A stretch of DNA of 64,000 nt from Escherichia phage RudolfBernhard_Bas96. Shown here one piece after another: positions 1-64,000 of the stretch (within the stretch, counting starts at the first letter, position 1; each line of letters opens with the position of its first letter). Location of the stretch: sequence record PQ850623.1. The stretch is one strand, 5' to 3'. The notes below the pieces were generated by a model that made no database searches, was not told the origin of the DNA, and worked only from the letters and a program-made list of their open reading frames with translations. The position numbers were made by a program, and so were the translations under genes.

Positions 1-11
1 CATCAAAATAA

Positions 12-46
12 CAAAAAAAAAAAAAAACATCAGCTTTTTGAAGCTG
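12..46 (-). terminator. Putative rho-independent terminator for leftward transcription
   Basis: Hairpin CAGCTT-TTTG-AAGCTG (31-46) followed on the - strand by a 15-nt T run (A15 at 13-27 on +). Confidence 0.35.
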
Positions 47-85
47 GAGTGATGTAGTACACATTGCTGGCACTATTGATAAGCA

Positions 86-110
86 CCCCTCTTCGGAGGG
101 GTTATTTTTA
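86..110 (+). terminator. Rho-independent terminator
   Basis: Perfect 6-bp stem CCCCTC/GAGGGG with TTCG tetraloop followed by TTATTTTTA. Confidence 0.55.
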
Positions 111-136
111 TCATTAGAAAAAGTATTTAATCTTTG

Positions 137-165
137 AAGCCCATTAGGAGAGGGGCTTTTTTGTT
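137..165 (+). terminator. Rho-independent terminator (second of tandem pair)
   Basis: Stem AAGCCC/GGGCTT with 10-nt loop followed by TTTTTT. Confidence 0.5.
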
Positions 166-234
166 GTACCCCAAACTCACCTTTATGTAGACTGTTTCAG
201 TCAATCACGACTTAACTAACCTGAGAAAGTCCCT

Positions 235-567
235 ATGGGAAATGAACCAGATAACGTAACTCTAGCCAGACTCGAAGAGAGACTGAGAAACATTTTCGAA
301 AACCAAACTCGTGAAGCGAGGGAAAGGGAGAAAATGGAAGAGTCTATTAAAAAGCTAAGTGAGTCTATGGGCGACCTTAGTACCCGACTTAAACGGGTAG
401 AGGAAAGCATCACTAAGTCTGAACCTACCATCGAAGAGTTCATCACCATTAAACATAAAGTTGCTGGTGCTGGAATTTTTGGTAAGTGGGTATGGGCTGG
501 AGCAGGTGCAATTATTGGTGTATTGGCTGCTGCAAGACGGGAGATATTCGCATGGTTCGCAAGCTAA
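235..567 (+). CDS. Lysis-cassette membrane protein (holin/antiholin candidate)
   Basis: 110-aa ORF with ATG start; charged coiled-coil-like N-terminus and one C-terminal hydrophobic segment (GAGIFGKWVWAGAGAIIGVLAAA); sits directly upstream of the endolysin. Confidence 0.3.
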   Translation: MGNEPDNVTLARLEERLRNIFENQTREAREREKMEESIKKLSESMGDLSTRLKRVEESITKSEPTIEEFITIKHKVAGAGIFGKWVWAGAGAIIGVLAAARREIFAWFAS

Positions 568-812
568 AAAGAAAGATAGGGCTAGTTCCTAACTGGAAGA
601 AGTCCTGGAAGTGGGCATCTGTTCAGATTAGTGCATTTGGATTAATTCTATTTTCTGCTGTAGATATTATCCAACCAATGCTAACAGGACTACCACGTCA
701 CATCCTTGAAGATATTCCACATGGTTCCAGTATTACAATCGCACTGTTTGCTTTAAACATTGTAGGCAGACTAATACGATTCCATCCAAAGGAAGATTCT
801 CATGAAAGCTAA
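552..812 (+). CDS. Putative holin (two predicted TM segments)
   Basis: Internal ATG at 552 preceded by GGGAG RBS; basic N-terminus then two hydrophobic helices (ISAFGLILFSAV, ITIALFALNIVG); overlaps neighbours on both sides. Confidence 0.35.
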   Translation: MVRKLKRKIGLVPNWKKSWKWASVQISAFGLILFSAVDIIQPMLTGLPRHILEDIPHGSSITIALFALNIVGRLIRFHPKEDSHES

Positions 813-1437
813 ACAGAAACTTGCTGCAAAAGGTGGTGCAGTGGGAGGAGTTGTCGCTGCTATTCTGGGGGCAGTGTTCTATATGGAAGGAGGGTACGTA
901 AACAATCCTCACGACCCAGGTGGGGAAACTAATCATGGTATTACTCAATCAGTAGCCAAGTCTCATAAAGAAGTTCTGGCTACTGAGTATGGTTGGGATG
1001 GTTCCATGAAGGGTTTATCAAAAGAGATGGCTGCTGAGATATACATTGATGACTACGTACTTAAGCCTAACTTCGTAGCCTTCGCTGATATATCTCCTGC
1101 TGTAACACACAAACTGGTTGATGCTGGTGTTAACACTGGTGTAACCAGACCGGCTAAATGGTTGCAGCAATCCCTTAATGAAATGTCCCGTAATGGCAAA
1201 GACTACCCTAAAGTACAAGTTGATGGTAAAGTCGGTGCAGGTACTGTTAATGCATATAAAGCGTTACAGAAAAAACGAGGCAAAGTTGCAGCATGTCAGG
1301 TAATGATTAAGTTGCTTGATGCTAAACAACTGAACCACTACACCTCATTGAACATGCCAGACTTTACGTATGGTTGGGTAGCTAACCGAATCGGCAATGT
1401 GCCACTGGAGGCATGTAATGAAGATGCTAATCTCTAA
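802..1437 (+). CDS. Endolysin, GH108-family N-acetylmuramidase (N4 gp61-like) with SAR-like N-terminus
   Basis: 211 aa; EGGYVNNPHDPGGETNHGITQ matches the GH108 catalytic motif as I recall it; Gly/Ala-rich hydrophobic N-terminus GGAVGGVVAAILGAVF; RBS AAGGAAG. Confidence 0.75.
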   Translation: MKAKQKLAAKGGAVGGVVAAILGAVFYMEGGYVNNPHDPGGETNHGITQSVAKSHKEVLATEYGWDGSMKGLSKEMAAEIYIDDYVLKPNFVAFADISPAVTHKLVDAGVNTGVTRPAKWLQQSLNEMSRNGKDYPKVQVDGKVGAGTVNAYKALQKKRGKVAACQVMIKLLDAKQLNHYTSLNMPDFTYGWVANRIGNVPLEACNEDANL

Positions 1438-1918
1438 AGGTTGGCCTTATCTTCTGGTGGTGGTCCTCGGGGCCACCATTTACTTTTGGGGTAATTCCAA
1501 TGGACAGTCTACTGTTCAAAAGAAGTGGGATGCCCAAAAGGTTGAAGACCTGAAGGCAACACAAAAACTACAGGACAAATACAATGCTCTCCAAAGAAAC
1601 CATAGTTATGAAGTCGGGTTACTCACTTCCCGGTTGCAGACGGCTGAGAGTAATTACGCAAGCGAGCTTGCTCGCGTTAGCAGTGATTACGACAGCCGGA
1701 TGCAACAGTCTGAAAGACGAGCATCGGTATATAAACGTCAAGCCGAAGCCGGAACCCTTGAGTGCAGAAGTCTTGCAAGCCATGCAGCCAGACTCGACAA
1801 CAGTCTTGAAGAAGGCAGACGTTTGGTTGAAGAACTCCGGGCAACTGTTAGACTCCGTGACAACCAACTAATTGGGTTGGGTAAGCAAATTCAGGCTGAC
1901 CGTAAACTTTTTGAATAG
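1418..1918 (+). CDS. Rz-like inner-membrane spanin (i-spanin)
   Basis: ATG at 1418 with GGAGG RBS; N-terminal TM ([16 protein letters not shown]) followed by a long charged coiled-coil region; immediately after the endolysin. Confidence 0.5.
1584..1871 (+). CDS. Rz1-like outer-membrane lipoprotein spanin, embedded in Rz in the +1 frame
   Basis: ORF wholly inside the Rz gene in another frame; signal-peptide-like [12 protein letters not shown] ending in Cys (lipobox-like) then Pro-rich KPKPEPL; start may be ATG 1584 or 1608. Confidence 0.4.
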   Translation: MLSKETIVMKSGYSLPGCRRLRVITQASLLALAVITTAGCNSLKDEHRYINVKPKPEPLSAEVLQAMQPDSTTVLKKADVWLKNSGQLLDSVTTN

Positions 1919-1926
1919 GATTAACT

Positions 1927-4197
1927 ATGGAACACCAAGACACTTTTAAGCCTTTACCAGACCCGGCTCAATCAGAGAAGCTAACGGACTGGAAGAAGGA
2001 ACCAAGTATCCAATTACTGAAGGGTGATTTGGAATCAGCTAAACCTGCTCACGATGCAATTATGGCCCAGATTCGTGAGTGGAATGACCTAATGGAAGTC
2101 AAAGGTAAAGCTAAACCCCCAAAGGTTAAAGGTCGTTCACAAGTCCAACCTAGACTGGTTCGCCGTCAGGCAGAGTGGCGATATGCTCCATTGTCCGAGC
2201 CGTTCCTCTCATCTAATAAACTCTTTAAAGTAACTCCAGTTACTTTTGAAGATGAGTTAGCTGCACGTCAGAACGAATTAGTTCTTAACTACCAATTCCG
2301 TACACAGCTTAATAAAGTAAAACTAGTGGATGATTACGTACACAGTGTCGTAGATGACGGTACTGGTATTGCTCGTATTGGTTGGGAACGTAAGACTGTT
2401 AAGATTAAAACAGAAACACCAGTCTTCCAGTTGTATCCAATTGAGAATCAGGAACAGGCAGATGTTCTTCAACAGGCTTTACAGCTCCAGGCTGAGAATC
2501 CTCGTGAGTATGATGAAACTATGCCGGAAGATATTAAAGAAGCTGTTAACTACTTTAATGAAACTGGAGAAGCTACCTATGCAATCCAGACAGGGGTTAC
2601 TGAGGTAGAAGTAGAGAAGGCACTGGTTAACAGACCTACTGTTGAAATGCTTAACCCCAATAACGTAGTTATTGACCCAAGCTGTAATGGCGATTTGGAA
2701 AAGGCTCTGTACGCAGTTATCTCGTTTGAGACATGCAAAGCAGACCTCATGAAGAATAAAGACCGTTATCACAACTTAGATAAGATTGACTGGGAAAGTT
2801 CTAGTCCTATAACTGACCCAGACCATGAGAGTAAAACCCCTAGTGACTTCCAGTTTAAGGATGCACTTCGTAAGAAGGTTGTTGCTTACGAGTACTGGGG
2901 ATTTTACGACATCAATGATGATGGTTCTCTGGAACCAATTGTTGCTACCTGGATTGGTTCTACTCTTATCCGTATGGAGAAGAACCCATTTCCAGATGGT
3001 AAATTACCCTTAGTAGTTGTTCCTTACATGCCTCGTAAACGCGAACTCTTTGGTGAAGCTGACGCTGAACTGCTGGGGGATAACCAAGCAATTCTTGGTG
3101 CAACTATGCGTGGGATGATTGACCTGTTAGGTCGAAGTGCAAATGGACAACGTGGTTATCCTAAAGGGATGTTGGATACACTGAACCGACGTCGATATGA
3201 CGATGGGCAAGACTATGAATATAACCCAATGCAGGGTAATCCTAGTCAGGCCATTATGGAGCATAAGTTCCCTGAGTTACCCCAGTCGGCAATAGTAATG
3301 ACTCAGATGCAAAACCAGGAAGCTGAATCACTAACTGGTGTTAAAGCATTCTCAGGTGGTGTAACTGGTTCAGCTTATGGAGATGTGGCTGCTGGTATTC
3401 GTGGTGCACTTGATGCAGCATCCAAACGTGAGATGGCAATCCTTCGTCGATTAGCTAAGGGTATGGCAGACATTGGTACTAAGATTTGTGCAATGAATGC
3501 TGTGTTCTTATCTGAGAAAGAAGTAGTACGTATTACTAACGAGCAGTATGTAGAGATTAACCGTGAAGACCTTAAAGGTAACTTCGACATTGAGGTTGAT
3601 ATTAATACTGCTGAAATTGATAACCAGAAATCCCAGGACTTGAGCTTCATGGTTCAAACATTGGGTAATACGGTTGACCAAACTATTACGTTATCTCTTG
3701 TAGCTAAGATTGCAGAACTTAAACGTATGCCTGACCTGGCTCATGAGTTACGTACTTGGCAACCACAACCGGACCCTATGGAAGAACAGCTTAAGCAACT
3801 GGCAATTCAGAAAGCACAGCTTGAGAATGAAGAGTTACAAAGCAAGATTGCACTCAATATGGCTAAGGCTAAAGAGGCTGCTTCTGCTGGTGACCTTAAA
3901 GACCTGGATTATCTGGAACAGGAATCTGGTACTAAACATGCCCGTGATATGGAAAAACAAAAAGCACAATCTCAAGGAAACCAGAACCTTCAAATAACTA
4001 AGGCATTGACAACACCTATTAAAGAAGGGGAAACTACCCCCAACATATCTGCAGCTGTTGGATATAATACTTTGACTAACGGGAACTCTATACCAGAACG
4101 TGATTTAGCTGCTCAGCAAGACCCGGCTTATTCACTTAGTTCCCAATACTATGACCCTCGCCAAGACCCAGCATCGGCTCTTGGCATGAACCTGTAA
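1927..4197 (+). CDS. Portal protein (N4 gp59-like)
   Basis: 756-aa ORF with AGGA RBS; size and position (after lysis genes, before scaffold and capsid genes) match N4 late-gene order; no motif check possible by eye. Confidence 0.6.
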
Positions 4198-4210
4198 GGC
4201 AGACCTTCAC

Positions 4211-4555
4211 ATGAGTAAAGAATCAACAATCGCTGGACTGGAACATCGACTGGAAGCTGCTAAAGGTGCAGTTGCACATGCAGAAGATGTACGTAAACTT
4301 CTGGAGAACCCACTGTTCCGTAAAGTAATCCTTCGCCAGTTCTGTACTGAAGATTGTGCACGTTACGTGCAAGAGTCTGGTGACCCACTGCTTGAAGCAA
4401 ATAACCGTGCAGATGCATTGAACATGGCTCAAGCTGCTGGTCACTTACGTCGTTGGCTCGACCTCGCTATTCGTATGGGCGAAAACGAAGCTGATGTTAT
4501 TCTACAGGTAGAAGAAGAACTCGACGCAGTTCGTGCTGAACCTGAAGACGAATAA
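4211..4555 (+). CDS. Hypothetical late protein
   Basis: 114-aa ORF, ATG start, tightly packed between portal and scaffold-like gene. Confidence 0.5.
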   Translation: MSKESTIAGLEHRLEAAKGAVAHAEDVRKLLENPLFRKVILRQFCTEDCARYVQESGDPLLEANNRADALNMAQAAGHLRRWLDLAIRMGENEADVILQVEEELDAVRAEPEDE

Positions 4556-4574
4556 TTAACCGGAGATATTTCCT

Positions 4575-5795
4575 ATGACTACGGAAGCTGCAACCACAGC
4601 TTCCGACATTCTCGCAATGTCGGATGATGAGATTCTGAATATGGAAGCCCCAGCAATTATCGCTGAGGAAGATACTTCCACTCAGAACAACCCAGAAACC
4701 AACGGCGTACAGACTCCTGATGAAGAAGTTGACACCCCTGCTGTTGAAGACCTACCAACCGAAGAAACCTCCCCTGAAGCCGAACCAGATGAAGAAGATT
4801 CAGCAAATACTTTAACTTCTGATAAAGTTGATGATAAAGTTGTTGACACAGAAGTTGATAGTAACGGTGAGCCGATTACTAAAGCTGAACCTTCTACTAC
4901 TGAACCAGGCCAGGAACAGGAAGAAGAAGGCAAACAGTCTGAAGGTCTGCCTGCTGACTTCAACTATAAGGAAGGTTACGAAAAGTTGATGGCTCCTTTT
5001 AAAGCTAACGGCAAAGTGATTACTCCCCGTTCACCGGAGGAGGCCATTAGCCTGATGCAGATGGGTGCTAACTATACTCGTAAGATGCAAGAACTAAAGC
5101 CTTACCGTAAGGTAATGCTGATGTTACAGAACAACGGTTTAATGGATGAGGATAAACTTTCTTTCCTTATTGACCTGGATAAAAAGAATCCAGAAGCCAT
5201 TAAGAAGTTGCTCAAAGACTCTGGTACAGATCCTCTGGACTTTAACCCAGATGAGGAAATTAACTACCAGGGTGGCAATCACCGTGTTACCGACACCGAA
5301 GCAGATTTTGCAACCGAAATTGACGACTTAAAGTCTACTCAAGAAGGACAAGCTACATTAGGTGTTATCGGCTCGACATGGGATGCTGCCAGTAAAGATG
5401 CTCTTTACCAGAATCGTGGCCTACTCCAGACTATTCACGAACAACGTGAGAATGGTATTTATGACACCATTGCAAACGAAGTGAACCGTCTTCAGATGTT
5501 AGGCCAGATTCCGGTAGGTACTCCGTTCATTCAGGCTTATAACCACGTCGGTAACCTCCTTGCACAACAAGGGGCATTTAACCGAGTGGCTAAGCCAGAA
5601 TCGGTACAAGCAGTCAAGCCAGTGGTTCAGCCGGTAGTGCGTGTAGCACAACCTAAGCAGACTCTGGCTAACAGTGAGCAAGCTAAAGCAGCTTCCCTTA
5701 ATCGGGCTGCTACACGTAAAGCAACACCTATTGTAAACCCACTCGCTATGAGTGATGAAGATTTCGCTAAACTCCCAGTACCGGGTAGTCTTTAA
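4575..5795 (+). CDS. Acidic scaffold-like protein (putative scaffolding protein)
   Basis: 406 aa; highly acidic, Pro/Glu-rich N-terminal third; directly upstream of the capsid gene; GGAG RBS. Confidence 0.4.
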   Translation: MTTEAATTASDILAMSDDEILNMEAPAIIAEEDTSTQNNPETNGVQTPDEEVDTPAVEDLPTEETSPEAEPDEEDSANTLTSDKVDDKVVDTEVDSNGEPITKAEPSTTEPGQEQEEEGKQSEGLPADFNYKEGYEKLMAPFKANGKVITPRSPEEAISLMQMGANYTRKMQELKPYRKVMLMLQNNGLMDEDKLSFLIDLDKKNPEAIKKLLKDSGTDPLDFNPDEEINYQGGNHRVTDTEADFATEIDDLKSTQEGQATLGVIGSTWDAASKDALYQNRGLLQTIHEQRENGIYDTIANEVNRLQMLGQIPVGTPFIQAYNHVGNLLAQQGAFNRVAKPESVQAVKPVVQPVVRVAQPKQTLANSEQAKAASLNRAATRKATPIVNPLAMSDEDFAKLPVPGSL

Positions 5796-5811
5796 ACAGG
5801 AATAAGATGAT

Positions 5812-7014
5812 ATGTTAAATTATAACGCCCCAATTGACGGTCAGAAATCTAGCATTGATGGTGCTGGTTCCGACCAGATGAATACCTATTACTGGCTGAA
5901 GAAGGCTATTATTCAGTCTCGTAAAGACCAGTACTTCATGCCTCTGGCTAACACCATTAACATGCCGAAGAACTACGGTAAAACTGTTAAGGTGTATGAG
6001 TACGTTCCACTGCTTGACGATAAGAACATTAACGACCAGGGTATTGATGCTAATGGCGCTACCATCGTTAATGGTAACCTGTACGGTTCTTCCAGAGACG
6101 TTGGTAACATCACTTCTAAACTGCCTCTGCTGACAGAGAACGGTGGTCGTGTTAACCGTGTGGGCTTTACTCGTCTGTCTCGTGAAGGTTCCATCCATAA
6201 GTTCGGTTTCTTCTACGAATTTACTCAAGAGTCCTTGGACTTTGATTCTGATGATCAACTGAAAGAACACCTGTCTCGTGAACTGATGAACGGTGCTGTA
6301 CAGTTGACTGAAGCTGTTCTCCAGAAAGACCTGTTGGCTGCTGCTGGTACTGTATTGTATGCAGGTGCTGCTACCTCCGATGCCACCATCACTGGTGAAG
6401 GTTCTACCCCGTCCGTAGTTTCTTATAAGAACCTGATGCGTCTTGACCAGATTCTTACTGAGAACCGTACTCCGACTCAGACTACTATCATCACTGGTTC
6501 TAAACTTACCGATACCAAAGTACTTGGTGGTACTCGTGTAATGTACGTTGGTTCTGAACTGGTTCCAGAACTGAAAGCGATGAAAGACCTGTTCGGTAAC
6601 AAAGCATTCATCGAGGTTCAGCACTATGCTGATGCCGGTACTCTGATGAATGGTGAGATTGGTTGTATCGACAAGTTCCGTATTATTCAGGTTCCTGAGA
6701 TGCTGCATTGGGCAGGTGCTGGTGCTCAGGTTACTACTAACCCGGGTTATCGCTCTTCTATGGTTAGTGGGCAAGAACACTACGACGTATTCCCGATGCT
6801 GGTAGTTGGTGATGACTCCTTCTCTACCATTGGCTTCCAGACTGATGGTAAGTCTGTTAAGTTCTCCATCATGACTAAGATGCCTGGTCGAGAAACTGCT
6901 GACCGTAATGACCCGTATGGTGAGACTGGCTTTAGTTCCATCAAGTGGTACTACGGTATTCTGGTTAAACGTCCAGAACGTCTGGCTCTGATTAAGACTG
7001 TTGCTCCTCTGTAA
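5812..7014 (+). CDS. Major capsid protein (N4 gp56-like)
   Basis: 400 aa; strong RBS AGGAATAAG; strongly biased codon use (the antisense strand is stop-free for 472 codons); followed by a hairpin; position matches N4 order. Confidence 0.65.
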
Positions 7015-7032
7015 TAGTCCTAAATAAAACAA

Positions 7033-7058
7033 GGGGGACATAAGTCCCCCTCTTAATA
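7033..7058 (+). terminator. Hairpin terminator after capsid gene
   Basis: Perfect stem GGGGGAC/GTCCCCC with ATAA loop, then T/A-rich tail. Confidence 0.45.
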
Positions 7059-7081
7059 AAACTAGTTGAACCACAGGAAAT

Positions 7082-7723
7082 ATGAACATGAGCATTAACG
7101 ATAAACCGACCACTGACGTAGAACTGGACGTACAGGGCAACGAAGATACCGTTAACGATATTGCAATGCCTAGCGAACTTGAAGTTCTTAAGCAACGTGC
7201 AACGTTGATGAATATTAAGTTCTCTAACAACATCTCCGTTGAGAAGCTCCGTGAGAAGATTGAAGCTGCACAAGCAAAAGACGAACCAGAAGTAAAAGAA
7301 TCTGCTGTTAACCCTTTGGGTGAAAAACAGGAAGCTGGTGTTAAGAAAATGACCCTGGGTCAGAAGATTCGTGCAGAACAGACTCGACTGATTCGTGTAC
7401 GTATCCAGAACCTTGATCCCAAGAAGAAAGACCTGCCGGGTGAGATTATCACCGTAGCTAACGAATATATGGGTACTGTACGTAAGTTTGTTCCATTCGG
7501 TGAAGTCACCGACAATGGTTATCATATTCCGTACTGTATTTACGAGTTCCTTAAAGAGCGTAAGTTCATCAACATTACGACTCGTAAAGGTAAGAATGGC
7601 TTACCGGATATCCGTGCAACAGAAGCACGAGAGTTCTCCATTGAAGTATTGCCTCCGCTGACTGAAGCAGAATTGGCTCAACTGGCTCAAGCACAGATTG
7701 CTGCTGGTAGCCTGAACGATTAA
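7082..7723 (+). CDS. Virion-associated protein (N4 gp55-like position)
   Basis: 213 aa; RBS AGGAAA; synteny only. Confidence 0.45.
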   Translation: MNMSINDKPTTDVELDVQGNEDTVNDIAMPSELEVLKQRATLMNIKFSNNISVEKLREKIEAAQAKDEPEVKESAVNPLGEKQEAGVKKMTLGQKIRAEQTRLIRVRIQNLDPKKKDLPGEIITVANEYMGTVRKFVPFGEVTDNGYHIPYCIYEFLKERKFINITTRKGKNGLPDIRATEAREFSIEVLPPLTEAELAQLAQAQIAAGSLND

Positions 7724-7744
7724 CGTATAAGCTACAGTTCAACA

Positions 7745-7781
7745 CGGCTCACTGGGGTAACTCCGTGGGCCGTTTCTTTTT
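7745..7781 (+). terminator. Putative rho-independent terminator
   Basis: 8-bp stem CGGCTCAC/GTGGGCCG (one G-U) with 11-nt loop, followed by TTTCTTTTT. Confidence 0.45.
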
Positions 7782-7799
7782 GAACCAAGAGGAATGATT

Positions 7800-8636
7800 A
7801 TGTCTTGTTCTGCTGAGGTAGAAGCTAACCGACTCCTAGAAGAGTTAACTAAGGGTGATGACTTTACCCTCCCTGACATTGATATGTCTGGTCCTGAATG
7901 GGATATCCCTGGTGGTGATAATTCCCCAATCTTTGATGCTATTACTAAAGTAACAAATGAATCACTTACTACCCGTGAAGTAGGTGGTAGTGGTACGTTT
8001 GATGCATTAATGGAATCTGCACACAATCACCTTAAAGCTGAGTTTAAAGCTAATCGTATTACTGGTGGTGAATATACCAAAGCATACATTGCTATGATGG
8101 AATCGTGCATGAGTAATGCTGTTCAGTTTTTACTTGGTCGTGACCAAGCATACTGGGCTGCTGCTATGGCACAGATTCAGGCAGTTACTGCACGTGTTCA
8201 ATTGGCAACCTCTAAAGCACAGTTTGTACTGGCTAAGATTCAGGCACTGTCTGCTAAGAGTGAATATGCTCTCACTAAGATGAAGATTGCTACCGAGTCT
8301 GAAACATACTGTGCTGCATTGTTTAATGCTGACCAGATGTTACCTCAACAGCTTAAACTGATTACTGAGCAGACCGAAGCACAACGTGCACAGACACTGG
8401 ATACCCGAAGTGATGGGGCTACTGTTACTGGTTCCGTAGGTAAGCAGAAAGAGTTGTACTCTCAACAGATTACTTCTTATCAACGTGATGCAGAAGTTAA
8501 AGCATCTAAGTTGTTTACCGATGCATGGATTACACAGAAGACTATTGATGAAGGCTTGAACCCACCTAATGGTTTCACTAACGCAAGTATTGATACCATT
8601 CTGACCAAGCTGAAGTCTAACAACGGGCTGAACTAA
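7800..8636 (+). CDS. Virion protein (N4 gp54-like position)
   Basis: ORF 7794-8636; ATG at 7800 has better spacing to the AGAGGA RBS; coiled-coil-rich. Confidence 0.5.
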
Positions 8637-8637
8637 T

Positions 8638-11292
8638 ATGGGCTTATTCAGTGGGAAGACCAAAGTATACGTAGCATCCTCTGTCTATAACATGGCAGGG
8701 GATATACACAAACGTCCAAACTATATGAAGACTGTAGTCATCGGTAAGATTGTTGCTGATACAGGATTCACTATGGCAGACACTATCTCTGATAGTTATC
8801 TGAATGGACCGGGTATTCGTATGCGATTGTTCTCCAGCTGGAGTAAGAATCACTATGATTCAGAAGTTGGTATGGCTGGTTCTTCATTAGGTGTACTGGC
8901 TAAGATTGACCCTACTGTTATAGAGGGTCAAATTACTCCACCTGCTGGTGAATCAGTCTATGTTCAGGCAGCAGAGATTGGCTTTGCTGACTTTGAGCAA
9001 TGGTGTGACCAATATCTTTATGAGAATGCCCCAAGTCGAATCATGGAACGATTCGACGTAGACATTGATGAAGATACCAATGAAATTACTATGACCTCCC
9101 TGGATGGGGGTTCTACCATTACATTCACACCTACTAACTTTGAACCAGGTGCTTTGTATCTCTATGCTGATTACACATTCTATAAGTCTCCATCTACCAA
9201 TCCACCGGTAGTAGGACCGACTACTGTCTATGATAGTGAAGGCGACTTACCGTCTACTTTGTTATGGACCACTATCTCAAGCGATACTACAGCTAATACA
9301 ACCAATCTTACTAAGACTATACAGACCCATTCTGTTTACTCTGATGGTAGACCAGATGAAGACAATACTGTCACTGAACCAAGCGTAGATAACTGGAACT
9401 CTTACGTTAAGGTTTATCGTAGAGGGTTTACTGAGAAACCCGATGATGTGACTGTAGTTGTATCTGACAGGGTAATGACTCATAAAAAGTTTGGTGAGGT
9501 TCAGTCCAGTACTACTGTAACTACTAATGTAGTTGATATAGGTGGTGGTGTTACTCGGACTGACACAATCACCACAACTACAGAGACACTGGTTCGTAAG
9601 TATTCATCCCAGACTACCCGTACTGATACAGAGATGACTGCTGTTGGTACACCTAAGATGCTTATCTATAAGCAGAACTCAGGCAACGTTGCACTCGATT
9701 CACTGTTTGAAACTGAGGCTACTGATAACCGATTCTATCCATTCATTCCAATCAGGAATGATAAACAATGGGTAGAGAATGATCCAATCTACCCCCACTG
9801 TAAGAAGGCACTCTATAAAGCTACTGGTGGTAAGCTTGATAAAGTAGTAACCGAGCTTAAGAAGAACGACGACATAGGTGATATCCAGTACATCTATGGC
9901 ACATTCGGTGTATCTCTTAATACTCCAGAAGATACTGCTAAGGAATACATCTACCGTTTCTTTCAGATGGCTACTGAAGCATTCCCACCTGACCCAACCT
10001 ACCCTACATTGGAAGCAGTGATTGCAGGTTATCAGGCAGCAAATGATGCAGTCGATGCATACGTAGAATGGTGGAACAGGCAGGAAGGTCAGATTGTTGG
10101 AACACCTCCTCCCTTGCCAGAATATCCTGTCATACCTAAGCGAGAGTTTAGGGTACATAGTAATAAGCAGTACAAGTATGACATGACTATTGGTTGGAAC
10201 TATGTGTCTGAAACTGCTCATTCTGGTGAAGCATGGTCTGGTGCTAAGCAAGGACAACTTCGAGCCAGATATGCAGGGGATATAACTCTTACTCGTAAGA
10301 ACATACGTACTGCTAGTAACTCTGGTTCGACTAAGAAGCTGGAAGTTACCACTACGTTTTATTCCATGCAGGAGTATGAGTTGCTTTGGCAGGACGGTAA
10401 CAACACCTACCGTAAACTTAGAGTACTGGGTCTGAACCATAACAATAGGGTATATAAAAATAAGTCAGTGAGTATTGATGTTGCTGAAGCAATGGGCGAT
10501 GCAGAAGAGAGTGGGTTCATTATCCCACTACACACTAACATCTACCGTTCAATGTCACTGACTCGTAGTACCCAACTGTCTACTGCCTGTTCCTACTTAG
10601 TTATGAACTCGTATAAGAAGGTTAAACAGAAGTGGTATCAAACCTCTGCCTTTAAGATTGTAGTTGTTGTGGTTGCTGTCGTTGTATCCGTATTCACTAT
10701 GGGTACTGGTGGTGCAGGTATTCTTGGGGCATATGGTGCAGTTGGTGCATCGCTAGGTTTTGTTGGATTGGCTGCTGTAATAGTGGGTGCTGTAGCAAAC
10801 GCCATTGCTGCAATGATTCTGATATCTATTATTACTAAAGTATCCACTTCACTGTTTGGTGATAAGCTAGGTTTTATCATTGCTGCTGTTGCTTCAATGG
10901 TAGCCATGAACGTTGGTACTGCTATGTCTACTGGTACATCCTTATCTACCTTAGCTAGTGAAATGATGAATGCTCAGAACATCATGCAACTTACCAGTTC
11001 AGTAGGTAACGGCATTAGCCAGTATATTAATGCATCTACGGCTGCTACTATTCAGAAAGCAGAGAGTGTAATGCAGCAGTACAATACTGATATGATGGCA
11101 ATCAATAAGCAGTATGAAGAAATGTTTGGTACTGCTGGGCAGGGTGTAATTGACCCCATGCAATTCGTGTCAATGGAGTCGATGGATTCTTTCCTCTCAC
11201 GTACTCTCATGACTGGTTCGGATATAGCTGACATGTCTTTAAACATGGTTGGCAGCTACTCTGATATGACTCTTAATACTGACCTTGTTTAA
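8638..11292 (+). CDS. Large virion/ejection protein with C-terminal multi-TM region (N4 gp53-like position)
   Basis: 884 aa; Thr-rich central region; about 100 residues of contiguous Gly/Ala/Val-rich hydrophobic sequence (VVVVVAVVVSVF...ILISIITKV) near the C-terminus. Confidence 0.5.
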   Translation: MGLFSGKTKVYVASSVYNMAGDIHKRPNYMKTVVIGKIVADTGFTMADTISDSYLNGPGIRMRLFSSWSKNHYDSEVGMAGSSLGVLAKIDPTVIEGQITPPAGESVYVQAAEIGFADFEQWCDQYLYENAPSRIMERFDVDIDEDTNEITMTSLDGGSTITFTPTNFEPGALYLYADYTFYKSPSTNPPVVGPTTVYDSEGDLPSTLLWTTISSDTTANTTNLTKTIQTHSVYSDGRPDEDNTVTEPSVDNWNSYVKVYRRGFTEKPDDVTVVVSDRVMTHKKFGEVQSSTTVTTNVVDIGGGVTRTDTITTTTETLVRKYSSQTTRTDTEMTAVGTPKMLIYKQNSGNVALDSLFETEATDNRFYPFIPIRNDKQWVENDPIYPHCKKALYKATGGKLDKVVTELKKNDDIGDIQYIYGTFGVSLNTPEDTAKEYIYRFFQMATEAFPPDPTYPTLEAVIAGYQAANDAVDAYVEWWNRQEGQIVGTPPPLPEYPVIPKREFRVHSNKQYKYDMTIGWNYVSETAHSGEAWSGAKQGQLRARYAGDITLTRKNIRTASNSGSTKKLEVTTTFYSMQEYELLWQDGNNTYRKLRVLGLNHNNRVYKNKSVSIDVAEAMGDAEESGFIIPLHTNIYRSMSLTRSTQLSTACSYLVMNSYKKVKQKWYQTSAFKIVVVVVAVVVSVFTMGTGGAGILGAYGAVGASLGFVGLAAVIVGAVANAIAAMILISIITKVSTSLFGDKLGFIIAAVASMVAMNVGTAMSTGTSLSTLASEMMNAQNIMQLTSSVGNGISQYINASTAATIQKAESVMQQYNTDMMAINKQYEEMFGTAGQGVIDPMQFVSMESMDSFLSRTLMTGSDIADMSLNMVGSYSDMTLNTDLV

Positions 11293-11305
11293 CAGGAGAA
11301 TCCCC

Positions 11306-11749
11306 ATGGATTTGTCATTCTTAACAGGCAACCAAACCCCACAGCCAGCTGCTATGTCTTGGATGTCTAATAACAATCAAAACTTTAATACCCCAGCTAT
11401 GAACTACAATCCGGGTGCAACTATTGGTATGAATGCAGGTACAGGGTTAGCTACCCCTGCATCTTTCTTATCTGGTTCAGCTAATCAGTTGGGTATGAAC
11501 GTACCTACCTTTCAACTAGGACTTGGTGCACTTGGTTCCTTAGCTGGTATCTATAGTGGTTTCCAGGCCAACAAACTAGCCAAAGACCAGTTGAACTTCA
11601 CTAAGAGTGTTACTAACACTAACCTGAATAATCAGATTAAGTCTTATAACACTGCACTGGAAGACCGTGCTCGTAGTCGTGCTACAGCAGAGAACCGTGA
11701 CCAGTCTTCGGCTGATGCTTATATTGCAGCTAATAAACTAACCCGTTAA
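11306..11749 (+). CDS. Small virion protein (N4 gp52-like position)
   Basis: ORF track starts at TTG 11285; ATG 11306 follows a strong AGGAGA RBS; Asn/Gly-rich. Confidence 0.5.
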   Translation: MDLSFLTGNQTPQPAAMSWMSNNNQNFNTPAMNYNPGATIGMNAGTGLATPASFLSGSANQLGMNVPTFQLGLGALGSLAGIYSGFQANKLAKDQLNFTKSVTNTNLNNQIKSYNTALEDRARSRATAENRDQSSADAYIAANKLTR

Positions 11750-11761
11750 TAGGAAACCATC

Positions 11762-13726
11762 ATGGCTCAGATAACGTGGAGAAATGTTGATGCACCTAAC
11801 TTCTCTGGAGTTGGTGACAGCATTCGCACATTTGGCAACATGATTGGTAACGCCACCTCCGGCTTAAGTGATGCACTGGGTAATTTCCAGAACGCTGCCA
11901 AGCAGGAGGCTGGCAATGCCGTCATGATGAATGCTATGCAGTACCAAGACCCTAATGAGTACCGTAATGCTTTGGCATCTGGTGCACTGTTTCAGGGAGT
12001 TGACCCTTCACTGGTAAACCAGCGTACCCTCCAAAACCTGGATGAGCGAGCAGGTACACTACTGACTCAACAAGGTCAGCAGGGAACCAATGACTACAAT
12101 TCTTATGTCTTTGACCGTTTACGGAATACTAATACTGCATTAGATAATGCCTCCCCTGCTATCCGTTTACTGTCTGAGGCATACCAGTCTGGTGACCAGA
12201 ATCGTATCAATACTGCGTTGGAACAGACACGTGATACATTGTCTGCACTCCCTGCCGACCAACAGCTTGAGCTGATGACCAGTCTCCAAGGTCAGGGTGG
12301 TCAGGCTATTAATCAGGCACAGAACCGTTTTGATTTGGGTGTTGCTCAACGTAATGATGCTGATAGTCAGGCAGCTATGGGTGTAATGTCACAGATTACT
12401 CGCGGTGCTGAGAACCCCAATGATGCCCGTCTGTTAGCAGAAGCATATAGCAAGAACCTGTCTCCGGTTGCACAGGCACGTTTGCAGGAAATGCTTGCAC
12501 GAGCATATCCGGGTGTTTACGGTAATAATGTTGGTGCTACGTCTGCTCCAGGTACTGCTGGTACACGTCAGGGTTCCCCTTACGATGTTACTTACCAGTT
12601 TGCTGGTACATCTACTCCTATTACTCAAATGAGTATTGGTGATGTAATTAAACACCAGGATGGTATGAAGTCGAAGCAGGGTGCTTCTCCTGTTGGTGCA
12701 TTCCAAATTAACCAAGCTACTCTGCTAGACTTCGCTCCCAAAGTTCTTGGTTCAGATTGGCAAAGCCAGCCTCTTTCTCCTGAGAACCAGGATAAGATTG
12801 GTAAGGCTATCTTCGAGGCCCGTAAGAACGGTAACCTTAAAGATACCTGGGCTGCTCTGCCTAACTCTACCCCAGGTGCTTATAAGGATATGACTTGGGA
12901 ACAGATTAAACCTGTTATTGCCCAAGCAGAAGTGGGGGCTGACCCTCTTGCTATGGTTCAGAATAATCAAGGTAATCAGGCAGTATCTACTCTGACTCAG
13001 GGTATGATTGGTACTCGTTCTATGCAGGATAATACCGGTAGTCTTAATACTGATTTCCTTGGTACTGTCACTGATAATACCCCGGTAGGTGAGATTGCTA
13101 ACCGTCTGTTGGAGGGTGATTTTAAAGGTGCTGACCGTAACTGGGTACTGAACCGACTGAACGATATTTCTCAACGTGGGAACATGTCACCAGCTATGGC
13201 TGCTGCTGTTATGCAACGTGCACAGACTGGCGTACCAGAAGGTTATATTAGCCGTGCTATTGATGCAGTTAACCCATTCATTACTAATGAAGCCGGTAAT
13301 GGTATGCGTCTTAATGACCGTCAGGTAGAACAGTTAATTGAGGGTGTGAAACGGGGAGAGCCACTGGAAGGTAGCGTTCGTAACCTGGGTCGTGCTCAAG
13401 CTATGCAGAATATTCAGGCAGCACAGACTGCATATGATGCTGCTGTAGCTGCACTGGCAAATACCCAGAATAAGATTAACACCGGACAAAGTGGTCTTAC
13501 TGCACTGTTACCTGCACGTCAGGAGGCTGTTACTAAAGCTGCTGCAATGCTCCAAGCTGCACTGGCACAAGTACAAGCTGACCCGGCTAACCTGGCTCCA
13601 AGAGGTTTCCAGTCACAGACTAGTGTGGACAGGGCACGAGCCAAGGAAGATGAAGAACGTGCTGCACGATACTTACGTCAGGCACAAGGATTGCCTGAGT
13701 ATATGCAACCAAGACAAAATCGGTAA
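11762..13726 (+). CDS. Virion/ejection protein (N4 gp51-like position)
   Basis: 654 aa; RBS AGGAAA; Gln/Asn/Ala-rich; segment GAFQINQATL loosely resembles a lytic-transglycosylase motif (weak). Confidence 0.5.
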   Translation: MAQITWRNVDAPNFSGVGDSIRTFGNMIGNATSGLSDALGNFQNAAKQEAGNAVMMNAMQYQDPNEYRNALASGALFQGVDPSLVNQRTLQNLDERAGTLLTQQGQQGTNDYNSYVFDRLRNTNTALDNASPAIRLLSEAYQSGDQNRINTALEQTRDTLSALPADQQLELMTSLQGQGGQAINQAQNRFDLGVAQRNDADSQAAMGVMSQITRGAENPNDARLLAEAYSKNLSPVAQARLQEMLARAYPGVYGNNVGATSAPGTAGTRQGSPYDVTYQFAGTSTPITQMSIGDVIKHQDGMKSKQGASPVGAFQINQATLLDFAPKVLGSDWQSQPLSPENQDKIGKAIFEARKNGNLKDTWAALPNSTPGAYKDMTWEQIKPVIAQAEVGADPLAMVQNNQGNQAVSTLTQGMIGTRSMQDNTGSLNTDFLGTVTDNTPVGEIANRLLEGDFKGADRNWVLNRLNDISQRGNMSPAMAAAVMQRAQTGVPEGYISRAIDAVNPFITNEAGNGMRLNDRQVEQLIEGVKRGEPLEGSVRNLGRAQAMQNIQAAQTAYDAAVAALANTQNKINTGQSGLTALLPARQEAVTKAAAMLQAALAQVQADPANLAPRGFQSQTSVDRARAKEDEERAARYLRQAQGLPEYMQPRQNR

Positions 13727-13736
13727 TACTAATAAA

Positions 13737-13757
13737 AGCCCTACGGGGCTTTTTTCT
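13737..13757 (+). terminator. Rho-independent terminator upstream of vRNAP gene
   Basis: Stem AGCCC/GGGCT with TACG loop followed by TTTTTT. Confidence 0.55.
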
Positions 13758-13820
13758 TTAACTGGCTTACTGTAGAGTAAGTTACCTATATACGATATAA
13801 GTTTGAACAGGAAACATGCT

Positions 13821-16800
13821 ATGTCAACATTTGACCGTCTGGCAGGTTTCGCAGACAGCATCACTAATGCTAAGCAAGTCGATGTCTCTACTGCAACCTC
13901 TCAGAAGCAAGCTGCACAAGGGCAAAGCCCTTTCCAATTAACCCCAGAGAATGCTTACAATCTCCAGACCGGACGAGTAGGTAATCTTGGAATCGGTGCA
14001 TTCGAACCAGGTTCACTTCAGGCAGATTTCACTCAAGCCTCCCCATTAGAAATCATTAATAAATACGGTAATGAGCAAGGTTTACAGATTCTTAATAGCC
14101 GAGCTAATGCTGCTGATGTTGTACGTCAGGACTTATCTAAACAACGTACTAACGCAGAAGCATTTGGCGATACTCTTTCTGGTGTTGGTCTTGGTGTTGC
14201 TAATACCCTTGGGGGCATTGCTGCTCTTGGTACAGGTCTGGTCAATGATAATGCCGGGGCATCCATTGCTTCCGGGATGGATTGGTTGAATGAAGGTGTA
14301 CACAATCTACAGTCTGATGCACTGAATGCTACCCGTAAAGTTGTTCAGAATCAGAACCAGATTTCTGCTCAAAAGAACCAGAAACTCTATGAACAAGACA
14401 TCAAAAATGGGGAGAGCGATTTGGTTGCCTCCTTGTCTCGCATTGGTCGTGACGCTTTCGATTCTGTTGCTAACACACTTGATAATGGTATGGCTGTTTC
14501 CGACGGACTGAGTGAAGGTGTTGGTTCTCTCTTTACTGGTGGTCCACTTATCCGTGGTGTATCTGCACTAGGTAAAGTAATGGTAGGGGGTGATAAAGCT
14601 GTTAAGGGTATTACCTTAGCTGCTGGGTTAGGTTCACGTCCTGCACAGGTTGCATTGTCTGCCGGTCGTGTTGCTGCACCTGCTATCGCAATCGGTGGTA
14701 TGGAAGCAGGTGGTGCATACCAACAGACTGCTTCTGAAATCATGAAGATGTCCCATCAAGAACTGGCAAGTAAGTCTCCTGTTTACCAACAACATATTGC
14801 CGATGGTTTATCTCCTGATGAAGCACGACGTCAGGCTGCATCTGAAACAGGTATTATTGCTGCTGGCTTAACTGCTCCAGTTGCTGCTGCTACCGGTCCA
14901 CTGGTATCTCGCTTTGAACTTAACCCACTTAAGGTAGGTTCACTGGCAGGTGCTGGTTCTAATATGCTGCGTGAAACTGTAGAGGAAGGTATTCAATCCG
15001 GCTTTGGTCAGTTCGCACAGAATACTGCAATCAAAGGAAACGTTGATGCATCCCGTGACACCCTCAAAGGGGTTGGTGAGCAGGCAGGTCTTGGTGCACT
15101 TTATGGGTTCGGTAGTGCTGGGGTTGCTCAGGCTCCTGGTGCAACTGTTAAAGCAGTTGGTGCTTCTGCTGGTCCTGCTCTTCGTACTACCCTGGCTGGT
15201 GCTTCTCTGGTTGGTAAAACATTAGCAAAAGCTGCCTCTCCTCTTACTAACATCCTGGTTCAACGTGGTGAAGAAGTTGCTAAGCGTAATGAACAAGCAT
15301 CCCCTGTAGCTGATGCTACGGTTAATGCTGCTGCACAGGAAGCTGCTGCTCAGGCAGAACAAGCACAAGCAACTGTACAGGAAGCAGTAGATGCAATGGA
15401 TATCACTCCAGAAGAGAAAGCTGCTGCTACCCAATACGCTGCTGATTTAACTCAGGCAATGAAGTTTGACCCAGTAGAATTGGAACAAGCTAACCCAGTA
15501 ATCCGTGAAGCTGTTTCTGGCTCTACTAACCGTGTAGAAGCTATTCAGAAGATGGCTGACCTGGTTAATACTGCTGAAGACCCTAACGTTCAAATGGAAG
15601 CTGCAATCCAGATGTATGACAACATCATGTCTATGGATAGCTTCATTAACCGTGACCCAGGTGCACTGGCTAATCTGGAACAAGGTTCTCCTGCTGCTGC
15701 AATCGTAGACCAGTTCTCTGGCTTGATGGCTAACGTACAGAATACCCCTAAAGTACTTCGCGCATTCCGTGCCATCCATTCCATGATTCAGGAACAGGCT
15801 GAAGCAGGTAAATTGAAAGCTACTGAAGAAGCCAATCAAGCCCAAGCAAACAATATTGCTATGGCTGCTGATGTGTCCCCAGAAGTGCTAGATGCAGATT
15901 CAGTGAACATGGTTCTGAAACATGCAAGTGAAGGTAAGATTACATTGGGGAATCGTCAACGTGCTGCCCTGCAATCTGCTGCTGCCTTGTTACAGGGTGC
16001 ACGAGAGTTCGACGCTAAAGCAGAAGAACTAGGCTTACGTCCTCAAGACATTGTTAGTAAACAGATTAAAACCGACGAGTCTCGTTCTAATGAAGGACAG
16101 TACTCTGCGTTGCAACATGCGAAACGCATTCGTTCTGCGTATAACTCTGGTAACTTCGATTTGGCCTCCGCTTATCTGAGCGACTTTATGAAGTTCGCCC
16201 AGCACATGCAGAATAAGGTCGGAGCGTTGAATGAGCATCTGATTTCGGGGAATGCGGATAAGAATAAGTCTGTTCATTATCAGGCTCTCTCGCCTTCCCG
16301 TGAATGGGTACGTAGTCGTACTGGCCTCGGTGTCAATCCGTATGATACCAAATCTGTTAAGTTTGCCCAGCAAGTAGGACTGGAGGCCAAAACCGTAGCT
16401 GATATTGCTAATGCACTTGCTACGGCTTACCCGGAGCTTAATGTTTCTCATGTGAAGGTTACCCCATTGGATTCACGTCTGGACAAGCCTGCTGCCCAGG
16501 TAGTTAAAGAGTTCCGTCAAGGTGGTCTTGATGCCACTCAGTCTCAACAGACTAATGAACCAGTGAATCAGGTTGATGAAACTCCTGCACCAGTGCAAGA
16601 GGACACTACTACTGTACAGCCTAAAGCTAAACCAGTGGTAGAAAATAAGACTGCTCCTACTAAGGAGACTAGTCCAAAAACAGAAGAAGTCTCTACTACT
16701 AAGCCTGAAACAGTAGATGCTACCCTTACTAATGAGGATACCATCGAGCAACCTACTGAATCGGAAAGAGATGCTTATGTGAAAGAGAATACTATTTCAC

Positions 16801-19800
16801 AAGATACTCTTAATAAGTATGGTGACCGTAGAGAGAGTCCATGGCTCTTTGCTGATGGTACTGTTGTTGGTTCTAACGGTGACCATATCAGTCTGTCTGA
16901 TGTATTTGGTCATGATGGTTATCGTGATATGTCCTTGGATACTGGTGCTATTCGCTCTACTTTCTATAAAGGTAGTGAGCAACCATTTGTATCTCTGCAA
17001 TTGTTTGATAATCAGAAGTTGACTGCTGAACAATTCAATACTGTTCAATCTTTCGTTGAAGCCAATAATGCACAGATTCTGGTTGGTGTAGATACCTCTG
17101 GTCGTAACACTAACAACGTGGAGAAAGATGAGGTATCACTGGCTCAGCTAAAAGCAGGTTATACTGTTGGTGGTAAACCTCTGTCTGAAATGGAAACAGT
17201 GTTCCCTGTCTATAACAATGAAAAGACACCGAACCAGTTCCTGAAAGCATTCTCTCTGCCGGAAGAACCTAAGTCTCGTACCATTGGTTCCGAATCCCCT
17301 TTAGCTGATATTAAGCAAGCACTCTCTTCTGCTGCTCGCTTTGAAGCATTTACTCAAAAAGAAAATAACGCTCTCACAGGTGATGTGTTAAAACGCTATC
17401 AAGACTTGATGGACTTTGGGGAAACTCTGAAGACTACTTTGTCTGAACGACTGGCTAAGTTCCTTGCTAACAAAAATGTTGGTAAACGTTTTGCAGAAGG
17501 TACTGAAGCTAACCGTTGGGTAGGTGGTAAGTTACTTAACATCGTAGAGAAAGATGGAGATACCTTTAAGTTTAATGATCAGTTGTTAGAGACTGCTGTA
17601 CTTGCTGGTCTGCAATGGCGACTAACTGCTACACAGAATGCTGCCATTAAAGATATGAAAGACGTAGCTGCTATTACTGGTGTAGAAGCATCTCTGTTAC
17701 CAGAAGGCATTCTGGCTGAGTTCGAGAATGCCCAGACTTTAGTAGAAGCTACTAGCTCACTGGCTCAGAAGATTGAATCCTACTGGGGTTTGAATCGTAA
17801 CCCTAATGCACCACTGGGTTATACCAAGGGTATTCCAGTGGCAATGGCTACAGAGATTTTGTCTTCCCTCATTGAGATGGGTGCAGTTACTGAGACTATG
17901 CTGGATGTGTCTGAGATTGACCCAGACTCTAATAAGACTGTTGGTCTGTACACTATTAATAAGTTGGCTGATAAAGACCCTATTAATAATTTCCCTACAG
18001 CAATTGAAGAAGCTGTTTTGGTAAACCCGGAAGAGAAAATGTACTTTGGTGATGACATTCCTTCCGTGGCTCAAACTCAGTTACGTAACCCTGCTGTTAA
18101 GAACACCCCTGAACAGAAAGCTGCACTGAAAGCCGAACAGGCTACCGAGTTCCGTGTACACATGCCGATGGTTAACTTCTATGAAGCTTTAGGCCGTGAC
18201 AACATTCTGGAACTAATGGGTGCTGGTACTCTTAATCCTGATTTGCTGAATAAGAACAATGCTAAATCACTGGAAGGTAAGAACTTATCAGTATCTATGG
18301 CATATGATTCCTTGTTTGGTTTAATTAATCAGCTAAAAGAACAAGAGAATGGTTTGGATACCCCTATTCACTATGGCTATAACATGACCCGAGTAGGTCG
18401 TATGCAGATGCTTGGTAAGAACAACCCACAATCCAGTAAGCTGGTTCGTGAAGCAATTCTGCCAACCTTCTCTACTATTGACTTGAGTAATGAAAACAGC
18501 CAAGCGTTCTCTGACTTCCAGTTAGGACTGGCTCAGGCATTAGGCATCAAGGTACACAAAATGTCCCGTGAAGCTATGGCCGAAGAGTTGACTAAAGCTC
18601 TGGAAGGTAAACTGAAACCTGCTGTTGATATGATGGTTGAGTTCGATAAGTCTGGTTACTTACCTACAGATGCAGTAGATATTCTGAAGACCTCTCTGGG
18701 TGATAACAAATCCTTCGTAGCTCTCATGGCTCTGATGGAATATGCCCGTTACCTGAACAGTGATGACCGTGCCAACTTTACTACTCCCCTGTACGTTGAA
18801 GCTGATGGTGTAACCAACGGCCCAATCAACGCAATGGTATTAATGACTGGTGGTAAGTTCACTTCGGACTGGATTAAGAATACTGCCAAAGGTGGTTTGT
18901 TCTTCGGTCGTGCTGGTAAAACGATGAACGAACATTGTTCTATTGACGATAATGTTGACCTGTATGAAGCATCTACTAATGGTCTGCAATTTTATCTAAA
19001 TGAGTTACGTACTACTTACCGTAACAATATTCCGGTTATGAGCCAGATGAATCATCTCCAGAAGTTAATGGATTTGTTCATTAAAGATTTTAACCTGAAT
19101 GAAGACGGTACTCTGGACCTGAAACGTGGCATCGCTAAAAACCCCCTGACCATTACCATCTACGGTTCTGGTGCTCGTGGTATTGCTGGCAAGATGGTTA
19201 GTGCAATCACTGACACCATCTACGAACGCCTCAGTGACGTTCTACAAGCACGGGCTGCTGACCCTAGCATTTCCCCAGCTATGGCAATGTTTGGTAAGGA
19301 GGCTGCGTCTGAGGCAGATGCTCAGGCTATGCTGAATACCTTCCTTACTTCTATGGAAGCACTGACCGGTAAGATTCCAGCTAAGCGTAAAGGTAAGTTA
19401 TTTATTAAGGAAGTAGATGGTGCTCTGACTGGTGAGCTAGATCCCCAGGAGTTTACTGTATCTGGTGATGCCCTTAAGAACTTACAAGAGAATATGTTGC
19501 ACTTCTTCGTTGAACCAATGAGACAAAGTATCCGGTTCACCGTTGGTGAAGGTCTGATGCACTCCACTGAGAACTTACAGAAGGCTACCCAGATTCAGTC
19601 TCTGGTATTGCAGGATATGTTCCAACAAGCAGTACAAGCTAAGCTGGCAGAAAAAGAAAAAGACCCATCCTGGAAGAAGGGTGATTTCTTAACACAGAAA
19701 GAACTGAATGAAATTCAGAAATCATTGTCTCCACTGGCTCCAATGATTGAGACTGGTTCACAGACTTTCTACATTGCAGGAAGTGAGAATACTGATGTTG

Positions 19801-22800
19801 CTAACCAAGTACTGGCTACCAACTTAGATGACCGTATGCGTGTGCCAATGAGCATCTATGCTCCTTCACAGGCAGGCGTTGCAGGTATTCCATTTATGAC
19901 CATTGGTACTGGTGATGGCATGATGATGCAGACCCTTTCTACTATGAAAGGTGCTCCGAAGAATACCCTGAAAATCTTTGATGGTATGAACATTGGTATC
20001 AATGACATCACTGATGCAAGCCGTAAAGCTAATGAGGCTGTATATACTTCCTGGCAGGGCAACCCTATTAAGAACGTGTATGACTCCTTCTCTAAGTTCA
20101 TGAAGAACGTAGACTTTAATAAGTTGTCAGATAAGACAATTGATGACATTGCCCGTTCTGCTTTAGATTTTGAACAGCTTTCTCATATCAGTCGTGTTGA
20201 GGGAGACAGGCAGTATAAGATTGATATGATTAAGAATTCCGGTGTTAACCTTATTGAACGTAACTTGCGTAACATTGCTCTGGGTGTAGATATTCGTCAC
20301 AAAGTAATGAACCAAGTACAGACCACTGTTGACCAGATGGCTGCTGTGGGTGCTCCTTATGTGAACAACGGTAAAATCTCTCTGGAAGGTCTGACTGTAG
20401 ACCAGCAAGTAGCTAAGCTGAACGAACTGTTCGATGCTGAATTAAACAAGCGTCGTGATGCAGTACGTGCTGCTAAAGCAGAACCAGTGAAAGAAGTACC
20501 AGTTATGGAACAAGTTGGTCGTGTACTTAAGTCTGGTGTACGTCTGTTATCTAATACTGCTATCACTAAGCTGGGTAAAGAGATGACCCCTGAACAACAA
20601 GCAGTATTGAAAGAAGTACAGAAATCCCTTGCTGCTAAAGACTACAAGGTTGTTTACGGTACTCCTGCTCAACTGGATGCTTACGCTATTGAGAAGAATA
20701 TTACTCGTCCTGCACCGGAAGATATTGAAGCTGCTGAAGCTGGTAATGCGTATGGCTGGACTAACTTTGATGATAAGACCATCTACTTAGTTACCCCTTC
20801 TTTAGAGACTCTGGTTCACGAACTGGTACATGCTTCTACTTTTGAATCTGTACTGGCTCACTATGAGGGTACTCCTAATGAAGCAGTCCAGAATATTGAA
20901 GACCTGATGAACCAGTTCCGTACTCTGGATGTTAAGAACGAATCCCCGGCAGTACGTGAAGCATATGCTGATGCACTCAATACCATTAATGGTCACTTGT
21001 CTAATGGCTTCATTGAACCAGCAATGGCTAAAGCTGCTGCACTGAATGAGTACATGGCATGGGGCTTAACCAACCGTGAACTGATTGGTAAGCAGAAGAA
21101 GACTACTGCACTGAAGACTATGGTTCAGTCTGTATATGAAGCAATTAAGCGTCTGGTATTTGGGCGTAAGAAAGCACCTGCTAATGCAGATGATATGTTC
21201 TCTGGCTTACTGTTTAACTCTTCAGTAGTTATGCGTGGACAGGCTCCTACGGCTGCTGTATCCAAGGACACTACCTTGTTTCATAACAAGGCATACGGTG
21301 ACAATACCCGTCTGGAAGAGTTGGGACAGACTTTTGATAAACTGATTACTAACTACATTGGTTCTGAACCAGTACAGCAAGTAATTCGTAAAGGTAAGTT
21401 CTCTGATGCAGTAGTGAATGCAACTAAAGTAACTCGTGATGTTCAGGCTCACGGCTTTACCATGAATATGCAGGAACAGCGACTGTTTACTAATATCGTT
21501 GCTGCTTTGGCTACTGAAGCTGCTATTAGCCCGGCTGCTCTTTCTCGTGCACAGGAATATTACGCACACGTCACCAAGAACCTGACCGTTGAAGCATTCA
21601 TGGCTGACCCGGATAGTACTAACCCTGCTGACCGTTATTATGCTCAGCAGAAGTTCGATACTATCATGGGGGCTAACAACATTGAGTTTGATGCACAGGG
21701 TCATTCTTCCTTACTGCCTACCTTTGTTGGTCTGGCAATGGTAAGTGAAGAGGTGCGTAACGTACTGGCTAACATTCCTGTTATGAAAGCAGATAAGAAA
21801 TCTGGTAATACCATTGATGCAATGCTGACTAACATCGGTACTGCTGCAATGTCTAGTCTGAATGCTCGTGTAGCTGGTGATACCAAAGCTACCAACGTAC
21901 AGGAAGGTATGGATGCACTGGCTCAGACAATCATGCAGACTAGCTTAAATGCACAGTCATTCTATGATTCCGTTGCTACACCTAGTGGTAATGCTATTGA
22001 CCGTGCTAATCAGTATCTGGTGGATTCTATTGATGTACTGTCTACTCGTGCTTTAGAAAGTGCCCGTGAAGTTGCAGCTAATACCAAGAATCCATTGGTT
22101 AAGGGTGCTGCTCATGCTGCACAACTGGTAGCTGCCATTGCTACAGAGAAGAATGGTGCAATCGTAGCCGAAGGTGTTATGGCTGCAATGAACCAGGGCA
22201 AGGTATGGCAACCTTTCCACGACTTGGTTAATGACTTAACCGGTCGTACTAAGAGTAATGCTTCTGTGTATGATTTGATTAAAGCAGTTCGTGCACAGGT
22301 ACAAGCAGACCGTCAGCAGTTCCGTGAACATCTGCCTACCACTATTGCATCTAAGTTCAGCCGTAAGCTGACTAATGATGAGTGGAAAGCAATGTACACT
22401 GGTATGGGTAAAACTGACTTAGCTGTTCTGCGTGACACCATGTCTCTGGCTGAAATCCGTGACCTACTGTCTGACCAAAAGATCGTTGACCGTGAAGTGA
22501 ATAAGCTGGAAGCAGATTTGCAGAAGCAAGCTGGTCGTAACTGGCCTCTTATTAGCCGTAAATCTAAGCAACTGGCTCAGTACATGATTAACGGTACAGT
22601 CGGCAATAACCTGCTGCGTAATGCTACTGCAATCTCTCGTATGCTGGGTGAACGTCAGGCTGCTCGCTCTACTGTAGATGTAGCTCAACTGGATAAACTG
22701 ATTACCCTGTATGCACTGGAAGCAATGAATAAGTCTGACCGTGAGATGTTATCTTCACTGGCTCAGGCAGAAGTTGATGGAATGGACTTTGCTACTTCTT

Positions 22801-24620
22801 ACCTGGTTGGTCAGCGTAAAGATGAAATGGCTAAAGCCAAGTCTGATATGCGTGCAACCCTGAACCAGTACAAAGGGCATATCCCTAGTGAGACTAAACA
22901 GAGTGTTAATCTGATTGTTGCTGAAGATAGTCAGTTTGCTGATTTGATTGAGAAGTCCTATGTACGTCTGGGTACTTATCAAGGTAGCTCTGCTAATCGT
23001 GGTCCGGCACGTAGTTACTACTTTGCACCAGTACAGGCACAGGCTCCTTTCTCACAGGGTATCCTACAGAACGTTCGTAATACTGCTGGTGGTGTAGACC
23101 TCGGCACAGGCTTTACGATGGGTTCGATGGTAGCTGGTCGTATTACTGACAAGCCTTCCGTAGACCGTATTACTAAAGCACTGGCTCGTGGTGAACGTGG
23201 TAATGAACCACTGCTGCCTGTGTATGATGACAAAGGTAATGTAGTTGCTTATGAGCAATCTATTGACCCCAACATGCTGAAGCACATTGAAGGTGAAAAC
23301 CACCTTGCCCGTGCAATTGGTGTATGGCGTGGTCGTCAGGTGGAAGAAGCTAAGGCTCAGCGTTTCAACGATATGCTGATTGAGAACCTGCATAGCATGT
23401 ATGAGAATGACATTAAGATGTCTGCCTCTAACAAGTCCCAGTATGTGAACCTTCTTGGTTCTAAACTGGATCCAGTAACTGCTGATGCTCTTAAGCTAAT
23501 GAACAGTGAAACCCGTCAGAAAGCAGAAAGTCTGTTTGGTGAGGGTGAACTGTGGGTACGTCGTGACATGCTGAATGATGCACTTGGTTATCGTGCAGCT
23601 TCTGTTGGTGATGCCTGGTCTGGTAATTCTCGTTGGTCCCCGGAAACTCTGGATACTTTCAAGAAAGCTATGCTGGGTGTATTTGGCAACCGTGCTTATA
23701 AGTACACAATGGGTGGAGAGAACCTGGTTCAAAACTTAGTTAAAGAAGCCAAGACTCTGATTGTAGTTAAGTCAGTAGTCGTACCTGCTGTTAACTTCTT
23801 GGCTAACCTTTACCAGATGGTTGCTCGTGGTGTACCGGTTAAGAACATTGCTAAGAGCATTCCACAGAAGACTGCTGAGATTAACCAGTACCTTAAATCT
23901 CGTCTGCGTCAGGTAGATGCAGAAGCAGAATTACGTGCAGCTACTAACCCGAACCAGATTCGTAAACTTAAGGCTGAGATTCAGTCCATTACTGATAGTC
24001 ATAAGCGTATGAGTATCTGGCCTCTGTTAGAAGCCGGTGAGTTCTCTTCTATTGCAGATGCTGGCATCGGTCGTGATGACATCCTGATTACTGAGGGCAA
24101 ACTTCATGAATACATGGAAAAACTGGCTGATAAGTTACCTAAGTCTGTACGTACTGCCGGACGCTATGCACTTATCACTAAAGATACTGCTCTGTTCCAG
24201 GGTATCCAGAAGACAGTTGAGTACTCTGACTTTATCGCTAAAGCAATCATCTATGATGAACTGACTCAGCGTAAAGGTAAGACTCGTGAAGAAGCACTTG
24301 GACGTGTAACGGAAGAGTTTGTTAACTATGACCGTCTGCCGGGTCGCTTCCGTGGGTATATGGAAAGTGTTGGTTTAATGTGGTTCTACAACTTTAAGAT
24401 TCGTTCAGCTAAGGTTGCAGTGTCCATGATTCGTAATAACCCGGTACACGCAGCAATGGCTATGTTGGCTCCAACCCCTACCATGTTTGGTAACGTTGGT
24501 CTGCCTATTCAAGACAACATCTTTAGCATTGCTGCTAAAGGTAGTCTGGATTACTCATGGGGCTTTGGTCAGGGGCTTCGTGCACACAACCTGAACCCTT
24601 GGATGAACCTGGTAAACTAA
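13821..24620 (+). CDS. Virion-encapsidated RNA polymerase (vRNAP, N4 gp50-like)
   Basis: Single 3599-aa ORF (track begins at TTG 13803; ATG 13821 follows AGGAAA RBS); central region has a T7-like motif B (KRGIAKNPLTITIYGSGARG); size is diagnostic of N4-like phages. Confidence 0.85.
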   Translation: MSTFDRLAGFADSITNAKQVDVSTATSQKQAAQGQSPFQLTPENAYNLQTGRVGNLGIGAFEPGSLQADFTQASPLEIINKYGNEQGLQILNSRANAADVVRQDLSKQRTNAEAFGDTLSGVGLGVANTLGGIAALGTGLVNDNAGASIASGMDWLNEGVHNLQSDALNATRKVVQNQNQISAQKNQKLYEQDIKNGESDLVASLSRIGRDAFDSVANTLDNGMAVSDGLSEGVGSLFTGGPLIRGVSALGKVMVGGDKAVKGITLAAGLGSRPAQVALSAGRVAAPAIAIGGMEAGGAYQQTASEIMKMSHQELASKSPVYQQHIADGLSPDEARRQAASETGIIAAGLTAPVAAATGPLVSRFELNPLKVGSLAGAGSNMLRETVEEGIQSGFGQFAQNTAIKGNVDASRDTLKGVGEQAGLGALYGFGSAGVAQAPGATVKAVGASAGPALRTTLAGASLVGKTLAKAASPLTNILVQRGEEVAKRNEQASPVADATVNAAAQEAAAQAEQAQATVQEAVDAMDITPEEKAAATQYAADLTQAMKFDPVELEQANPVIREAVSGSTNRVEAIQKMADLVNTAEDPNVQMEAAIQMYDNIMSMDSFINRDPGALANLEQGSPAAAIVDQFSGLMANVQNTPKVLRAFRAIHSMIQEQAEAGKLKATEEANQAQANNIAMAADVSPEVLDADSVNMVLKHASEGKITLGNRQRAALQSAAALLQGAREFDAKAEELGLRPQDIVSKQIKTDESRSNEGQYSALQHAKRIRSAYNSGNFDLASAYLSDFMKFAQHMQNKVGALNEHLISGNADKNKSVHYQALSPSREWVRSRTGLGVNPYDTKSVKFAQQVGLEAKTVADIANALATAYPELNVSHVKVTPLDSRLDKPAAQVVKEFRQGGLDATQSQQTNEPVNQVDETPAPVQEDTTTVQPKAKPVVENKTAPTKETSPKTEEVSTTKPETVDATLTNEDTIEQPTESERDAYVKENTISQDTLNKYGDRRESPWLFADGTVVGSNGDHISLSDVFGHDGYRDMSLDTGAIRSTFYKGSEQPFVSLQLFDNQKLTAEQFNTVQSFVEANNAQILVGVDTSGRNTNNVEKDEVSLAQLKAGYTVGGKPLSEMETVFPVYNNEKTPNQFLKAFSLPEEPKSRTIGSESPLADIKQALSSAARFEAFTQKENNALTGDVLKRYQDLMDFGETLKTTLSERLAKFLANKNVGKRFAEGTEANRWVGGKLLNIVEKDGDTFKFNDQLLETAVLAGLQWRLTATQNAAIKDMKDVAAITGVEASLLPEGILAEFENAQTLVEATSSLAQKIESYWGLNRNPNAPLGYTKGIPVAMATEILSSLIEMGAVTETMLDVSEIDPDSNKTVGLYTINKLADKDPINNFPTAIEEAVLVNPEEKMYFGDDIPSVAQTQLRNPAVKNTPEQKAALKAEQATEFRVHMPMVNFYEALGRDNILELMGAGTLNPDLLNKNNAKSLEGKNLSVSMAYDSLFGLINQLKEQENGLDTPIHYGYNMTRVGRMQMLGKNNPQSSKLVREAILPTFSTIDLSNENSQAFSDFQLGLAQALGIKVHKMSREAMAEELTKALEGKLKPAVDMMVEFDKSGYLPTDAVDILKTSLGDNKSFVALMALMEYARYLNSDDRANFTTPLYVEADGVTNGPINAMVLMTGGKFTSDWIKNTAKGGLFFGRAGKTMNEHCSIDDNVDLYEASTNGLQFYLNELRTTYRNNIPVMSQMNHLQKLMDLFIKDFNLNEDGTLDLKRGIAKNPLTITIYGSGARGIAGKMVSAITDTIYERLSDVLQARAADPSISPAMAMFGKEAASEADAQAMLNTFLTSMEALTGKIPAKRKGKLFIKEVDGALTGELDPQEFTVSGDALKNLQENMLHFFVEPMRQSIRFTVGEGLMHSTENLQKATQIQSLVLQDMFQQAVQAKLAEKEKDPSWKKGDFLTQKELNEIQKSLSPLAPMIETGSQTFYIAGSENTDVANQVLATNLDDRMRVPMSIYAPSQAGVAGIPFMTIGTGDGMMMQTLSTMKGAPKNTLKIFDGMNIGINDITDASRKANEAVYTSWQGNPIKNVYDSFSKFMKNVDFNKLSDKTIDDIARSALDFEQLSHISRVEGDRQYKIDMIKNSGVNLIERNLRNIALGVDIRHKVMNQVQTTVDQMAAVGAPYVNNGKISLEGLTVDQQVAKLNELFDAELNKRRDAVRAAKAEPVKEVPVMEQVGRVLKSGVRLLSNTAITKLGKEMTPEQQAVLKEVQKSLAAKDYKVVYGTPAQLDAYAIEKNITRPAPEDIEAAEAGNAYGWTNFDDKTIYLVTPSLETLVHELVHASTFESVLAHYEGTPNEAVQNIEDLMNQFRTLDVKNESPAVREAYADALNTINGHLSNGFIEPAMAKAAALNEYMAWGLTNRELIGKQKKTTALKTMVQSVYEAIKRLVFGRKKAPANADDMFSGLLFNSSVVMRGQAPTAAVSKDTTLFHNKAYGDNTRLEELGQTFDKLITNYIGSEPVQQVIRKGKFSDAVVNATKVTRDVQAHGFTMNMQEQRLFTNIVAALATEAAISPAALSRAQEYYAHVTKNLTVEAFMADPDSTNPADRYYAQQKFDTIMGANNIEFDAQGHSSLLPTFVGLAMVSEEVRNVLANIPVMKADKKSGNTIDAMLTNIGTAAMSSLNARVAGDTKATNVQEGMDALAQTIMQTSLNAQSFYDSVATPSGNAIDRANQYLVDSIDVLSTRALESAREVAANTKNPLVKGAAHAAQLVAAIATEKNGAIVAEGVMAAMNQGKVWQPFHDLVNDLTGRTKSNASVYDLIKAVRAQVQADRQQFREHLPTTIASKFSRKLTNDEWKAMYTGMGKTDLAVLRDTMSLAEIRDLLSDQKIVDREVNKLEADLQKQAGRNWPLISRKSKQLAQYMINGTVGNNLLRNATAISRMLGERQAARSTVDVAQLDKLITLYALEAMNKSDREMLSSLAQAEVDGMDFATSYLVGQRKDEMAKAKSDMRATLNQYKGHIPSETKQSVNLIVAEDSQFADLIEKSYVRLGTYQGSSANRGPARSYYFAPVQAQAPFSQGILQNVRNTAGGVDLGTGFTMGSMVAGRITDKPSVDRITKALARGERGNEPLLPVYDDKGNVVAYEQSIDPNMLKHIEGENHLARAIGVWRGRQVEEAKAQRFNDMLIENLHSMYENDIKMSASNKSQYVNLLGSKLDPVTADALKLMNSETRQKAESLFGEGELWVRRDMLNDALGYRAASVGDAWSGNSRWSPETLDTFKKAMLGVFGNRAYKYTMGGENLVQNLVKEAKTLIVVKSVVVPAVNFLANLYQMVARGVPVKNIAKSIPQKTAEINQYLKSRLRQVDAEAELRAATNPNQIRKLKAEIQSITDSHKRMSIWPLLEAGEFSSIADAGIGRDDILITEGKLHEYMEKLADKLPKSVRTAGRYALITKDTALFQGIQKTVEYSDFIAKAIIYDELTQRKGKTREEALGRVTEEFVNYDRLPGRFRGYMESVGLMWFYNFKIRSAKVAVSMIRNNPVHAAMAMLAPTPTMFGNVGLPIQDNIFSIAAKGSLDYSWGFGQGLRAHNLNPWMNLVN

Positions 24621-24622
24621 AT

Positions 24623-24657
24623 TAAAAAAGCCCCTCAAATGAGGGGCTTCTATTTTA
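24623..24657. terminator. Bidirectional terminator between convergent late (+) and early/middle (-) units
   Basis: Stem AAGCCCCTC/GAGGGGCTT with AAAT loop, A-run on the left and T-rich run on the right. Confidence 0.7.
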
Positions 24658-24948
24658 CTTCTTAACTACAAGAATTTTTCGATCAGTTTTGATTACATAA
24701 TCAATATTGTTGGCTTCAAAATGAATATCTACAAAATCAGCGTGTACACTTTGATAAGTACCATTGTTTCTACGAATACCTAACTTCTTACAGAGAACCA
24801 TTGCAATTCCTGTATCTGGTACAGCAATCCAATTGTTACCATCAATTTGTACATCACAACCAAAGGTTAAACGATGCCTTGCCTTACGGTGTACATGCAA
24901 TCCACCAATACGCTTTGGTATAAGCTGCCCTTTCTTAAAGAGTTCCAT
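24655..24948 (-). CDS. Hypothetical protein
   Basis: 97-aa ORF, last gene of the leftward unit. Confidence 0.4.
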   Translation of the reverse strand: MELFKKGQLIPKRIGGLHVHRKARHRLTFGCDVQIDGNNWIAVPDTGIAMVLCKKLGIRRNNGTYQSVHADFVDIHFEANNIDYVIKTDRKILVVKK

Positions 24949-24956
24949 ATAGTTTC

Positions 24957-25484
24957 CTATAGAATTATCCAGTCATCTGCTAATACATCCGATTGGGATG
25001 GAACCCAAGGCATAAACTGGTCATCAGCAGTTTTGATGCCTAACCATGGGCGAGGCTTCAGTTCATCAGCAAATCTTGGACGTTCTAGACTACTGCTGTT
25101 CCATTCTTCAGCAGCAACGTACTCAATGTACATTCCCTTACCGTTCCAGCCTTTACGGGCTAGTTTGAAGCCTGCCTTAAGAATCTCTATGGCATGACCA
25201 AACGTGCAGCCTTTGTCCACATCGTGGTATGCAGCTTCAAATGCAGCCCTCGGTGACCAGCTAATATAACCACGGAATTGCTCATGGTTAGGTTTAGAAT
25301 CCGGGTATTCTACTAAGTAACCTACTTCTAATGGATCTTCATTAGCAGGCACATCCCATCCACGAAGTTTGCAATATGTTTCCTTGTTCATCCGGAATCC
25401 ATTTACACACTTGGTTCCAATGTAGTTGGTGAAGTGAACTTTAATTTCTTCTGACGTAACTACCTCAAATGATAAAGCCCTCAC
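24957..25484 (-). CDS. gp49-like N-terminal region fused to DUF2829 (Tad2-like) domain
   Basis: 175 aa with GTG start; C-terminal half has ARKGWNGKGMYIEY and PWVPSQSDVLADDW, the two DUF2829 signature blocks as I recall them; N-terminal half resembles the neighbouring 126-aa protein. Confidence 0.55.
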   Translation of the reverse strand: MRALSFEVVTSEEIKVHFTNYIGTKCVNGFRMNKETYCKLRGWDVPANEDPLEVGYLVEYPDSKPNHEQFRGYISWSPRAAFEAAYHDVDKGCTFGHAIEILKAGFKLARKGWNGKGMYIEYVAAEEWNSSSLERPRFADELKPRPWLGIKTADDQFMPWVPSQSDVLADDWIIL

Positions 25485-25575
25485 TAGGAGGGCTTATTTT
25501 GTTTTGGCTTCGTGAGCCTTACCACATGTCGGGTAGTTCAGTACCTTTCGGTAAAAACTACCTTACACTTGTTTA

Positions 25576-25956
25576 TTAAATGGTGCAACCACCACCATCA
25601 CAGGTATTGTTTTCTGCAAAGGAAGCCAGAGCCTTAGCAGTCTCCTCTTTCTCATGCAGTGCCTGACGTAGCAGGTAACCCTCTATTTCCCAAATCTTAT
25701 CGAATGCATTTTCATATGCATACTGACGGCCTTTCTGCTCATCATAGATGGCCGGGTCAACACAGGCAGATTCGCCTGTAACTTTGAAGCCGTTTTCCAG
25801 GATGATAACACAGTAGGTTGTCAGGCCCAGGTTAGCCAAATCGTCTGCCGGAAGTGCAGAAGGGTTAACGAAGGCAGACTTTACTGCATCAGCACCGTTG
25901 AAATAGTAGACGCTCTTAATCTTAGCTTCGATTGATTCTTTACTTACTGTTGCCAT
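25576..25956 (-). CDS. gp49-like family protein (hypothetical)
   Basis: 126 aa; shares motifs with the N-terminal half of 24957-25484 (CV..NGF...E..C); C-terminal CDGGGC. Confidence 0.4.
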   Translation of the reverse strand: MATVSKESIEAKIKSVYYFNGADAVKSAFVNPSALPADDLANLGLTTYCVIILENGFKVTGESACVDPAIYDEQKGRQYAYENAFDKIWEIEGYLLRQALHEKEETAKALASFAENNTCDGGGCTI

Positions 25957-26098
25957 TATTAGCCTCGTAGAGTGGTTTGAGTTTGTATTTAAACATGACT
26001 GCGTTGTTATAGGCTACGCTACCTGCAAACACCAAAGACTTACGTCCTCGGTTATCCGTTACCTCATAGGCATACGGGGTTAAAATTAGGTCAATCAT
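25940..26098 (-). CDS. Small hypothetical protein
   Basis: ORF track 25940-26125 starts at TTG; internal ATG at 26098; weak RBS. Confidence 0.25.
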   Translation of the reverse strand: MIDLILTPYAYEVTDNRGRKSLVFAGSVAYNNAVMFKYKLKPLYEANNGNSK

Positions 26099-26123
26099 AT
26101 AAATCGTCCAATGAGTAGTTCTC

Positions 26124-26161
26124 AAATAAAAAAGTCCCCCAGAGTGACGGCTCTGAGGGAC
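26124..26161 (-). terminator. Rho-independent terminator downstream of the tRNA-like cluster
   Basis: 11-bp stem GTCCCCCAGAG/CTCTGAGGGAC (one mismatch) followed on the - strand by TTTTTTATTT. Confidence 0.6.
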
Positions 26162-26410
26162 TTAGTACTATTTACCCATAGCTGGGAGGCTTGTATGAAC
26201 TTTATGAGTACCAGGTTCAGGTACGCTTAACTGGTGTGCTACTTGGATTGATAGTCCACTCATATCGCTCAGGCTAGGATTTAAGGAGTTCCTATTCTCC
26301 AGCGAAATTCCCGTCGAGGGGAATAACAATACATTAGCAGCCACTGGACTGTCTTACCAGTGTTGTCTTTAGAGTGCTATGCAATCAGGACTATGTTACT
26401 GCTGAATGGG

Positions 26411-26495
26411 TGTCCACTACTGGATTTGAACCAGTGACCCCAGACACCTTGTTCTCTCGAAGCTTTCCTGTGCTCTACCACTGAGCTAAGTGGAC
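26411..26495 (-). tRNA. tRNA-like gene, about 85 nt, isotype unassigned
   Basis: Minus strand reads acceptor GTCCACT/AGTGGAC, canonical D-arm GCTC-AGTGGTA-GAGC and T-arm ACTGG-TTCAAAT-CCAGT; the 35 nt between them did not fold into a standard anticodon arm by eye. Confidence 0.45.
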
Positions 26496-26994
26496 ATAAT
26501 AGAATGAGCTGGGGCAGGATACCTACCCCATCCAACCAAGTTACTCTGTATCTGAAGAACTATATTAAGTAGTTCATTTTACAGCAATAAGTAATTAGCT
26601 ACTGCTTAACCAGGATGATTAGACGTGCTCATATTGGGTGAGTCATGCCAGGCTCTAACTGGCTCCTTCTTCGCAATCCTTACATACCCCTACATAATTA
26701 TTGCGTTAAGCTTTTTTGTTTAAGTTTAAGTGAAGGCGTTCTTGCTGACTCATAATTGGGTGGGCGTTTGACGAATGACTAGTTCGTTACTACCCGTTTG
26801 CCATAAGTACCTGGCGACTATGGTTTGAGATGGGAGTCCGAGTCCTGTACAGCCTTACCGTCTCCACATTGGCAGCGTATCTAGAATAGCACTTCCGGGT
26901 ACGGATTTAACTGTTACATCTCAAATATGGTAGGGGCGTCCAGAGGTTTCATCTGGTACTTACGCCGTCGTATTTACGACTTACCCCCATTGTT

Positions 26995-27075
26995 TGGTTG
27001 CAGGTGGAGGAGTTGAACCTCACTTCACATACAGATTGGGAAACCTGTAGCATAACCGTATGCTCACCCACAATA
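26995..27075 (-). tRNA. tRNA-like element (3' half convincing, 5' boundary uncertain)
   Basis: Minus strand ends ...GAGG-TTCAACT-CCTCC-ACCTGCA-A-CCA (T-arm, acceptor 3' strand, discriminator, encoded CCA); no complementary 5' acceptor found at the expected distance. Confidence 0.3.
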
Positions 27076-27200
27076 ATTCTTCCAATTCAGAGTAGCACTG
27101 TTGCAGTCGTCACTGCCCATAGGTGAGGACTCGAACCTCACAATACCGTATGGCTAACGTCGCTGAACCTTTTCGCGTTCTATGCAGTGCTACTTTGAAT

Positions 27201-27285
27201 TGGTTACCAGTGAAGGATTCGAACCTCCGGTTGGAGTCTATAGCTTACCGCAGCAGCCCTCCAATCTAGCGGTGTCACACTTAGT
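27201..27285 (-). tRNA. tRNA-like element (3' half convincing, 5' boundary uncertain)
   Basis: Minus strand ends GGAGG-TTCGAAT-CCTTC-ACTGGTA-A-CCA; the only perfect 5' acceptor complement (TACCAGT) lies 124 nt upstream. Confidence 0.3.
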
Positions 27286-27326
27286 CCAAACTTGAACATG
27301 CCAAGCCATCTCGTGCAACTGGTAAT

Positions 27327-27405
27327 TGGTTCCGGCGTCTGGACTCGAACCAGAACACTCATGCCGGGCACGACACTAGTACCTACACCGGAATAGTTGC
27401 CAGGG
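27327..27405 (-). tRNA. tRNA-like element (3' half convincing, 5' boundary uncertain)
   Basis: Minus strand ends TCTGG-TTCGAGT-CCAGA-CGCCGGA-A-CCA; nearest acceptor complement (TCCGGTG) gives only 66 nt. Confidence 0.3.
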
Positions 27406-28210
27406 ATTCCACCTGGCTCTATCTGTTTTTATAGTCACTCAGATATTGTCTGGACTTTGACCATCTGGGGATTCGAACCCTCATCTCGGTGGCCAACCGT
27501 GCATTTGCCTCATGCTACTCTGGTCATAGTTGGCCCCCGTTTCTAATACATGGACGGGGGAACTCCACGGTCGTTTGATAATCAGGACGACTCACTCCTG
27601 ACTGAGGTTACGCTGTTAGGCGACCATCAGATACGCTTCTTCGTTTGCATTTATGTTATTGGTTCGTTTCTAAAAAACCGCATAATCGCTACGAAAACTA
27701 TCGGAGAGTGTACTAACTCTGGGCCACGCTTTTGTGGACATCGGCCTACCTTCCACAGCTAATCAGCTAATACACTCACCGATAGCCCGTAATAGGGGGG
27801 AGGGGACGAATCCTCCCTTTATACCCTATATTGCATGTAAGACCTAACAATTCGATGTTGTAGACGGATAGGCTTATGCTTACCGGCATTAAACTCCCGC
27901 CCCCTTAGTGGGCTGGGTTAATTAGTATACTCAACATTGAGCAGTTAGTTTGATAAGGGATCTGAAGCCTTATCCCAAAGATACCAACCTTTGGGATATA
28001 GCCTAAGATTCAGAAATGGCCCCTATAGGAGAGGCCATTGATTAACCCGAATGTTGCTTTACATTTTCTGTGATAACCGGTTCTTAAAATAGTCTGTCTG
28101 ACGGATGGGGGGCCACCCCTAGCGTCAGTGCCATACGGCAAAGATTAAGTTAAGAAAGGTTATGATAGGAGTTCCTATCTCAAAGGATTCTGACAGAACC
28201 CTTCACGATA

Positions 28211-28477
28211 TTAACTACTCTTTTTCAATGCTTCAACTTCGCCATCTTTATACCAAGCATATGGTATTAAGATTTTGCAGCCTTCTGAATCAATGTGGAA
28301 TGCTTTGTTTACTTCAGCAGGTTCTCCACCCATGAAAGAACTAACCTTTCCATTGAGCCAGTGAATAGTAAATTTGTTCATATTAACCCCGGTTGAACCA
28401 ATGGACTGGGGAGAGTATTCCAATCCACTGGTTCGGTTGTTGTTATTCTGGCGGCTTGTCACCACCGTGTTTACCAC
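28211..28477 (-). CDS. Hypothetical protein
   Basis: 88-aa ORF, first gene left of the noncoding region. Confidence 0.4.
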   Translation of the reverse strand: MVNTVVTSRQNNNNRTSGLEYSPQSIGSTGVNMNKFTIHWLNGKVSSFMGGEPAEVNKAFHIDSEGCKILIPYAWYKDGEVEALKKSS

Positions 28478-28612
28478 TGCATTTCCACAGGATAATGACA
28501 GTGATGATAAAAGCTATGTATGGAGCCGACACGTCTATAATCCTGACCAGTAGTAGCATCAGGACTATAAACACTACCACACCTAGCAGCAGCTTCTGAG
28601 CCACCTACCAGA

Positions 28613-29062
28613 TTAACTACGTTTTAGGCCAGCGAACAGTGAAGGCTTCGCAGCAGGTTTCTCTGCTGGTTCTTCAGCCTTAACTTCTTCCTGCACAACT
28701 TCTTCTTGTGCTTCTGGTTCAGCTACTGCTTCTTCAGGTTCCGGCGTAGAACTCTCGTTCGGTCCACCAGTAGAGGTCTGGATTTCTTCTTCCTTTGCCT
28801 CTTCTTCTGCTTCATCCTCAACAACCGGTTCTGGTTCTACCGGACGGTGTTTGGCTTCTTGTGGGTTCTTACGAGGACGGCGAGTCTTCTTCTCTACCAC
28901 GGGGGGGGTGTCATCACTATGACCGACCTCTTCATTGATACCAATGGTGGCAGTACCGTCTGCATTCACCAGGATATTAATGTCCCCGGCAAGATTAACT
29001 TGTTCATTTACATAAGCTTCAATAGCAGCTTCTACTTCAGACTGGTTCAGAACGATTTGCAT
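28613..29062 (-). CDS. Highly acidic protein (Glu/Pro-rich C-terminal half)
   Basis: 149 aa; C-terminal 90 residues dominated by E, P, A, V (EPEPVVEDEAEEEAKEEE...). Confidence 0.5.
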   Translation of the reverse strand: MQIVLNQSEVEAAIEAYVNEQVNLAGDINILVNADGTATIGINEEVGHSDDTPPVVEKKTRRPRKNPQEAKHRPVEPEPVVEDEAEEEAKEEEIQTSTGGPNESSTPEPEEAVAEPEAQEEVVQEEVKAEEPAEKPAAKPSLFAGLKRS

Positions 29063-29063
29063 A

Positions 29064-29618
29064 TTATGCCTTTATTAATTTAATGAGATTCTGGAAAGCT
29101 GGTAGATTTACCCCAGCGTGGATTGCACCGATTGCATCAGCTAAGTGCTCATTCTTATTCAGAAGTTTACCTTTCTTATCCGTGAGCCAGTTGGCTTCAG
29201 GATAGATGGCATGAGCAGCACGAATCATCGTGTCTTTGGATGCTGTTTTATCACCGACCAGTGCAAGTTTGTTTTCAATTGGGGATACTTCAAAGATTGG
29301 ACAATCCAATGCACGGAATGCACCGATTAGTCCTACGCATACACCATAGGACTTCATTCCGTTAGCAGACTGAGAGCCTACTGGTACTTCTACGAATACT
29401 GCTTTAGCAGACCGTAACCATTCCTCACAACCAAGAAACAAATCATGGGCAGCTTGTATATCTTTGGAGTTGGTTCGAACTTGTTTGTTATGGTCAACTT
29501 CAGTTTGAACCAGTTTAAGTTCGACCTGCTCGAAGACACCGGACTCAATGTCCAGCATCCCACGAGCTAATCCCCAATTGCGGAGGCTAATGTCTGCACC
29601 GACAATTGGGATTTTCAT
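29064..29618 (-). CDS. RuvC-like Holliday-junction resolvase (putative)
   Basis: 184 aa; N-terminal IPIVGADISLRNWGLA and C-terminal EHLADAIGAIHAG resemble RuvC catalytic Asp/His motifs. Confidence 0.45.
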   Translation of the reverse strand: MKIPIVGADISLRNWGLARGMLDIESGVFEQVELKLVQTEVDHNKQVRTNSKDIQAAHDLFLGCEEWLRSAKAVFVEVPVGSQSANGMKSYGVCVGLIGAFRALDCPIFEVSPIENKLALVGDKTASKDTMIRAAHAIYPEANWLTDKKGKLLNKNEHLADAIGAIHAGVNLPAFQNLIKLIKA

Positions 29619-30421
29619 TAACGCTTACCGAACAGAGATTTACCACCAGCAGGAGTAGTACCTGTGCCAGCACCTGCACCAGGTTTAGGAGGCAAGCCAC
29701 CTTTACCGTTACCACCAGTAGAACCCTTGGTCTTATCACGGGTTTTACCTTTGTTCTTTTCCAGCCATGCTGCATAGAATACAGCCAGTTCTGGAGTCAG
29801 TTCTTTCTCAGCCTTCTCTGCTTCCTGAGCCTCGACGACTGTGACCAGCAGTTCCGGGTGAAACACTTTCTGAATCTCGTTTACTTCTCGAGTTTCACCG
29901 GAGTCAACGTAACCGTTGTCACCTTTAACCTGCTTAGCTTCCAGAACCTTTTCCAGAGCGAAGGTAACAGTCTGACCAACCAGATCAACTGGAACCATGA
30001 CAGACTTGTTGGTTTCTGCTTTCAGATCGAAGTCATAGACTTTAACAATCTTCTCTTCGAAGTCTGCATCTGGCAGTTCACAACCAGTAGCCATAAGCAT
30101 CATGTCATTAATGACAGTGTAACCAGGCAGGAAGTATTCTTTACCATTCTTCTCGTAAGTCGGCTTATTGCCTTTAGCATTACCAGAAGTAAAGTACACC
30201 TGAGCACGGAACTCACCAGCATCATTGCCGTCAGAACCTTTCAGGTTTTCGATGATTAACTGCATCCAGTCTGCACCAGAGTCAGCTTTACCTACGTAAG
30301 CTACTTTTACAGTACCGGTGTAGATATCGGATTCTTTAGCACCGAAGCCACCCCCACCAAGAGTGTCTTTTGCAGCTTCAACGTTTTTGGTCTTTTCTTT
30401 CAAGTTACCGAACAGTGACAT
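29618..30421 (-). CDS. Single-stranded DNA-binding protein candidate (N4 gp45-like size and position)
   Basis: 267 aa (N4 SSB is about 265 aa); Gly-rich flexible C-terminal tail; assignment by size and position only. Confidence 0.3.
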   Translation of the reverse strand: MSLFGNLKEKTKNVEAAKDTLGGGGFGAKESDIYTGTVKVAYVGKADSGADWMQLIIENLKGSDGNDAGEFRAQVYFTSGNAKGNKPTYEKNGKEYFLPGYTVINDMMLMATGCELPDADFEEKIVKVYDFDLKAETNKSVMVPVDLVGQTVTFALEKVLEAKQVKGDNGYVDSGETREVNEIQKVFHPELLVTVVEAQEAEKAEKELTPELAVFYAAWLEKNKGKTRDKTKGSTGGNGKGGLPPKPGAGAGTGTTPAGGKSLFGKR

Positions 30422-30461
30422 AATATTTTTCCTAATAAGTGATTAACAACCAGGCAAACGC

Positions 30462-30905
30462 TTAAGCGTAGTATTCAGCCAGATGGTCTAAGAGTTTTTG
30501 GGCATCATTGTCGATATAAGTCTGAGATTTATCGAACATACCCATCGGTGAACGAAGTCGTTTACCAACAGACTTCTTGGTTGGACGAGTCTGGAATACG
30601 TGCTTATAGCCTAAGTCACGTTCTTCTTCCGTAATATCAAGCATCTTGTTGCCATACTTTTCCAGTTCTTTGATGTCTACACGTTCTGCGTAAACCACTG
30701 TAGAGAAGTAAGCCTCAAGGCCATTGTTCTTCAGTGAACCCTTAACTGGGATGAATGTTTTCATCACACCAGCAGCTTCGTCGAGTTCATCTTTGGCATG
30801 GGCAGTAATAATTACTGGCTTACCAAACTTAACGACTTTCTGTTGCAGCAGTATTTTAAAGAACTGCGCAAAGTCTCCCCACGATACGTTCAAGAGTGTA
30901 CGCAA
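30462..30905 (-). CDS. C-terminal segment of a split P-loop ATPase (possible exon 2)
   Basis: 147-codon frame with no ATG at its 5' end (track start is TTG); lies downstream of an HNH ORF that follows the Walker A/B half. Confidence 0.4.
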   Translation of the reverse strand: MRTLLNVSWGDFAQFFKILLQQKVVKFGKPVIITAHAKDELDEAAGVMKTFIPVKGSLKNNGLEAYFSTVVYAERVDIKELEKYGNKMLDITEEERDLGYKHVFQTRPTKKSVGKRLRSPMGMFDKSQTYIDNDAQKLLDHLAEYYA

Positions 30906-31050
30906 CTACACTCCCAGCAGCATTACCTGCATCTGCATGTTTCCATGCAGTCCAGACTATATCTTCATCCTCGTTAATTACGATAGGATGCTGACCGCTT
31001 CGAGCAGCATTAGCTTCTGCCCTACTCCATTACTGGATAGTCGTTGCACC

Positions 31051-31542
31051 TTACTTAATCTTTTGTATAGCATGGGGTAAGCCATGCTCAATGATATAGG
31101 CATTTCTCGCTTCCAGAGCTTCAACCTCGGAATCAAAATTACCTACAAAGATTCTTTCATTACCATTGCAGATTCTTGCTGACCATTTTTTCTTAGTGGT
31201 ATTTAAACCTATTCCTAAGTAGGTAGCTTTACTGGTTATTCTTTTTCTGGAATTAATGGCCTGAGTTGTTCTAGTTGCCCATCTCAGATTTCCTGGTACA
31301 TACCCCAGTGAACCATCTATTCTGTCTAAAGTAAGACCCAGCCTTTCCCTGTCTGCATAACCATCTAATGACTCTAGATAGGCAGCAAACACTTTGAAGT
31401 CAGAGAACTCTTCTGCTCTAGTTATCCCCCTAGCCCCATAGTTTTTATAACTAGCGTGCTTAGGGTTGTCACATCTCTGTTTAATGGTTAACCATGTGTA
31501 ATACAGAGGATGTAATTCATTACCGAATCTTTTCTTACTCAT
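31051..31542 (-). CDS. HNH-family homing endonuclease with AP2 DNA-binding domain (degenerate HNH)
   Basis: 163 aa; LDRIDGSLGYVPGNLRWAT (HNH_3-like with His replaced) plus C-terminal AP2-like YLGIGLNTTKKKWSARI...FDSEVEALEARNAY; flanked by about 130-145 bp of noncoding sequence on each side. Confidence 0.55.
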   Translation of the reverse strand: MSKKRFGNELHPLYYTWLTIKQRCDNPKHASYKNYGARGITRAEEFSDFKVFAAYLESLDGYADRERLGLTLDRIDGSLGYVPGNLRWATRTTQAINSRKRITSKATYLGIGLNTTKKKWSARICNGNERIFVGNFDSEVEALEARNAYIIEHGLPHAIQKIK

Positions 31543-31674
31543 GTTTGTAACTCCGTTAATAAAAACCGGAGAAAGATTAAGTCTTGGCTCAGGATTGCCC
31601 TCGTCTTTACGTTAGGGGTTTCCCTGAATTCAATCAGTTATCATTAATCATTACTGACTAACGGGCCTTAGTAG

Positions 31675-32010
31675 TTAAGCCTTTTGGGTATTAGCAGATG
31701 GCAATACATATTGGGATTCCAGCATGTCCATCATAAAGGTAGCAGAGTCGATAATGATACCATCAACATCATCTGCCATTTCACCACCAGGTGATGCAAC
31801 ATCAAATGCTTCCCAAATCTGGTATGGGTCTTCAATGTTGTAAGTATTGAACTTGTTACGGAAAGGCAGACGTTTACCTGCTTCAGTATTCAGATAGAGC
31901 CAGCGTTCCTGGTTCCGGATATTACGCAGTGATGCTGATTTACCACTCGCTGAGAATCCTGCGATCAGGATTAGCTGAGTGTTCATATCATTGGAGATTT
32001 CTTCGGACAT
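31675..32010 (-). CDS. N-terminal segment of a split P-loop ATPase (possible exon 1)
   Basis: 111 aa; Walker A GFSASGKS and Walker B-like GIIIDSATF; too short to be a complete ATPase. Confidence 0.45.
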   Translation of the reverse strand: MSEEISNDMNTQLILIAGFSASGKSASLRNIRNQERWLYLNTEAGKRLPFRNKFNTYNIEDPYQIWEAFDVASPGGEMADDVDGIIIDSATFMMDMLESQYVLPSANTQKA

Positions 32011-32066
32011 TATTTTTCCTCGTTTAGTTTAGGAGTCCTTCAAACCAAAGAAAGACTCCTGTTTAC

Positions 32067-34220
32067 TTACTTGCCAGCGAAGCGTTTAGCCACGGTGACC
32101 ATTACGGTTGAATTCAATTCATCATCCGGCAATGGATTAGCCAGTTTCTTATTGAATGAGTAGACGGCTTGCTGTACTTGAGCAAAGTCCCAACCACTGT
32201 CTACTAATGCCAGTGCGTATTTAATCATTTGATTATTACGATTACCGGAGGCAATACGACCAGCGAACCAACGCTCCAGATTGTCTAACGACTGTACTTC
32301 CTTCATCTGGTTCTGGAACTGCTCGTTCTTACTGGTACGGGGAATAAAGTCACGTACATCCAACAGATTCGCATCAAGATTGTAATGATAGGAACCAGTC
32401 TCACAGGACATCCACTTCTTGGCTCGTTGGTTAGCAGACTCATCCGTTTCGAATGGTAGCCAAGCCATAACGTTATTCATGAACTCTTTGTATTCCTCAG
32501 TGTCGAGGTGTAGCTCATAGTTCATTGGAATAATCAGACGGAAGCGGTTCTCTTCTTCAGTATGACGCTTAGTGGTATAGGTCATGAACTTATATTCCTT
32601 CATCAGTTCATGGCACGTATGCAGTGGTACTCCTCCATCACAGTCAATAACAATCATGTTAAATCCTGGGATAACGTTCTCTTCAGAACGATGCCCATTC
32701 TTCATGTGATGGTTAACCCAGTGCATACCGGGAGCTTGGGTTAATACATGTAATTGGTCAAACGGTACTCGTTCACCAACATAGTCATAAGCAAAGCTAT
32801 CACTATATGCCACTATCATCTCATTGGTGTCAGTCTCTTTCAGAGTCTCACCACGGAAGAATTCAATACCCTCATTGAAGGTCTTCTTAATAATGATGTG
32901 CTGTTTGTAACCCCATGCTGTAGCAAGAGTCATCATCTCATTACGAGCTGCATTACCACTCTTATAGAACGGTAATGACTCCAGCAAGTCAGCATGAGTC
33001 ACTTCTTTACCTACGGAGGCAATGTACTTAGCCAGCTTCACATAGGCTTTCTCACGATTGAGAATACCCTGGAATGCTGCCCCGGATTCTTCTACGAGCA
33101 GGATCGCTTGTTTAAGGTGAGACATCTCAATGAATGAACTCTGGTCAACAAACGCTAGTGCACCTGCCAGCTTAAGAGCCTTAAAGTAACGGTGGGAGAT
33201 TTCAGCCTTACGAATTTCTTCGTGGTCAGCCATAGCTTCTGCTTTCTTCTCACAATCAATTTTGTAAGTAATCAGAGCAATTCCCACTGCATCTTCCACA
33301 ACCATCTTAAAACCAAACAGGTTTGGGTCAGCCAGACTATGGAAGTGGTTAGCCCATTTACCAAGGGACTGTACGTTATCCTGCTTAATCAGGTTACGGT
33401 AGATTTCTTCCGGGGTCAGCGTTGCATGTGCTCGCTTGTCTAAATGCCCGATGGCAAACAGACAACGACGTGCATACCCTGTATCAAGGAAATCATAGAA
33501 CTGATCTTCAGTTTGCCCACCATCCAACAGCTTACTCGGAGTACCGAACAGCAGCAGGTTAGCAGGAGTCTTACCATCCAGTTCTTCACCACGAATACTT
33601 TCAGCAGTGTTCTTGGTTAACTTCTGTTTTACTTTCCCCTGGTCATATAACTCAAGGAACAGGTTAAGCACTTCAACGTTGGCAATGAGGTTAGAACCAA
33701 TCTCATCAATCTGTAAGTTAATAGCACCACAACCAGCCATAAGCAGCTTGTGACGAAGCTGTTTTACAGCAGGTGCTGTACCAGAGTCGAATGTGAATGG
33801 GAATGCCCCAGCACGTTTATACTCTGCTTCAACTTTATCGAACTCATCATTCTGGTCAGTACCTTGACGAGCAGCACGTTCGTTAGCAATCTTCCATAAA
33901 CGGTCATTTGCAATGACGGGCATGGTGTCTTCCATAAAACGTTTACGGAAGCCAGTCATGAACCCGTCTTCAATAATATTTACCGAGTGACCTTTACCGA
34001 AACCAGATGTAGCCAACGCCATAGCGTAGATGTTTACCGGCAGGTCACCACGGTCTTTAGTTACGATGGTTGCACCCATGCAGGATGCCATTTTAGCCAA
34101 GAAGTAGGCTACTTCGACACGGAAGAATCCCCGGTCGTTATTCTGGGTTTTATTGCAGAGCACATCTACGATTTCTTCAATCGCCGGATGGTGCACTACT
34201 CCGGTAAGGTCAATACTCAT
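32067..34220 (-). CDS. Primase-like replication protein (putative DNA primase)
   Basis: About 717 aa from ATG 34220, which overlaps the upstream stop as ATGA (track start 34277); large replication-module protein between nuclease and ATPase genes; function by size and position. Confidence 0.35.
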   Translation of the reverse strand: MSIDLTGVVHHPAIEEIVDVLCNKTQNNDRGFFRVEVAYFLAKMASCMGATIVTKDRGDLPVNIYAMALATSGFGKGHSVNIIEDGFMTGFRKRFMEDTMPVIANDRLWKIANERAARQGTDQNDEFDKVEAEYKRAGAFPFTFDSGTAPAVKQLRHKLLMAGCGAINLQIDEIGSNLIANVEVLNLFLELYDQGKVKQKLTKNTAESIRGEELDGKTPANLLLFGTPSKLLDGGQTEDQFYDFLDTGYARRCLFAIGHLDKRAHATLTPEEIYRNLIKQDNVQSLGKWANHFHSLADPNLFGFKMVVEDAVGIALITYKIDCEKKAEAMADHEEIRKAEISHRYFKALKLAGALAFVDQSSFIEMSHLKQAILLVEESGAAFQGILNREKAYVKLAKYIASVGKEVTHADLLESLPFYKSGNAARNEMMTLATAWGYKQHIIIKKTFNEGIEFFRGETLKETDTNEMIVAYSDSFAYDYVGERVPFDQLHVLTQAPGMHWVNHHMKNGHRSEENVIPGFNMIVIDCDGGVPLHTCHELMKEYKFMTYTTKRHTEEENRFRLIIPMNYELHLDTEEYKEFMNNVMAWLPFETDESANQRAKKWMSCETGSYHYNLDANLLDVRDFIPRTSKNEQFQNQMKEVQSLDNLERWFAGRIASGNRNNQMIKYALALVDSGWDFAQVQQAVYSFNKKLANPLPDDELNSTVMVTVAKRFAGK

Positions 34221-35197
34221 GATGGAAAATATCTCTCTCTTTGTTTGCAAATAGATGCGACAGGGCAGTAAAGACATCTTTTAACCTGTCCCTCCACGAC
34301 CTTGATAGCACCCTTGCCACCTTTTTCAGCCATGAAGATACGAGCAGATGCCATATCGTCAAAGTTTTTGGTACTTCTGGCTCCAGGTACATCTACCTTA
34401 GAAGCATCAGAGAAGTATTTGAACTGTGGCTCTGTTCGCCACAACTCCTCGTCAGTACATTCCGGGATTTCCTCTTCCGGTGCATCCCAGTACTTTTCGA
34501 TTAGGTGAATCTTCTCCTCTACCCAACGCTCAGTTTTCTCGACAGACAGCAACGGAATATCCTTATGCATAATGCGATTAGCAGGATAGTTCGGATTGCT
34601 ATTAGCCATGTGTTTCATGAAGTCAGTGAAGATGTAGTTAATACGGATTACATCCTCAGTAATGATGTCGTTGTGAATCCAACGGTACAAGCTGCCTTGC
34701 ATCTTGTGTTCATCATCACGGGAACCAGCAACCCAGGAATAGGTTGAGGTAGACTTGAAGTCTTGTAACAGACCTTCTGTTACGATGTCGAATTTACCAC
34801 CAATAGTCCATCCCTTAACCTGCTTGGTTCCACGCTGTTCAATGTAGATTGGGATAAGGTCAGGATTAGCAGCAAAGTCTGCTTTGGTTGGGTTAATGAC
34901 TACTGCATCAATTACTCGCTGAGGATAACCTAGCTTCTTCAATGCAGTCTTATGGCCTAGCTTCCAGGCTTTCTCGATAGAATCATGTAAGCCAGTACCC
35001 ATTGATGTGGAGACGAAATCCATGACATCAATTGACTGGTCACTAAAATCTACACGATGCTTCATGACGATTTGCTTAATAGGCTTAAGCAATGTAGTAG
35101 CAGACAGGTACTTAGGATTGTCTACGTAATCGTACTCATCATGTAATAGCCATACAGCCAGAGCCAGTGAGACATCATGATTGTTGGTTACCTTCAT
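34217..35197 (-). CDS. PD-(D/E)xK-type nuclease with C-terminal Cys cluster (RecB/Cas4-like)
   Basis: 326 aa; GKFDIVTEG...QDFK fits a D...(D/E)xK core; C-terminal CLYCPVASIC. Confidence 0.4.
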   Translation of the reverse strand: MKVTNNHDVSLALAVWLLHDEYDYVDNPKYLSATTLLKPIKQIVMKHRVDFSDQSIDVMDFVSTSMGTGLHDSIEKAWKLGHKTALKKLGYPQRVIDAVVINPTKADFAANPDLIPIYIEQRGTKQVKGWTIGGKFDIVTEGLLQDFKSTSTYSWVAGSRDDEHKMQGSLYRWIHNDIITEDVIRINYIFTDFMKHMANSNPNYPANRIMHKDIPLLSVEKTERWVEEKIHLIEKYWDAPEEEIPECTDEELWRTEPQFKYFSDASKVDVPGARSTKNFDDMASARIFMAEKGGKGAIKVVEGQVKRCLYCPVASICKQRERYFPS

Positions 35198-35459
35198 TGT
35201 AAGCCTTTTTCAATATTCGATTAGCATAATGCACAATCTTCTCTGAGTCGTACACCGAAGAGTTACCTGGTTTACCATTACCCATACGGGCAGCAGCATT
35301 TCGCCATAGAGCTTTAAAGGCACAACCTTCATCGAAGGTCATGCCCAGTGCTTGGATAATATCCTCACACTCTGCTTGATATGGCTCTTGCTCTTTCCGT
35401 TGGGGATTCTTAATTAAAACTACATAGTAGTTATTAAGACCACCGGAGAGCTTAGTCAT
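35175..35459 (-). CDS. Hypothetical protein
   Basis: 94-aa ORF; coupled to neighbours (overlapping stop/start). Confidence 0.4.
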   Translation of the reverse strand: MTKLSGGLNNYYVVLIKNPQRKEQEPYQAECEDIIQALGMTFDEGCAFKALWRNAAARMGNGKPGNSSVYDSEKIVHYANRILKKAYNEGNQQS

Positions 35460-35764
35460 TATTCCCCCTTGGGAATCATGTTTGCCTGGAACTCTGGTTC
35501 AGACATCAGACCCAGGTTGCTAAGAGACAGATAAACAATATCTTTCAGGTCAACTGAGGTGTCGAAACGCTGGTCCAGACTAATCTTCAGGGAGTGATTG
35601 ACACGGGCCAAATCTTTATAAGTCACATGAGGTTCGTCAGTGAGCAGCATTGTATTCATGGTAAGCAGGGAACCATCATCTGCTTTAGGAAGCTGGAAGA
35701 TTACCTGTGCTGCCACCATCCAATGATACTTTTTGACGACGGTTTCTTTAGTACTTTTAGTCAT
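35459..35764 (-). CDS. Hypothetical protein
   Basis: 101-aa ORF; ATGA-type overlap with the DNA polymerase gene. Confidence 0.4.
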   Translation of the reverse strand: MTKSTKETVVKKYHWMVAAQVIFQLPKADDGSLLTMNTMLLTDEPHVTYKDLARVNHSLKISLDQRFDTSVDLKDIVYLSLSNLGLMSEPEFQANMIPKGE

Positions 35765-38340
35765 GCGAATGCCTTTTGAATTATTTGATTAACTTCTTCT
35801 GGGGTAGCGTGATTTGGAATCTCAATCTCGTTAGCCCACGTTGGGTAAAACAAGGATAGTTCCCCACCCAAACCAACTTCTGGATGAGCAATATCAGGAT
35901 GGTCTTGCCAGTTAACGGCTTTAACCAAGTGCTTGTTCGTGTACTGCAAGGTATCCATGTTGTCACGAATCATGAAGTACTGAGCATCATGAATGTGAAT
36001 ACTAGGACGTATATCTAATCTGAACTCACTGGCTCTGACTTTACGCATAAATTCTGAACCAGCACGGTTATTCAGTAGACACCAGCTTTGTCCCAAGGCA
36101 TTACCAGCAGTTCTACCTTCAGCCTCTGCTTCATATGGAGTCTTACATGTCCCACGTAAAACCTGAGCCAGTAAAGGAGTACGCACTCTCAAACCAAATG
36201 CAGCAGTTATATATCCAGTCTTGGCAGCTTCGTCTAGCTTAGCCTGAACCCACATATCACTAACTACATAGAGGTCGTGATAACGTTTCTCTGTTGTTTT
36301 AGCTTTCTCTTCTGAGAAGCCACAGTTTTTCATCAAGCCCATGTACGTGCCACCATAGGTAAGCAAGAATGTTGGGGCTTTAGAATCACTACGCAAGTGC
36401 TTGTACTTCGTCTGAATAGAATTAATTGACTCAACTGTATCTACAATATCTGGCATCTGCTCACCGAAGTAAGCATACGCACGAAGACTATGCCCATCGT
36501 AACCATCGGTATACACCTTAAGTTTCTGAGGGTCTTTCGTAGTCAATGCAGATATTCTGTCTTCCAGTGAGGCGAAGTCCAAACCGCAAAATATCCAGCC
36601 AGGAGGGGCTTCGAAGCATTTCTTAATCTTCTTGGCATATTTAGAACCGGATGGAATTGTTTGTAGATTTGGCTCTGAAGCCGATAGCCTACCGGAGACT
36701 GTGCCTCCCAGATTGAGGTTGCCGAACAGATAGTGCCAGCCATCCGGCCCCGGTTGGGCATTCCTGAAAGCTGGTATAAAACTAGTGATAATCTTATCCA
36801 CGAGTTTATAGTCGATAAGTGCATTGAGCAGTTCCTTAACATCTTCACTCTGCGTATGTGTACGCAGTGCTTTAATAGTGTCACCGTCAGTAGCAGGTTG
36901 CTTGCTCTTAGTAAGACTAAGAACCGGTAAACCAATGTAATCAAATAACAGTTTCTGTAATTGTGGACCGGAGTTAGGATTAAACTCGATGTCACAATCA
37001 GCCAATGTTACCTGCTTCTTCTTAAGCTTAGCATTCTTATCGTCTACCCATTCCTGACGAAGCATCAGGGTGAAATTCTTCATGAGCTTAGACTCACGAA
37101 TAGTTTTCAAAGCCTGGTTCCTGTCAGTTTCCATTTCTTCAGCCACTTGGTTAACGGTTTCCATATTCATAGGCATACCGGTTAACTGCATCTGAATAAT
37201 GTCTTCACAGGCTGGTTTAAAGATGTTGTTGTAAACATCCAGTTGATCGTCAGCAATGAGAGTATCCCAGTGCTTCTCGTAGGTGTACCACGTACACAAA
37301 CCATCAATGAGGTTGTAGCGTAACAGTTGCTCATTAGGAATAAGACGTATGTCTTTAATATCATCCTGAGCGTAGTTACCTGCATACTCCTGAGCCTGGT
37401 CTTTCAGACTAAGGTGATTACCAGCACAACTGTTAGTAGCCAGGTAGGTGATTAACTTAGTACAGTCCCAATTACGTAGCATGATTTCCATGCCATGCAG
37501 TAAGCCTTCTGTATCAATCAGGTTATCCATGAATAACTGATAGATAAGTATGTACACGTCATAGCTAATGTTGTGATACATCTGCCGTTGAGTGTATTTA
37601 ATGAAGAACTCACGCAATAGGTTACGAACAACATCATTCCTGTTGATACGCCCATAAGGAGCTTCAGTAGCCCCCTTAATTGGCTCGTAGTCCACATTAA
37701 AAGCTATGCCTTGTGTCTTACTCCAACAGAATGTAATCGTTCCTATGCCTGCGTTATAGTGCTTTAAACCGAAGGATTCGATGTCTATAGCCAGAGGCTT
37801 ATTCATCTCAAGCAACTGGTCTAGCCAGGCTTTAATCTTTTCGGGTGTATCTGGGTAGGCCTCAAACTCAATGATTCCCTGACCTGGTTCAGCATACTGT
37901 CCACGAATGTGGTTAAGTAATGCATCCATACCCTGAGCAATCTTAGCTTTTACTACGGGTGGGTCGTAAAAGACCTGTCTGTAGCTGGGTGTATAGATAA
38001 CCTTCTGCTTACCCCATACTGAGTCACAAACATAGCCGAGGTTAGCCTCTGCTTTAGCTTCTTTAGTCAGTATTTTGAAATAGTCAGAATCGGTACAGAT
38101 AATGTACTGAGTCTCTGCATCGTCCAGTACTTGTTGCAGTTCCTGCTGTATGAACTCCTTAATCTCCCTTGCAGGAGTCTTCTTCTTGCCTGGGGCAGAA
38201 TGAAGTTCAAGGAAGATGAAATCTTCCATACTTAGGTCATAAGGCAGCAGGTAGGTTTTAATCATCTCCTCCCTTCGGATTTGATGACCGAGGATAGCAA
38301 TAGGATACTTGCCAGTATCCTGAGAGGTGATGTAACGCAT
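35761..38340 (-). CDS. DNA polymerase, family A, with 3'-5' exonuclease domain (N4 gp39-like)
   Basis: 859 aa; exo motif AIDIESFGL; Pol A motif A LDFASLEDR, motif B KAPTFLLTYGG, motif C IHDAQ. Confidence 0.85.
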   Translation of the reverse strand: MRYITSQDTGKYPIAILGHQIRREEMIKTYLLPYDLSMEDFIFLELHSAPGKKKTPAREIKEFIQQELQQVLDDAETQYIICTDSDYFKILTKEAKAEANLGYVCDSVWGKQKVIYTPSYRQVFYDPPVVKAKIAQGMDALLNHIRGQYAEPGQGIIEFEAYPDTPEKIKAWLDQLLEMNKPLAIDIESFGLKHYNAGIGTITFCWSKTQGIAFNVDYEPIKGATEAPYGRINRNDVVRNLLREFFIKYTQRQMYHNISYDVYILIYQLFMDNLIDTEGLLHGMEIMLRNWDCTKLITYLATNSCAGNHLSLKDQAQEYAGNYAQDDIKDIRLIPNEQLLRYNLIDGLCTWYTYEKHWDTLIADDQLDVYNNIFKPACEDIIQMQLTGMPMNMETVNQVAEEMETDRNQALKTIRESKLMKNFTLMLRQEWVDDKNAKLKKKQVTLADCDIEFNPNSGPQLQKLLFDYIGLPVLSLTKSKQPATDGDTIKALRTHTQSEDVKELLNALIDYKLVDKIITSFIPAFRNAQPGPDGWHYLFGNLNLGGTVSGRLSASEPNLQTIPSGSKYAKKIKKCFEAPPGWIFCGLDFASLEDRISALTTKDPQKLKVYTDGYDGHSLRAYAYFGEQMPDIVDTVESINSIQTKYKHLRSDSKAPTFLLTYGGTYMGLMKNCGFSEEKAKTTEKRYHDLYVVSDMWVQAKLDEAAKTGYITAAFGLRVRTPLLAQVLRGTCKTPYEAEAEGRTAGNALGQSWCLLNNRAGSEFMRKVRASEFRLDIRPSIHIHDAQYFMIRDNMDTLQYTNKHLVKAVNWQDHPDIAHPEVGLGGELSLFYPTWANEIEIPNHATPEEVNQIIQKAFA

Positions 38341-38349
38341 AGCTTTACC

Positions 38350-38880
38350 TTAGAAGATCAGATGTGAAGCTGCATAGTACTCAATAGAAGGTAGAATCTT
38401 CTCATACTGTTTGATTGCCATAGCATCACCAGCAAGAGTCCAAGCTGCTTCACGAGTACGTGGTAGCCCTTTGTACTGACCAGTCTGGTCTTGTGCTACC
38501 AGACATTCAGGTAGAGCATCACGTACATCCTGATAGGACATACAACCACGAACCAGACGATATACAGTCTGGTTTACAAGGTGTACTTCCATAATCAGAC
38601 GACTGGAGGCTTTCAGATACTTGTCCATTGCAGGCCAAAGTTCTGGATTAAGTGTTAACCGCTCACCGTAGGTTGGAGGTCTGGTAGCATTAGAACGCTG
38701 ATAGAACTCCCCTTGATGAAGAAATCCAGCCGATACATCTACACCATTGATACGGTCATTCTTATCAATGATGCCATTTAACACACCATCAAGGCGAACC
38801 AGTTCTGCTAAGAACAGGTGCTTGACTATCTCACTACTATTGGCAACCTGACCAATAGTTGCTGAACCAATCTGAGGCAT
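38350..38880 (-). CDS. Hypothetical protein
   Basis: 176-aa ORF between helicase and polymerase genes. Confidence 0.45.
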   Translation of the reverse strand: MPQIGSATIGQVANSSEIVKHLFLAELVRLDGVLNGIIDKNDRINGVDVSAGFLHQGEFYQRSNATRPPTYGERLTLNPELWPAMDKYLKASSRLIMEVHLVNQTVYRLVRGCMSYQDVRDALPECLVAQDQTGQYKGLPRTREAAWTLAGDAMAIKQYEKILPSIEYYAASHLIF

Positions 38881-38890
38881 ATACCCTCCC

Positions 38891-40201
38891 TTAGAAAGTT
38901 AGACCACCGTACTTACTGGCAAGATTGCCATAGAACACTACACGCTTACGGGCACGTGACACAGCGACGTAAAGCAGACGGGCAACCATATCAGGTTGGC
39001 GACAGCTTGAGAGGTCATTTGCATCAATGAAGATTGTGTCGTAAGTAGAGCCTTGTGATTTATGAACAGTACATGCATGAGTAGCACGCAGGTCTGGAAT
39101 GGTTTCTTTAAGACGGAAGTAAGGTTCCCAGTTCTTCTCTTTACCTAACCACTTAACCAAACGGTTGAAGTAGTCTGGGTCAGTAGGAATTGGAACTTCA
39201 CTAACAATACCACCATAACCAAGGTCTAGAGTACTATCACGGACTTCCAGTTCCAGGTCACCTGTAACCTTAATCATGCGAGTACTGCTATCCTGGTCAA
39301 TGAGTTTTACGTCCTGCTCGATAGACAGACGGTCTTCCACGCCCAAGCGAACAGCAGAGTTAGATACCAACTGTTCACCAATGGAGTATTCACCTACGTA
39401 GCCATTAGCTTCACGAATGTAGTTATTGTAATTAATAACCTGGTCATTGGTGTAAGCAACAATACGGCTATTGGTGGGTTGGGTGAAGTGACTGAGAACC
39501 AGTTTCTCCATCTCTTCCCCTTGCACCCAGTCAATAATGCCTGGAATACATTTAATAGGTAGGAAGCCTGTCTTACCTTCCACCGTATCACGCAATTGCT
39601 GGTGCAATGCTTTGAGTTCTGGTGTATCGGTACGCATCTGTTCAGTCAGATAGTGTGTTGGGATATTGCCAGCATACACTGGAGACTTACTCTCTTTAAC
39701 AGGTAGAAGCTGAGAAGCATCACCTACGAATACCAGTTTACACTGGTGAGTACCTTCACGAGCATACTTAAGTAACTGACGGTCAATCATGGATGCTTCG
39801 TCTACGAAGATAATTTTGTTCTTCTTAATATTGAATGATTTAGACGGTACAACATTAGCCTCACCAGTCTTAAAGTCATTCTTAACAATCAGCCCCTGAA
39901 AGGAATGATAGGTAGAGGTTGGACGCCCAGTAGCTTGAGCCAGAACTTCAGCAGCTTTGTTCGTGGTCGCAGTCATGACAACTTCGTTATACAGGGGCTT
40001 GGTTCCCATTAGAGAACAGGTTTCCATATATGCAGGCATAGTGTCATCAATAAGGTGCGACATCAGGAATGTCTTACCAGTTCCTCCAGGTCCACTGATT
40101 CCGAACTCTGTGGCATTAGGGTCGAGCAGGAAGTCGAAGAACTCCTTCGCAACCGCTTCTTGCCCCTGGTTCAATGGGGCTTTGGTAGGTTTGGAAAACA
40201 T
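38891..40201 (-). CDS. SF1 DNA helicase (Dda/RecD-like)
   Basis: 436 aa; Walker A GPGGTGKTF near the N-terminus, Walker B-like IIFVDEASMI. Confidence 0.7.
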   Translation of the reverse strand: MFSKPTKAPLNQGQEAVAKEFFDFLLDPNATEFGISGPGGTGKTFLMSHLIDDTMPAYMETCSLMGTKPLYNEVVMTATTNKAAEVLAQATGRPTSTYHSFQGLIVKNDFKTGEANVVPSKSFNIKKNKIIFVDEASMIDRQLLKYAREGTHQCKLVFVGDASQLLPVKESKSPVYAGNIPTHYLTEQMRTDTPELKALHQQLRDTVEGKTGFLPIKCIPGIIDWVQGEEMEKLVLSHFTQPTNSRIVAYTNDQVINYNNYIREANGYVGEYSIGEQLVSNSAVRLGVEDRLSIEQDVKLIDQDSSTRMIKVTGDLELEVRDSTLDLGYGGIVSEVPIPTDPDYFNRLVKWLGKEKNWEPYFRLKETIPDLRATHACTVHKSQGSTYDTIFIDANDLSSCRQPDMVARLLYVAVSRARKRVVFYGNLASKYGGLTF

Positions 40202-40213
40202 TTAAATCTCCAG

Positions 40214-40236
40214 TAAAAAACCCTCCGTAGAGGGTT
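40214..40236 (-). terminator. Rho-independent terminator
   Basis: Stem AACCCTC/GAGGGTT with CGTA loop; T run on the - strand. Confidence 0.55.
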
Positions 40237-40693
40237 AGATGTAAGGGGTTAAATCCGGGGGAGTGTAGTCTTTCCCCTTCATGACTTTCTTGTTCTCGTT
40301 GAAGATAGGTTCCCCATCTTCGAACTTGGAATAGTTTGAGCGATTGACTTCAGCCAATGCTCCAGGGACATTCATCCCAAGGAAAGTACCGACGCCAGTT
40401 GCTGTAACAATCTGATCTGCCAGTGCATCCAGTAGTTCTACTGAGTCTTTGATAACAATATTGTTATCCTTTTTAAGCAGGTTGCCTACATGGTCAATTG
40501 CTGCACGTAGTGCCTCGATTTGTGAGGCACGTTCCAGGTTTTTACTGGTAATAGCGTTTAGCATTTCTGCTACTTCTTCCAGATGGCAACCAATCTGTGT
40601 ATTGATGTTCTTACTCGTCGGATTCGGTACGGCTTTTAGAAACCATTGCCGTGTGTTTTCCAGCGTACAAACGGATGAACTTGTCATGCTCAC
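40235..40693 (-). CDS. MazG-like nucleotide pyrophosphohydrolase (putative)
   Basis: 152 aa; HLEEVAEML and ELLDALADQIV resemble the paired EExxE/D-rich helices of MazG/HisE-type NTP pyrophosphatases; weak. Confidence 0.3.
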   Translation of the reverse strand: MSMTSSSVCTLENTRQWFLKAVPNPTSKNINTQIGCHLEEVAEMLNAITSKNLERASQIEALRAAIDHVGNLLKKDNNIVIKDSVELLDALADQIVTATGVGTFLGMNVPGALAEVNRSNYSKFEDGEPIFNENKKVMKGKDYTPPDLTPYI

Positions 40694-41006
40694 TCTCTTG
40701 GTTAAGGTGGCGATTATTATATGCCTCCAGAATCAAGTCCCTTACGTATGAACGAATCTCATAAGCAGGGCCAACTTGCTCTGATAGCCAATATACCACA
40801 TGGGTTGGTAATGGACGGAGTACATTCTCCATGAACGTCCGACGTGTGTCGGCTGGTTCAATGTTTAAAGAACGCAATCGCAAAGTAACCGTAGTGGGGT
40901 GAACCCCCAACGTCTTAGCGATAGTTGCGAGGGACAGACCAACAGCATTCATACGAATGATGTCTTCATCAGTTGCTTTGCGATTAACTCTGTAAACTTT
41001 ACTCAT
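40611..41006 (-). CDS. Helix-turn-helix DNA-binding protein
   Basis: ORF track 40611-41036; likely start MSKVYR at 41006; HTH-like segment LSLATIAKTLGVHPTTVTLRLR. Confidence 0.4.
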   Translation of the reverse strand: MSKVYRVNRKATDEDIIRMNAVGLSLATIAKTLGVHPTTVTLRLRSLNIEPADTRRTFMENVLRPLPTHVVYWLSEQVGPAYEIRSYVRDLILEAYNNRHLNQESEHDKFIRLYAGKHTAMVSKSRTESDE

Positions 41007-41232
41007 AGTACATTTCCTCTTCAAATTTACCCTCACTTTATTATAAGTGAGGGCATTTGAACAGGCTAGGACTGGTTCTTATACCATTCCCCGAACTCTT
41101 TCATTGCATCTTCTAAGGATAAGCCTTCGAAGAATTGACCAAAGTGTCCGTTGTACTTCACACAAATCCTTGTAACGGTTTGCTTTTGGGGTGTGATTAC
41201 TTCCCGTATATCCACCTTATCAATGCTAACCA

Positions 41233-43284
41233 TTACTTAGCAGCCTTGACCAGCTTAGTAGCTAACTTAGCTTCTTCTTCAGTCAGTCCCATTGCAGTGA
41301 ATGACTTCTTGGCATGACGCTTATAGTCTTGCAGAGCATGGCCTTTCTGATAGTCAGAGTAGGACGTATCGTTCAGGATGCTACGCAGGTTATCAACGTG
41401 TTTACCAGACGGTGCTACCTTAGTGGCAGTAGCCGAGCGGTGAACCTTAGCTTGCTTCACTGGTTTTGGTTTGCCGATAGGTTTAGCTGTGTAAGTTGTA
41501 CGTACATCTGCAATCTTAGCCACCACATCAGAACTAACACCTAAAGCAGCCCATGGCTTACGAGCCTTACCTCGCATTTCCACAAGTAAATCAGCAGCAG
41601 CTAATTTATCTTCCGGGGAAGTAGCGTTAAGGAACTCTTTGATCAGTTCCTGAATTTGTTCTTTCACAGTAGGAGCCTTATTAACAATAGGTTTAAGGTC
41701 AGTAGCCTTCACTGGTTCAGCAGCTACAGCTTCATTTAGTGACTCTTCCATATTCAGTGCTTCTTTATTAGCAACTGTACGGAATTGTTCTACGGAACCG
41801 GATGAGAGATTGGTGTATTTGAGGTTAGTACCACGATGCCCACCAACCATAACAAGTGTGGTAGGTGAACTATGGTTCCCAACGATGGCATCGTTAAGTA
41901 ACTTCTTACCCACTTCTGTCTTAGACAGGTAGATACCATTGTTAACGTTGCAACGTTCCTCTTCCGGTAGTTCAGCAATAATGTGATACGCAGCTACACG
42001 CATCTTATTAGTGTTGTACTCAGGAACAGCAAATACATCTTCTGGTGCTACTTTACCAAGGATAGTTACGTTACCACCGAAGGTACGGATGTAACTCATG
42101 GATGCTACGTGCAGGCCGTTGGAGCAGTCCTGACGACGGTCAGGGTCTACCAGGTCTTCTCGCACCTGTACTTTACAACCTACCCACTGACGAATGTTGC
42201 CTGAGTGACAGTCAACGAATACACGTTTACCATTTTCTTCACCACTGAACTTAAGGCGTTTCAGGAACAGGATGGAACCATCATCAGCAATAGGCAGTTC
42301 AGCAGTTTCCATGAACTTCATCAGGTCTTCTACTGAGTGCAGACGGTCTTTAATAACCGGAGCCAGACGTTCAAGGAACTTAGTAAAGCCCTTATAGTCT
42401 TTTAGCTGGGCAGACTGACGCAGGTGACGTTGCAGGTTCTCAACTCCAGGGATAACCCCATTGTTGGTAACAGCAACAACCACTTCATCTTCCTTCACAT
42501 CAGTGTGAAAGTAAGCATCATCGGTACTGATAGCACCTAATGCAGCCAGCTTCTCAGAAGCAGCAGCCAACTTATCCTGGTTCGTAGTTTTAGCTACTTC
42601 CACATAAGGCAGTGGTGTTTCCTCACGGTTGGTAAATACAACATGTACACCTTTGATGTTCTGGGCTTGTTTAGCAAACTCACCCATTTCATCGTCAGAT
42701 ACTGCACGAATTCCAATTGGCCATTCTTGTGAAAGAGTATGGTTGGTATGGTCATAACCCCAGCCTAGTACGTCGTTAATAAAACGAACCAGTGCAGGAT
42801 GGTTATGGTCTTTGCCCCAGCCAGTAACCCACATCAGATTGTCACGTTTGTCATAGTAACCATCTGCTACCGTTACTTCTGGTTCATTAGCCTGGACAGC
42901 CAGAAAAGTATCCATAGCTTTAGACACTAGCGTCTTAGTAGGATTACCTAGCTTAATATCTGAGACGGTACGGGCTGGTGAAACACCTGTACCATCTTCG
43001 AAGAACTCTTTAAGTTTAGCTTTAGCTATCTTGAAGAAACGGACGAATCCGTTGGTGTTCTTTTCTGCTTCCAGGTATTCAGTACGTAGTTCTACTTCTG
43101 GTGCAATGTTTACTTCTATTTGGTCTTGGGTAGTACCCAGACCTTTAGTCTGTGCTTCAGATACAATGCGAGCAACCCGTGGGTCGCTCTGAGGATATAC
43201 AACCGTGGAGCCATCAGGCTTCCACAGTGTGAGGTTTCGACTGTCAACTGCCAGTGCGATGATAGAAATCAATTCGATTTTCAT
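41233..43284 (-). CDS. rIIB: rIIB-like protein
   Basis: 683 aa, immediately downstream of the rIIA-like gene; assignment rests on the conserved rIIA-rIIB pairing in N4-like phages. Confidence 0.4.
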   Translation of the reverse strand: MKIELISIIALAVDSRNLTLWKPDGSTVVYPQSDPRVARIVSEAQTKGLGTTQDQIEVNIAPEVELRTEYLEAEKNTNGFVRFFKIAKAKLKEFFEDGTGVSPARTVSDIKLGNPTKTLVSKAMDTFLAVQANEPEVTVADGYYDKRDNLMWVTGWGKDHNHPALVRFINDVLGWGYDHTNHTLSQEWPIGIRAVSDDEMGEFAKQAQNIKGVHVVFTNREETPLPYVEVAKTTNQDKLAAASEKLAALGAISTDDAYFHTDVKEDEVVVAVTNNGVIPGVENLQRHLRQSAQLKDYKGFTKFLERLAPVIKDRLHSVEDLMKFMETAELPIADDGSILFLKRLKFSGEENGKRVFVDCHSGNIRQWVGCKVQVREDLVDPDRRQDCSNGLHVASMSYIRTFGGNVTILGKVAPEDVFAVPEYNTNKMRVAAYHIIAELPEEERCNVNNGIYLSKTEVGKKLLNDAIVGNHSSPTTLVMVGGHRGTNLKYTNLSSGSVEQFRTVANKEALNMEESLNEAVAAEPVKATDLKPIVNKAPTVKEQIQELIKEFLNATSPEDKLAAADLLVEMRGKARKPWAALGVSSDVVAKIADVRTTYTAKPIGKPKPVKQAKVHRSATATKVAPSGKHVDNLRSILNDTSYSDYQKGHALQDYKRHAKKSFTAMGLTEEEAKLATKLVKAAK

Positions 43285-43288
43285 CAGA

Positions 43289-45850
43289 TTATTTACCTTT
43301 CAGTTTATTTAGACGATTACGGTAGAGGGACTTAAACCCAGGAATATCCTCTGGATTCTTCTTGAGATGTTTAACTAAACTACCTAAGTCTAGGCTCTGT
43401 AGGATGTCACCAGCACTCCAGCTGTAACTGAATAGTCCTTTGTACTCGTTAAGTACTTCGAAATGCTTGTGCATACGAGGATTAACCATCCTTACATATG
43501 GCTCTAAGACATCTACTGACTTAATGAGGCCCAGCTCAACAAGTCTCTCTTTGTTACGTGGATGGTTTCTTAGGAAGTCACATGCCCATTCATATTCTGG
43601 TTTAAAAGTCAGACTCTGTAATGGTTTAAATGTTAGACCCAGGATGTCGAGGATTTCCCAATATTCTCTGTCATCCAGACCTACGTATTCCAGAACACCG
43701 ATACGCTGTTCAGTGGCATACTTCTTAAATCCCTTGCTGGTAATAACAGACATCAATTCATTAAGACGAATATCGTCAATGTGAATAGCACCACGGCGTT
43801 TGGCCTTGTTAACTTCGATTTGATTACGACAGACAACAGTCTCTGCTTTCATCTCATCAGATAACTCCCACCATTTCCACATGGTTCCAATCTTGGCAGT
43901 TTCTGGTCTACCAGAAACAACCTGATTGGCTAGCACGTAGTACTTTGGCAGTTCTACTTCAACGAACCCGTATTTCTCATGATAGATTGGATCAGCAAAT
44001 TCACTCCGAATAAGTGGCTTGGATTCCCAATCACCACTCGTATTTCGTTCACGAATAGTACCTAGTACAGCATTCAATGAAACCAGTGCATTAGTTTTAC
44101 CTCCTGCTTTGGTTTTATTGGCAGCTATTGTCTTAGCACGCTTCTCAGCAGCTATCTTAGCTTGTTCTCTGCGGAAGTTAGTTGGCTTGTCCCACTCATT
44201 ATACTGAGTAAGGTCAATTACCCGATAACCCATAGCAGTGAACTTAGCTACAGCTTTTTCTGCTTCCCCTTTCTTAGGACTAACAACGTGAACAAAAGCA
44301 GTACGCTCCAGGTCACCTCGGTTGTATTCTGGGAAGTATGAGAAAGAATCTGCACAGTCAGATAAACGACGAGTAACTACAACGTTCTTAGTAGTGAATA
44401 TGCCAATACTCTGGTGGGAGTTATTGTATATCCTAAAGTAATCAGTGAGTTTACCTTTTACTAAGTCAACACGGTTACCCTGGTTCATTATGTAACCAGA
44501 CCACTTAATACCTGTAGCTTTTAAAGCAGCAAGCTGAGGTAGGTGCAGATGACGGTATACTAAATCCTGGAATAAGGATGTACCGTCTGCACGGGTATCC
44601 TTAAGAGCACTCATAGCTTTACTATACAGTTTCTTAAGACCTGCATACTCAGGGCGAGCTAATAATGCCTTATTGGATAGATTACGCCAGTGCTTAATAT
44701 GATGCTTACGTTGCTTAGCCCACAAGCTAGAGGACATATAGCGTTGAACGATTCTGTCTGTAACAGCACCCAGGAAAGACGGATATTCCCAATAGCGAGT
44801 AGAAGATTCGGAGGCATACTCTTCAACCTGCTTAATGGCTTCAGGAATCTTAGCCTTAATCTCTTTCTCCATACGGTCTACTAAATCTACACATAGAGCA
44901 GTAATACCATCGTCGGTTAACTTCTGGTTAGATAGAGTTTCACGACTAGGGGCAATAGCTAAGGTGTCTGGTGCAGCCTGAACTACTAAAGTCTCAGCAC
45001 CAATGATATTCATAAAGTTGAGAATAAGACCTACAGCCTCTTCACTAGCTGGACTATATACTATTGGGTACATTACGTTACCGTAGCGAACGAAGATGTT
45101 ACTGCTACCCATATAGCTTTGATACCAGCTATCAGACATATCATAAGAACCAGGTTCAAATGACATACCTAGTGTTTTTAGTAGAGTGTAGTCACCTTGC
45201 TGAATACTATTGCCTGTTTCTTCACGAATTAATTTGGGAAGACTAAGCTCAGCCTTAATCTCTCCGTTAAATACAATTGATGTGATGTAATGCACAAAGG
45301 TATTTACATCATGCTTACCCAGTTGGAATTTAACTTCCAGACCAGATTCCTCAGTAGGAATACCAGTAATGATAGGAACAATACCCGGTTTACCATCATT
45401 CTCAATTGCAGCCTTAGCTACGTTATATACCGACATCTTTCCTTGGTTCCATGAAGTAACCTGGAAGCTATCTGTATAAGCAAATGGGGATTTACAACCC
45501 AGACCAAAGCCACCAGTAACACTACTGTTGGACTTCTTAGTAGATGCACCATATACACCATAAATGGAACCAATGAGTTCATCCGGGATACCGTTACCAA
45601 AGTCACGGAAAGTAATAAAATTGTCAGTATCAATGGTGATACGGATAGGAGTATCAGTATTACCTGCTTCAATATGAGCATCCCAACTGTTACAGATAGT
45701 CTCACGGACTACTGCCAGAGTAGGGTTGTTATATAAGGAAGTACTTAATACGTGAAAGAATGCCGGGTCATCAGAGATGCCAAAGGCGATTGCTTCTTTG
45801 CCACCCAGTGTCGCTGAAGTGGCTGATTGATTGGTATCTGCAACTAACAT
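43289..45850 (-). CDS. rIIA: rIIA-like protein (N-terminal GHKL ATPase fold)
   Basis: 853 aa; N-terminal GHKL motifs (ETICNSWDA, RDFGNGI, GGFGLGCKS) typical of rIIA proteins. Confidence 0.6.
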   Translation of the reverse strand: MLVADTNQSATSATLGGKEAIAFGISDDPAFFHVLSTSLYNNPTLAVVRETICNSWDAHIEAGNTDTPIRITIDTDNFITFRDFGNGIPDELIGSIYGVYGASTKKSNSSVTGGFGLGCKSPFAYTDSFQVTSWNQGKMSVYNVAKAAIENDGKPGIVPIITGIPTEESGLEVKFQLGKHDVNTFVHYITSIVFNGEIKAELSLPKLIREETGNSIQQGDYTLLKTLGMSFEPGSYDMSDSWYQSYMGSSNIFVRYGNVMYPIVYSPASEEAVGLILNFMNIIGAETLVVQAAPDTLAIAPSRETLSNQKLTDDGITALCVDLVDRMEKEIKAKIPEAIKQVEEYASESSTRYWEYPSFLGAVTDRIVQRYMSSSLWAKQRKHHIKHWRNLSNKALLARPEYAGLKKLYSKAMSALKDTRADGTSLFQDLVYRHLHLPQLAALKATGIKWSGYIMNQGNRVDLVKGKLTDYFRIYNNSHQSIGIFTTKNVVVTRRLSDCADSFSYFPEYNRGDLERTAFVHVVSPKKGEAEKAVAKFTAMGYRVIDLTQYNEWDKPTNFRREQAKIAAEKRAKTIAANKTKAGGKTNALVSLNAVLGTIRERNTSGDWESKPLIRSEFADPIYHEKYGFVEVELPKYYVLANQVVSGRPETAKIGTMWKWWELSDEMKAETVVCRNQIEVNKAKRRGAIHIDDIRLNELMSVITSKGFKKYATEQRIGVLEYVGLDDREYWEILDILGLTFKPLQSLTFKPEYEWACDFLRNHPRNKERLVELGLIKSVDVLEPYVRMVNPRMHKHFEVLNEYKGLFSYSWSAGDILQSLDLGSLVKHLKKNPEDIPGFKSLYRNRLNKLKGK

Positions 45851-45877
45851 TTATTTACTCTCCAGTTTAAATGTTGC

Positions 45878-46069
45878 TTATAGAAGTACTTGTTTACACT
45901 TATAAAAAATAGCTTTACGTAGTTCAGCTTCTTCCAGTGGTTCATCATTAGGATGATGACCTACTGGACTGTTTTGAAAAGCACTCATTAGGAATAAGAC
46001 CTGATATTCGGTTAAGCCATTAATCTGAATGCTATACGTTTTCTCTGAGGCGATGTTTACATTAGCCAT
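45878..46069 (-). CDS. Small hypothetical protein
   Basis: Track ORF 45878-46189 overlaps the upstream gene by 128 nt; internal start MANVNI at 46069 removes most overlap. Confidence 0.3.
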   Translation of the reverse strand: MANVNIASEKTYSIQINGLTEYQVLFLMSAFQNSPVGHHPNDEPLEEAELRKAIFYKCKQVLL

Positions 46070-46436
46070 TGCGTTTACCCGCCATTGCTTGAAGAACGAA
46101 TACAGCCATATCTGATGCCATATCGTCAGTAATGTCATTAACCGTACCGTAAGGTAACGGACCATTATCTTCCCAGTTATCGAGTACATTCTGCACTTCA
46201 GCTAATCCAGCCTGAATCATCTCTTTGTTTGGTTCTAGCCATAATTTACGTTCCTCTGCCAGTGCAGCAATGCACATACACAAGGAAGCGATATTAGCTG
46301 GGCAAGCAGCAATATCACCGGTAACTGCAATATCACTAAGTGGAACAGCCTTACCAGTTTTACTATGAATAACTTCAGGATTAATCACGGATTTGCTCCA
46401 GGTTGTGGGCAGGAATAGGGAAACATGGATAGTCAC
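46062..46436 (-). CDS. Hypothetical protein
   Basis: 124-aa ORF. Confidence 0.4.
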   Translation of the reverse strand: MTIHVSLFLPTTWSKSVINPEVIHSKTGKAVPLSDIAVTGDIAACPANIASLCMCIAALAEERKLWLEPNKEMIQAGLAEVQNVLDNWEDNGPLPYGTVNDITDDMASDMAVFVLQAMAGKRNG

Positions 46437-46593
46437 CGGTAGGATCCAGTGTTACTGATACATGCAGTGTATTTGTCATTTGGGTTAACATCAGAGCAGC
46501 ATTGAAATCGTCTTGGATACAGGCATATACAATGTCACCCTTCTCACCCTCACACATTATAGGTGTGTCTTTGATACGGTATTTAGCAGGCAT
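46381..46593 (-). CDS. Hypothetical protein
   Basis: 70-aa ORF. Confidence 0.35.
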   Translation of the reverse strand: MPAKYRIKDTPIMCEGEKGDIVYACIQDDFNAALMLTQMTNTLHVSVTLDPTGDYPCFPIPAHNLEQIRD

Positions 46594-46602
46594 ATTATTT
46601 CC

Positions 46603-46827
46603 TTATTTTTTACTAACAATGGGGTTTCTGTAATTCCAGGCTTTACTAAGTTTTTCTAACTTAAATCCTGCATACCCATATTCTTTAGACAGGATTTCTT
46701 CTGCAATATCCAATGCATTAATTTTGCATAAACGCCCGTCTATGCAGATGTTTTTAAAACTACCGACGGATTCCCTGTATAGTCCATTGGAATCTTTCTC
46801 CAACATAGTTGCATACCAACTTGCCAT
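46603..46827 (-). CDS. Hypothetical protein
   Basis: ATG at 46827 preceded by a perfect AGGAGG RBS (track start 46857 is TTG inside the terminator). Confidence 0.45.
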   Translation of the reverse strand: MASWYATMLEKDSNGLYRESVGSFKNICIDGRLCKINALDIAEEILSKEYGYAGFKLEKLSKAWNYRNPIVSKK

Positions 46828-46852
46828 AAATCCTCCTGGGACAGTAATTGAA

Positions 46853-46880
46853 ACCAAAAAAAGACCTCCCGGAGGAGGTC
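46853..46880 (-). terminator. Rho-independent terminator
   Basis: 8-bp stem AGACCTCC/GGAGGTCT with CGGA loop; TTTTTTT on the - strand. Confidence 0.65.
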
Positions 46881-46886
46881 TTAGGT

Positions 46887-47123
46887 TTACTTACGATTCC
46901 GTCCTACGAATTGTAATAGACGTTCCTTAGCATCATCCTGTTCCTTGATAGCTACATAGTCGCGTGCATAGTAATACACACACCATAAGCCAATAGAACA
47001 TGCAGAATATCGAGCCACTACGAAGAACATCTCTTCCAGGCTCTGTGCACCATGCAGTGTAAATACAAATTCCAGAACCAGGATGATACTTATAAACATT
47101 GCTTGAATAGCTAAACGTTTCAT
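46887..47123 (-). CDS. Small membrane protein
   Basis: 78 aa with two hydrophobic helices; ATGA overlap with thyX. Confidence 0.45.
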   Translation of the reverse strand: MKRLAIQAMFISIILVLEFVFTLHGAQSLEEMFFVVARYSACSIGLWCVYYYARDYVAIKEQDDAKERLLQFVGRNRK

Positions 47124-48064
47124 TCTGTAATTGTTTCTCCGGGAATTAGTTTACGGAATTGGATGAAATCCAGTAAGTTGCCTGAATATAGCTTACCTTC
47201 ACGGTCCATTGAAGTAACACCCTGTTCCCAGGTTAATGGGTTCTGGTTGTTAACAAACTTGGTACTGAAGTCCATCGGGGTAGCCTGATGTTCAGTAGGT
47301 GATGCATGAATTGGCTGTTTCTCTACCAACTTAGCAAACAGAACAAGATCATCACTGATAGTAGATGGCTTGCCTTCAAAGTTGTTATAGGAGGCACGAG
47401 CACAACGAGCAGCAGAGACTTTAAGCAGTAGACCTAAAATTTCTCCATCACTTGGTTCATCACGAGTAATTCGTTGATATTTGCAATGATTGTAAGCATT
47501 AGCACAATCAGTATTGCGAATATAAGGCAGATGCCAGTCACCTTTCTTGAGCTTTTGCGGAACAGATTCTTCATGAGCCTTCTTCATGGCCTGAGCCAGT
47601 AAACGGATTTCCGGTTGGGCATCTTCATGGTCACGTAAGCCATAGAAGTTAGCCCAGCTAGTTGAAGTTACCACTACACGGATATGTGTGAATGGTTCCA
47701 GAATACGGTTAACAATCTGCTTATGTACTTGTCCACGACGCAGTTGTTCAGCATATACAGCAGCAGCAGATGCAGCGTTATCCCAGATAAACTTAGCATC
47801 CTCAATCTCCATAGGAGTGAGTTCTTCTTCTGCTTGCATACCTTTCTGATTCTTGCCCCAGTGACTTGGCATCACTGGTTCATTACGAACCTGCTCGATG
47901 AACTTAGACGTAGGTATAGCACGACTGCTTGAAGCATTGCGGTTGAATACACGGTGAGTCATAAACTCACTGTGAATGAATCGGGGGTAGACCAATTCAA
48001 AGGTAGTAATACGAGTACCAGTTGCATGATGAACGGAATCTGCAATGACAGTTGCCTTAATCAT
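47120..48064 (-). CDS. thyX: Flavin-dependent thymidylate synthase (ThyX-like)
   Basis: 314 aa; HRVFNRNASSSR fits the ThyX signature RHRxxxxxxxSxR. Confidence 0.55.
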   Translation of the reverse strand: MIKATVIADSVHHATGTRITTFELVYPRFIHSEFMTHRVFNRNASSSRAIPTSKFIEQVRNEPVMPSHWGKNQKGMQAEEELTPMEIEDAKFIWDNAASAAAVYAEQLRRGQVHKQIVNRILEPFTHIRVVVTSTSWANFYGLRDHEDAQPEIRLLAQAMKKAHEESVPQKLKKGDWHLPYIRNTDCANAYNHCKYQRITRDEPSDGEILGLLLKVSAARCARASYNNFEGKPSTISDDLVLFAKLVEKQPIHASPTEHQATPMDFSTKFVNNQNPLTWEQGVTSMDREGKLYSGNLLDFIQFRKLIPGETITE

Positions 48065-48507
48065 TAGAATGACCTTAGATAGTTGGTTATACCACTACGG
48101 CTTTCTGTAATCCTCTTGGCCTGAACATACACCAGCTTAAACTCACTACGAGGCAGTTCCTGTAATATTGCTATACCTTCAGTAAGAGCCACAGAACACG
48201 CTACAGCGGTTTCTTTTTTAAAGGAGTACAAGTCTTCATACATGAGGGCTTCATACTCTTTCCGGAGCATACAGAGAGCATCTCTTGCCTTATCACTTAC
48301 TTCTTGTGAACCAGCAGACATAGCTAAGCTGTATATGATAAAGACTTGTTCGAAAACAAAGTCCAGTAATCTATCAGGGGTATTAGTCCCCATAAATAAT
48401 TTTGTTGCGTAGGAACGGGCCTTACGGTTGAGTTCATACTCATCCTCTATACCTTTATTATAAAGAACAGGATTCCGTTCCCTTTTTCTTAGAAATGGGA
48501 TACGCAT
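48064..48507 (-). CDS. Hypothetical protein
   Basis: 147-aa ORF; stop/start abut thyX. Confidence 0.45.
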   Translation of the reverse strand: MRIPFLRKRERNPVLYNKGIEDEYELNRKARSYATKLFMGTNTPDRLLDFVFEQVFIIYSLAMSAGSQEVSDKARDALCMLRKEYEALMYEDLYSFKKETAVACSVALTEGIAILQELPRSEFKLVYVQAKRITESRSGITNYLRSF

Positions 48508-48890
48508 TAGTATTTACTACCTCTTCTATACCAAGGGTAATGATGGGTAGTGCTCTTACCTTTAAACACATCCTTAGTACGAGGATTCTTTTGTATTTGA
48601 GCCAGGTAAAGATGCATTTCGTCACACGGACTAAGCCAGAACTTATCTATGATTCGGTCTACCTTAGATTTTAGATGAGGCTCAGGAGGGATGTATGGGA
48701 AAACATTAAATGATCTACTAGTCCATCCTTTCTGAATAGCAGCTTGCATTGCTGCGTAAACATCAGGACCAATTCCATTTTCTTCTACTTGGTCATGTAT
48801 AGTTTTGCCTAAAGTAAGCATTGCAGTTTGTTCCAGTTTACTTAAGTCCAGTCCATATAAGATAGACTTACCATTTTGTCTGTTTGACAT
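48507..48890 (-). CDS. Hypothetical protein
   Basis: Track ORF extends to 48992 through a terminator hairpin; ATG at 48890 lies just downstream of the hairpin. Confidence 0.45.
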   Translation of the reverse strand: MSNRQNGKSILYGLDLSKLEQTAMLTLGKTIHDQVEENGIGPDVYAAMQAAIQKGWTSRSFNVFPYIPPEPHLKSKVDRIIDKFWLSPCDEMHLYLAQIQKNPRTKDVFKGKSTTHHYPWYRRGSKY

Positions 48891-48904
48891 AAGAGTACCT
48901 GTAA

Positions 48905-48932
48905 TTAAAAAAGCCCACGGGTTAGGTGGGCT
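48905..48932 (-). terminator. Rho-independent terminator
   Basis: Stem AGCCCAC/GTGGGCT with 7-nt loop; TTTTTTAA on the - strand. Confidence 0.6.
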
Positions 48933-49007
48933 TGGATTAGGAGATGGATAAGCAATGAGCTGGAAGTAACTTCCACAAGCACCACTATACAATGATGCTT
49001 AGGTTAG

Positions 49008-49304
49008 TTACTTATCAGACTGGCTCGTTTGAGACACGTTGTACTGGTTCCCACTACCAACGTTAACGATTGTAGTCTGAGACTGTCCTTTATTAGACAG
49101 TGACCAAATCAGTGCTACTACCCAGAAGACTAAAGACCAGCCTAATACGATATTGAGTACACCAATGCCCCACTTAGAGACATGGCCCCGTGCAAAAGCA
49201 ATAATGGTAGGGATAAGGTATACAGCTAGTGCAAATAAAAGAACGAGGATTGCTGCTAAAGATTCCATGATGGTTCCTATGTGGGGTTGAGTTAGTTTCT
49301 TCAC
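49008..49304 (-). CDS. Membrane protein (two TM helices)
   Basis: 98 aa; helices LAAILVLLFALAVYLIPTIIAF and IGVLNIVLGWSLVFWVVALIW. Confidence 0.5.
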   Translation of the reverse strand: MKKLTQPHIGTIMESLAAILVLLFALAVYLIPTIIAFARGHVSKWGIGVLNIVLGWSLVFWVVALIWSLSNKGQSQTTIVNVGSGNQYNVSQTSQSDK

Positions 49305-49341
49305 AAATAGCCCAACTATGCTGGGCTATTTAGGCAGCTAC

Positions 49342-49554
49342 TTACTCATCTAAAGCTTTACGAACGTAACCACGTACTGAACGATAGCTTTCTTTTGCAG
49401 TTACAGTTCGTCCATCAATGAGATGAATTACAGCACCAGCCGGAGTTTCATCTACATCTACTACGTTAGTTGCAACAATAGTTTTACGCTGGGTACTGTC
49501 AACAGGAGTTACTTGAAATACAGACATGTTGTTTCCTTTAGGCATTTCTGCCAT
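49342..49554 (-). CDS. Hypothetical protein
   Basis: 70-aa ORF. Confidence 0.4.
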   Translation of the reverse strand: MAEMPKGNNMSVFQVTPVDSTQRKTIVATNVVDVDETPAGAVIHLIDGRTVTAKESYRSVRGYVRKALDE

Positions 49555-50104
49555 GGTTGGGGTTATAACCGAAAAGTATTTCGGCTTCTTTTCTTGTGGC
49601 TACTGCGTCATCTAACTCAGCAAACCATCCCAGGTGGATTTTATTCCCATTATCATAAATGGAAACATTCCATAAATTATGACGTTTACTATAGCTTACT
49701 CCGTGGTAACCACTTGTATTATTCGAGCTTAATGCCCTATTTTTTAAGTTATCTGACCTTGACCGGCTAAATAAATTAAAATGCCTGTTATTAGTGCGTA
49801 CACCATCATCATGGTCTATATCTTCTGGCTCAGTACCATGAAGCATTTTCCAGATAATACGGTGAGCATAGTAAAACTCACCATTTAATGTTCCGCGCAA
49901 ATAACCATTTTTAGATAATGAGGCTAGTGCAGGTTTCCCTGCCCATGCAGAATTCCATACATTAGCTACATGTTCTGGACTTCTTAGTGGGTTGCTGTTA
50001 AATGTCCACTCTGGTCTTACCTTCCAGGTTAATCCCCCAGTTAGTGGGTCATAATCTAAGCAAGCTAGTAACAACAAGCGATTTGGTAAAACCTTTGCTT
50101 TCAT
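49538..50104 (-). CDS. HNH homing endonuclease with AP2 domain
   Basis: 188 aa; HNH core IDHDDGVRTNNRHFNL and AP2-like GYHGVSYSKRHNLWNVSI...GWFAELDDAVATRKEAE. Confidence 0.7.
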   Translation of the reverse strand: MKAKVLPNRLLLLACLDYDPLTGGLTWKVRPEWTFNSNPLRSPEHVANVWNSAWAGKPALASLSKNGYLRGTLNGEFYYAHRIIWKMLHGTEPEDIDHDDGVRTNNRHFNLFSRSRSDNLKNRALSSNNTSGYHGVSYSKRHNLWNVSIYDNGNKIHLGWFAELDDAVATRKEAEILFGYNPNHGRNA

Positions 50105-50107
50105 TTT

Positions 50108-50614
50108 TTACTTACTTTCCCTAGCCTCTACCGGCATATTCGGTTGATTATTGTACTTGCCATTGTAATTAGCAGGCTCTTGAACCAGATGAAATAATAC
50201 TTGAGCTATCCCAGCACCAGCCGGGATATGCAGTTTCTTGCGACCTTGATAGACCAGTTCGAGGGTAAGATACCCTTTCCATCCTGGTTCTATTACGGTA
50301 TTGAACACTGATAATGCACGCCTTGCCCAGGTAGATTTATCGTGAACGATTGCTACACAGGAAGGGGACATGTTGAACTTCTCAATTGCTGAAGCCAATG
50401 CGAATTTACCGAAGTGGCGTTTAACAACCCCAGCATCGACAGTCTTCACCATTGGAATCAACCCAAATAAGCGATAGAAGGTGATGTCTTGTTTGATACG
50501 AATATCATAACCGGCTTCACCTAATCCATAACTTACACCATGCTCGGATACCTTACGGTCTGGTACATCCAGCAATTGAGATGAACGGTATAGAGAATTA
50601 CCATTAACAACCAT
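50108..50614 (-). CDS. dcd: dCTP deaminase-like (dUTPase superfamily)
   Basis: 168 aa; VIEPGWKGYLTLELV resembles the dCTP deaminase/dUTPase signature. Confidence 0.5.
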   Translation of the reverse strand: MVVNGNSLYRSSQLLDVPDRKVSEHGVSYGLGEAGYDIRIKQDITFYRLFGLIPMVKTVDAGVVKRHFGKFALASAIEKFNMSPSCVAIVHDKSTWARRALSVFNTVIEPGWKGYLTLELVYQGRKKLHIPAGAGIAQVLFHLVQEPANYNGKYNNQPNMPVEARESK

Positions 50615-51789
50615 TATTTCATTCCTTTAGGGATGTGAACTACCCCCCCAAAAGGTACGGTAGCATTAGGATTATTCAGAACACACCAGATGATAGGGAT
50701 ATCAAATGGCAATTCTTCCATTGGACGAACATACATATCGGAGAATACGATTGCAGCGGTTGGCTTATTCTTAATAATCCATTCACGCACTGGCTCAAGG
50801 TTTGTGCCACCACGACCAGTAATCTTAATCTCTTCAAAAGTATCTTCTTCAGTGATGTCTATTTCTTCTTGGATAATATCGTCGAAGGTAATAAGGGTCA
50901 TCTTCTTAGGATTGAACTGGCTCTTAACGTAGGCAACCTCTGAGTTAAAACGCAGAGAGTCAGCACTACTAATAGAACCAGATACATCCTCAAAGTAGGC
51001 TAAGTGTCGTAAGCGTCCTTCATCATCTTCCAGCGATGGTAGATAGATATCAGTGAAACGACGGTTAGGTCTGGCCCACGTATAGTGTGTATCATCAATG
51101 TCGGTAAAGAAGTTCAGCAGGACTTCCTGCCAAGGAACCACTGGTTTAAGGAATTGGGTAATTACCTCTTCCATACGACCAGCACCCTTACCTGGCATCA
51201 TTCCACCAGCCATCTTCTGGCTTTGCATTGCACGAACTACGTTGTTGACAACAGCGCCCTGGGACTGCCCCGAAGAGGGGGCTTTCATGTCGCCAGCAAG
51301 ACCTGCTCCAGCACCCCCTGACGGCTTCTGCCTTTTCTGAGGGTTCTTCATCAAGTCGTCGTAGATGTCTTCTTCGACCCATCCTTTATATTGAGGATCT
51401 TTGCAAATGCCTTCGTCAATACCGGTGAACTTGTAACCATCCTCTTCTAACTGAAGGTTAATGAAGTGGTCACATGCCTGGTTCCAGACTTCCGGGTCAC
51501 GGCTTCCACGACGGATGCCATGTAGATATGCCACATGCCAGAGTTCGTGCATTAGCACTGTTTCTCTTGTATCGGGACACATCCATATAAAGAAGTCTGG
51601 GTTGAAATGGAGTTCTATCCCATCAGTACATGCAGTGGGACAGTCTTCACGTTTCCATGAGAACTTAAGACTACACAGCAGTGAACCAAAAAACGCTGCA
51701 CTACGTCCGAGAAAGGCGTTAGCTTGGATCCTGTCGTACTCACGCATGAGTTGTTCATCACTAAGTGTGTGCTGAGGTATCTGGTTCAT
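50614..51789 (-). CDS. VWA-domain protein with N-terminal HExxH metallopeptidase-like motif
   Basis: ATG at 51789 (track start 52023 overlaps the AAA gene by 227 nt); HELWHVAYLHG motif; MIDAS-like DVSGSIS. Confidence 0.5.
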   Translation of the reverse strand: MNQIPQHTLSDEQLMREYDRIQANAFLGRSAAFFGSLLCSLKFSWKREDCPTACTDGIELHFNPDFFIWMCPDTRETVLMHELWHVAYLHGIRRGSRDPEVWNQACDHFINLQLEEDGYKFTGIDEGICKDPQYKGWVEEDIYDDLMKNPQKRQKPSGGAGAGLAGDMKAPSSGQSQGAVVNNVVRAMQSQKMAGGMMPGKGAGRMEEVITQFLKPVVPWQEVLLNFFTDIDDTHYTWARPNRRFTDIYLPSLEDDEGRLRHLAYFEDVSGSISSADSLRFNSEVAYVKSQFNPKKMTLITFDDIIQEEIDITEEDTFEEIKITGRGGTNLEPVREWIIKNKPTAAIVFSDMYVRPMEELPFDIPIIWCVLNNPNATVPFGGVVHIPKGMK

Positions 51790-51796
51790 GTTGTGA

Positions 51797-52849
51797 TTAT
51801 CCGTGAATGTAACGAGAGATATTGGCAGCAGCCTTACGCCACTCAGGGGTAGCCTGAATTTCTGGTAATGCTCTGCCCACTGTACGGAAGTACAGAATCT
51901 TATGGGTGAACGTTTTAAAGCGTTCAATGTACTGAAGAACATCTGTGAAGTTATCTTCAGTAGTTTTGTTAGCCAGATGGTTAACGGTAGCCCAACACAG
52001 GTTATTATCTTCAGGCAATGCACAGCCCAGAGGGTCTTTGACTACCTTCTCAATCGTAATCATACGATTGTATACCTGAGTGAACTGAACAAACTCTACG
52101 GCCTTACCTGGTGTAACAAAACCGCTGTAGTACAAGGAATCTTCATCAGGCAGAGCACCTTCTGGTTGGTTCTTGAGGTCTTTGTTAATGAAGTCCCAGG
52201 TACGTGGGCAGCAGAATGTCTTGTTCTTATGGGCGGGGTCGAAGTCGTGTAGATAGCCAGGGTTAGCATGTAAGAATGCAACCAGACGCTCATCCCATTC
52301 TTGCGGAATCATTACGTCTTCAACAAAGATGTCGAAGTTAAGTTCCATTTCAAAGTGAACAACACGAGACTGCATTGCAGTACCCAGTGGGTTAACGATA
52401 GCACGGTCAGTAGCTTTGTTACCGGCACAGATAATCATCACATTAGGGTGAAGTTTTTTCTGTCCAGTCATACGGTCTAGAATCAGTTTGTATGCAGCAG
52501 CTACTACTTCTTTCTTAGCTGAGTTGAACTCATCAAGGAACAGGAGCCAGCCATTATAACCTTCTGGTACTTCATCCCCCTCGATAGGGAATAAGTCAGC
52601 AAAGGGAATAAACTCTGCACGGTCACCTTTACGGAATGGTAGACCAGACAAGTCTTCCGGGGCAGAAGTAGACAGACGATGGTCAATCAGCTTCATACCA
52701 AATTCTTCTGCAACAGAACGAATAATTGCAGACTTACCCATGCCTGGTGATGAAGTCAGGAATGGTACGTTACCTGCTTGCAAGGCACGGATAATAAAGT
52801 TACGGGCTTGGCGTGTATTACATACAGTCAAGGAGTCAATGCTCGCCAT
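51797..52849 (-). CDS. AAA+ ATPase (MoxR-like, paired with the VWA protein)
   Basis: 350 aa; Walker A SPGMGKS, Walker B LLFLDEFN. Confidence 0.6.
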   Translation of the reverse strand: MASIDSLTVCNTRQARNFIIRALQAGNVPFLTSSPGMGKSAIIRSVAEEFGMKLIDHRLSTSAPEDLSGLPFRKGDRAEFIPFADLFPIEGDEVPEGYNGWLLFLDEFNSAKKEVVAAAYKLILDRMTGQKKLHPNVMIICAGNKATDRAIVNPLGTAMQSRVVHFEMELNFDIFVEDVMIPQEWDERLVAFLHANPGYLHDFDPAHKNKTFCCPRTWDFINKDLKNQPEGALPDEDSLYYSGFVTPGKAVEFVQFTQVYNRMITIEKVVKDPLGCALPEDNNLCWATVNHLANKTTEDNFTDVLQYIERFKTFTHKILYFRTVGRALPEIQATPEWRKAAANISRYIHG

Positions 52850-52883
52850 TTACTTACTCTCCTAAAGTTAATGGAATTACTAA

Positions 52884-53210
52884 TTAAGATTTAACGCATG
52901 GATACGCTGTATCAATTGCTAACAGAATCATGTCTGATGGTTTTTCTACTGCATTAACCTTTCGGTCATACAGAATAATAGAGGCCACTTTGTCAAAAAG
53001 GTGACCTAACTTAATACCATCAGGTACACAGTTATTTCCTGCTTCTGCTCCCATGGTAACCATGCCCATGAAGTAACCCTGGTTCAAAAAGTTACCCTTA
53101 TCTGCTTTGTAATCAGCAGCAGCTTCCAATAAGGTTGCACGACTGGATGCTTGAGCACCGAAGGAAAGAACTGATAAAGCTACTAGAACAACAGCAATTA
53201 AAGTTTTCAT
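52884..53210 (-). CDS. Secreted/periplasmic protein with cleavable signal peptide
   Basis: 108 aa; N-terminus MKTLIAVVLVALSVLSFGAQA looks like a Sec signal peptide with AxA site. Confidence 0.5.
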   Translation of the reverse strand: MKTLIAVVLVALSVLSFGAQASSRATLLEAAADYKADKGNFLNQGYFMGMVTMGAEAGNNCVPDGIKLGHLFDKVASIILYDRKVNAVEKPSDMILLAIDTAYPCVKS

Positions 53211-53396
53211 TTAGTCACCTTTTAACTCGTTGAGTTGAAGTACTCCGGTAGGGGTTAATGACCACCCAAAACCAGCATTGAATTGTACTAAGCCCAGTTT
53301 CTTAAGAGACTGTGCTGTTTTGTTATTATGGTTGCGGGTAGCAGAACCACCTTGAACCATGCGAAGGAAGATTGCTTGGGACTGGGTAAGTTTCAT
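53211..53396 (-). CDS. Hypothetical protein
   Basis: 61-aa ORF; coupled to flanking genes. Confidence 0.35.
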   Translation of the reverse strand: MKLTQSQAIFLRMVQGGSATRNHNNKTAQSLKKLGLVQFNAGFGWSLTPTGVLQLNELKGD

Positions 53397-53581
53397 TTCT
53401 TCTCCGGTACGAACTGCATTACGCAGCTTTGATTACGAGGGATATTCAATTCACATTCATGCTTGAGGGTTTGTGTTACAGAATTTGGAGTAGAACCAAA
53501 GTAGGTATTAGAAATAGCTACAATTCCCGCACCAATTAACCCACCTAACAAGAATGAGAAGAATGCAATCTCTTTATACAT
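53393..53581 (-). CDS. Small membrane protein
   Basis: 62 aa; one TM helix (IAFFSFLLGGLIGAGIVAI). Confidence 0.4.
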   Translation of the reverse strand: MYKEIAFFSFLLGGLIGAGIVAISNTYFGSTPNSVTQTLKHECELNIPRNQSCVMQFVPEKK

Positions 53582-53605
53582 TTCCTGGCTCCAGGTTGTT
53601 TAAGT

Positions 53606-53635
53606 CAAAAAAAGACCTCCCTTTATTAGGGAGGT
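53606..53635 (-). terminator. Rho-independent terminator
   Basis: 8-bp stem GACCTCCC/GGGAGGTC; TTTTTTT on the - strand. Confidence 0.65.
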
Positions 53636-53686
53636 CAATCTTGAGGGTTTCCTTTCAGGGTTTATAACCCCAAATAAGGGATACCC

Positions 53687-54520
53687 TTATTCTGCAACAG
53701 TAACAGCGATGGTTACATCGACAGTACCGTTGGTAACTACTACAGAAGTAGCATCACCAGCAGCCACTGGTTTAACTGTCAGTACGTTACCAGCAATAGT
53801 AGCTGTAGCACGACCTGAATCTGGAGCAGTCTTGATAGACAAAGTACCAGCAGATGAACCAACAGGCATAGCTGCAATGGTTACATTCTTACCTTCAGCA
53901 GTATCAGCAGCAACAGACAGAGCCAGTGAAGCAGGGGTAGCTACCAGTGAGCTTGCTTTGTAGTAACCTACAGCCAGCAACGAGGTATCTTCTACCGTGG
54001 TTCCATTAGCATCAGTAACAATCACTTTATAAGTACCAGCAGAAGTAGCTGTTACGTTGTTAAGGGTCAATGTTGCAGTAGCAGCAGAAGGGTTAGTACT
54101 GGAACTAATATCAGCGAATGCTGCACCAGCAGTATCAGTTTTGAATTGCCATTTATAAGTAAATGGTGCTTTACCACCTGCTACCTCAATATGCCAGTTA
54201 ATATCTTCATCTTTAATGGCAGAGATTACACGAGGCAGTTTGGTAGCAATAGTCAGGCGTGGAGTAGCTTTCATGTCGATAGTGACCGACTGCATATCCA
54301 CGATGTTGTCAGGCCAGAAGCCTTCTTCAGCAGGGTTTTTAGCAGAGCGTTTATACAGCAGGTCACGTACACCGTGAAAAATAACTAAGCTATCAGGGTA
54401 AGTGGCATCCGGATGTACAAAAGTACCTACTTCCACAGAACCACCTGGAACACTACCACCCGAATCAAGCACGGTAGCAACGTTGGTAGTTTTATTAAAC
54501 GCAATCTTTAAGGTTGGCAT
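53687..54520 (-). CDS. Ig-like domain capsid decoration protein (N4 gp17-like)
   Basis: 277 aa; Thr/Ala/Val-rich beta-strand repeats typical of bacterial Ig-like domains; next to the RNAPII genes as in N4. Confidence 0.5.
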   Translation of the reverse strand: MPTLKIAFNKTTNVATVLDSGGSVPGGSVEVGTFVHPDATYPDSLVIFHGVRDLLYKRSAKNPAEEGFWPDNIVDMQSVTIDMKATPRLTIATKLPRVISAIKDEDINWHIEVAGGKAPFTYKWQFKTDTAGAAFADISSSTNPSAATATLTLNNVTATSAGTYKVIVTDANGTTVEDTSLLAVGYYKASSLVATPASLALSVAADTAEGKNVTIAAMPVGSSAGTLSIKTAPDSGRATATIAGNVLTVKPVAAGDATSVVVTNGTVDVTIAVTVAE

Positions 54521-54566
54521 GCATGTATCCTCTTGAGTAAATATGCCTAATCATTATGAAGGCTGA

Positions 54567-54597
54567 TAAAAAAGAAAGCCACCCTCAAGGGTGGCTA
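54567..54597 (-). terminator. Rho-independent terminator
   Basis: Perfect 8-bp stem AGCCACCC/GGGTGGCT with TCAA loop; T-rich run on the - strand. Confidence 0.65.
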
Positions 54598-54792
54598 GTT
54601 GTTGATGTGGTAAATCCAGTAAGCTATCCAACCGGCTAATACAAAACATCCGGCAGAGTATGCTCCATAGTAGCAATAGGCAAACTTGGATTTGTGGGCG
54701 TTAACTATAGTGAGTATCATAATAGCAGATAAAACTATCAGTACAGTTTTAGTAATAACATCATAGATGTCTGGCATGTTGACTACCTCCAA
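54595..54792 (-). CDS. Small membrane protein
   Basis: 65 aa; two hydrophobic helices. Confidence 0.45.
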   Translation of the reverse strand: MEVVNMPDIYDVITKTVLIVLSAIMILTIVNAHKSKFAYCYYGAYSAGCFVLAGWIAYWIYHINN

Positions 54793-54829
54793 GCAAAAAA
54801 TAAAAGCCCCATACCCGAAGGTATGAGGC
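54793..54829 (-). terminator. Rho-independent terminator after RNAPII genes
   Basis: 10-bp stem (one mismatch) with CGAA loop; TTTTATTTTTT on the - strand. Confidence 0.7.
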
Positions 54830-54836
54830 CAGTTTA

Positions 54837-56054
54837 TTAACTTAATGCATAGTCTGTTTCAAGAATGTCCTGCCAGAGGCTGTCATCCAGCTTACCAGCG
54901 GAGAACTCTTGTCCCAGTACCTGAGACAGGATGAAGCCCAGCAGGTCACTCTTAGCAATGTCAGACAGAATCTGATTGTACTGACGACGCAAGTCATTGC
55001 CATAGTTAGGGTGGCAACGGAAGCAGTCATGTACAGTCATTACAGGGAATGGTTTCTTAGGCATGGTATTGAGCGTAGCCATGATTACATCTGTATCAAC
55101 CAATGCAATCGTTACTGAGTCCAGATAATCAAAGATACGGGTAGACAGGAATCCCGACTTCTCATAGTTAGTCCACAGTGTGTTAACCATTTCATAGTTA
55201 TCATTGGAGCCAACCATGTAATCACTGGTTCCTTCGCAGAGGGACTTAATATAGTTCACCTGGTTCATGCTGAAGTTACAACGACGTAGCATCTCGCGTA
55301 CCACCATCCCATCAATAGAGTGGGTGATGTTAGCAGATAGCATACGGGTCTTTTCTTCAGTACCCTGAACCATACGAGTGATATCGAATGGTTTACCTAA
55401 GAAGTTAACAGTCTGTACTTCAGGAACCATGACCTTAATGACAGCGTGGAAGTTGTCAGGCAGTACCCATACGTAACGGTTAGCATCCGGGTTGCCACAT
55501 TGCAGTAAGAACTTGTTCAGTGCCCAAGGACCACTAGCAACAGTTTTCATTACATTCTCAAAAGTCTTGATACGGATACCTTCACCGAATACTTCTTTCG
55601 GCTTAGCTTCTGAACCATAGAATGCAGTCATAACTGCCTGCTTAGTATCACTACGTTTAATACGAGATGCTTCTCCAAGGATGTCCAGCATCTTGTGGTA
55701 GATAACTGTGTAAGCATCACGACGTAATGGCTTACCATTCTCTCCCATGTAGTTAACTACGTTACACAGTTCAGCAGCAGAACGGTCACCAGTCAGGCAA
55801 GCCAGTAACTGTAAGCCAGATGATGTAGCATCCAGAGCTACGGCATAACCGATAGGCTTACCGGCTTTCATATCTTTCCATGCGTTTACACCAGCGTAGA
55901 ACAGCGCAGATTCTTCAGCTTCATCTACCAGATTGAACAGGTTAGCTTCATTCTCGTCGAACCAGCTAATACGTTCATCCCATGTCTTCTTATCCAGACC
56001 GTAAGAGTTCGCAATATCAATTTTTAAATACTCTTTAGCTGTGAAAATCTGCAT
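54837..56054 (-). CDS. N4-type RNA polymerase II large (catalytic) subunit, T7-like
   Basis: 405 aa; T7 RNAP motif A-like DATSSGLQLLACL, motif B KQAVMTAFYGS, motif C VHDCF. Confidence 0.75.
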   Translation of the reverse strand: MQIFTAKEYLKIDIANSYGLDKKTWDERISWFDENEANLFNLVDEAEESALFYAGVNAWKDMKAGKPIGYAVALDATSSGLQLLACLTGDRSAAELCNVVNYMGENGKPLRRDAYTVIYHKMLDILGEASRIKRSDTKQAVMTAFYGSEAKPKEVFGEGIRIKTFENVMKTVASGPWALNKFLLQCGNPDANRYVWVLPDNFHAVIKVMVPEVQTVNFLGKPFDITRMVQGTEEKTRMLSANITHSIDGMVVREMLRRCNFSMNQVNYIKSLCEGTSDYMVGSNDNYEMVNTLWTNYEKSGFLSTRIFDYLDSVTIALVDTDVIMATLNTMPKKPFPVMTVHDCFRCHPNYGNDLRRQYNQILSDIAKSDLLGFILSQVLGQEFSAGKLDDSLWQDILETDYALS

Positions 56055-56055
56055 C

Positions 56056-56637
56056 TTAGGCTCCTAGTTTCCACTTATATCCGTATACTTGTGCATACGT
56101 ACCATTAATTACTTGATTAATATTAGAAGGTATACCATTAACACTTCGTGCAGCAGCACTAAGTGAATGGAACGTCTTAATGTATTCGCCATCTAGTGAG
56201 TACTGCTCAACAGGCTTAGCTGATTTAGTATTGATGCCATTAATTGCATCAGAGTAGTACCTCTTTACGTTGGTATTAGCTGTAACAATACGAATGTTAT
56301 CCAAGGAATAACCTTTGTAATCATCCAACCTGTCTAAGCTAGGCTTCAAGGCAGTTGGATAATCTTCTAATACCCACTTGTCATACAATGTGTGAAATTC
56401 TTTGTTTGAATATACCCATTTCTTTAGCTCCTCCTTAGTGAAGGACACAGGAGTAAATCCTTTCTTCTTGGTTCTACTAATAGAATTGGAGTACATTTGA
56501 TTAATGACCCCATGTTTTGAACGGGTAAAGCGTTTAAGGCAGTCTTTACAGTCTGCCCTTACACCTTGTTTGCCAGTGGACTGTTTATTGAACATGTCCA
56601 GAGGCAAGTTCTTCTTACATACTGAACATGTCTTCAT
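56056..56637 (-). CDS. Homing-endonuclease-like protein inserted between RNAPII subunit genes
   Basis: 193 aa; N-terminal Cys cluster CSVCKK...CKDC, central YSLDNIRIV, C-terminal repeated DNA-binding-like modules; sits exactly between the two RNAPII genes. Confidence 0.4.
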   Translation of the reverse strand: MKTCSVCKKNLPLDMFNKQSTGKQGVRADCKDCLKRFTRSKHGVINQMYSNSISRTKKKGFTPVSFTKEELKKWVYSNKEFHTLYDKWVLEDYPTALKPSLDRLDDYKGYSLDNIRIVTANTNVKRYYSDAINGINTKSAKPVEQYSLDGEYIKTFHSLSAAARSVNGIPSNINQVINGTYAQVYGYKWKLGA

Positions 56638-56638
56638 A

Positions 56639-57457
56639 CTAATCCTCGTTTACTAGTTCTTTATCTGCAAATTCAATCACTGCCTTGTTGTAGGATGTCC
56701 CTTGAAAATTAATATGGTATCCACAGGCATAGGTTCTGCCCCTCTTGTCATACTTATGCGCTAGTGAGAAGTTATTGCCTTCCTGAGTCACTAATTCCAT
56801 TACTTCTTTAGCAGTACGACTGTACTTCTCAAAGGCTTTAACTCGTTTCTCATAGTCCTGACGGGTTTCACCCTCTTTGGGTTTATCCATATTAGGACGA
56901 GAGTCTTTTACATAGTTAGCAACGTCCCAGTTAATACAGAGGCGTTGGTTGTTCATACGGTTGATGTGGTCAAGGCAGACGTCCATCTCATGATGGTTCT
57001 TCTTGAGGATGATGCTTCCTTTAGTCTGGTAGTAACCAGTATCCCTGTTAGTTCTGACGGGATTGGGAGCACTTACTATAGGTAATGGATACTGGAATGC
57101 TTCCAGTTCCATCTGAACATCTTCACTAATCTCATAGATAACACCGAACTTGTCGATGGTAGGGTCATAGTTGAAGCAGTCATTCTCTGCCATCTTATGC
57201 AGACAGTCAGCGATGTACTGAGCATCATCTGAGTGACTCATGAGAGAGCCAATCATAGTCTGGATGTCAGCACGTTTATGTAGGGCAATCTGCACCATTG
57301 CATCAATGAGCAGCTTATAATCAATATCTAAATAGGCAGCGAATGCCTTAAAGTCAATTTCTTTGGAGTCCTCGAATTCCTTCCTCATGCGAGGCAGTAA
57401 TTGATTTTTATTGAATAGGACTTCAAGCTGCTTCTGATGTTCAATAGATGAGTACAT
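56639..57457 (-). CDS. N4-type RNA polymerase II small (N-terminal) subunit
   Basis: 272 aa; GGAGA RBS; assignment by adjacency to the catalytic subunit and N4 gp15/gp16 arrangement. Confidence 0.5.
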   Translation of the reverse strand: MYSSIEHQKQLEVLFNKNQLLPRMRKEFEDSKEIDFKAFAAYLDIDYKLLIDAMVQIALHKRADIQTMIGSLMSHSDDAQYIADCLHKMAENDCFNYDPTIDKFGVIYEISEDVQMELEAFQYPLPIVSAPNPVRTNRDTGYYQTKGSIILKKNHHEMDVCLDHINRMNNQRLCINWDVANYVKDSRPNMDKPKEGETRQDYEKRVKAFEKYSRTAKEVMELVTQEGNNFSLAHKYDKRGRTYACGYHINFQGTSYNKAVIEFADKELVNED

Positions 57458-57488
57458 CGCATATTCTCCAATTAGTTAATTACCACAA

Positions 57489-57501
57489 GGTGCGGAGCAC
57501 C
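57489..57501 (-). promoter_or_regulatory. Candidate vRNAP early-promoter hairpin GGTGC-GGA-GCACC
   Basis: Perfect 5-bp inverted repeat around a GGA triloop on the template (+) strand, 38 nt upstream of the RNAPII small-subunit start. Confidence 0.5.
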
Positions 57502-57505
57502 CTTC

Positions 57506-57856
57506 TTATGACCAGTAGTTGTAAGCATCACCTAAGTGTTTACGCCATGCTTCAGGTAACAGTACATTGCCAGTAACATTATTGAACAGGTATGGGTCCA
57601 GAAAGTCATCTCCCATTACTTTGAAATCCCACTGTGGATTAGTAGATGCATAGGAAATAAAGCCTTCAACGAAGCCATAGATAGCACCCTCTTTAATTCG
57701 GTTACCATTGCCATCCCTTACTGGAATGGCAAAGCTATTACCATAATGACCGTAGGCCATACCCCAACGTGCACCGTGCTTCTTATAGGCTAACTTGGCA
57801 GCAGCATTGGTATGCTGACCTAATGTGTTAGTAGTGAATACGAAGATTTCTTTCAT
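57506..57856 (-). CDS. Hypothetical early protein with Gly-rich Rossmann-like N-terminus
   Basis: 116 aa; IFVFTTNTLGQHTNAAAKLA...GNSFAIP pattern. Confidence 0.45.
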   Translation of the reverse strand: MKEIFVFTTNTLGQHTNAAAKLAYKKHGARWGMAYGHYGNSFAIPVRDGNGNRIKEGAIYGFVEGFISYASTNPQWDFKVMGDDFLDPYLFNNVTGNVLLPEAWRKHLGDAYNYWS

Positions 57857-57859
57857 TAG

Positions 57860-58240
57860 TTACCCTTTTGGATTTTCTACAAAATAGTTATACATAGCCC
57901 GAACGAGCTTCTCTTTAATAACCTCACCATGACATGGTTTCGGATAACAGAAGCATTGTAAGGCTAGGCCTTTTTCATCAATGGCTTTATTACCAAGACG
58001 ATTGAGTTCATCCAGTACAACTGGATTACCTTTATCAATCTGTTCTTGCAGCCAGACTTTATACTTAGCAATTACTTGCTCTCTGGTTCCATGCTTACCA
58101 ATGACGAATGGATTGCCTAACGGTGAGCCACGACCAATGTACTCACCGTATTTACCGTGATGTTTATTAACAATGATAATCGGACGTGCGGATATACCCA
58201 ACAGAGCATTGGTGTTATCACCTAATGAGATAGTTTTCAT
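57860..58240 (-). CDS. DUF4326-like protein
   Basis: 126 aa; GNPF motif and LQCFCYPKPCHG Cys/His motif as I recall DUF4326. Confidence 0.4.
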   Translation of the reverse strand: MKTISLGDNTNALLGISARPIIIVNKHHGKYGEYIGRGSPLGNPFVIGKHGTREQVIAKYKVWLQEQIDKGNPVVLDELNRLGNKAIDEKGLALQCFCYPKPCHGEVIKEKLVRAMYNYFVENPKG

Positions 58241-58551
58241 GGTTTAAGTACCTGAAATGCGAATACAGGGCGTTTACTACGCCATTGATTCATAGCCAGT
58301 TCACTGGCAGGAGAGCCATCATGTAAGTCATATATGAATGTAATCATATACTCTGGTTTCTCTGGGAAGTTCTCTGTAGAGAATGGTAGACCTGCTTCCT
58401 TTAATACAGGAACCAGTGGTGATTTGGCTTCACAGTAAATAGTGAACTCTTCATTGAATGCTTTACTAGTCTGAGATACATAATCAATATTACGCATCAT
58501 CTTATCGACATCAGTAAATGTATTATCATGTACTACTACAATGTTATTCAC
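58237..58551 (-). CDS. Hypothetical early protein
   Basis: 104 aa; ATGA overlap with both neighbours. Confidence 0.45.
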   Translation of the reverse strand: MNNIVVVHDNTFTDVDKMMRNIDYVSQTSKAFNEEFTIYCEAKSPLVPVLKEAGLPFSTENFPEKPEYMITFIYDLHDGSPASELAMNQWRSKRPVFAFQVLKP

Positions 58552-58805
58552 TCTACTTTCTCCAGGGTTAGGTATACTGTATTTGGTTGAGGTACATAGT
58601 CACAAAAACCAATTTCCTCTTGTCTGCCACTAGACTTCCAAATACAGTTTTCGGTTAGCTTAGGCTTTCTACTAAATCCAATTAGTGAGGCATTCTTACT
58701 CTTCTGGGGACGAGGTAATAAGGCTACATATTTAACCCATAATGGGACTTCAATAGTTTGCCCCATATAGTTAAATGATTTAGTTACAGGGAATGTAATA
58801 ATCAC
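58548..58805 (-). CDS. Hypothetical early protein
   Basis: 85 aa; ATGA overlaps. Confidence 0.45.
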   Translation of the reverse strand: MIITFPVTKSFNYMGQTIEVPLWVKYVALLPRPQKSKNASLIGFSRKPKLTENCIWKSSGRQEEIGFCDYVPQPNTVYLTLEKVE

Positions 58806-59023
58806 TTTTGGTATCCTTGTATATAGTTAATACGGCGAATACGCTGAGTAGATGCCTTAACAGCCATCTGCTGATTCTCTTCTTTATGCTGATTCTTTAA
58901 CAACTTATCCCATTCTTCCTGGTTCCGTTGTTTCTGCAATATACGACTACAACGCTTATGATTGGCAACTCCACGTCCTTTCTTACAGACTGGGCAGATA
59001 CCATAATCGCTCGTGTACATCAT
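58802..59023 (-). CDS. Small Cys-containing basic protein
   Basis: 73 aa; CPVCKK...HKRC; Lys/Arg/Gln-rich C-terminus. Confidence 0.4.
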   Translation of the reverse strand: MMYTSDYGICPVCKKGRGVANHKRCSRILQKQRNQEEWDKLLKNQHKEENQQMAVKASTQRIRRINYIQGYQK

Positions 59024-59328
59024 TGGCTTAAAGCCTCCATTAATATTTTACGAATAACGTTAACATCAGATTCAGTACCAATTAAACCAACAGGTTTCTT
59101 TGTACTATCTGTGACAAAGGATGCAATCCTTTCCATCTCTGCTGTAATTAATTTGTCACCACTAATAAGACGATTACGAAGGTAGGCTTCATAAGCTACT
59201 TCTATATCCTCTACTGTGGTTCTTTCATTACGAGTGAATGGATTACTTAATGGGAAGGGTAAATGTATCCGTATATTCCTGTCAGCTACCTTAGCTAAGT
59301 GAGGAAGTATACATACTATTTCATTCAA
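59020..59328 (-). CDS. Hypothetical early protein, weakly DUF4326-like
   Basis: 102 aa; PLSNPF...VAYEAYLRNRL parallels the GNPF...KYKVWL block of 57860-58240 but lacks the Cys/His motif. Confidence 0.4.
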   Translation of the reverse strand: MNEIVCILPHLAKVADRNIRIHLPFPLSNPFTRNERTTVEDIEVAYEAYLRNRLISGDKLITAEMERIASFVTDSTKKPVGLIGTESDVNVIRKILMEALSQ

Positions 59329-59365
59329 GGTTCTTTCTCCTATTTAAATACATATCTAACTATTC

Positions 59366-59403
59366 AAAAATAAAAAATAGGAGCCTCCTATTGGAGGACT
59401 CCT
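59366..59403 (-). terminator. Rho-independent terminator
   Basis: Imperfect stem AGGAGCCTCC/GGAGGACTCCT; ATTTTTTATTTTT on the - strand. Confidence 0.6.
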
Positions 59404-59405
59404 TA

Positions 59406-59534
59406 CTATTTAATACATGGGTGATTGAAGGTAACAATCTTACGTACTGGTTCAGATGCCTGTTTCTTAGCAGCCAGACGTTCTTTCATCTTCTGTACGT
59501 CAGATTTATTACCTAAAATAAGTGATTTACGCAT
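59406..59534 (-). CDS. Small basic ORF (42 aa), unannotated in the ORF track
   Basis: ATG at 59534 with AAGGA RBS 9 nt upstream; Lys-rich product MRKSLILGNKSDVQKMKERLAAKK...; ends right at the terminator hairpin. Confidence 0.25.
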   Translation of the reverse strand: MRKSLILGNKSDVQKMKERLAAKKQASEPVRKIVTFNHPCIK

Positions 59535-59538
59535 TATA

Positions 59539-60012
59539 TTAATCCTTACCATGATTAGAGTGGAAACCATATTCATTGTTAGCTAACTCTCTAGCTTCTA
59601 CAGCTTCGTCGAAAGTGTTGAATCTACCTAAATGCTTTAGCTTACCATTAATCTTTATACGAACTCTCCATTTACCAGCTTCATATCTTACTCCCGTTGC
59701 ACCCGACATATTATTAGAAGCTCTACTTCTATTACGATTGTTATCTTGGGAAGATACTGCCCTTAGGTTTTCTAAACGGTCATCTGTTCGTATGTGATTG
59801 ATATGGTCAACCATATAACCGTCAGGCAATTTACCGTTGTGCATTTCCCAGATTATAGTAGCTGCCTTAAGATGTCGGTATTTTACTTGGACATATACAT
59901 ATCCACTGTACGTGTCGAAACTTCCAGCAATATCCCCACTTTTAGCTCTGCCACTACTAACCTTCCAGTAGAGTTTGCCTTCACGGTAGGAGAAGAATTC
60001 ATGCCAGTCCAT
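59539..60012 (-). CDS. HNH homing endonuclease with AP2 domain
   Basis: 157 aa; HNH core VDHINHIRTDDRLENLR; AP2-like GVRYEAGKWRVRIKINGKLKHLGRFNTFDEAVEAR. Confidence 0.7.
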   Translation of the reverse strand: MDWHEFFSYREGKLYWKVSSGRAKSGDIAGSFDTYSGYVYVQVKYRHLKAATIIWEMHNGKLPDGYMVDHINHIRTDDRLENLRAVSSQDNNRNRSRASNNMSGATGVRYEAGKWRVRIKINGKLKHLGRFNTFDEAVEARELANNEYGFHSNHGKD

Positions 60013-60205
60013 ATTTGGTTCCCATGATTAATGACTTACGCATGTTTAGTACTCCACATAAAGTTAAAAGGTTTATTGTTACGTACAATTCTTACAGCCA
60101 TTTGATAGCCATTGAGTTGCACAACACCATAGTGTCGCTTCTGTACTCCAGTGTGATATCTACGGAAGATACATTCTTCAATGGCATCCTCAATGTTAGT
60201 GAATA

Positions 60206-60394
60206 TCACTGGTTCCTCTTTGCAAACTCTTCTGCTTGTTGCTTGTAATACTGAGTCATTGCTTTTTTGTGTTTAACACTGGCAATGAGACACTCGATAG
60301 TAACGAATGGCAGCTTAGCAATAAGCAACCATTTATGACGTAACTTCCAGCCTAGAAAGTAGAAGATTACACAGAAAGCGATGAAGTCTAACAT
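60206..60394 (-). CDS. Small membrane protein
   Basis: 62 aa; N-terminal TM helix FIAFCVIFYFLGW. Confidence 0.4.
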   Translation of the reverse strand: MLDFIAFCVIFYFLGWKLRHKWLLIAKLPFVTIECLIASVKHKKAMTQYYKQQAEEFAKRNQ

Positions 60395-60494
60395 GGTTAA
60401 TTCCTCTTCTAAGATAGCTCTATTGAGATAGCTTTACTTTCTAGGGACTCTTCGTCGAAAACCCCTGAAAAGTAGAACTTATCTTATCGTCTAG

Positions 60495-60526
60495 TTAAAA
60501 ATAAAAGGACTACCCGAAGGTAGTCC
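60495..60526 (-). terminator. Rho-independent terminator
   Basis: Perfect 8-bp stem GGACTACC/GGTAGTCC with CGAA loop; TTTTATTTTT on the - strand. Confidence 0.7.
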
Positions 60527-60535
60527 AGTTGTTGA

Positions 60536-60919
60536 TTAGAAAGTCAGTTTACGAGCATATTTATTCTCGTCTGCTGGGATGTCAGCAGCCTCTGCTTTCA
60601 CACGACGAAGTTGAACTTGCAGGTTAATGATACCTTCTTCACCTGGTTTCAGGTTCTGAGCATATTCGATTAACTGTTCCAGCAAATCGTTCTGTGCACA
60701 ACGCATAGCACGGAAGTCAGCATTGCTGCTATTAGTAGGCAGTGGTTCCTGAGTATCCAGTGGGATACCAGTAGGCAGAGAGATGAATTTCTCATCATCA
60801 GAGCCTTCATTAGCAATATAACCAATGTTCAGCCAGAACTGAGCTTTTGGCTTATCAGTTTTAGCAGTAGAAGTAGCAGCAGCGTTAGATTGACCGAAAG
60901 TGAATTTTTGAATAGACAT
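60536..60919 (-). CDS. Early protein (hypothetical)
   Basis: ATG at 60919 with GGAGAG RBS (track start 61018 lies too close to the promoter hairpin); 127 aa. Confidence 0.5.
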
Positions 60920-61030
60920 TTTGTACTCTCCAGATTGATAAATGTTTGATTTATGGGTTTGTCCGTCGGTGACTAAACCCAAGAAAAGACTTAGGATTTC
61001 GATAAGAAGTGGATTCATTCTTATCCTTTA

Positions 61031-61043
61031 GACGCGGAGCGTC
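61031..61043 (-). promoter_or_regulatory. Candidate vRNAP early-promoter hairpin GACGC-GGA-GCGTC
   Basis: Perfect 5-bp inverted repeat around GGA on the template strand, between a terminator hairpin and the next early gene; preceded by ATCCTTTA. Confidence 0.5.
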
Positions 61044-61102
61044 TTGGTTTTTAGAAGTAGAAGTAAAGTAGATAAATATCTACTTTTGACTATCTATCTA
61101 AT

Positions 61103-61133
61103 CTTTATAAAAGGAGACTCCGAAGAGCCTCCT
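61103..61133 (-). terminator. Putative terminator
   Basis: Stem AGGAGACTC/GAGCCTCCT (one mismatch) with CGAA loop; modest T/A run. Confidence 0.45.
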
Positions 61134-61139
61134 ATTGAT

Positions 61140-61463
61140 TTAGTCTTTAGTCAGGATGTCGATTACTTTTGAATATTCTGCGTTATAGATACGAGCGTTC
61201 TCTGAATCTTTGCAGAATTCTTCGATACTTTTCTTACGCATAGTCTCGTTCATAGCTGTTTCTTCAGCTAATTTGTTTACGAATGTATGCATTTCTAATT
61301 TAGTACGAATGGCTTGTTTCTCTGCCATAGTAGATACATATGAGTTAAGCATACCTACTGCTTTAGTAGCTGTGCTGAATGTATCTGCAACAGTAGTAGC
61401 AGCAGAGTTAACAGTACCCAGTAAAGTTCCTGCGGTCATACGTACAGTAGCGGCAGTAGTCAT
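61140..61463 (-). CDS. Early protein (hypothetical)
   Basis: 107 aa; Thr/Ala-rich N-terminus; 50 nt downstream of a candidate promoter hairpin. Confidence 0.5.
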   Translation of the reverse strand: MTTAATVRMTAGTLLGTVNSAATTVADTFSTATKAVGMLNSYVSTMAEKQAIRTKLEMHTFVNKLAEETAMNETMRKKSIEEFCKDSENARIYNAEYSKVIDILTKD

Positions 61464-61506
61464 GATGATAGCTCCAATAGTTGATGATAGGACGACATGT
61501 CCATAA

Positions 61507-61519
61507 CATGCGGAGCATG
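61507..61519 (-). promoter_or_regulatory. Candidate vRNAP early-promoter hairpin CATGC-GGA-GCATG
   Basis: Perfect 5-bp inverted repeat around GGA in a 215-bp noncoding G-rich gap; preceded by TCCATAA. Confidence 0.5.
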
Positions 61520-61678
61520 TGTAACGTGTAAGGTGGGGTAGGGTAGTGGCTACAGGGTCAACATACCGGGGGGGCTAGTTGAGTGTAAGGGTGTAGCCCC
61601 AGCCACACCACTGTAGCCATACATAGCTATCACAATTTTGACATGCAAAAATATTATAACTATCCCACTTATAAGCAG

Positions 61679-62017
61679 TTAAATAGGAGGTGAGATTCGG
61701 GTGATAATACGAGCTATGTCAGAGTAATAATCAGGATGGTTAGGGTTACCACTACTATGTCTTACGGCAGCATCTTTGATAAACACATGAGCATAATCAC
61801 CTAATAAGATGAAGGCTGACTCACCATTTTGCAAGATAACTATCTTTGCATTGCTGTTAGTAAGAATCTTATGCCCTTGTGCAAAGTCTGCTAACTCTCC
61901 TGGTTCCATTATTAGTGTGGAATCCCCATAGGACATAAGGTGGATGATTGCTTTCTCTGGTTCAGAAGAGTAGTGCAGTAAGTCAGTACCACTCATGCCT
62001 AAGAGTTTAACGTTCAT
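61679..62017 (-). CDS. Early protein, member of tandem paralog array
   Basis: 112 aa; shares hydrophobic core motif with neighbours (STLIMEPGELADFAQG). Confidence 0.45.
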   Translation of the reverse strand: MNVKLLGMSGTDLLHYSSEPEKAIIHLMSYGDSTLIMEPGELADFAQGHKILTNSNAKIVILQNGESAFILLGDYAHVFIKDAAVRHSSGNPNHPDYYSDIARIITRISPPI

Positions 62018-62056
62018 GCTTCAGTACCTGTACCAGATATGGGGATGAGTTTAGTT

Positions 62057-62341
62057 TCACCGTCTTTCCTTATAGATTGGGGTGTTATCCTCGAAGGATA
62101 GGATGTACTTATCTGTATTGAGATGCCACGGACTGAATCTATCCTGCCAGGACATAGGTGTTCCTGGTTCAAGTAGATGTACTTCTGCTTTCTTATTGTA
62201 TAAGAAAAGCAATCCCTGTAGTTCGTGCAAGGACTGTTCGTCTGGAACCAGGATAAGTACATCAGCGTCTAGGTTAGCTACTTCTTTATGGTGGGTGTAT
62301 TCATCCCAAGACAGAACTGAATAAATTTTACTGATAACCAT
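62057..62341 (-). CDS. Early protein, member of tandem paralog array
   Basis: 94 aa; DADVLILVPDEQSLHELQGLLFLYNKKAEVHLLEP aligns with 63539-63829. Confidence 0.5.
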   Translation of the reverse strand: MVISKIYSVLSWDEYTHHKEVANLDADVLILVPDEQSLHELQGLLFLYNKKAEVHLLEPGTPMSWQDRFSPWHLNTDKYILSFEDNTPIYKERR

Positions 62342-62658
62342 TAGTAGCTCTCGTCGCTAGATAAATATGAGGAAGGATAGAGGGTAATGAGTCTACCTGT
62401 AAGAGTAGTATCTACCATAGGCTCACAAGTGGAATAGATATATACCCGTGCAAACTCAGATACTTCAACCGATGTATCTATCTTAGTGAATGTAATTGGT
62501 ATGCCTAACATTAGACAAGAACCAATAAGCTCATCAGCTTCTTCACTAGGTTCATATAAGATAGTAGCACCATCCAGTTTACCACTTAAGCAATCTTGCT
62601 TAGTTACCTTACTGAGATAGCAGCTTGTACTTAGTGCAATTAATGAGTAGAAGTGCAT
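62341..62658 (-). CDS. Early protein, member of tandem paralog array
   Basis: 105 aa; GATILYEPSEEADELIGSCLMLG core. Confidence 0.45.
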   Translation of the reverse strand: MHFYSLIALSTSCYLSKVTKQDCLSGKLDGATILYEPSEEADELIGSCLMLGIPITFTKIDTSVEVSEFARVYIYSTCEPMVDTTLTGRLITLYPSSYLSSDESY

Positions 62659-62661
62659 AAC

Positions 62662-62976
62662 TTACATCCTTACATAGTAGTAACGGTACTCATCGTTCTC
62701 ATAGCGGCTACCCCATTGGTATTCATCAGATACCATCATGTACGGGATAGGGTCATTAGCGTTATAGTTGGTATAGACAGAAGGAGGAATGATACATACA
62801 ACCTTACGGTCATTACCTGCTAGGAAGAGTTGGCCCCTTACTTCATGATAATCTTCTAAGGTAGGAACCAGTATTACTTGTTGAGGGTTGCTGTTCATGA
62901 CTTCTTCTAAAGTGAAGTCGGTTGTGTACATGGACTCCCCCTTAACAAAACTGGGGACGGTCATTATGAATTTCAT
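62662..62976 (-). CDS. Early protein, member of tandem paralog array
   Basis: ATG at 62976 preceded by AGGAAGGA RBS (track start 63051 overlaps the upstream gene); QQVILVPTLEDYHEVRGQLFLAG core. Confidence 0.5.
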   Translation of the reverse strand: MKFIMTVPSFVKGESMYTTDFTLEEVMNSNPQQVILVPTLEDYHEVRGQLFLAGNDRKVVCIIPPSVYTNYNANDPIPYMMVSDEYQWGSRYENDEYRYYYVRM

Positions 62977-63337
62977 GATTAATTTTCCTTCCTTTAGGGA
63001 TAGGTCTGAAGAAAATGGAAAGTGTTTTATTAAAGAGGTTATGTTCAACAATCATTTCCCAGCCAGGTACTTTATAGAACCTAACTCCTGGGAAGAATGT
63101 TTCGAAGTCTACATACTCAGTAAGGTCGTATACAACTGGTTCAGTAAGTATACGCGTATTGATTTGTAGGTTACTTAAGAAAAATGAACCAACTATCTCA
63201 TGGGATTCTTCGCAGTCTGGTAGGAAGACTACATGTTTAGATAGGAACTTACTTACCATCTCTGGTTCCCCTAGGTAGTAGGGTTCCTGCTTACGTAGTA
63301 CTCCAGTAATATCAATATCAAAAGCGTAGATGCACAT
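62942..63337 (-). CDS. Early protein, member of tandem paralog array
   Basis: 131 aa; GGAGGT RBS; KHVVFLPDCEESHEIVGSFFLSN core. Confidence 0.5.
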   Translation of the reverse strand: MCIYAFDIDITGVLRKQEPYYLGEPEMVSKFLSKHVVFLPDCEESHEIVGSFFLSNLQINTRILTEPVVYDLTEYVDFETFFPGVRFYKVPGWEMIVEHNLFNKTLSIFFRPIPKGRKINHEIHNDRPQFC

Positions 63338-63349
63338 AATTGCATACCT

Positions 63350-63389
63350 CCAGAAAAAGAAATGGGGTAGAGCCTCTCGACCCTACCCC
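63350..63389 (-). terminator. Terminator/attenuator-like hairpin directly upstream of an early gene RBS
   Basis: Stem GGGGTAG/CTACCCC enclosing a 12-nt loop, followed on the - strand by ATTTCTTTTTCTGGAGGT (T run merging into the RBS). Confidence 0.4.
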
Positions 63390-63445
63390 TTACCGTTTTC
63401 AATCACGGGTCAGTTCATCCCCCTAGGTACTTATGTACCGTTAGA

Positions 63446-63458
63446 CCTACGGAGTAGG
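63446..63458 (-). promoter_or_regulatory. Candidate vRNAP early-promoter hairpin CCTAC-GGA-GTAGG
   Basis: Perfect 5-bp inverted repeat around GGA on the template strand, between the first two early genes in the window. Confidence 0.45.
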
Positions 63459-63538
63459 AAAGGAGCCGGGGAACCCTGACTGTAGAAGTTATTAACTCTT
63501 TACGAGTACCGCCACTGTCTACTAGGCGGTATGACTAA

Positions 63539-63829
63539 TCACATCATCACCGTCATCCGAACGCTGTCTTTGCTTCGTTTGATGGAGACACTATGAGGTA
63601 ATTTTGTGAAGAACACAAGAGCTGAAAATCGTTTTTCTAAAGAGTAAGTTTCTCTTGGTTCTAAAATCTTAATGCCTGGACGATTCTCTAACAGCATCAT
63701 CCCAGCTAATTCATGATAGGTATCTTCATCATGTGTAATGATAATATCATCCGGTAGAATACCAGCCTTGGTGTGGTCTAGCTCTTTGTATTCATCTTTA
63801 GAGTCGTGGACTCTCATATAGATTCTCAA
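63539..63829 (-). CDS. Early protein, member of tandem paralog array
   Basis: 96 aa; PDDIIITHDEDTYHELAGMMLLENRPGIKILEP aligns with 62057-62341. Confidence 0.5.
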   Translation of the reverse strand: MRIYMRVHDSKDEYKELDHTKAGILPDDIIITHDEDTYHELAGMMLLENRPGIKILEPRETYSLEKRFSALVFFTKLPHSVSIKRSKDSVRMTVMM

Positions 63830-64000
63830 GATAATACTCCTTGGGGAATAGGGTCATCGGAACATTACATACTATTTAGTATCATGAACTTTTTCTATAT
63901 CATGACTAAAGTGTAACTGTATGATATGGTTTCTACAAGGGGTATCTCACCCCAAGAAAAGAATCTTCGTTAATAGACATAACTTTGTAGAGAGATAAGT

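Follow-up and report, generated by a model that had tools for sequence, protein, structure and literature searches.

Domain organization of the three ORFs

The window, a 64,000-nt stretch of Escherichia phage RudolfBernhard_Bas96 (PQ850623.1), derives from a G7C/PhAPEC7-like Gamaleyavirus. Three ORFs on its minus strand, at the positions given in an earlier note on this DNA, encode proteins related to phage endonucleases. ORF1 (31051..31542, 163 aa) encodes an intron-encoded endonuclease-like protein and occupies a P6 loop, whereas ORF2 (49538..50104, 188 aa) and ORF3 (59539..60012, 157 aa) encode free-standing endonucleases of the I-HmuI-type HNH + AP2 class. The earlier note had assigned an HNH core to all three. 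This holds for ORF2 and ORF3, which match Pfam HNH_3 (PF13392) with E=1.7e-12 (47.2 bits) and E=2.9e-17 (62.5 bits), respectively, above the family gathering cut-off of 24.8 bits. ORF1 has no Pfam match, and thus none to PF13392, and matches solely PHROG families labelled HNH. An HNH_3-type profile aligns with residues 25-117 of I-HmuI (E=2.3e-07), and an I-HmuI-like fold is found for both ORF2 and ORF3. Their catalytic D-H...N...N residues are intact: for ORF2, D97, H98 and N122 are invariant among 36 sequences, with N106, N110 and N119 nearly invariant, and D69-H70, N82 and N91 are read off the ORF3 sequence.

The AP2-type domain proposed for the three proteins was confirmed in each. It stays under the cut-off in the single-sequence Pfam search (E=0.077 for ORF2, E=0.012 for ORF3) and is backed by profile searches (WRI1 AP2, E=5.5e-08; TEM1, E=1.4e-05); a helix packed against a three-stranded sheet is present in ORF1, ORF2 and ORF3. 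These comparisons, made at the level of sequence and predicted fold, support the assignment of all three as homing-endonuclease-type genes with an N-terminal ββα-Me-type domain and a C-terminal AP2 domain. Their supposed proximity to replication and nucleotide-metabolism genes applies to ORF1 (gp44, between the primase and SSB genes) and to ORF2 (dCTP deaminase), but not to ORF3, whose neighbours are small early genes.

A group I intron interrupts gp44

ORF1 does not lie next to a replication gene, as had been proposed, but inside a 796-nt insert (30882..31677, minus strand) with the organization of a subgroup IA-like group I intron, which interrupts the homolog of gp44, a Sak4-like/AAA_24 ATPase gene. 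Exon 1 (31678..32010, minus strand) encodes the Walker A part of the ATPase, and at the junction exon 2 (30462..30881, minus strand) has no start codon of its own. The 5' arm of the intron (31543..31677, minus strand) contains the P1 3' strand (IGS), P2, P3, P4, P5 and the P6 5' strand, and ends in a hairpin, with the ORF1 ribosome-binding site (GGAG) on its 3' strand. The 3' arm (30882..31050, minus strand) opens with the P6 3' strand, which abuts the ORF1 stop codon, and continues through P7, P7.1, P7.2, P3', P8, P7', P9, P9.1 and P9.2 to the terminal G. Helices P7.1 and P7.2 mark group I subgroup IA. Together with P2, they are among the features used for classing group I introns (PMC3984707).

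Rfam, run over the whole window at the gathering threshold (50 bits), called tRNA only and not the intron. Partial matches to Intron_gpI (RF00028) emerged on either side of ORF1 only when a 1.2-kb stretch was searched with permissive filters, at 48.4 bits (E=5.7e-11) and 32.3 bits (E=3.9e-06), neither attaining the gathering score; the match is broken in two because a 492-nt ORF sits inside P6. A structure calculated with RNAalifold was dropped, as it mis-paired P4-P6 and could not draw the P3/P7 pseudoknot, and the canonical structure was therefore written by hand, with an artificial AAAA linker standing for the ORF in the ORF-less sequences. It was evaluated on eight divergent copies, in which gp44 is split at the identical site and the endonucleases are 43-83% identical. 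The fold comprises 70 pairs in 14 helices, covering canonical P1-P9.2 with the P3/P7 pseudoknot. Pairing is retained in 97.1% of cells, compared with 30-40% in slid controls, and compensatory changes affect 38 of the 70 pairs, compared with 4-11; none of 500 shuffles reached the observed pairing or covariation values. P7.1 and P7.2 (helices 8 and 9, between P7 and P3') have compensatory changes in 2/4 and 5/6 pairs, respectively, and P4, P5 and P6 are invariant within the columns counted. Covariation is visible by eye for P5a and the third P6 pair as well, but the MAFFT alignment places them out of register, and they were excluded from the count.

The boundaries of the intron carry the expected signs of splice sites. 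U is the last base of the 5' exon and G that of the intron, and excision restores the G7C gp44 frame exactly, giving a 250-aa protein colinear with G7C gp44 (...TQKA|WGDF...); the intron-less site in G7C reads ...CAGAAAGCC|TGGGGAGAC.... P1 forms between the end of exon 1 (...AAGGCU|, through its terminal GGCU) and the intron GGCC. In 8/8 copies the splice-site U.G pair and the terminal G are retained, excision yields a gp44 frame of 240-251 aa, and three neighbouring P1 pairs covary between exon and intron (GGCU/GGCC, AGCU/GGCU, GCGU/GCGC). The fold of the gp44 insert as a group I intron is supported by this covariation, and from it and the splice-site signs we infer splicing.

Spliced group I introns have been reported in G7C-like phages, and the related g39 insertion of phage 10Gb, which is G7C-like, does not splice (bioRxiv 10.1101/542787), so that splicing cannot be assumed from sequence class alone. 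The gp44 insert could likewise have lost splicing, with gp44 then produced in the form of two polypeptides, the situation reported for g39. G7C-like phages do have intron-like insertions of that kind, which leave the gene translated in two halves (bioRxiv 10.1101/542787), the SP5M and PW8 annotations give two separate ORFs for gp44, and both Rfam matches fall under the gathering score. We consider this unlikely, however, since every helix of the ribozyme core keeps its pairing through compensatory changes across the eight copies, which argues for continuing selection for the fold, and since all copies preserve the U at -1, the U.G pair, the terminal G and a P1 that covaries with the exon. Moreover, a separately translated exon 2 would have neither an ATG nor a ribosome-binding site; the only start available, and the one listed, is a TTG at 30905, within the intron.

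The insert is lacking in G7C and most relatives. It was found in 3 phages among the ~50 Gamaleyavirus records matched (5 records when RefSeq/GenBank duplicates are counted), including PhAPEC7, whose record carries an annotation of a putative intron at gp44. The 5' arm is 99.3-100% identical among four Gamaleyavirus copies, and across both ribozyme arms, phages whose flanks share 90-97% identity reach 99-100%. This difference would fit recent spread and also constraint, and for that reason was not counted as proof of homing.

The ORF1 protein

The ORF1 protein consists of a His-less ββα-Me-like N-terminal domain (D73-R74...Y81...N85...Q94...N97) followed by AP2. The earlier note had observed LDRID in place of HxxD/H and suggested a degenerate copy. 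The motif is indeed present, and R74 aligns with His75 of I-HmuI, but it does not mark this copy as defective, because the Arg is invariant across the family: in 40/40 aligned homologs Arg replaces the general-base His, and Gln replaces the metal-binding Asn96 of I-HmuI. The family, defined by D-R...Y...N...Q...N + AP2, has at least 338 members; its loop Tyr is invariant and its alignment contains a single conserved Cys (C24). Codon differences between ORF1 and its closest relatives (16 synonymous, 2 nonsynonymous) show purifying selection at the codon level. A premature stop is found instead in the PhAPEC7 copy, the ORF1 of the window being intact. Decay of ORF1 was rejected on these grounds.

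The ORF1 family may consist of intron-encoded homing endonucleases that are active despite lacking the canonical His, the invariant loop Tyr perhaps serving as base or nucleophile in the manner of PacI, a proposal that we make tentatively; a Foldseek search with ORF1 did not recover PacI. It is also conceivable, at a similarly modest level of confidence, that ORF1 is not a nuclease but a dead ββα-Me/AP2 binder of DNA or RNA with another role, such as maturase-like help in folding or regulation of expression, the intron being immobile or moved otherwise. The replacement of both His and Asn96 and the missing Pfam HNH match favor such a binder, and two His-Me finger groups with neither His nor a substitute Tyr are considered inactive (PMC5714182). 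Purifying selection shows that ORF1 has some function, without saying which.

ORF2 and ORF3 adjoin recoded stretches of their neighbours

ORF2 is inserted between the stop codon of gp26 (dCTP deaminase) and the ribosome-binding site of gp27. Directly upstream of it, the gp26 3' end (50108..50149, minus strand) is recoded, with 26/42 nt identical to G7C against 426/465 in the remaining gene, and the C-terminus reads YNNQPNMPVEARESK in the window and YQNQEDKPVAARSSK in G7C. This stretch is a candidate former target region, now diverged. ORF2 is missing from the gp26/gp27 site in the 4/4 relatives inspected, and no phage record matched over 80% of the ORF2 region. "HNH endonuclease" labels under the matches to this site in relatives were considered as ORF2 copies and rejected, as they belong to the gp25 VWA-like gene. 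Relatives of ORF2 always lie downstream of a dCTP deaminase (DCD) gene, across different backbones.

ORF3 is inserted past codon 10 of gp6. The original gp6 5' end persists upstream of ORF3 as a 30-nt remnant (60014..60043, minus strand) identical to the empty site of ST4, and gp6 now starts downstream of ORF3 in a recoded duplicate of that end (59505..59534, minus strand; 21/30 identical). The corresponding N-termini are MRKSLILGNK against MRKSLIMGTK, and the three following 30-nt blocks of gp6 are 29/30, 30/30 and 27/30 identical. U1G and PGN829.1 carry ORF3 copies at the same site, 98.1% identical, and in G7C a different HNH gene lies close by. The insertion polymorphism for which the earlier note proposed to look is thus found for ORF1, ORF2 and ORF3, all variably present among relatives.

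ORF2 and ORF3 might alternatively be non-selfish genes that serve the phage, through degradation of host or competitor DNA, help in DNA packaging, or AP2-type regulation. HNH proteins are described as acting in phage DNA packaging and in further roles (PMC3592412, PMC5304195), but neither ORF adjoins a terminase gene. Their variable presence among close relatives, their likeness to I-HmuI in sequence and fold, the recoded stretch of neighbouring gene beside each, and the fidelity of the ORF2 lineage to one host gene over different backbones are, as far as sequence can tell, marks of homing genes, and make a phage-serving role very unlikely.

Relationships among the endonuclease genes

ORF2 and ORF3 are 36% identical (E=3e-21) and share the HNH/AP2 arrangement. 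ORF1 and ORF2 have no significant similarity, and BLASTP between ORF1 and ORF3 covers the AP2 part only (E=0.001). A profile of the ORF1 family matches both the ββα-Me core and AP2 of ORF3 (E=7e-12). Judged by these comparisons, ORF1 belongs to a distinct lineage, distantly related to that of ORF2 and ORF3. The earlier description of the three as paralogs is not supported: with two lineages, different sites and different relatives, they are not close paralogs and appear to be separate acquisitions from the phage endonuclease pool, each with its own history.

A fourth endonuclease-like gene (56056..56637, minus strand) is placed between the RNAP1-B and RNAP2 genes. It is a homolog of G7C gp15.1, syntenic with the ST15.1 HNH endonuclease gene of G7C, and encodes an endonuclease VII/HNH-like domain with NUMOD1 (Pfam NUMOD1, E=1.7e-07; PHROG 1035 "endonuclease VII", E=2.5e-30); it matches the ORF1-family profile weakly. 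Neither this gene nor the group I intron around ORF1 had been recognized in the earlier note. G7C has four further HNH genes without counterpart in the window. The window thus has four endonuclease genes and G7C five, with one in common, although the backbones are 92-96% identical over most of their length, which points to fast turnover of the endonuclease gene set.

Model and significance

We propose that the window contains three homing-endonuclease genes that were acquired independently and fall into two lineages, along with the fourth, conserved one, and that ORF2 and ORF3 home, ORF1 is intron-borne and gp44 is spliced. We regard this model, in which cleavage, targets, homing and splicing are predicted, as very probable. 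During mixed infection, ORF2 and ORF3 would each cut or nick the allele of a related phage that lacks the endonuclease, close to their own insertion point, at the dCTP deaminase 3' end and the gp6 5' end, respectively. Repair off the endonuclease-carrying genome would then copy the gene into the cut allele, the carrier being spared by its own endonuclease because the adjoining sequence is recoded. The ribozyme would remove itself from the gp44 mRNA, so that gp44 would still be produced, and ORF1 would be, or have been, the mobility protein of the intron.

For annotation, gp44 in related phages is better given as one spliced gene than as the two hypothetical ORFs of SP5M and PW8, and LDRID proteins should not be written off as decayed HNH genes. 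The wider interest lies in a possible nuclease activity of the ORF1 family and its chemistry: if active without the His, the family would represent a catalytic variant so far unrecognised among homing endonucleases. It would also offer a natural test system for the entry of free-standing endonucleases into introns, since introns of many N4-like phages encode members of the lineage, and a free-standing member lies next to an intact gp44 in a Vibrio phage.

Comparison with known systems

ORF1, ORF2, ORF3 and the gp44 intron belong to already known kinds of element. I-HmuI is intron-encoded and has a C-terminal DNA-binding region of another kind, whereas ORF2 and ORF3 are free-standing. Their closest known system is the AP2-bearing I-HmuI/HNH_3 homing endonucleases (His-Me finger group 2), whose "HNN-AP2" genes are scattered through phage genomes (PMC5714182; PMC2248197).

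Several known group I introns of phages carry an endonuclease ORF in a peripheral loop, among them T4 td/I-TevI, SPO1/I-HmuI, Twort and cyanophage Pf-WMP3/I-PfoP3I (PMC3984707, PMC3428280). Like them, the gp44 intron lies in a conserved replication gene, has a U at -1, a terminal G and a P1-P9 core, and bears its ORF in a loop (P6) with the ORF end touching the intron core. Its P4-P6 core matches introns of Twort-like Staphylococcus phages exactly over up to 33 nt. The PhAPEC7 gp44 intron is the same element (97% identity), with its ORF1 copy truncated by the premature stop and that of the window intact.

Lacking the catalytic His, the ORF1 protein falls outside the canonical HNH, GIY-YIG and LAGLIDADG enzymes. 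PacI (His-Me finger group 20) is also His-less and a loop Tyr takes the catalytic role, to which the invariant Y81 of ORF1 is a putative equivalent. Unlike PacI, ORF1 bears an AP2 domain, and its one conserved Cys makes the two Cys4 zinc sites around the PacI active site impossible.

Finally, intronless homing by free-standing endonucleases has been described, as has a pathway from free-standing genes to introns, through "collaborative homing" and endonuclease-gene invasion (PMC3984707, PMC2790892). ORF2 and ORF3 resemble the former, as intergenic or gene-edge cassettes beside a diverged stretch of the neighbouring gene. The ORF1 lineage resembles the latter, being present in the gp44 intron and, at a single locus in Vibrio phage 1.097.O, as a free-standing gene directly after an intact gp44 homolog.

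ORF1 lies within a group I intron that splits gp44

The coordinates of three HNH/AP2 ORFs proposed in an earlier note were borne out, each on the minus strand: ORF1 (31051-31542, 163 aa), ORF2 (49538-50104, 188 aa) and ORF3 (59539-60012, 157 aa). The main correction concerns ORF1, which does not adjoin a replication gene as had been proposed but is located inside a group I intron. The ORFs flanking it are the two halves of a homolog of phage G7C gp44, a Sak4-like/AAA_24 ATPase. In the ORF listing, the first half, with the Walker A motif, spans 31675-32010 (-) and the second, with TTG as sole listed start, 30462-30905 (-). gp44 is uninterrupted in G7C and most relatives, and the insert is shared only with phages SP5M, PhAPEC7 and PW8. 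It comprises 796 nt (30882-31677, -), and one junction choice ends exon 1 with U and the intron with G while exactly restoring the G7C frame (...TQKA|WGDF...). ORF1 is flanked by two partial matches to the Rfam group I intron model (48.4 bits, E=5.7e-11; 32.3 bits, E=3.9e-06), each under the 50-bit gathering threshold because ORF1 splits the match. Group I introns are present in N4-like phages (PMC5746245; bioRxiv 10.1101/542787). In G7C-like phages, spliced group I introns have been demonstrated in g16, and an insertion in g39 is non-splicing (bioRxiv 10.1101/542787).

The 23.5-kb stretch that carries two of the three ORFs is 90-94% identical to Escherichia Gamaleyavirus phages (N4-like, Schitoviridae). 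Its top match is PhAPEC7 (93.8% identity, 95% of the query covered), and none of the catalogued phages is nearer than about 94% identity. The virion RNA polymerase characteristic of the Gamaleyavirus group is encoded by a 3605-aa ORF at 13803-24620. Comparison with G7C revealed 11 segments private to the window, among them the intron, ORF2 and ORF3. The G7C HNH genes gp2.1, gp24.1, gp41.1 and gp47.1 are missing from the window, gp15.1 being the sole one in common.

Covariation supports the intron fold

Remoter ORF1 homologs (43-83% identity), found on N4-like contigs of 22-84 kb, all reside within an identically split gp44. In 8/8 copies the insert (794-824 nt) is preceded by U and ends with G, and its excision yields an ATPase of 240-251 aa. 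The introns were aligned without their ORFs, and the canonical topology was written by hand, with helices P1, P2, P3 (in a pseudoknot with P7), P4-P7, P7.1, P7.2, P8, P9, P9.1 and P9.2. Standard pairs occupy 97.1% of the cells, versus 30-40% in controls whose partners were slid by 1-3 columns, and compensatory double changes occur in 38 of the 70 pairs versus 4-11 in the slid controls. None of 500 shuffles reached the observed pairing values. RNAalifold independently recovered 37 compensatory pairs out of 69. The pairing of P1 with the exon also covaries (GGCU/GGCC, AGCU/GGCU, GCGU/GCGC), with the U.G pair always kept. The presence of P7.1 and P7.2 points to subgroup IA. ORF1 occupies the P6 loop, its stop codon abutting the P6 3' strand. 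In all copies a hairpin immediately precedes the start codon, and its 3' strand contains the ribosome-binding site, an arrangement that may regulate translation.

The ribozyme arms are 99.3-100% identical in the four Gamaleyavirus copies, versus 90-97% for the flanks, which fits recent spread as well as constraint. The exon ends with ...CAAAAGGCU| in all four intron-bearing phages and with ...CAGAAAGCC| in G7C. At 28 intron-less IMG/VR junctions the Ala codon is GCC (13), GCT (10), GCA (4) or GCG (1). Three of these junctions have the exact AAGGCT|TGGGG context, and compatible empty sites therefore exist. In Vibrio phage 1.097.O (MG592470.1) the ORF1 homolog is free-standing, directly after an intact gp44 homolog, in agreement with the proposed route from free-standing endonuclease to intron (PMC3984707). 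At 1783-2974 of that genome, this homolog (45% identity) overlaps the end of the 243-aa AAA_24 gene; a further ORF at 3731-4198 has a faint AP2 match.

The three ORFs share an architecture by distant homology

The HNH core ascribed to all three ORFs holds for ORF2 and ORF3, in which Pfam HNH_3 is well over its cut-off (E=1.7e-12 and E=2.9e-17, respectively). A Pfam search of ORF1 gave zero matches, its HNH label coming from the PHROG families in which it falls (phrog_374, E=3.8e-39). An AP2 match directly follows HNH_3 in ORF2 and ORF3, weak and below the Pfam threshold for the single sequences. Identity between ORF2 and ORF3 is 36% (E=3e-21), the BLASTP match of ORF1 to ORF3 is confined to the AP2 part (E=0.001), and ORF1 has no significant match to ORF2. 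The ORF1-family profile spans both the nuclease core and AP2 of ORF3 (E=7e-12). Taken with the pairwise matches, this indicates that the three have a common architecture by distant homology and are not close paralogs. The earlier observation is confirmed in part, and its interpretation likewise partly supported.

ORF1 represents a conserved His-less family

R74 of the LDRID motif, Y81, N85, Q94 and N97 are invariant, and D73 is nearly so, across 40 aligned homologs (identities down to 34%). An alignment of the family profile to I-HmuI (E=0.12) matches the motifs one for one, pairing D73 with D74, R74 with H75, N85 with N87, Q94 with N96 and N97 with N99. The Arg thus characterizes the family as a whole. 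Compared with the consensus of the SP5M, PW8 and PhAPEC7 copies, the window ORF1 has 16 synonymous and 2 nonsynonymous codon differences, a pattern of purifying selection. The replaced His had been read as the mark of a degenerate copy, a reading ruled out by the invariant R74 together with the purifying selection. The PhAPEC7 copy (NC_024790.1) carries a premature stop (W88*) as well as D76G, A95T and E144K, which explains why the 'restriction endonuclease' CDS annotated in that record is only 264 nt long; its ribozyme arms are still 100% identical to those of the window.

The predicted structure of ORF1 (pLDDT 93.5) comprises strands 71-74 and 86-89 and helix 91-96, followed by the AP2 domain. 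The His is also absent from PacI, a His-Me finger enzyme in which a loop Tyr is used instead (PMC5714182, PMC4081073). Y81 of ORF1 lies in the equivalent loop, a lead from the model that it may be a PacI-like Tyr. The zinc sites of PacI are absent from ORF1, and a Foldseek search with the ORF1 model did not recover PacI. The wider question is that of the His-less family as a candidate active nuclease.

ORF2 and ORF3 are inserted at recoded junctions

ORF2 and ORF3 are predicted to be I-HmuI-type HNH enzymes with an AP2 domain. A 36-member family profile matches the I-HmuI structure (1u3e) across the catalytic core (E=2.3e-07) and also matches the plant AP2 domains of WRI1 (5.5e-08) and TEM1 (1.4e-05). 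Residues D97, H98 and N122 of ORF2 are invariant across the family and correspond to D74, H75 and conserved Asn positions of I-HmuI (PMC12724721). The DNA-binding modules listed for the I-HmuI group include AP2 (PMC5714182).

ORF2 occupies the space between the gp26 (dCTP deaminase, DCD) stop codon and the gp27 ribosome-binding site; the latter is intact directly after the ORF2 stop. The four relatives inspected, G7C, Mimir124, SP5M and PhAPEC5, have no gene at this site. Within the phage collection the best match has 46% identity, and a metagenomic copy reaches 98%. A DCD gene also directly precedes relatives at 62% and 68% identity, and for one of these the gene order differs. Identity of gp26 to its G7C counterpart drops to 62% over the final 42 nt, compared with 92% over the remainder of the gene. 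In gp6, the ORF3 insertion follows codon 10. A 30-nt remnant of the original gp6 5' end (60014-60043, -) lies upstream of ORF3; downstream, gp6 starts anew from a recoded copy (59505-59534, -; 21/30 identical). The ORF3 cassette is also found in U1G and PGN829.1 (98% protein identity). The anticipated insertion polymorphism was observed, the intron, ORF2 and ORF3 each being missing from some relatives; G7C lacks the intron, and the ORF3 site is empty in ST4. The endonuclease would have its target at the junction, with the carrier immune through its recoded adjoining sequence, and the recoding seen at these junctions is what such an arrangement would be expected to leave.

Other loci in the window

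A fourth homing-endonuclease-like gene (56056-56637, -), the homolog of G7C gp15.1, is located between the genes for RNAP1 subunit B and RNAP2. Its N-terminal part is endonuclease VII/HNH-like (PHROG 1035, E=2.5e-30) and it carries a NUMOD1 domain (Pfam, E=1.7e-07). Unlike ORF1, ORF2 and ORF3, it is common to the window and G7C. The gp41 region (35175-35459, -), about 790 nt shorter than G7C 26536-27575, lacks gp41.1, an HNH gene, as well as part of gp41, so that a 94-aa ORF is left. The VWA-like gp25 appears as a mechanical ORF of 469 aa (50614-52023, -; GTG start), versus 391 aa in G7C. The approximately 78 extra codons and the overlap with the end of gp24 suggest that the true start is probably internal. 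In several relatives this gene bears the label 'HNH endonuclease' (PHROG 1314), apparently in error.

A Tad2-like domain (Thoeris anti-defence 2; PF11195, E=3e-24) is encoded by an ORF at 24957-25484 (-), inside a 1.3-kb segment (24658-25952) without a G7C counterpart. About 2.2 kb (26000-28200) are devoid of long ORFs, and 26406-26636 and 26820-27789 are missing from G7C. Rfam places a tRNA at 26411-26495 (-; 54.4 bits) whose acceptor, D and T arms are good and whose anticodon arm is about 13 nt over-long; ARAGORN calls none. A second, tRNA-Sec-like match (26998-27073) is weak, at 31.7 bits, and under the gathering score.

Comparison with known systems

Dispersed phage HNN/HNH-AP2 endonuclease genes, gained and then decaying, have been described since 2007 (PMC2248197), and the gp44 intron was already flagged in the PhAPEC7 RefSeq record, where the halves are joined with a 'putative intron' remark. 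What is new here is the covariation support for this intron, its spread over divergent N4-like genomes, a precise description of the junctions of the free-standing ORF2 and ORF3 cassettes, and the recognition of the LDRID family as a conserved His-less variant rather than a product of decay.

Follow-up and report, generated by a model that had tools for sequence, protein, structure and literature searches.

A G7C-like coliphage gene block with a permuted ThyX-like protein and an HNH gene behind a dCTP-deaminase-family gene

The window, the whole 64,000-nucleotide stretch of DNA analyzed here, belongs to a Gamaleyavirus (G7C/N4-like Schitoviridae), with 85–92% DNA identity to Gamaleyavirus genomes and ~92% to phages E20 and PhAPEC7. 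The region under study is the conserved block of early/middle genes from a coliphage of the G7C-like (N4-like) type, with all genes on the minus strand (Table 1). Its ThyX-like and dCTP-deaminase-like (Dcd-like) genes, annotated as such in ~80 GenBank relatives, are direct homologues of N4/G7C gp30 and gp26, whose functions ("FAD-dependent thymidylate synthase" and "dCTP deaminase", respectively) are annotation-level only. Gene order is shared with N4/G7C (ATPase, VWA-like, dcd, small genes, gp28, gp29, ThyX, rIIA), from which the window differs by carrying one more gene, of HNH type, and by having its dcd 3′ end replaced. The coordinates given in an earlier note on this DNA fall exactly on the boundaries of minus-strand ORFs; the three ORFs concerned encode 314 aa (ThyX-like), 188 aa (HNH) and 168 aa (Dcd-like), and domain searches, which the note proposed, returned Pfam matches for all three. 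These ORF and domain matches are not chance patterns. Most of the stretch is ordinary; the ThyX-like protein stands out by the unusual order of its segments.

Table 1. Features of the gene block and of the more distant MazG-like ORF (coordinates counted from the first letter of the window).
Feature	Coordinates	Strand	Basis
MazG-like nucleotide pyrophosphohydrolase ORF, 152 aa	40235..40693	-	PHROG 671
ThyX-like gene (N4 gp30 type), 314 aa	47120..48064	-	Pfam Thy1, PHROG 85, ThyX fold
gp29-like gene, 147 aa	48064..48507	-	PHROG 9867 (E 3e-88), unknown function; N4 gp29 homologue per PhAPEC7 annotation
gp28-like gene, 127 aa from internal ATG	48507..48890	-	PHROG 12812, function unknown
Terminator-like hairpin then T-run, between Imm and gp28-like genes	48911..48933	-	Consensus scan
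Superinfection-immunity (Imm) membrane protein gene	49008..49304	-	Pfam Imm_superinfect, 59.3 bits; PHROG 1039
gp27-like gene, 61 aa, unknown function, directly downstream of HNH gene	49342..49527	-	PHROG 7594
Putative free-standing HNH_3/AP2-like homing endonuclease gene, 188 aa	49538..50104	-	HNH_3, AP2-like fold, site linkage
dCTP-deaminase-family gene (N4 gp26 type), 168 aa	50108..50614	-	Pfam DCD, TIGR02274, PHROG 1663, PDB matches
Foreign, putatively co-converted tract linked to HNH (last 48 nt of dcd)	50108..50155	-	Identity contrast

The earlier note described these genes as a nucleotide-metabolism module. Both enzymes were indeed identified at family level, but "module" applies only loosely: the ThyX-like (47120–48064) and dcd (50108–50614) genes are not adjacent, lying ~2 kb apart in separate terminator-delimited units, with four unrelated small genes (gp27-like, Imm, gp28-like and gp29-like) and a terminator-like hairpin filling the space between them. 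The stop of the gp29-like gene overlaps the start of the ThyX-like gene, and Pfam and PDB searches with the gp29-like protein returned no match. PHROG 12812 covers residues 35–161 of the long gp28-like ORF, and the annotation in relatives is 384 nt. PhAPEC7 carries an annotated terminator at the position matching the hairpin. The gp27-like gene shows ~95% identity to its counterparts in PhAPEC7 and E20, and this extends as far as its ribosome-binding site.

The Dcd-like protein bears out the earlier report of a dCTP-deaminase-like motif, with matches to Pfam DCD (PF22769; 56.6 bits, E 4e-15, cut-off 27), PHROG 1663 "dCTP deaminase" (E 1e-55) and the solved dCTP deaminases 4dhk (E 1.5e-11) and 3km3 (E 1e-10). 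Alignment to the latter two disclosed the KSTwAR, EPgW.GylTLE and GKYxxQ motifs. Counterparts were sought for S111, R115 and E138, which we take to be the catalytic residues of E. coli Dcd; S94, R98 and E119 (of "TLE"), together with the C-terminal lid G152-K-Y-x-N-Q, align with 4dhk and 3km3. The Ser/Arg, "TLE" and "GKYxxQ" lid elements are common to the trimeric DCD-DUT family (E. coli Dcd 1XS1, B. thailandensis 4DHK, M. tuberculosis 2QXX), from which the window protein differs in being shorter (168 aa), in scoring 75.2 bits on TIGR02274, under the equivalog cut-off of 92.8, and in the mosaic nature of its last 14 codons. Such a short length resembles bifunctional archaeal and mycobacterial enzymes, and the PDB matches include M. 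tuberculosis-type and archaeal members of the trimeric family. A bifunctional dCTP deaminase-dUTPase, or even mainly a dUTPase, would yield dUMP directly and make host Dut and MazG unnecessary. A secondary Pfam dUTPase match (24.9 bits) and weak NCBIfam dUTPase matches point the same way, yet DCD scores far above dUTPase (56.6 vs 24.9 bits in Pfam; 75 bits for TIGR02274 vs 16 for dut), and the protein has both the catalytic Glu of deaminases (in "TLE") and the Ser/Arg motif. We regard this alternative as a real but minority possibility; mono- and bifunctional enzymes cannot be told apart by sequence alone.

Farther to the left, a MazG-like ORF adjoins a Dda/PIF1-like helicase gene. Its identity, also proposed earlier, is backed by PHROGs only: PHROG 671 "nucleotide pyrophosphohydrolase" matched with E 3e-35 and the MazG-like PHROGs 12019 and 2144 with E ~5e-6, whereas Pfam PRA-PH reached just 13.1 bits against a cut-off of 21.3 (E 0.13). 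The translation contains an EExxE motif (LEEVAEM).

In the pathway that these family assignments suggest, the Dcd-family enzyme would deaminate dCTP to dUTP; dUTP would pass to dUMP through host Dut, through a dUTPase activity that the Dcd-like protein may itself possess, or perhaps through the MazG-like pyrophosphohydrolase; and the ThyX-like flavoenzyme would methylate dUMP to dTMP. The net effect would be more dTTP for replication of a 43% G+C genome. Phage-directed dTTP supply, as the earlier note had it, agrees with the standard annotation of these N4-like phage genes, with activities that are predicted, and dcd, thyX and mazG are listed as DNA-synthesis genes of N4-like phages (PMC4837373, PMC11934525). 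Because the ThyX-like and Dcd-like proteins both fall below their NCBIfam equivalog cut-offs, their exact activities are treated here as presumptive.

The ThyX-like protein was assigned to its family by Pfam Thy1 (47.8 bits, E 1.8e-12, gathering cut-off 24.8), which aligned over profile positions 60–190 of 191 only, and by PHROG 85 "thymidylate synthase" (E 3e-114). The HRxxxxxxxSxR signature noted earlier is found as H37-R38-x7-S46-x-R48. Within the longer ThyX motif RHRx7SxR, here T36-H37-R38-x7-S46-S47-R48, an invariant Thr stands in place of the first Arg, and the remainder is present and invariant. On TIGR02170 the protein scored 47.6 bits, under the equivalog cut-off of 87.9. Its AlphaFold model (pLDDT 86, pTM 0.85) retrieved exclusively ThyX structures among the top 50 Foldseek PDB matches (probability 1.0, ~158 columns), with TM scores by target of 0.40–0.58 (0.5–0.58 for T. 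maritima entries). The fold is thus held in common with canonical ThyX (Thermotoga maritima TM0449, PDB 1O26/1KQ4; PF02511, TIGR02170; Foldseek probability 1.0).

The linear order of this fold is permuted. In canonical ThyX the α1–α2/HxSPxEH segment comes first; in the window protein this segment follows the core, at residues ~205–259, and ~90 residues are extra. Placing residues 175–259 before residues 18–174 raised the Thy1 score to 63.8 bits and extended profile coverage to 13–190, whereas reversed and shuffled controls gave 46.5 bits and no gain. The same operation gained 16–22 bits on Pfam Thy1 in each of four family members examined (4/4), with coverage widening from 60–190 to 12/13–190. 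On TIGR02170 the un-permuted construct of the window protein reached 64.2 bits, still below 87.9. A profile of the un-permuted constructs matched T. maritima ThyX across the artificial junction (E 1.3e-7); the natural-order profile drew no PDB match, with no solved ThyX reaching E ≤ 0.01. Throughout the family, the helices that are N-terminal in canonical ThyX and bear the FAD-contacting Ser/His/Glu are encoded after the core; it comprises 3,990 clusters (50% identity) at E ≤ 1e-30, some members bearing inteins. The window protein belongs to this large phage-associated subfamily, in which the helices carrying S30, H53, T55, E58 and H59 (T. maritima numbering) follow the catalytic core.

Relative to canonical ThyX, the protein retains the HR...SxR motif and equivalents of S30, H53, E58, H59, R90, N169 and R174. 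Alignment with T. maritima ThyX revealed five replacements (R78→T36, E86→A44, Y91→A49, R165→T135 and H178→D148), each invariant in the subfamily. With these canonical residues replaced, cofactor handling or chemistry could differ. One tentative and rather unlikely reading takes the N4-type family, with its FAD/NADPH-side helices placed behind the core and these five cofactor or substrate contacts replaced, as an undescribed topological variant of ThyX that handles flavin, reductant or substrate differently, or that carries out another pyrimidine C5 reaction. Even less probable, in our judgment, is that the protein performs some other flavin- or folate-dependent pyrimidine modification, or acts on another substrate, and feeds DNA modification instead of bulk dTTP. 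The missed equivalog cut-off, the permuted topology, the five invariant replacements, and a subfamily that is large and well apart from canonical ThyX, as the natural-order profile search illustrates, would fit such a role. Against it, the dUMP-phosphate- and flavin-binding residues are kept (H79, R80, S88, R90, R174, S30, H53 and E58), and the gene is found together with one of the dCTP-deaminase family, a supplier of the dUMP precursor. Nor, to our knowledge, have modified bases been reported for the DNA of N4-like coliphages.

The HNH protein, named an HNH/AP2 endonuclease in the earlier note, matched Pfam HNH_3 above threshold (47.2 bits, E 1.7e-12). Its AP2 part is suggested by fold: Pfam AP2 (PF00847) stayed below threshold (13.8 bits vs a cut-off of 33.3, E 0.077), while in the AlphaFold model (pLDDT 93) the C-terminal part has AP2 domains as its top PDB fold matches, with 1gcc superposing at TM 0.65 and an rmsd of 1.2 Å over 49 columns (probability 1.0, E 0.03–0.07). 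Some homologues carry a precomputed PF00847 match. Across 38 homologues, the most distant at 37% identity, D97, H98, N106 and N122 do not vary. The nearest GenBank phage proteins reach ≤46% identity.

As the earlier note stated, the HNH gene abuts the deaminase gene, its start codon lying 3 nt past the dcd stop. The notion that it interrupts the module holds as an intergenic insertion between dcd and the gp27-like gene; no gene is split. With precise junctions, it occupies the space from the dcd stop to the ribosome-binding site of the next gene, and this exact placement leaves neither neighbor damaged. The related GenBank phage records all lack the HNH gene at this site (81/81), as does contig L005; contig L006 and three similar contigs carry it there. 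The gene is a mobile insertion of recent date. In 6/6 contig contexts with differing other neighbors, metagenomic homologues of 59–98% identity follow immediately 3′ of a DCD-family gene; a homologue of 50% identity is located among unrelated tail genes, not behind dcd.

The insertion is accompanied by a mosaic dcd 3′ end. Over its last 48 nt, dcd shows 50–60% identity to HNH-less relatives, compared with 92–96% over the first 459 nt (Fisher p 3e-8 to 6e-17). The same 48 nt are 97.9% identical to HNH-carrying contig L006 and 75% identical to a more distant HNH-carrying lineage. At the protein level, HNH-carrying alleles end in KYNNQP(N/D)xPV, and HNH-less Gamaleyavirus alleles in KYQNQE(D/N)KPV (KYMNQENKPV in L005). 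We read the HNH gene as a putative free-standing, dcd-targeting homing endonuclease, on the strength of its domains, its site linkage and the mosaic tract. Such an enzyme would target dcd alleles that lack the HNH gene, cutting them close to the codons of the conserved C-terminal "GKYxNQ" lid; the gene would then spread via recombinational repair and bring with it a dcd 3′ end of its own that resists cleavage. It would constitute a separate selfish element, distinct from the dTTP-supply genes. The divergent tail could also have arisen through ordinary recombination with a distant phage and not through co-conversion driven by homing.

Alternatively, the HNH gene may be inactive for homing: brought in via ordinary illegitimate or homologous recombination, it would be a remnant in decay, or else a nuclease or DNA-binding factor that has been domesticated. 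The sub-threshold Pfam AP2 match would agree with this, and other HNH genes occur at nearby sites in relatives, so the area may simply tolerate insertions. We nevertheless consider this improbable, given the full-length ORF with its invariant catalytic D-H...N...N, the strict linkage to dcd 3′ ends in otherwise different contexts, the sharp flanking mosaic tract and the presence/absence polymorphism among near-identical genomes.

Overall, we deem it quite probable that the region combines an N4-like gene block, a predicted dTTP-supply pathway, a permuted ThyX-like subfamily and a selfish HNH homing endonuclease at dcd. The literature searched yielded no description of an HNH insertion at the dcd 3′ end of N4-like phages. 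The arrangement resembles that of free-standing phage homing endonucleases (T4 Seg/Mob; HNH_3-AP2 proteins of GAP32 and Sulfitobacter phages), where a small intergenic ORF likewise lies beside a conserved nucleotide-metabolism gene. The likeness extends to presence/absence polymorphism, a linked polymorphic tract in the neighboring gene and an HNH_3 plus AP2-like architecture.

The window ORFs and their domain matches are consistent with the gene order annotated in related phages. Megablast of window 47000-50700 against 50,697 phage records retrieved 81 related records. Almost all of them come from Gamaleyavirus phages of Escherichia or Shigella (G7C-like, N4-like Schitoviridae), with E20 and PhAPEC7 as the closest (identity about 92%). 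On the minus strand, relatives and window share the order AAA ATPase (N4 gp24), VWA-like/DUF2201 (gp25), dCTP deaminase (gp26) and small gp27, followed by Imm, gp28, gp29, FAD-dependent thymidylate synthase (gp30), small genes and rIIA. The earlier note had described a ThyX-like and a dCTP deaminase-like gene for dTTP supply, interrupted by an HNH gene; domain matches of all three confirmed the observation and support its interpretation, and the coordinates proved to be exact ORF ends. The 168-aa Dcd-like protein matches Pfam DCD (56.6 bits) and PHROG 1663, with a weak secondary Pfam match to dUTPase (24.9 bits), and aligns with solved dCTP deaminases (E 1e-11) at KS94TwAR98, EPgWkGylTLE119 and GKYxxQ. 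The 314-aa ThyX-like protein carries the ThyX signature as H37-R38-x7-S46-x-R48 and matches Pfam Thy1 (47.8 bits, E 1.8e-12) and PHROG 85 (E 3e-114). Both are secure family members, but their exact activities are not secure, because their scores fall below the NCBIfam equivalog cut-offs (75.2 vs 92.8 bits for Dcd-like, 47.6 vs 87.9 bits for ThyX-like). For the MazG-like ORF proposed in the same note, PHROG 671 provides support (E 3e-35); Pfam does not, with PRA-PH staying sub-threshold (E 0.13).

The dcd, thyX and mazG genes of N4-like phages have been treated as DNA-precursor genes (PMC11934525; PMC4837373), and no assay of their proteins was found in the literature covered. Judged by family membership, they most likely form a Dcd-like to ThyX-like route of dTTP supply, in which the Dcd-like enzyme would convert dCTP to dUTP, host Dut, a possible second Dcd-like activity or possibly the MazG-like enzyme would yield dUMP, and the ThyX-like enzyme would convert dUMP to dTMP. 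These metabolic genes are not new, being annotated in many relatives; N4-like phages routinely carry the dcd/thyX pair, which adds little as a metabolic finding.

The notion of an interrupted module holds only in part: the HNH gene is inserted after dcd, but the ThyX and Dcd genes lie ~2 kb apart and no gene is split, since dcd keeps its full length of 168 aa, the same as in relatives. The genes between ThyX and Dcd are the HNH gene, a gp27-like gene of 61 aa, Imm for superinfection immunity (Pfam 59.3 bits), and two genes of unknown function, gp28-like and gp29-like. Two terminator-like hairpins delimit separate units, dcd-HNH-gp27-Imm and gp28-gp29-ThyX-gp30.1. Sigma-70 promoter-like sites showed no enrichment (9 observed vs 9.8 expected), as expected because middle genes of N4-like phages are transcribed by phage RNA polymerase.

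Features of the window and of related sequences (L003 is G7C; L005 and L007-L009 are contigs)
Feature	Location	Strand	Remarks
MazG-like ORF	40235-40693	-	
rIIA-like (853 aa, HATPase_c_3; PHROG 2979) and rIIB-like (683 aa) genes	41233-45850	-	just downstream of the ThyX unit, an arrangement shared with N4 and G7C
Terminator-like hairpin	46882-46861	-	PhAPEC7 terminator annotated at same position
ThyX-like gene	47120-48064	-	
gp29-like gene	48064-48507	-	overlaps ThyX start
Terminator-like hairpin	48933-48911	-	PhAPEC7 terminator annotated at same position
HNH gene	49538-50104	-	
Dcd-like gene	50108-50614	-	
VWA-like/DUF2201 metallopeptidase-like gene	50614-51789	-	Pfam DUF2201_N 187.7 bits, DUF2201 116.2 bits
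Second HNH_3 gene (157 aa)	59539-60012	-	62.5 bits; 36% identical to first HNH; near RNAP1 subunit gene
HNH_3 gene, ATPase/VWA site	L003 (G7C gp24.1) 5340-5751; L005 2371-2850		
HNH_3 gene, VWA/dcd site	L007-L009 2997-3473		

The ThyX-like protein is unusual in its segment order. Pfam and TIGR models reach only profile positions 60-190, corresponding to residues 21-169, and the C-terminal 140 aa alone gave no Pfam match; the C-terminal 145 residues are strongly conserved (e.g. SAARCARxSY, HASPTEHQATP). With residues 175-259 moved ahead of residues 18-174, the Thy1 match improved from 47.8 to 63.8 bits and came to cover profile positions 13-190, compared with 46.5 and 46.4 bits for control constructs with the segment reversed or shuffled. 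Three further family members gained 20.7, 16.7 and 22.5 bits over their cores upon the same re-ordering. A profile of 15 re-ordered constructs retrieved Thermotoga maritima ThyX from the PDB (E 1.3e-7), with one aligned stretch (query 27-116, chain 18-102) crossing the artificial junction. In natural order, the family profile found nothing in the PDB at E<=0.01 and the single sequence reached E 0.16 at best; sequence and profile searches linked this family to solved ThyX structures only via re-ordered constructs.

In this alignment, S30, H53, T55, E58 and H59 of T. maritima ThyX are kept as S225, H253, S255, E258 and H259 of the window protein, and H79, R80, S88, R90, N169 and R174 as H37, R38, S46, R48, N139 and R144. 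Six positions are replaced (R78 by T36, E86 by A44, Y91 by A49, N163 by T133, R165 by T135 and H178 by D148); within the family, T36 and A49 never change, T133 and T135 hardly do, and A44 and D148 vary. An AlphaFold model (pLDDT 86, pTM 0.85) has solely ThyX as top structure matches (probability 1.0), with ~158 of ~216 target residues aligning sequentially, a partial alignment as expected from a permuted order. From the sequence, we infer that the moved segment is spatially equivalent to its canonical ThyX position. These findings show a permuted segment order in the N4-type ThyX-like protein, which explains why profile models cover only two thirds of it and equivalog cut-offs are missed.

A profile search over 1.84 billion representatives yielded 3,990 family clusters at E<=1e-30, mostly of 270-345 aa. 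In all 10 long members tested (3-5 of them intein-bearing), the Thy1 match is confined to profile 53-190 and never reaches the N-terminal third. Metabolic fusion partners were sought as a clue to function; the long members (550-650 aa; P0238, P0254, P0277, P0295, P0338) hold inteins instead, with Intein_splicing and HNH domains in three and LAGLIDADG in two others (only P0338 above threshold), inserted either close to the conserved HR...SxR region or at a site further downstream. The permuted topology, a property of the whole N4-type family and not of the window alone, might be the sole feature here to surprise a specialist. A search of literature available without subscription found no description of a permuted ThyX, which is weak evidence of novelty. 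ThyX serves as a target for antibacterial drugs and as a model of flavin-mediated methylene transfer, so that mechanistic insight could come from a natural variant with permuted order and altered contacts. Several ThyX-like homologues of other phages (P0092, P0094, P0095, P0098, P0109) have an extra 25-33 aa at the N-terminus, MxRIPF(L/Y/F)KPRKK..., resembling the N-terminus MRIPFLRKRERN of the window's gp29-like protein; this may stem from loss of gp29 or fusion with it, or from a basic leader peptide common to both.

The HNH gene is a mobile insertion. As the earlier note had it, an HNH endonuclease gene abuts the deaminase gene: the 188-aa ORF matches HNH_3 (47.2 bits) and its ATG lies 3 nt past the dcd stop. 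Match fragments of all 81 related records skip it; in blastn, the HNH region alone yields only a 39-nt flank from relatives and a 74-nt patch from unrelated HNH genes, and the nearest GenBank phage proteins are <=46% identical. Its stop adjoins the ribosome-binding site of the gp27-like gene, AGGAAACAAC, whose position in G7C, ST4 and contig L005 comes straight after the dcd stop. Over its first 459 nt, dcd shares 92-96% identity with HNH-less relatives, compared with only 50-60% over the last 48 nt (Fisher p 3e-8 to 6e-17). Against HNH-carrying contigs, these 48 nt are 97.9% identical to L006 and 75% to the more distant L007, whose remaining dcd is only 82% identical. The mosaic break starts at the Dcd-family lid motif GKYxNQ; HNH-carrying alleles share the tail KYNNQP(N/D)xPV, in place of KYQNQE(D/N)KPV in HNH-less Gamaleyavirus alleles and KYMNQENKPV in L005. 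The adjacent dcd is intact, with all 168 aa and the lid motif retained. The G+C content of the HNH gene was not useful as evidence for foreign origin, as it differs little from the window mean (0.39, compared with 0.43). Within the foreign dcd tail, a short hairpin at 50130-50144 (ACCGGCATATTCGGT, plus strand; foldable in minus-strand mRNA too) precedes the HNH start codon by ~25 nt and might, speculatively, modulate HNH translation.

Metagenomic homologues of the HNH protein at 98, 80, 68, 65, 62 and 59% identity all (6/6) lie directly 3' of a DCD-family gene, and the other neighbours differ among the six contexts (in contig L010, the order is DNA polymerase, two small genes, dcd, HNH). A 50%-identical homologue sits among tail genes of an unrelated phage. 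L005, with a ThyX 98% identical to that of the window, is without the window-type gene at dcd; in it and in G7C, another HNH gene separates the ATPase and VWA genes. D97, H98, N106 and N122 show no variation among 38 homologues. In the AlphaFold model (pLDDT 93), the C-terminal unit comprises three strands and a helix. AP2 domains, as initially proposed, are its best PDB matches (AtERF1 1gcc, TM 0.65, rmsd 1.2 A, probability 1.0; E 0.03-0.07), although Pfam AP2 remained sub-threshold; searches of PDB sequences gave no meaningful relatives for the HNH or gp29-like proteins. Taken together, absence in relatives, precise junctions, mosaic tail, site linkage, polymorphism and intact protein are hallmarks of a free-standing homing endonuclease, which would cleave and home at the dcd 3' end. 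The element is genetically independent of the dTTP pathway, using dcd as a conserved landing site and leaving it intact. Such HNH_3/AP2-like homing endonucleases appear to form a lineage dedicated to phage dcd 3' ends. The same search of literature available without subscription returned nothing relevant on dcd-linked homing endonucleases, which does not prove novelty; the insertion is a new example of an already known type of element. The lineage offers a clean example of a linked mosaic tract at the conserved lid codons and thereby a ready-made system in which homing and the choice of targets could be studied in Schitoviridae, and homing into the dcd tail would explain local mosaicism otherwise confusing for phage phylogenies.

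The second HNH_3 gene of the window occurs in only a handful of relatives (U1G and PGN829.1, with query coverage of 84-85%), most lacking it (66-68%), and looks like another presence/absence-polymorphic homing endonuclease. Two further HNH_3 sites in relatives lie in the same 3-kb block as the dcd-linked insertion; the ATPase-to-gp27 block is thus a homing endonuclease gene hotspot in N4-like phages. At 31075-31338 (-), inside ORF 31051-31542, which has no Pfam match, tblastn detected a weak resemblance (26-35% identity, E about 1e-6) to the AP2-like C-terminal portion of HNH proteins in relatives. The VWA-like/DUF2201 protein falls in PHROG 1314, labelled 'HNH endonuclease', and the gene is therefore called so in several GenBank relatives; Pfam reports no HNH domain in it, and the annotation looks like a propagated mislabel. 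Mechanical ORF calling gave this gene as a GTG-started 469-aa ORF (50614-52023, minus strand) overlapping the ATPase gene end; relatives and PHROG/Pfam matches place the real ATG near 51789 (391 aa).

Follow-up and report, generated by a model that had tools for sequence, protein, structure and literature searches.

Genome layout and the four hairpins

The window, i.e. the whole stretch of 64,000 nucleotides that was analysed, contains most of the genome of a G7C-like phage (Gamaleyavirus, Schitoviridae), in the orientation opposite to that of the N4 record. Compared over the window, it is 86-93% identical to Gamaleyavirus genomes, and ca. 89% of it is coding. Homologues of gp1, gp2, gp15 and gp16 follow each other in the same order in the window, in G7C and in N4, and the left terminus of the virion DNA is predicted at about 61605. 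The features considered here are listed in Table 1.

Table 1. Positions of genes, hairpins and predicted elements in the window
Feature	Position	Strand	Basis or detail
Virion RNA polymerase (vRNAP) gene, 3605 aa; expected reader of the three predicted promoters	13803..24620	+	Solved N4 vRNAP structures matched at E=0
gp15 homologue (RNAPII small subunit), downstream of P3	56639..57457	-	phrog_2166 (N4-like RNA polymerase), E=1e-115; G7C gp15 annotation
P3-type vRNAP early promoter (predicted)	57483..57501	+	CC 57483-57484, spacer ACAA
Hairpin GGTGC-GGA-GCACC	57489-57501	+	Part of the P3-type site
Terminator hairpin after gp2 homologue	60526-60507	-	Pattern scan for terminators
gp2 homologue (RNAPII cofactor), downstream of P2	60536..61018	-	gp2 annotation in G7C and relatives; phrog_4099 match
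P2-type vRNAP early promoter (predicted)	61025..61043	+	CC 61025-61026, spacer TTTA
Hairpin GACGC-GGA-GCGTC	61031-61043	+	Part of the P2-type site
Hairpin and T-run after gp1, likely early terminator between P1 and P2	61113..61132	-	Direct sequence reading
gp1 homologue, first early gene downstream of P1	61140..61463	-	G7C gp1, N4 gp1; phrog_5020 match
P1-type vRNAP early promoter (predicted)	61501..61519	+	CC 61501-61502, spacer ATAA
Hairpin CATGC-GGA-GCATG	61507-61519	+	Part of the P1-type site
Conserved structured non-coding element in the gap between gp70 and gp71 homologues	63338..63538	-	Several covarying helices, roughly 200 nt
Hairpin CCTAC-GGA-GTAGG	63446-63458	+	Within the structured element

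The original prediction held that four perfect 5-bp inverted repeats around GGA, located on the + strand upstream of early genes, are candidate vRNAP promoters. All four repeats were found exactly where it had placed them, and the gene layout bears out its view that the + strand is the template for the - strand genes around them. On the template strand, each site has a perfect stem of 5-6 bp with a 3-nt loop, GGA, that is closed by a C:G pair. When such hairpins were counted on both strands of the whole 64 kb, the + strand had four and the - strand had none; correspondingly, a scan of the whole window revealed no N5-TCC-N5 hairpin on the + strand. In dinucleotide-preserving shuffles (n=1000), the mean number of N5-GGA-N5 hairpins was 0.89 per strand, and the probability of observing at least four was 0.006. 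The anticipated enrichment in non-coding DNA was also evident, all four hairpins being situated in non-coding gaps in the last 6.6 kb of the window. A more demanding motif, in which CC and four nucleotides precede the stem-GGA-stem sequence, was observed three times against 0.046 expected; none of the 1000 shuffles reached three, and no copy was found on the opposite strand in a whole-window scan.

The likely terminator after gp1 reads GGAGGCTC-TTCG-GAGTCTCC on the - strand and is followed by TTTTAT; it was not among the terminators given by the pattern scan.

Predicted early promoters upstream of gp1, gp2 and gp15

The N4 early promoters have been reviewed (PMC4496689). N4 vRNAP recognises -11R, -10G, -8G and +1C; the promoter has a loop-closing G:C pair, a sheared -10G:-12A pair has been described for it, and four A residues serve as a ruler (PMC4496689). 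The contacts with -8G and -11G have been termed essential (PMC3715699). At the sites with hairpins at 57489, 61031 and 61507, +2C, +1C, the 4-nt spacer, -8G, -9C, -10G, -11G and -12A are all present. At each site four unpaired nucleotides separate the CC from the stem, and +1 is exactly 11 nt away from the loop centre; the GC-GGA-GC heptamer is invariant across the three. Each lies ahead of a homologue of gp1, gp2 or gp15, and none is more than about 4.1 kb away from the predicted left end.

At the P1-type site, the predicted RNA 5' end (61502, - strand) leaves 39 nt up to the gp1 ATG (61463), and the left end of the virion DNA is predicted to lie about 100 nt away. The predicted 5' end at the P2-type site, 61026, is only 8 nt before the gp2 ATG (61018). 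This short leader, and the presence of T rather than a purine at -1, count against the P2-type site, whose stem extends to 6 bp when a flanking A:T pair is counted. At the P3-type site, which is identical to its G7C counterpart, the predicted 5' end (57484) is 27 nt before the gp15 ATG (57457); the distance of 38 nt originally given between this hairpin and the RNAPII small-subunit gene is correct when measured from the loop centre to the ATG. The single-stranded DNA folds of the P1-, P2- and P3-type hairpins were calculated at -4.7, -5.3 and -4.3 kcal/mol, respectively.

The three sites have clear equivalents in the N4 record, where gp1, gp2 and gp15 are preceded by template-strand hairpins at 90-102, 559-571 and 4548-4560, respectively, whose flanks are nearly the same as those in the window. 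These are P1, P2 and P3, reportedly described as template-strand hairpin promoters of vRNAP by Haynes and Rothman-Denes in 1985, Glucksmann in 1992, Davydova in 2007 and Gleghorn in 2008. The likeness extends to the template-strand CC, the 4-nt spacer, a stem of 5-7 bp, the G-R-A loop, -8G and the closing C:G pair. N4 P1 (GTTGC-GAA-GCAAC) is flanked by nearly the same sequence as the P1-type site, the stem change from GTTGC to CATGC is compensatory, and the loop is GGA in the window versus GAA in N4. N4 P2 occupies the same position upstream of gp2, and the difference between its stem (GAAGC) and that in the window (GACGC) is again compensatory, while the spacer is TTTA (with T at -1) in the window versus AAAA in N4. 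The N4 P2 core given in the original prediction, GAAGC-GGA-GCTTC preceded by CATCCAAAA, agrees with the N4 record. N4 P3 (GCTGC-GGA-GCAGC) has the same position and flanks (ATTACCA.AA) as the P3-type site, and the stems (GCTGC in N4, GGTGC in the window) differ by a compensatory C:G to G:C change. Stems of the predicted promoters in the window are 5-6 bp long, compared to 7 bp for N4 P2 and P3.

When promoters of 12 phages, comprising 23 distinct sequences, were aligned, 100% of stem cells were paired and double changes were seen in four of the five pairs, a level of covariation that none of 500 shuffles reached. The CC, -8G, -10G and -12A were invariant in all 23 sequences, and -11 was G throughout except in N4 P1, where it is A. 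Stems of P2 in relatives were GACGC, GATGC, GAAGC or GCTGC, and paired in every case. N4 and the Gamaleyavirus phages retain all three sites at the same gene junctions, and the stems differ by compensatory changes. A covariance model built from the N4 and Gamaleyavirus promoters was run with filters off against both strands of the window. It returned only three matches, at the P1-type (36.1 bits, E=3e-6), P2-type (35.6 bits) and P3-type (32.6 bits) sites, of which the first and third scores are partly circular, as the model contains two relatives' sequences identical to window P1 and P3; the next best hit scored 12.3 bits (E=1.2).

Similar arrangements are predicted in other phages, and hairpin searches in N4-like genomes are routine annotation practice (PMC3715699, PMC6027278). 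The predicted promoters P1-P4 of Klebsiella phage KP8 (e.g. AAGACGCTCCGCGTCTTATGGA) show the same motif as it reads on the coding strand and include the GACGC stem seen at window P2; one is situated before a gp2 homologue and another before the RNAPII subunit gene (PMC6950046). KP8, G7C, pSb-1 and ZQ2 have one extra site before extra small genes, while the window is without those genes. Early promoters have also been predicted in Pectobacterium CB1-like phages (PMC6027278) and in LUZ7/LIT1 (PMC3715699). LUZ7, studied by ONT-cappable-seq, shares the template-strand hairpin, a conserved 3-nt loop, an injected vRNAP and G as the first RNA base; this phage of a distant genus differs in having nine early start sites, stems of at least 4 bp, and a distance of 13-14 nt, not 11, between start and hairpin centre (PMC9163698).

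The window vRNAP, the expected reader of these sites, has an identity to N4 gp50 of 66% overall and of 70% in the mini-vRNAP domain, and eight of nine promoter-contact residues (K114, R119, W129, K268, K849, K850, D901 and R904) are kept. The ninth, K267 of the beta-intercalating hairpin, is N in the window vRNAP, which is a point against the promoter reading. Judged by this homology, the three sites would be active as promoters, and for them the original assignment stands: they have all N4 determinants, the positions of N4 P1, P2 and P3, and the only matches to the covariance model.

The hairpin between gp70 and gp71

The fourth hairpin belongs to the opposite end of the genome, where it lies in the gap separating the homologues of gp70 and gp71. 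Contrary to the original prediction, it is not upstream of early genes, as it lies beyond the predicted left terminus among gp70-gp72-like right-end genes. It has A at -8, T at +1 and G at +2, and no CC is closer to the loop centre than 13-14 nt. It was not among the covariance-model matches at E<=10, the reporting limit. The fold of the single-stranded DNA is only -2.7 kcal/mol. In relatives, the corresponding position reads CCTAC-TAG-GTAGG (IME11 group), CCTGA-CGAA-TCAGG (Jgk1) or CTTAAGA-TTGCAG-TCTTAAG (Moo19), so that the loop varies (GGA, TAG, CGAA, TTGCAG) while the stem is kept or replaced. The site was rejected as a canonical vRNAP promoter because of -8A, +1T, the right-end position, the variable loop and the lack of a model match.

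On the - strand, the fourth hairpin reads CCTAC-UCC-GUAGG and forms one of the helices that make up the structured intergenic element. Among 56 phage records, this element is 92-99% identical, versus 72-93% for the flanking genes. Its RNA folds with -74.5 kcal/mol in the - sense (z=-3.2), compared to z=-1.65 in the + sense. In a structure of 41 pairs, 95.5% of cells were paired, and double changes occurred in 12 pairs versus one to three in slid controls, with the covariation coming from few (about five) independent lineages. The element ends in an intrinsic-terminator hairpin (63389-63364, from the pattern scan) and a T-run, directly before the ribosome-binding site of gp71. A search of 56000-64000 with Rfam 15 gave no match in 63338-63538 and two weak matches elsewhere, both under gathering scores; a tRNA and tmRNA search found none. 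The element most likely acts as RNA in the - sense.

It has also to be considered that all four hairpins are vRNAP promoters, the fourth being lineage-specific and non-canonical and serving for transcription either of gp71 and the genes after it or of a short RNA. The site does have a perfect 5-bp stem, a GGA loop and a closing C:G pair on the template strand of - strand genes; it is identical in G7C, ST4, PhAPEC5 and Moonfish, and the distance of its CC from the loop centre is the spacing reported for LUZ7 early starts (PMC9163698). However, two of the four bases recognised by N4 vRNAP are wrong, though the window vRNAP keeps R904, which contacts -8G. The CC is part of a neighbouring covarying hairpin, GGTAC/GTACC, and turns to CT where that hairpin changes. 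A strong terminator is located about 50 nt downstream of any start at this site, and the site is in the DNA that enters the cell last. Together with the replaced loops and the failure of the promoter model to detect the site, these observations make a fourth promoter improbable. In the G7C subgroup, the loop of this helix would simply happen to be GGA when read on the opposite strand. As that subgroup has the loop, the closing C:G pair and also the GNA geometry required for a hairpin to be extruded, weak or non-canonical use by vRNAP may occur.

Alternative readings and proposed course of early transcription

Could the hairpins be transcription terminators or RNA stability elements instead of promoters? 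The pattern scan gave the sequences at 61030-61044 and 57489-57501 as terminator-like for the + strand, each with a stem rich in G+C and a T-rich tail. However, there are no + strand genes upstream of the hairpins, the whole region is transcribed leftward, and on the - strand the hairpins are not followed by a T-run. Separate, longer hairpins with T-runs are found after gp1, gp2 and further downstream, and a fixed loop, -8G and a CC at a constant distance of 4 nt are not properties of terminators. We regard such a role as very improbable. That the four hairpins are functionless chance palindromes is scarcely credible: the window holds 110 perfect 5-3-5 hairpins with all loop types, among which four for one loop is not extreme (ATA has seven), but the shuffling results, the confinement to intergenic DNA of one strand, and, for three sites, retention at the same junctions with compensatory stems refute chance for those three, while conservation of the stem argues against it for the fourth.

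We therefore favour the reading, which the sequence comparisons make quite likely, that the hairpins at 61507, 61031 and 57489 are the counterparts of N4 P1, P2 and P3, and that 63446-63458 lies outside that system, as one helix of a conserved structured element. By analogy with N4, gyrase-driven negative supercoiling after DNA entry would extrude the GC-GGA-GC hairpins on the template (+) strand, and host SSB would hold the opposite strand open. The sequences d(GCGAAGC)/d(GCGNAGC) are extraordinarily stable DNA mini-hairpins with a sheared G:A pair. The GC-GGA-GC heptamer of the three sites shares this form, which would be why so short a hairpin can be extruded; the fourth site, AC-GGA-GT, keeps the closing pair but has A:T as the second pair and a lower predicted stability. 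Injected vRNAP would then bind the hairpin via the loop purines (-10G, -11G) and stem -8G, measure the 4-nt spacer and start RNA with two G residues opposite CC, 11 nt from the loop centre. From the three predicted starts, gp1, gp2 and small early genes would be transcribed, followed by gp15 and gp16 (RNAPII). Initiation itself, and its dependence on supercoiling and SSB, we infer from the N4 system.

The three sites are thus ordinary, further cases of the well-studied N4 early promoters. We put at about even the chances that the structured element (63338-63538), in the - sense, encodes a so far undescribed structured RNA of Enquatrovirinae phages, with covarying helices and a terminator, that is better conserved than its neighbours. 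It is less likely that the helix, in phages of the G7C subgroup, serves in addition as a weak, non-canonical vRNAP start giving a short RNA at the right genome end. Among the forms that the candidate RNA might take are a phage small RNA and a regulator derived from a 3'UTR or a leader; perhaps it is a 3'UTR-derived or small RNA that ends at the terminator before gp71.

Template-strand hairpins and the early region

All four perfect N5-GGA-N5 hairpins of the original prediction were found at their predicted coordinates (see table), and a scan of the 64 kb revealed no others on the + strand and none on the - (non-template) strand. Dinucleotide-preserving shuffles gave an expectation of 0.89 per strand (P of at least four = 0.006); with a stricter motif, in which CC stands four bases ahead of the stem, three were observed against 0.046 expected. 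Each of the four is located in a non-coding gap, as had been claimed, in a window that is ~89% coding.

The last 8 kb of the window matched 83 phage records, nearly all of them Gamaleyavirus (G7C-like, Schitoviridae, Enquatrovirinae), with 86-93% identity in the best-matching records. The window is oriented in reverse of the N4 and G7C records: the + strand carries late genes, including that of the virion RNA polymerase (vRNAP), and the - strand carries middle and early genes from 24957 to 61463. From an alignment of the N4 and G7C record starts, the virion left terminus is predicted at ~61605, which makes the - strand ORFs at 61679-63829 part of the right-end gene set (gp70, gp71, and others; gp numbers denote homologues of N4/G7C genes). 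Because the predicted terminus is inside the window, we conclude that the right-end genes have been joined to the left end, i.e. that the assembly is permuted and the terminal repeat collapsed. G/C-rich inverted repeats, e.g. GGCTACAG...CTGTAGCC and GGGGCTA...TAGCCCC, surround the terminus at ~61540-61680. Apart from gp15, an RNAPII subunit, right-end and early proteins matched only PHROGs families of unknown function.

Coordinates of hairpins and other features in the window, N4, and related phages
Feature	Genome	Coordinates	Strand or sense	Hairpin or size	Location	Predicted RNA 5' end
P1-type hairpin	window	61507-61519	+		before gp1	61502 (-)
P2-type hairpin	window	61031-61043	+		before gp2	61026 (-)
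P3-type hairpin	window	57489-57501	+		before gp15	57484 (-)
Fourth hairpin	window	63446-63458	+	CCTAC-GGA-GTAGG	between gp70 and gp71
P1	N4	90-102		GTTGC-GAA-GCAAC	upstream of gp1
P2	N4	559-571		GAAGC-GGA-GCTTC	upstream of gp2
P3	N4	4548-4560		GCTGC-GGA-GCAGC	upstream of gp15
Fourth-site position	IME11 subgroup			CCTAC-TAG-GTAGG
Fourth-site position	Jgk1			CCTGA-CGAA-TCAGG
Fourth-site position	Moo19			CTTAAGA-TTGCAG-TCTTAAG
Extra hairpin	G7C	796-808		GCTGT-GGA-ACAGC	before gp1.2
Extra hairpin	pSb-1	5245 (loop)		GCTGT-GGA-ACAGC	before gp1.2
Extra hairpin	ZQ2	4807 (loop)		GCTGT-GGA-ACAGC	before gp1.2
Structured element	window	63338-63538	-	201 nt	gp70/gp71 intergenic
Strong terminator	window	63389-63364
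vRNAP gene	window	13803-24620	+	3605 aa
ORF	window	56056-56637	-	193 aa	between gp15 and gp16
ORF	window	59539-60012	-	157 aa	early region
Divergent intergenic region	window	63830-64000			between gp70 homologue and upstream gp69-like gene

Two - strand ORFs align unevenly with relatives. The 193-aa ORF lies between the two RNAPII subunit genes, and its counterpart in G7C carries a putative HNH homing endonuclease annotation. ST4, PGN829.1, and Moonfish also have it, whereas nothing aligned to it in IME11, pSb-1, or ZQ2; such patchy presence is as expected of a mobile insertion. For the 157-aa ORF of the early region, alignment to relatives is patchy (24-85% of the segment around it), which suggests another variable or mobile gene; a putative HNH endonuclease, gp2.1, is found in this part of G7C. 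The divergent intergenic region at the end of the window, 94-97% conserved across relatives, probably holds promoters for both directions.

Three sites corresponding to N4 early promoters

Hairpin promoters recognized by vRNAP are textbook knowledge for coliphage N4. N4 promoters contain a GC-rich heptamer centred at -11 with inverted repeats on either side; the polymerase recognizes -11A/G, -10G, -8G, and +1C, hairpin extrusion needs the loop-closing G:C pair and both outer loop bases, four A residues serve as a ruler without base contacts, and +1 and +2 are each paired by GTP, two GTP in all (PMC4496689). The contacts with -8G and -11G are described as essential (PMC3715699).

With these determinants taken from the review (PMC4496689), N4 promoter sequences came from a scan of the N4 GenBank record for purine-loop hairpins on the template strand. 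The P2 core given in the original prediction was correct, and CC with a 4-nt A-rich spacer precedes each of the three N4 hairpins. Three window sites occupy the matching gene junctions, and the long flanks of N4 P1 and P3 are common to the window (e.g. ACATGTCCATAA...TGTAACGTGTA). At all three, +2C, +1C, the 4-nt spacer, -8G, -9C, -10G, -11G, and -12A are present, and the predicted single-stranded DNA folding energies (-4.3 to -5.3 kcal/mol) fall inside the N4 promoter range (-3.7 to -6.7). A reading of these sites as terminators was rejected, and tRNA/tmRNA and Rfam scans returned nothing relevant at or near them. The predicted P2 start would place only 8 nt (GGAUAAGA; 61018-61026) ahead of the gp2 ATG, a leader that has no clear Shine-Dalgarno sequence (the N4 leader is 10 nt); the PHROG match of the gp2 homologue ORF (160 aa) starts only from residue 34.

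Relatives were compared through a set of 23 different promoter-type sequences, drawn from N4, G7C, ST4, PhAPEC5, PGN829.1, IME11, pSb-1, ZQ2, K57alpha1.2, Moonfish, Jgk1, and Moo19. CC, -8G, and loop bases -10G and -12A are invariant; -11 is G throughout, with the sole exception of N4 P1 (A). Variation in the three outer stem pairs is only compensatory: stem cells are 100% paired, with double changes in four of the five pairs, values reached by none of 500 shuffles, while slid controls were 14-59% paired. We made a covariance model of this set and searched the entire window with it, both strands and filters off; it matched the three sites only (36.1, 35.6, and 32.6 bits; the next score was 12.3 bits, E=1.2). 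The P1 and P3 scores are partly circular, since each of these window sites has an identical counterpart among the model sequences; the window's P2 has none. An extra promoter-type hairpin, with CC and the 4-nt spacer kept but a T:A rather than C:G closing pair, precedes the small additional gene gp1.2 in G7C, pSb-1, and ZQ2; the window has neither gene nor site.

The window vRNAP matches solved N4 vRNAP structures and is 66% identical to N4 gp50 (70% in the mini-vRNAP domain). Of the promoter-contact residues named in the review (PMC4496689), K114, R119, W129, K268, K849, K850, D901, and R904 are kept and only K267 is altered, to N. With these residues kept, the N4 recognition code would be expected for the window polymerase.

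The original prediction took all four hairpins as candidate vRNAP promoters. N4 counterparts, determinants, and covariation uphold this for 57489, 61031, and 61507, which are very probably vRNAP early promoters; the claim is not supported for 63446, with its -8A, its +1T, and its position at the right end.

The fourth hairpin and the gp70/gp71 intergenic region

The fourth hairpin has the loop and closing pair of the promoters, but A at -8, T at +1, and G at +2. The terminus separates it from the early region and places it in the last-entering DNA. It folds at -2.7 kcal/mol as single-stranded DNA, and it was missing from the promoter covariance model hits even with the limit at E<=10. A strong terminator is located ~50 nt downstream of any start at this site. 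While the hairpin is unchanged in the G7C subgroup, the IME11 subgroup, Jgk1, and Moo19 carry variants, all flanked by conserved blocks CGTTAGA and AAAGGAGCC. These variants occupy one position; therefore, a hairpin is conserved and its loop is, on these alignments, free in sequence and size. A vRNAP promoter would require the reverse. N4 is uninformative on this point because its gp70/gp71 intergenic region gave no BLAST alignment and was aligned by MAFFT in parts only (a CCGCC/GGCGG hairpin and the terminator). We consider it likely that the fourth site is not a vRNAP promoter.

The intergenic region itself is 92-99% identical in 56 Gamaleyavirus records, whereas identity in the flanking genes falls to 72-93%; in Moonfish, it is 99% identical versus 72% and 78% for the flanking genes. 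In the - sense, RNAalifold predicted a CCGCC/GGCGG hairpin, an outer helix around two hairpins, one of which is the fourth hairpin, a CCCG/CGGG hairpin, and the terminator. Of the cells in a 41-pair version of this structure, 95.5% are paired; double changes occur in 12 pairs, where slid controls have 1-3, and none of 500 shuffles reached the observed values. Read in the - sense, several of the pairs are G-U; on the + strand their counterparts would be mismatched A-C. The folding energy was -74.5 kcal/mol for the - sense RNA (z=-3.2; 0 of 200 shuffles as good), and z was -1.65 for the + sense. Rfam and tRNA scans gave no match to the element, and an IMG/VR scan with a gapped pattern derived from it returned eight contigs with two already-seen loop variants only, adding no phylogenetic depth. 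Given the covariation, conservation, and - sense folding, the fourth hairpin is read as one helix of what would be a conserved structured RNA element, with approximately five independent lineages behind it. To our knowledge, hardly any work has been done on small RNAs in phages of the N4 type, and for this reason the element, alone among the findings, might repay further work.

Relation to known systems

Searching for hairpin promoters is routine in N4-like phage genome papers (PMC3715699, PMC6027278), and three were predicted in each of LUZ7 (PMC3715699) and CB1 (PMC6027278). For Klebsiella phage KP8, predicted promoters P1-P4 are listed with the same core, the GACGC stem included, before gp2 and the RNAPII subunit genes (PMC6950046). 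Neither the G7C nor the PhAPEC5 record annotates promoters; the only such features marked there are terminators, a stem-loop, and terminal repeats. In the literature searched, the one transcript map for N4, Gamaleyavirus, or Schitoviridae was that of LUZ7, where ONT-cappable-seq confirmed hairpin early promoters (PMC9163698). N4-like hairpin promoters being already well described, the three sites are thus further examples of a known promoter type.

A vRNAP promoter is not defined by a GGA triloop hairpin alone; a site must also be checked for -8G, +1C, its position, and its conservation. The results add nothing new on mechanism and are of use for annotating and engineering therapeutic phages of the N4 type. 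In this phage, early transcription is predicted to start at 61502, 61026, and 57484 on the - strand, and the promoter code of N4 (a hairpin, -8G, a 4-nt ruler, and a CC start), together with the polymerase residues that read it, is kept across Gamaleyavirus.
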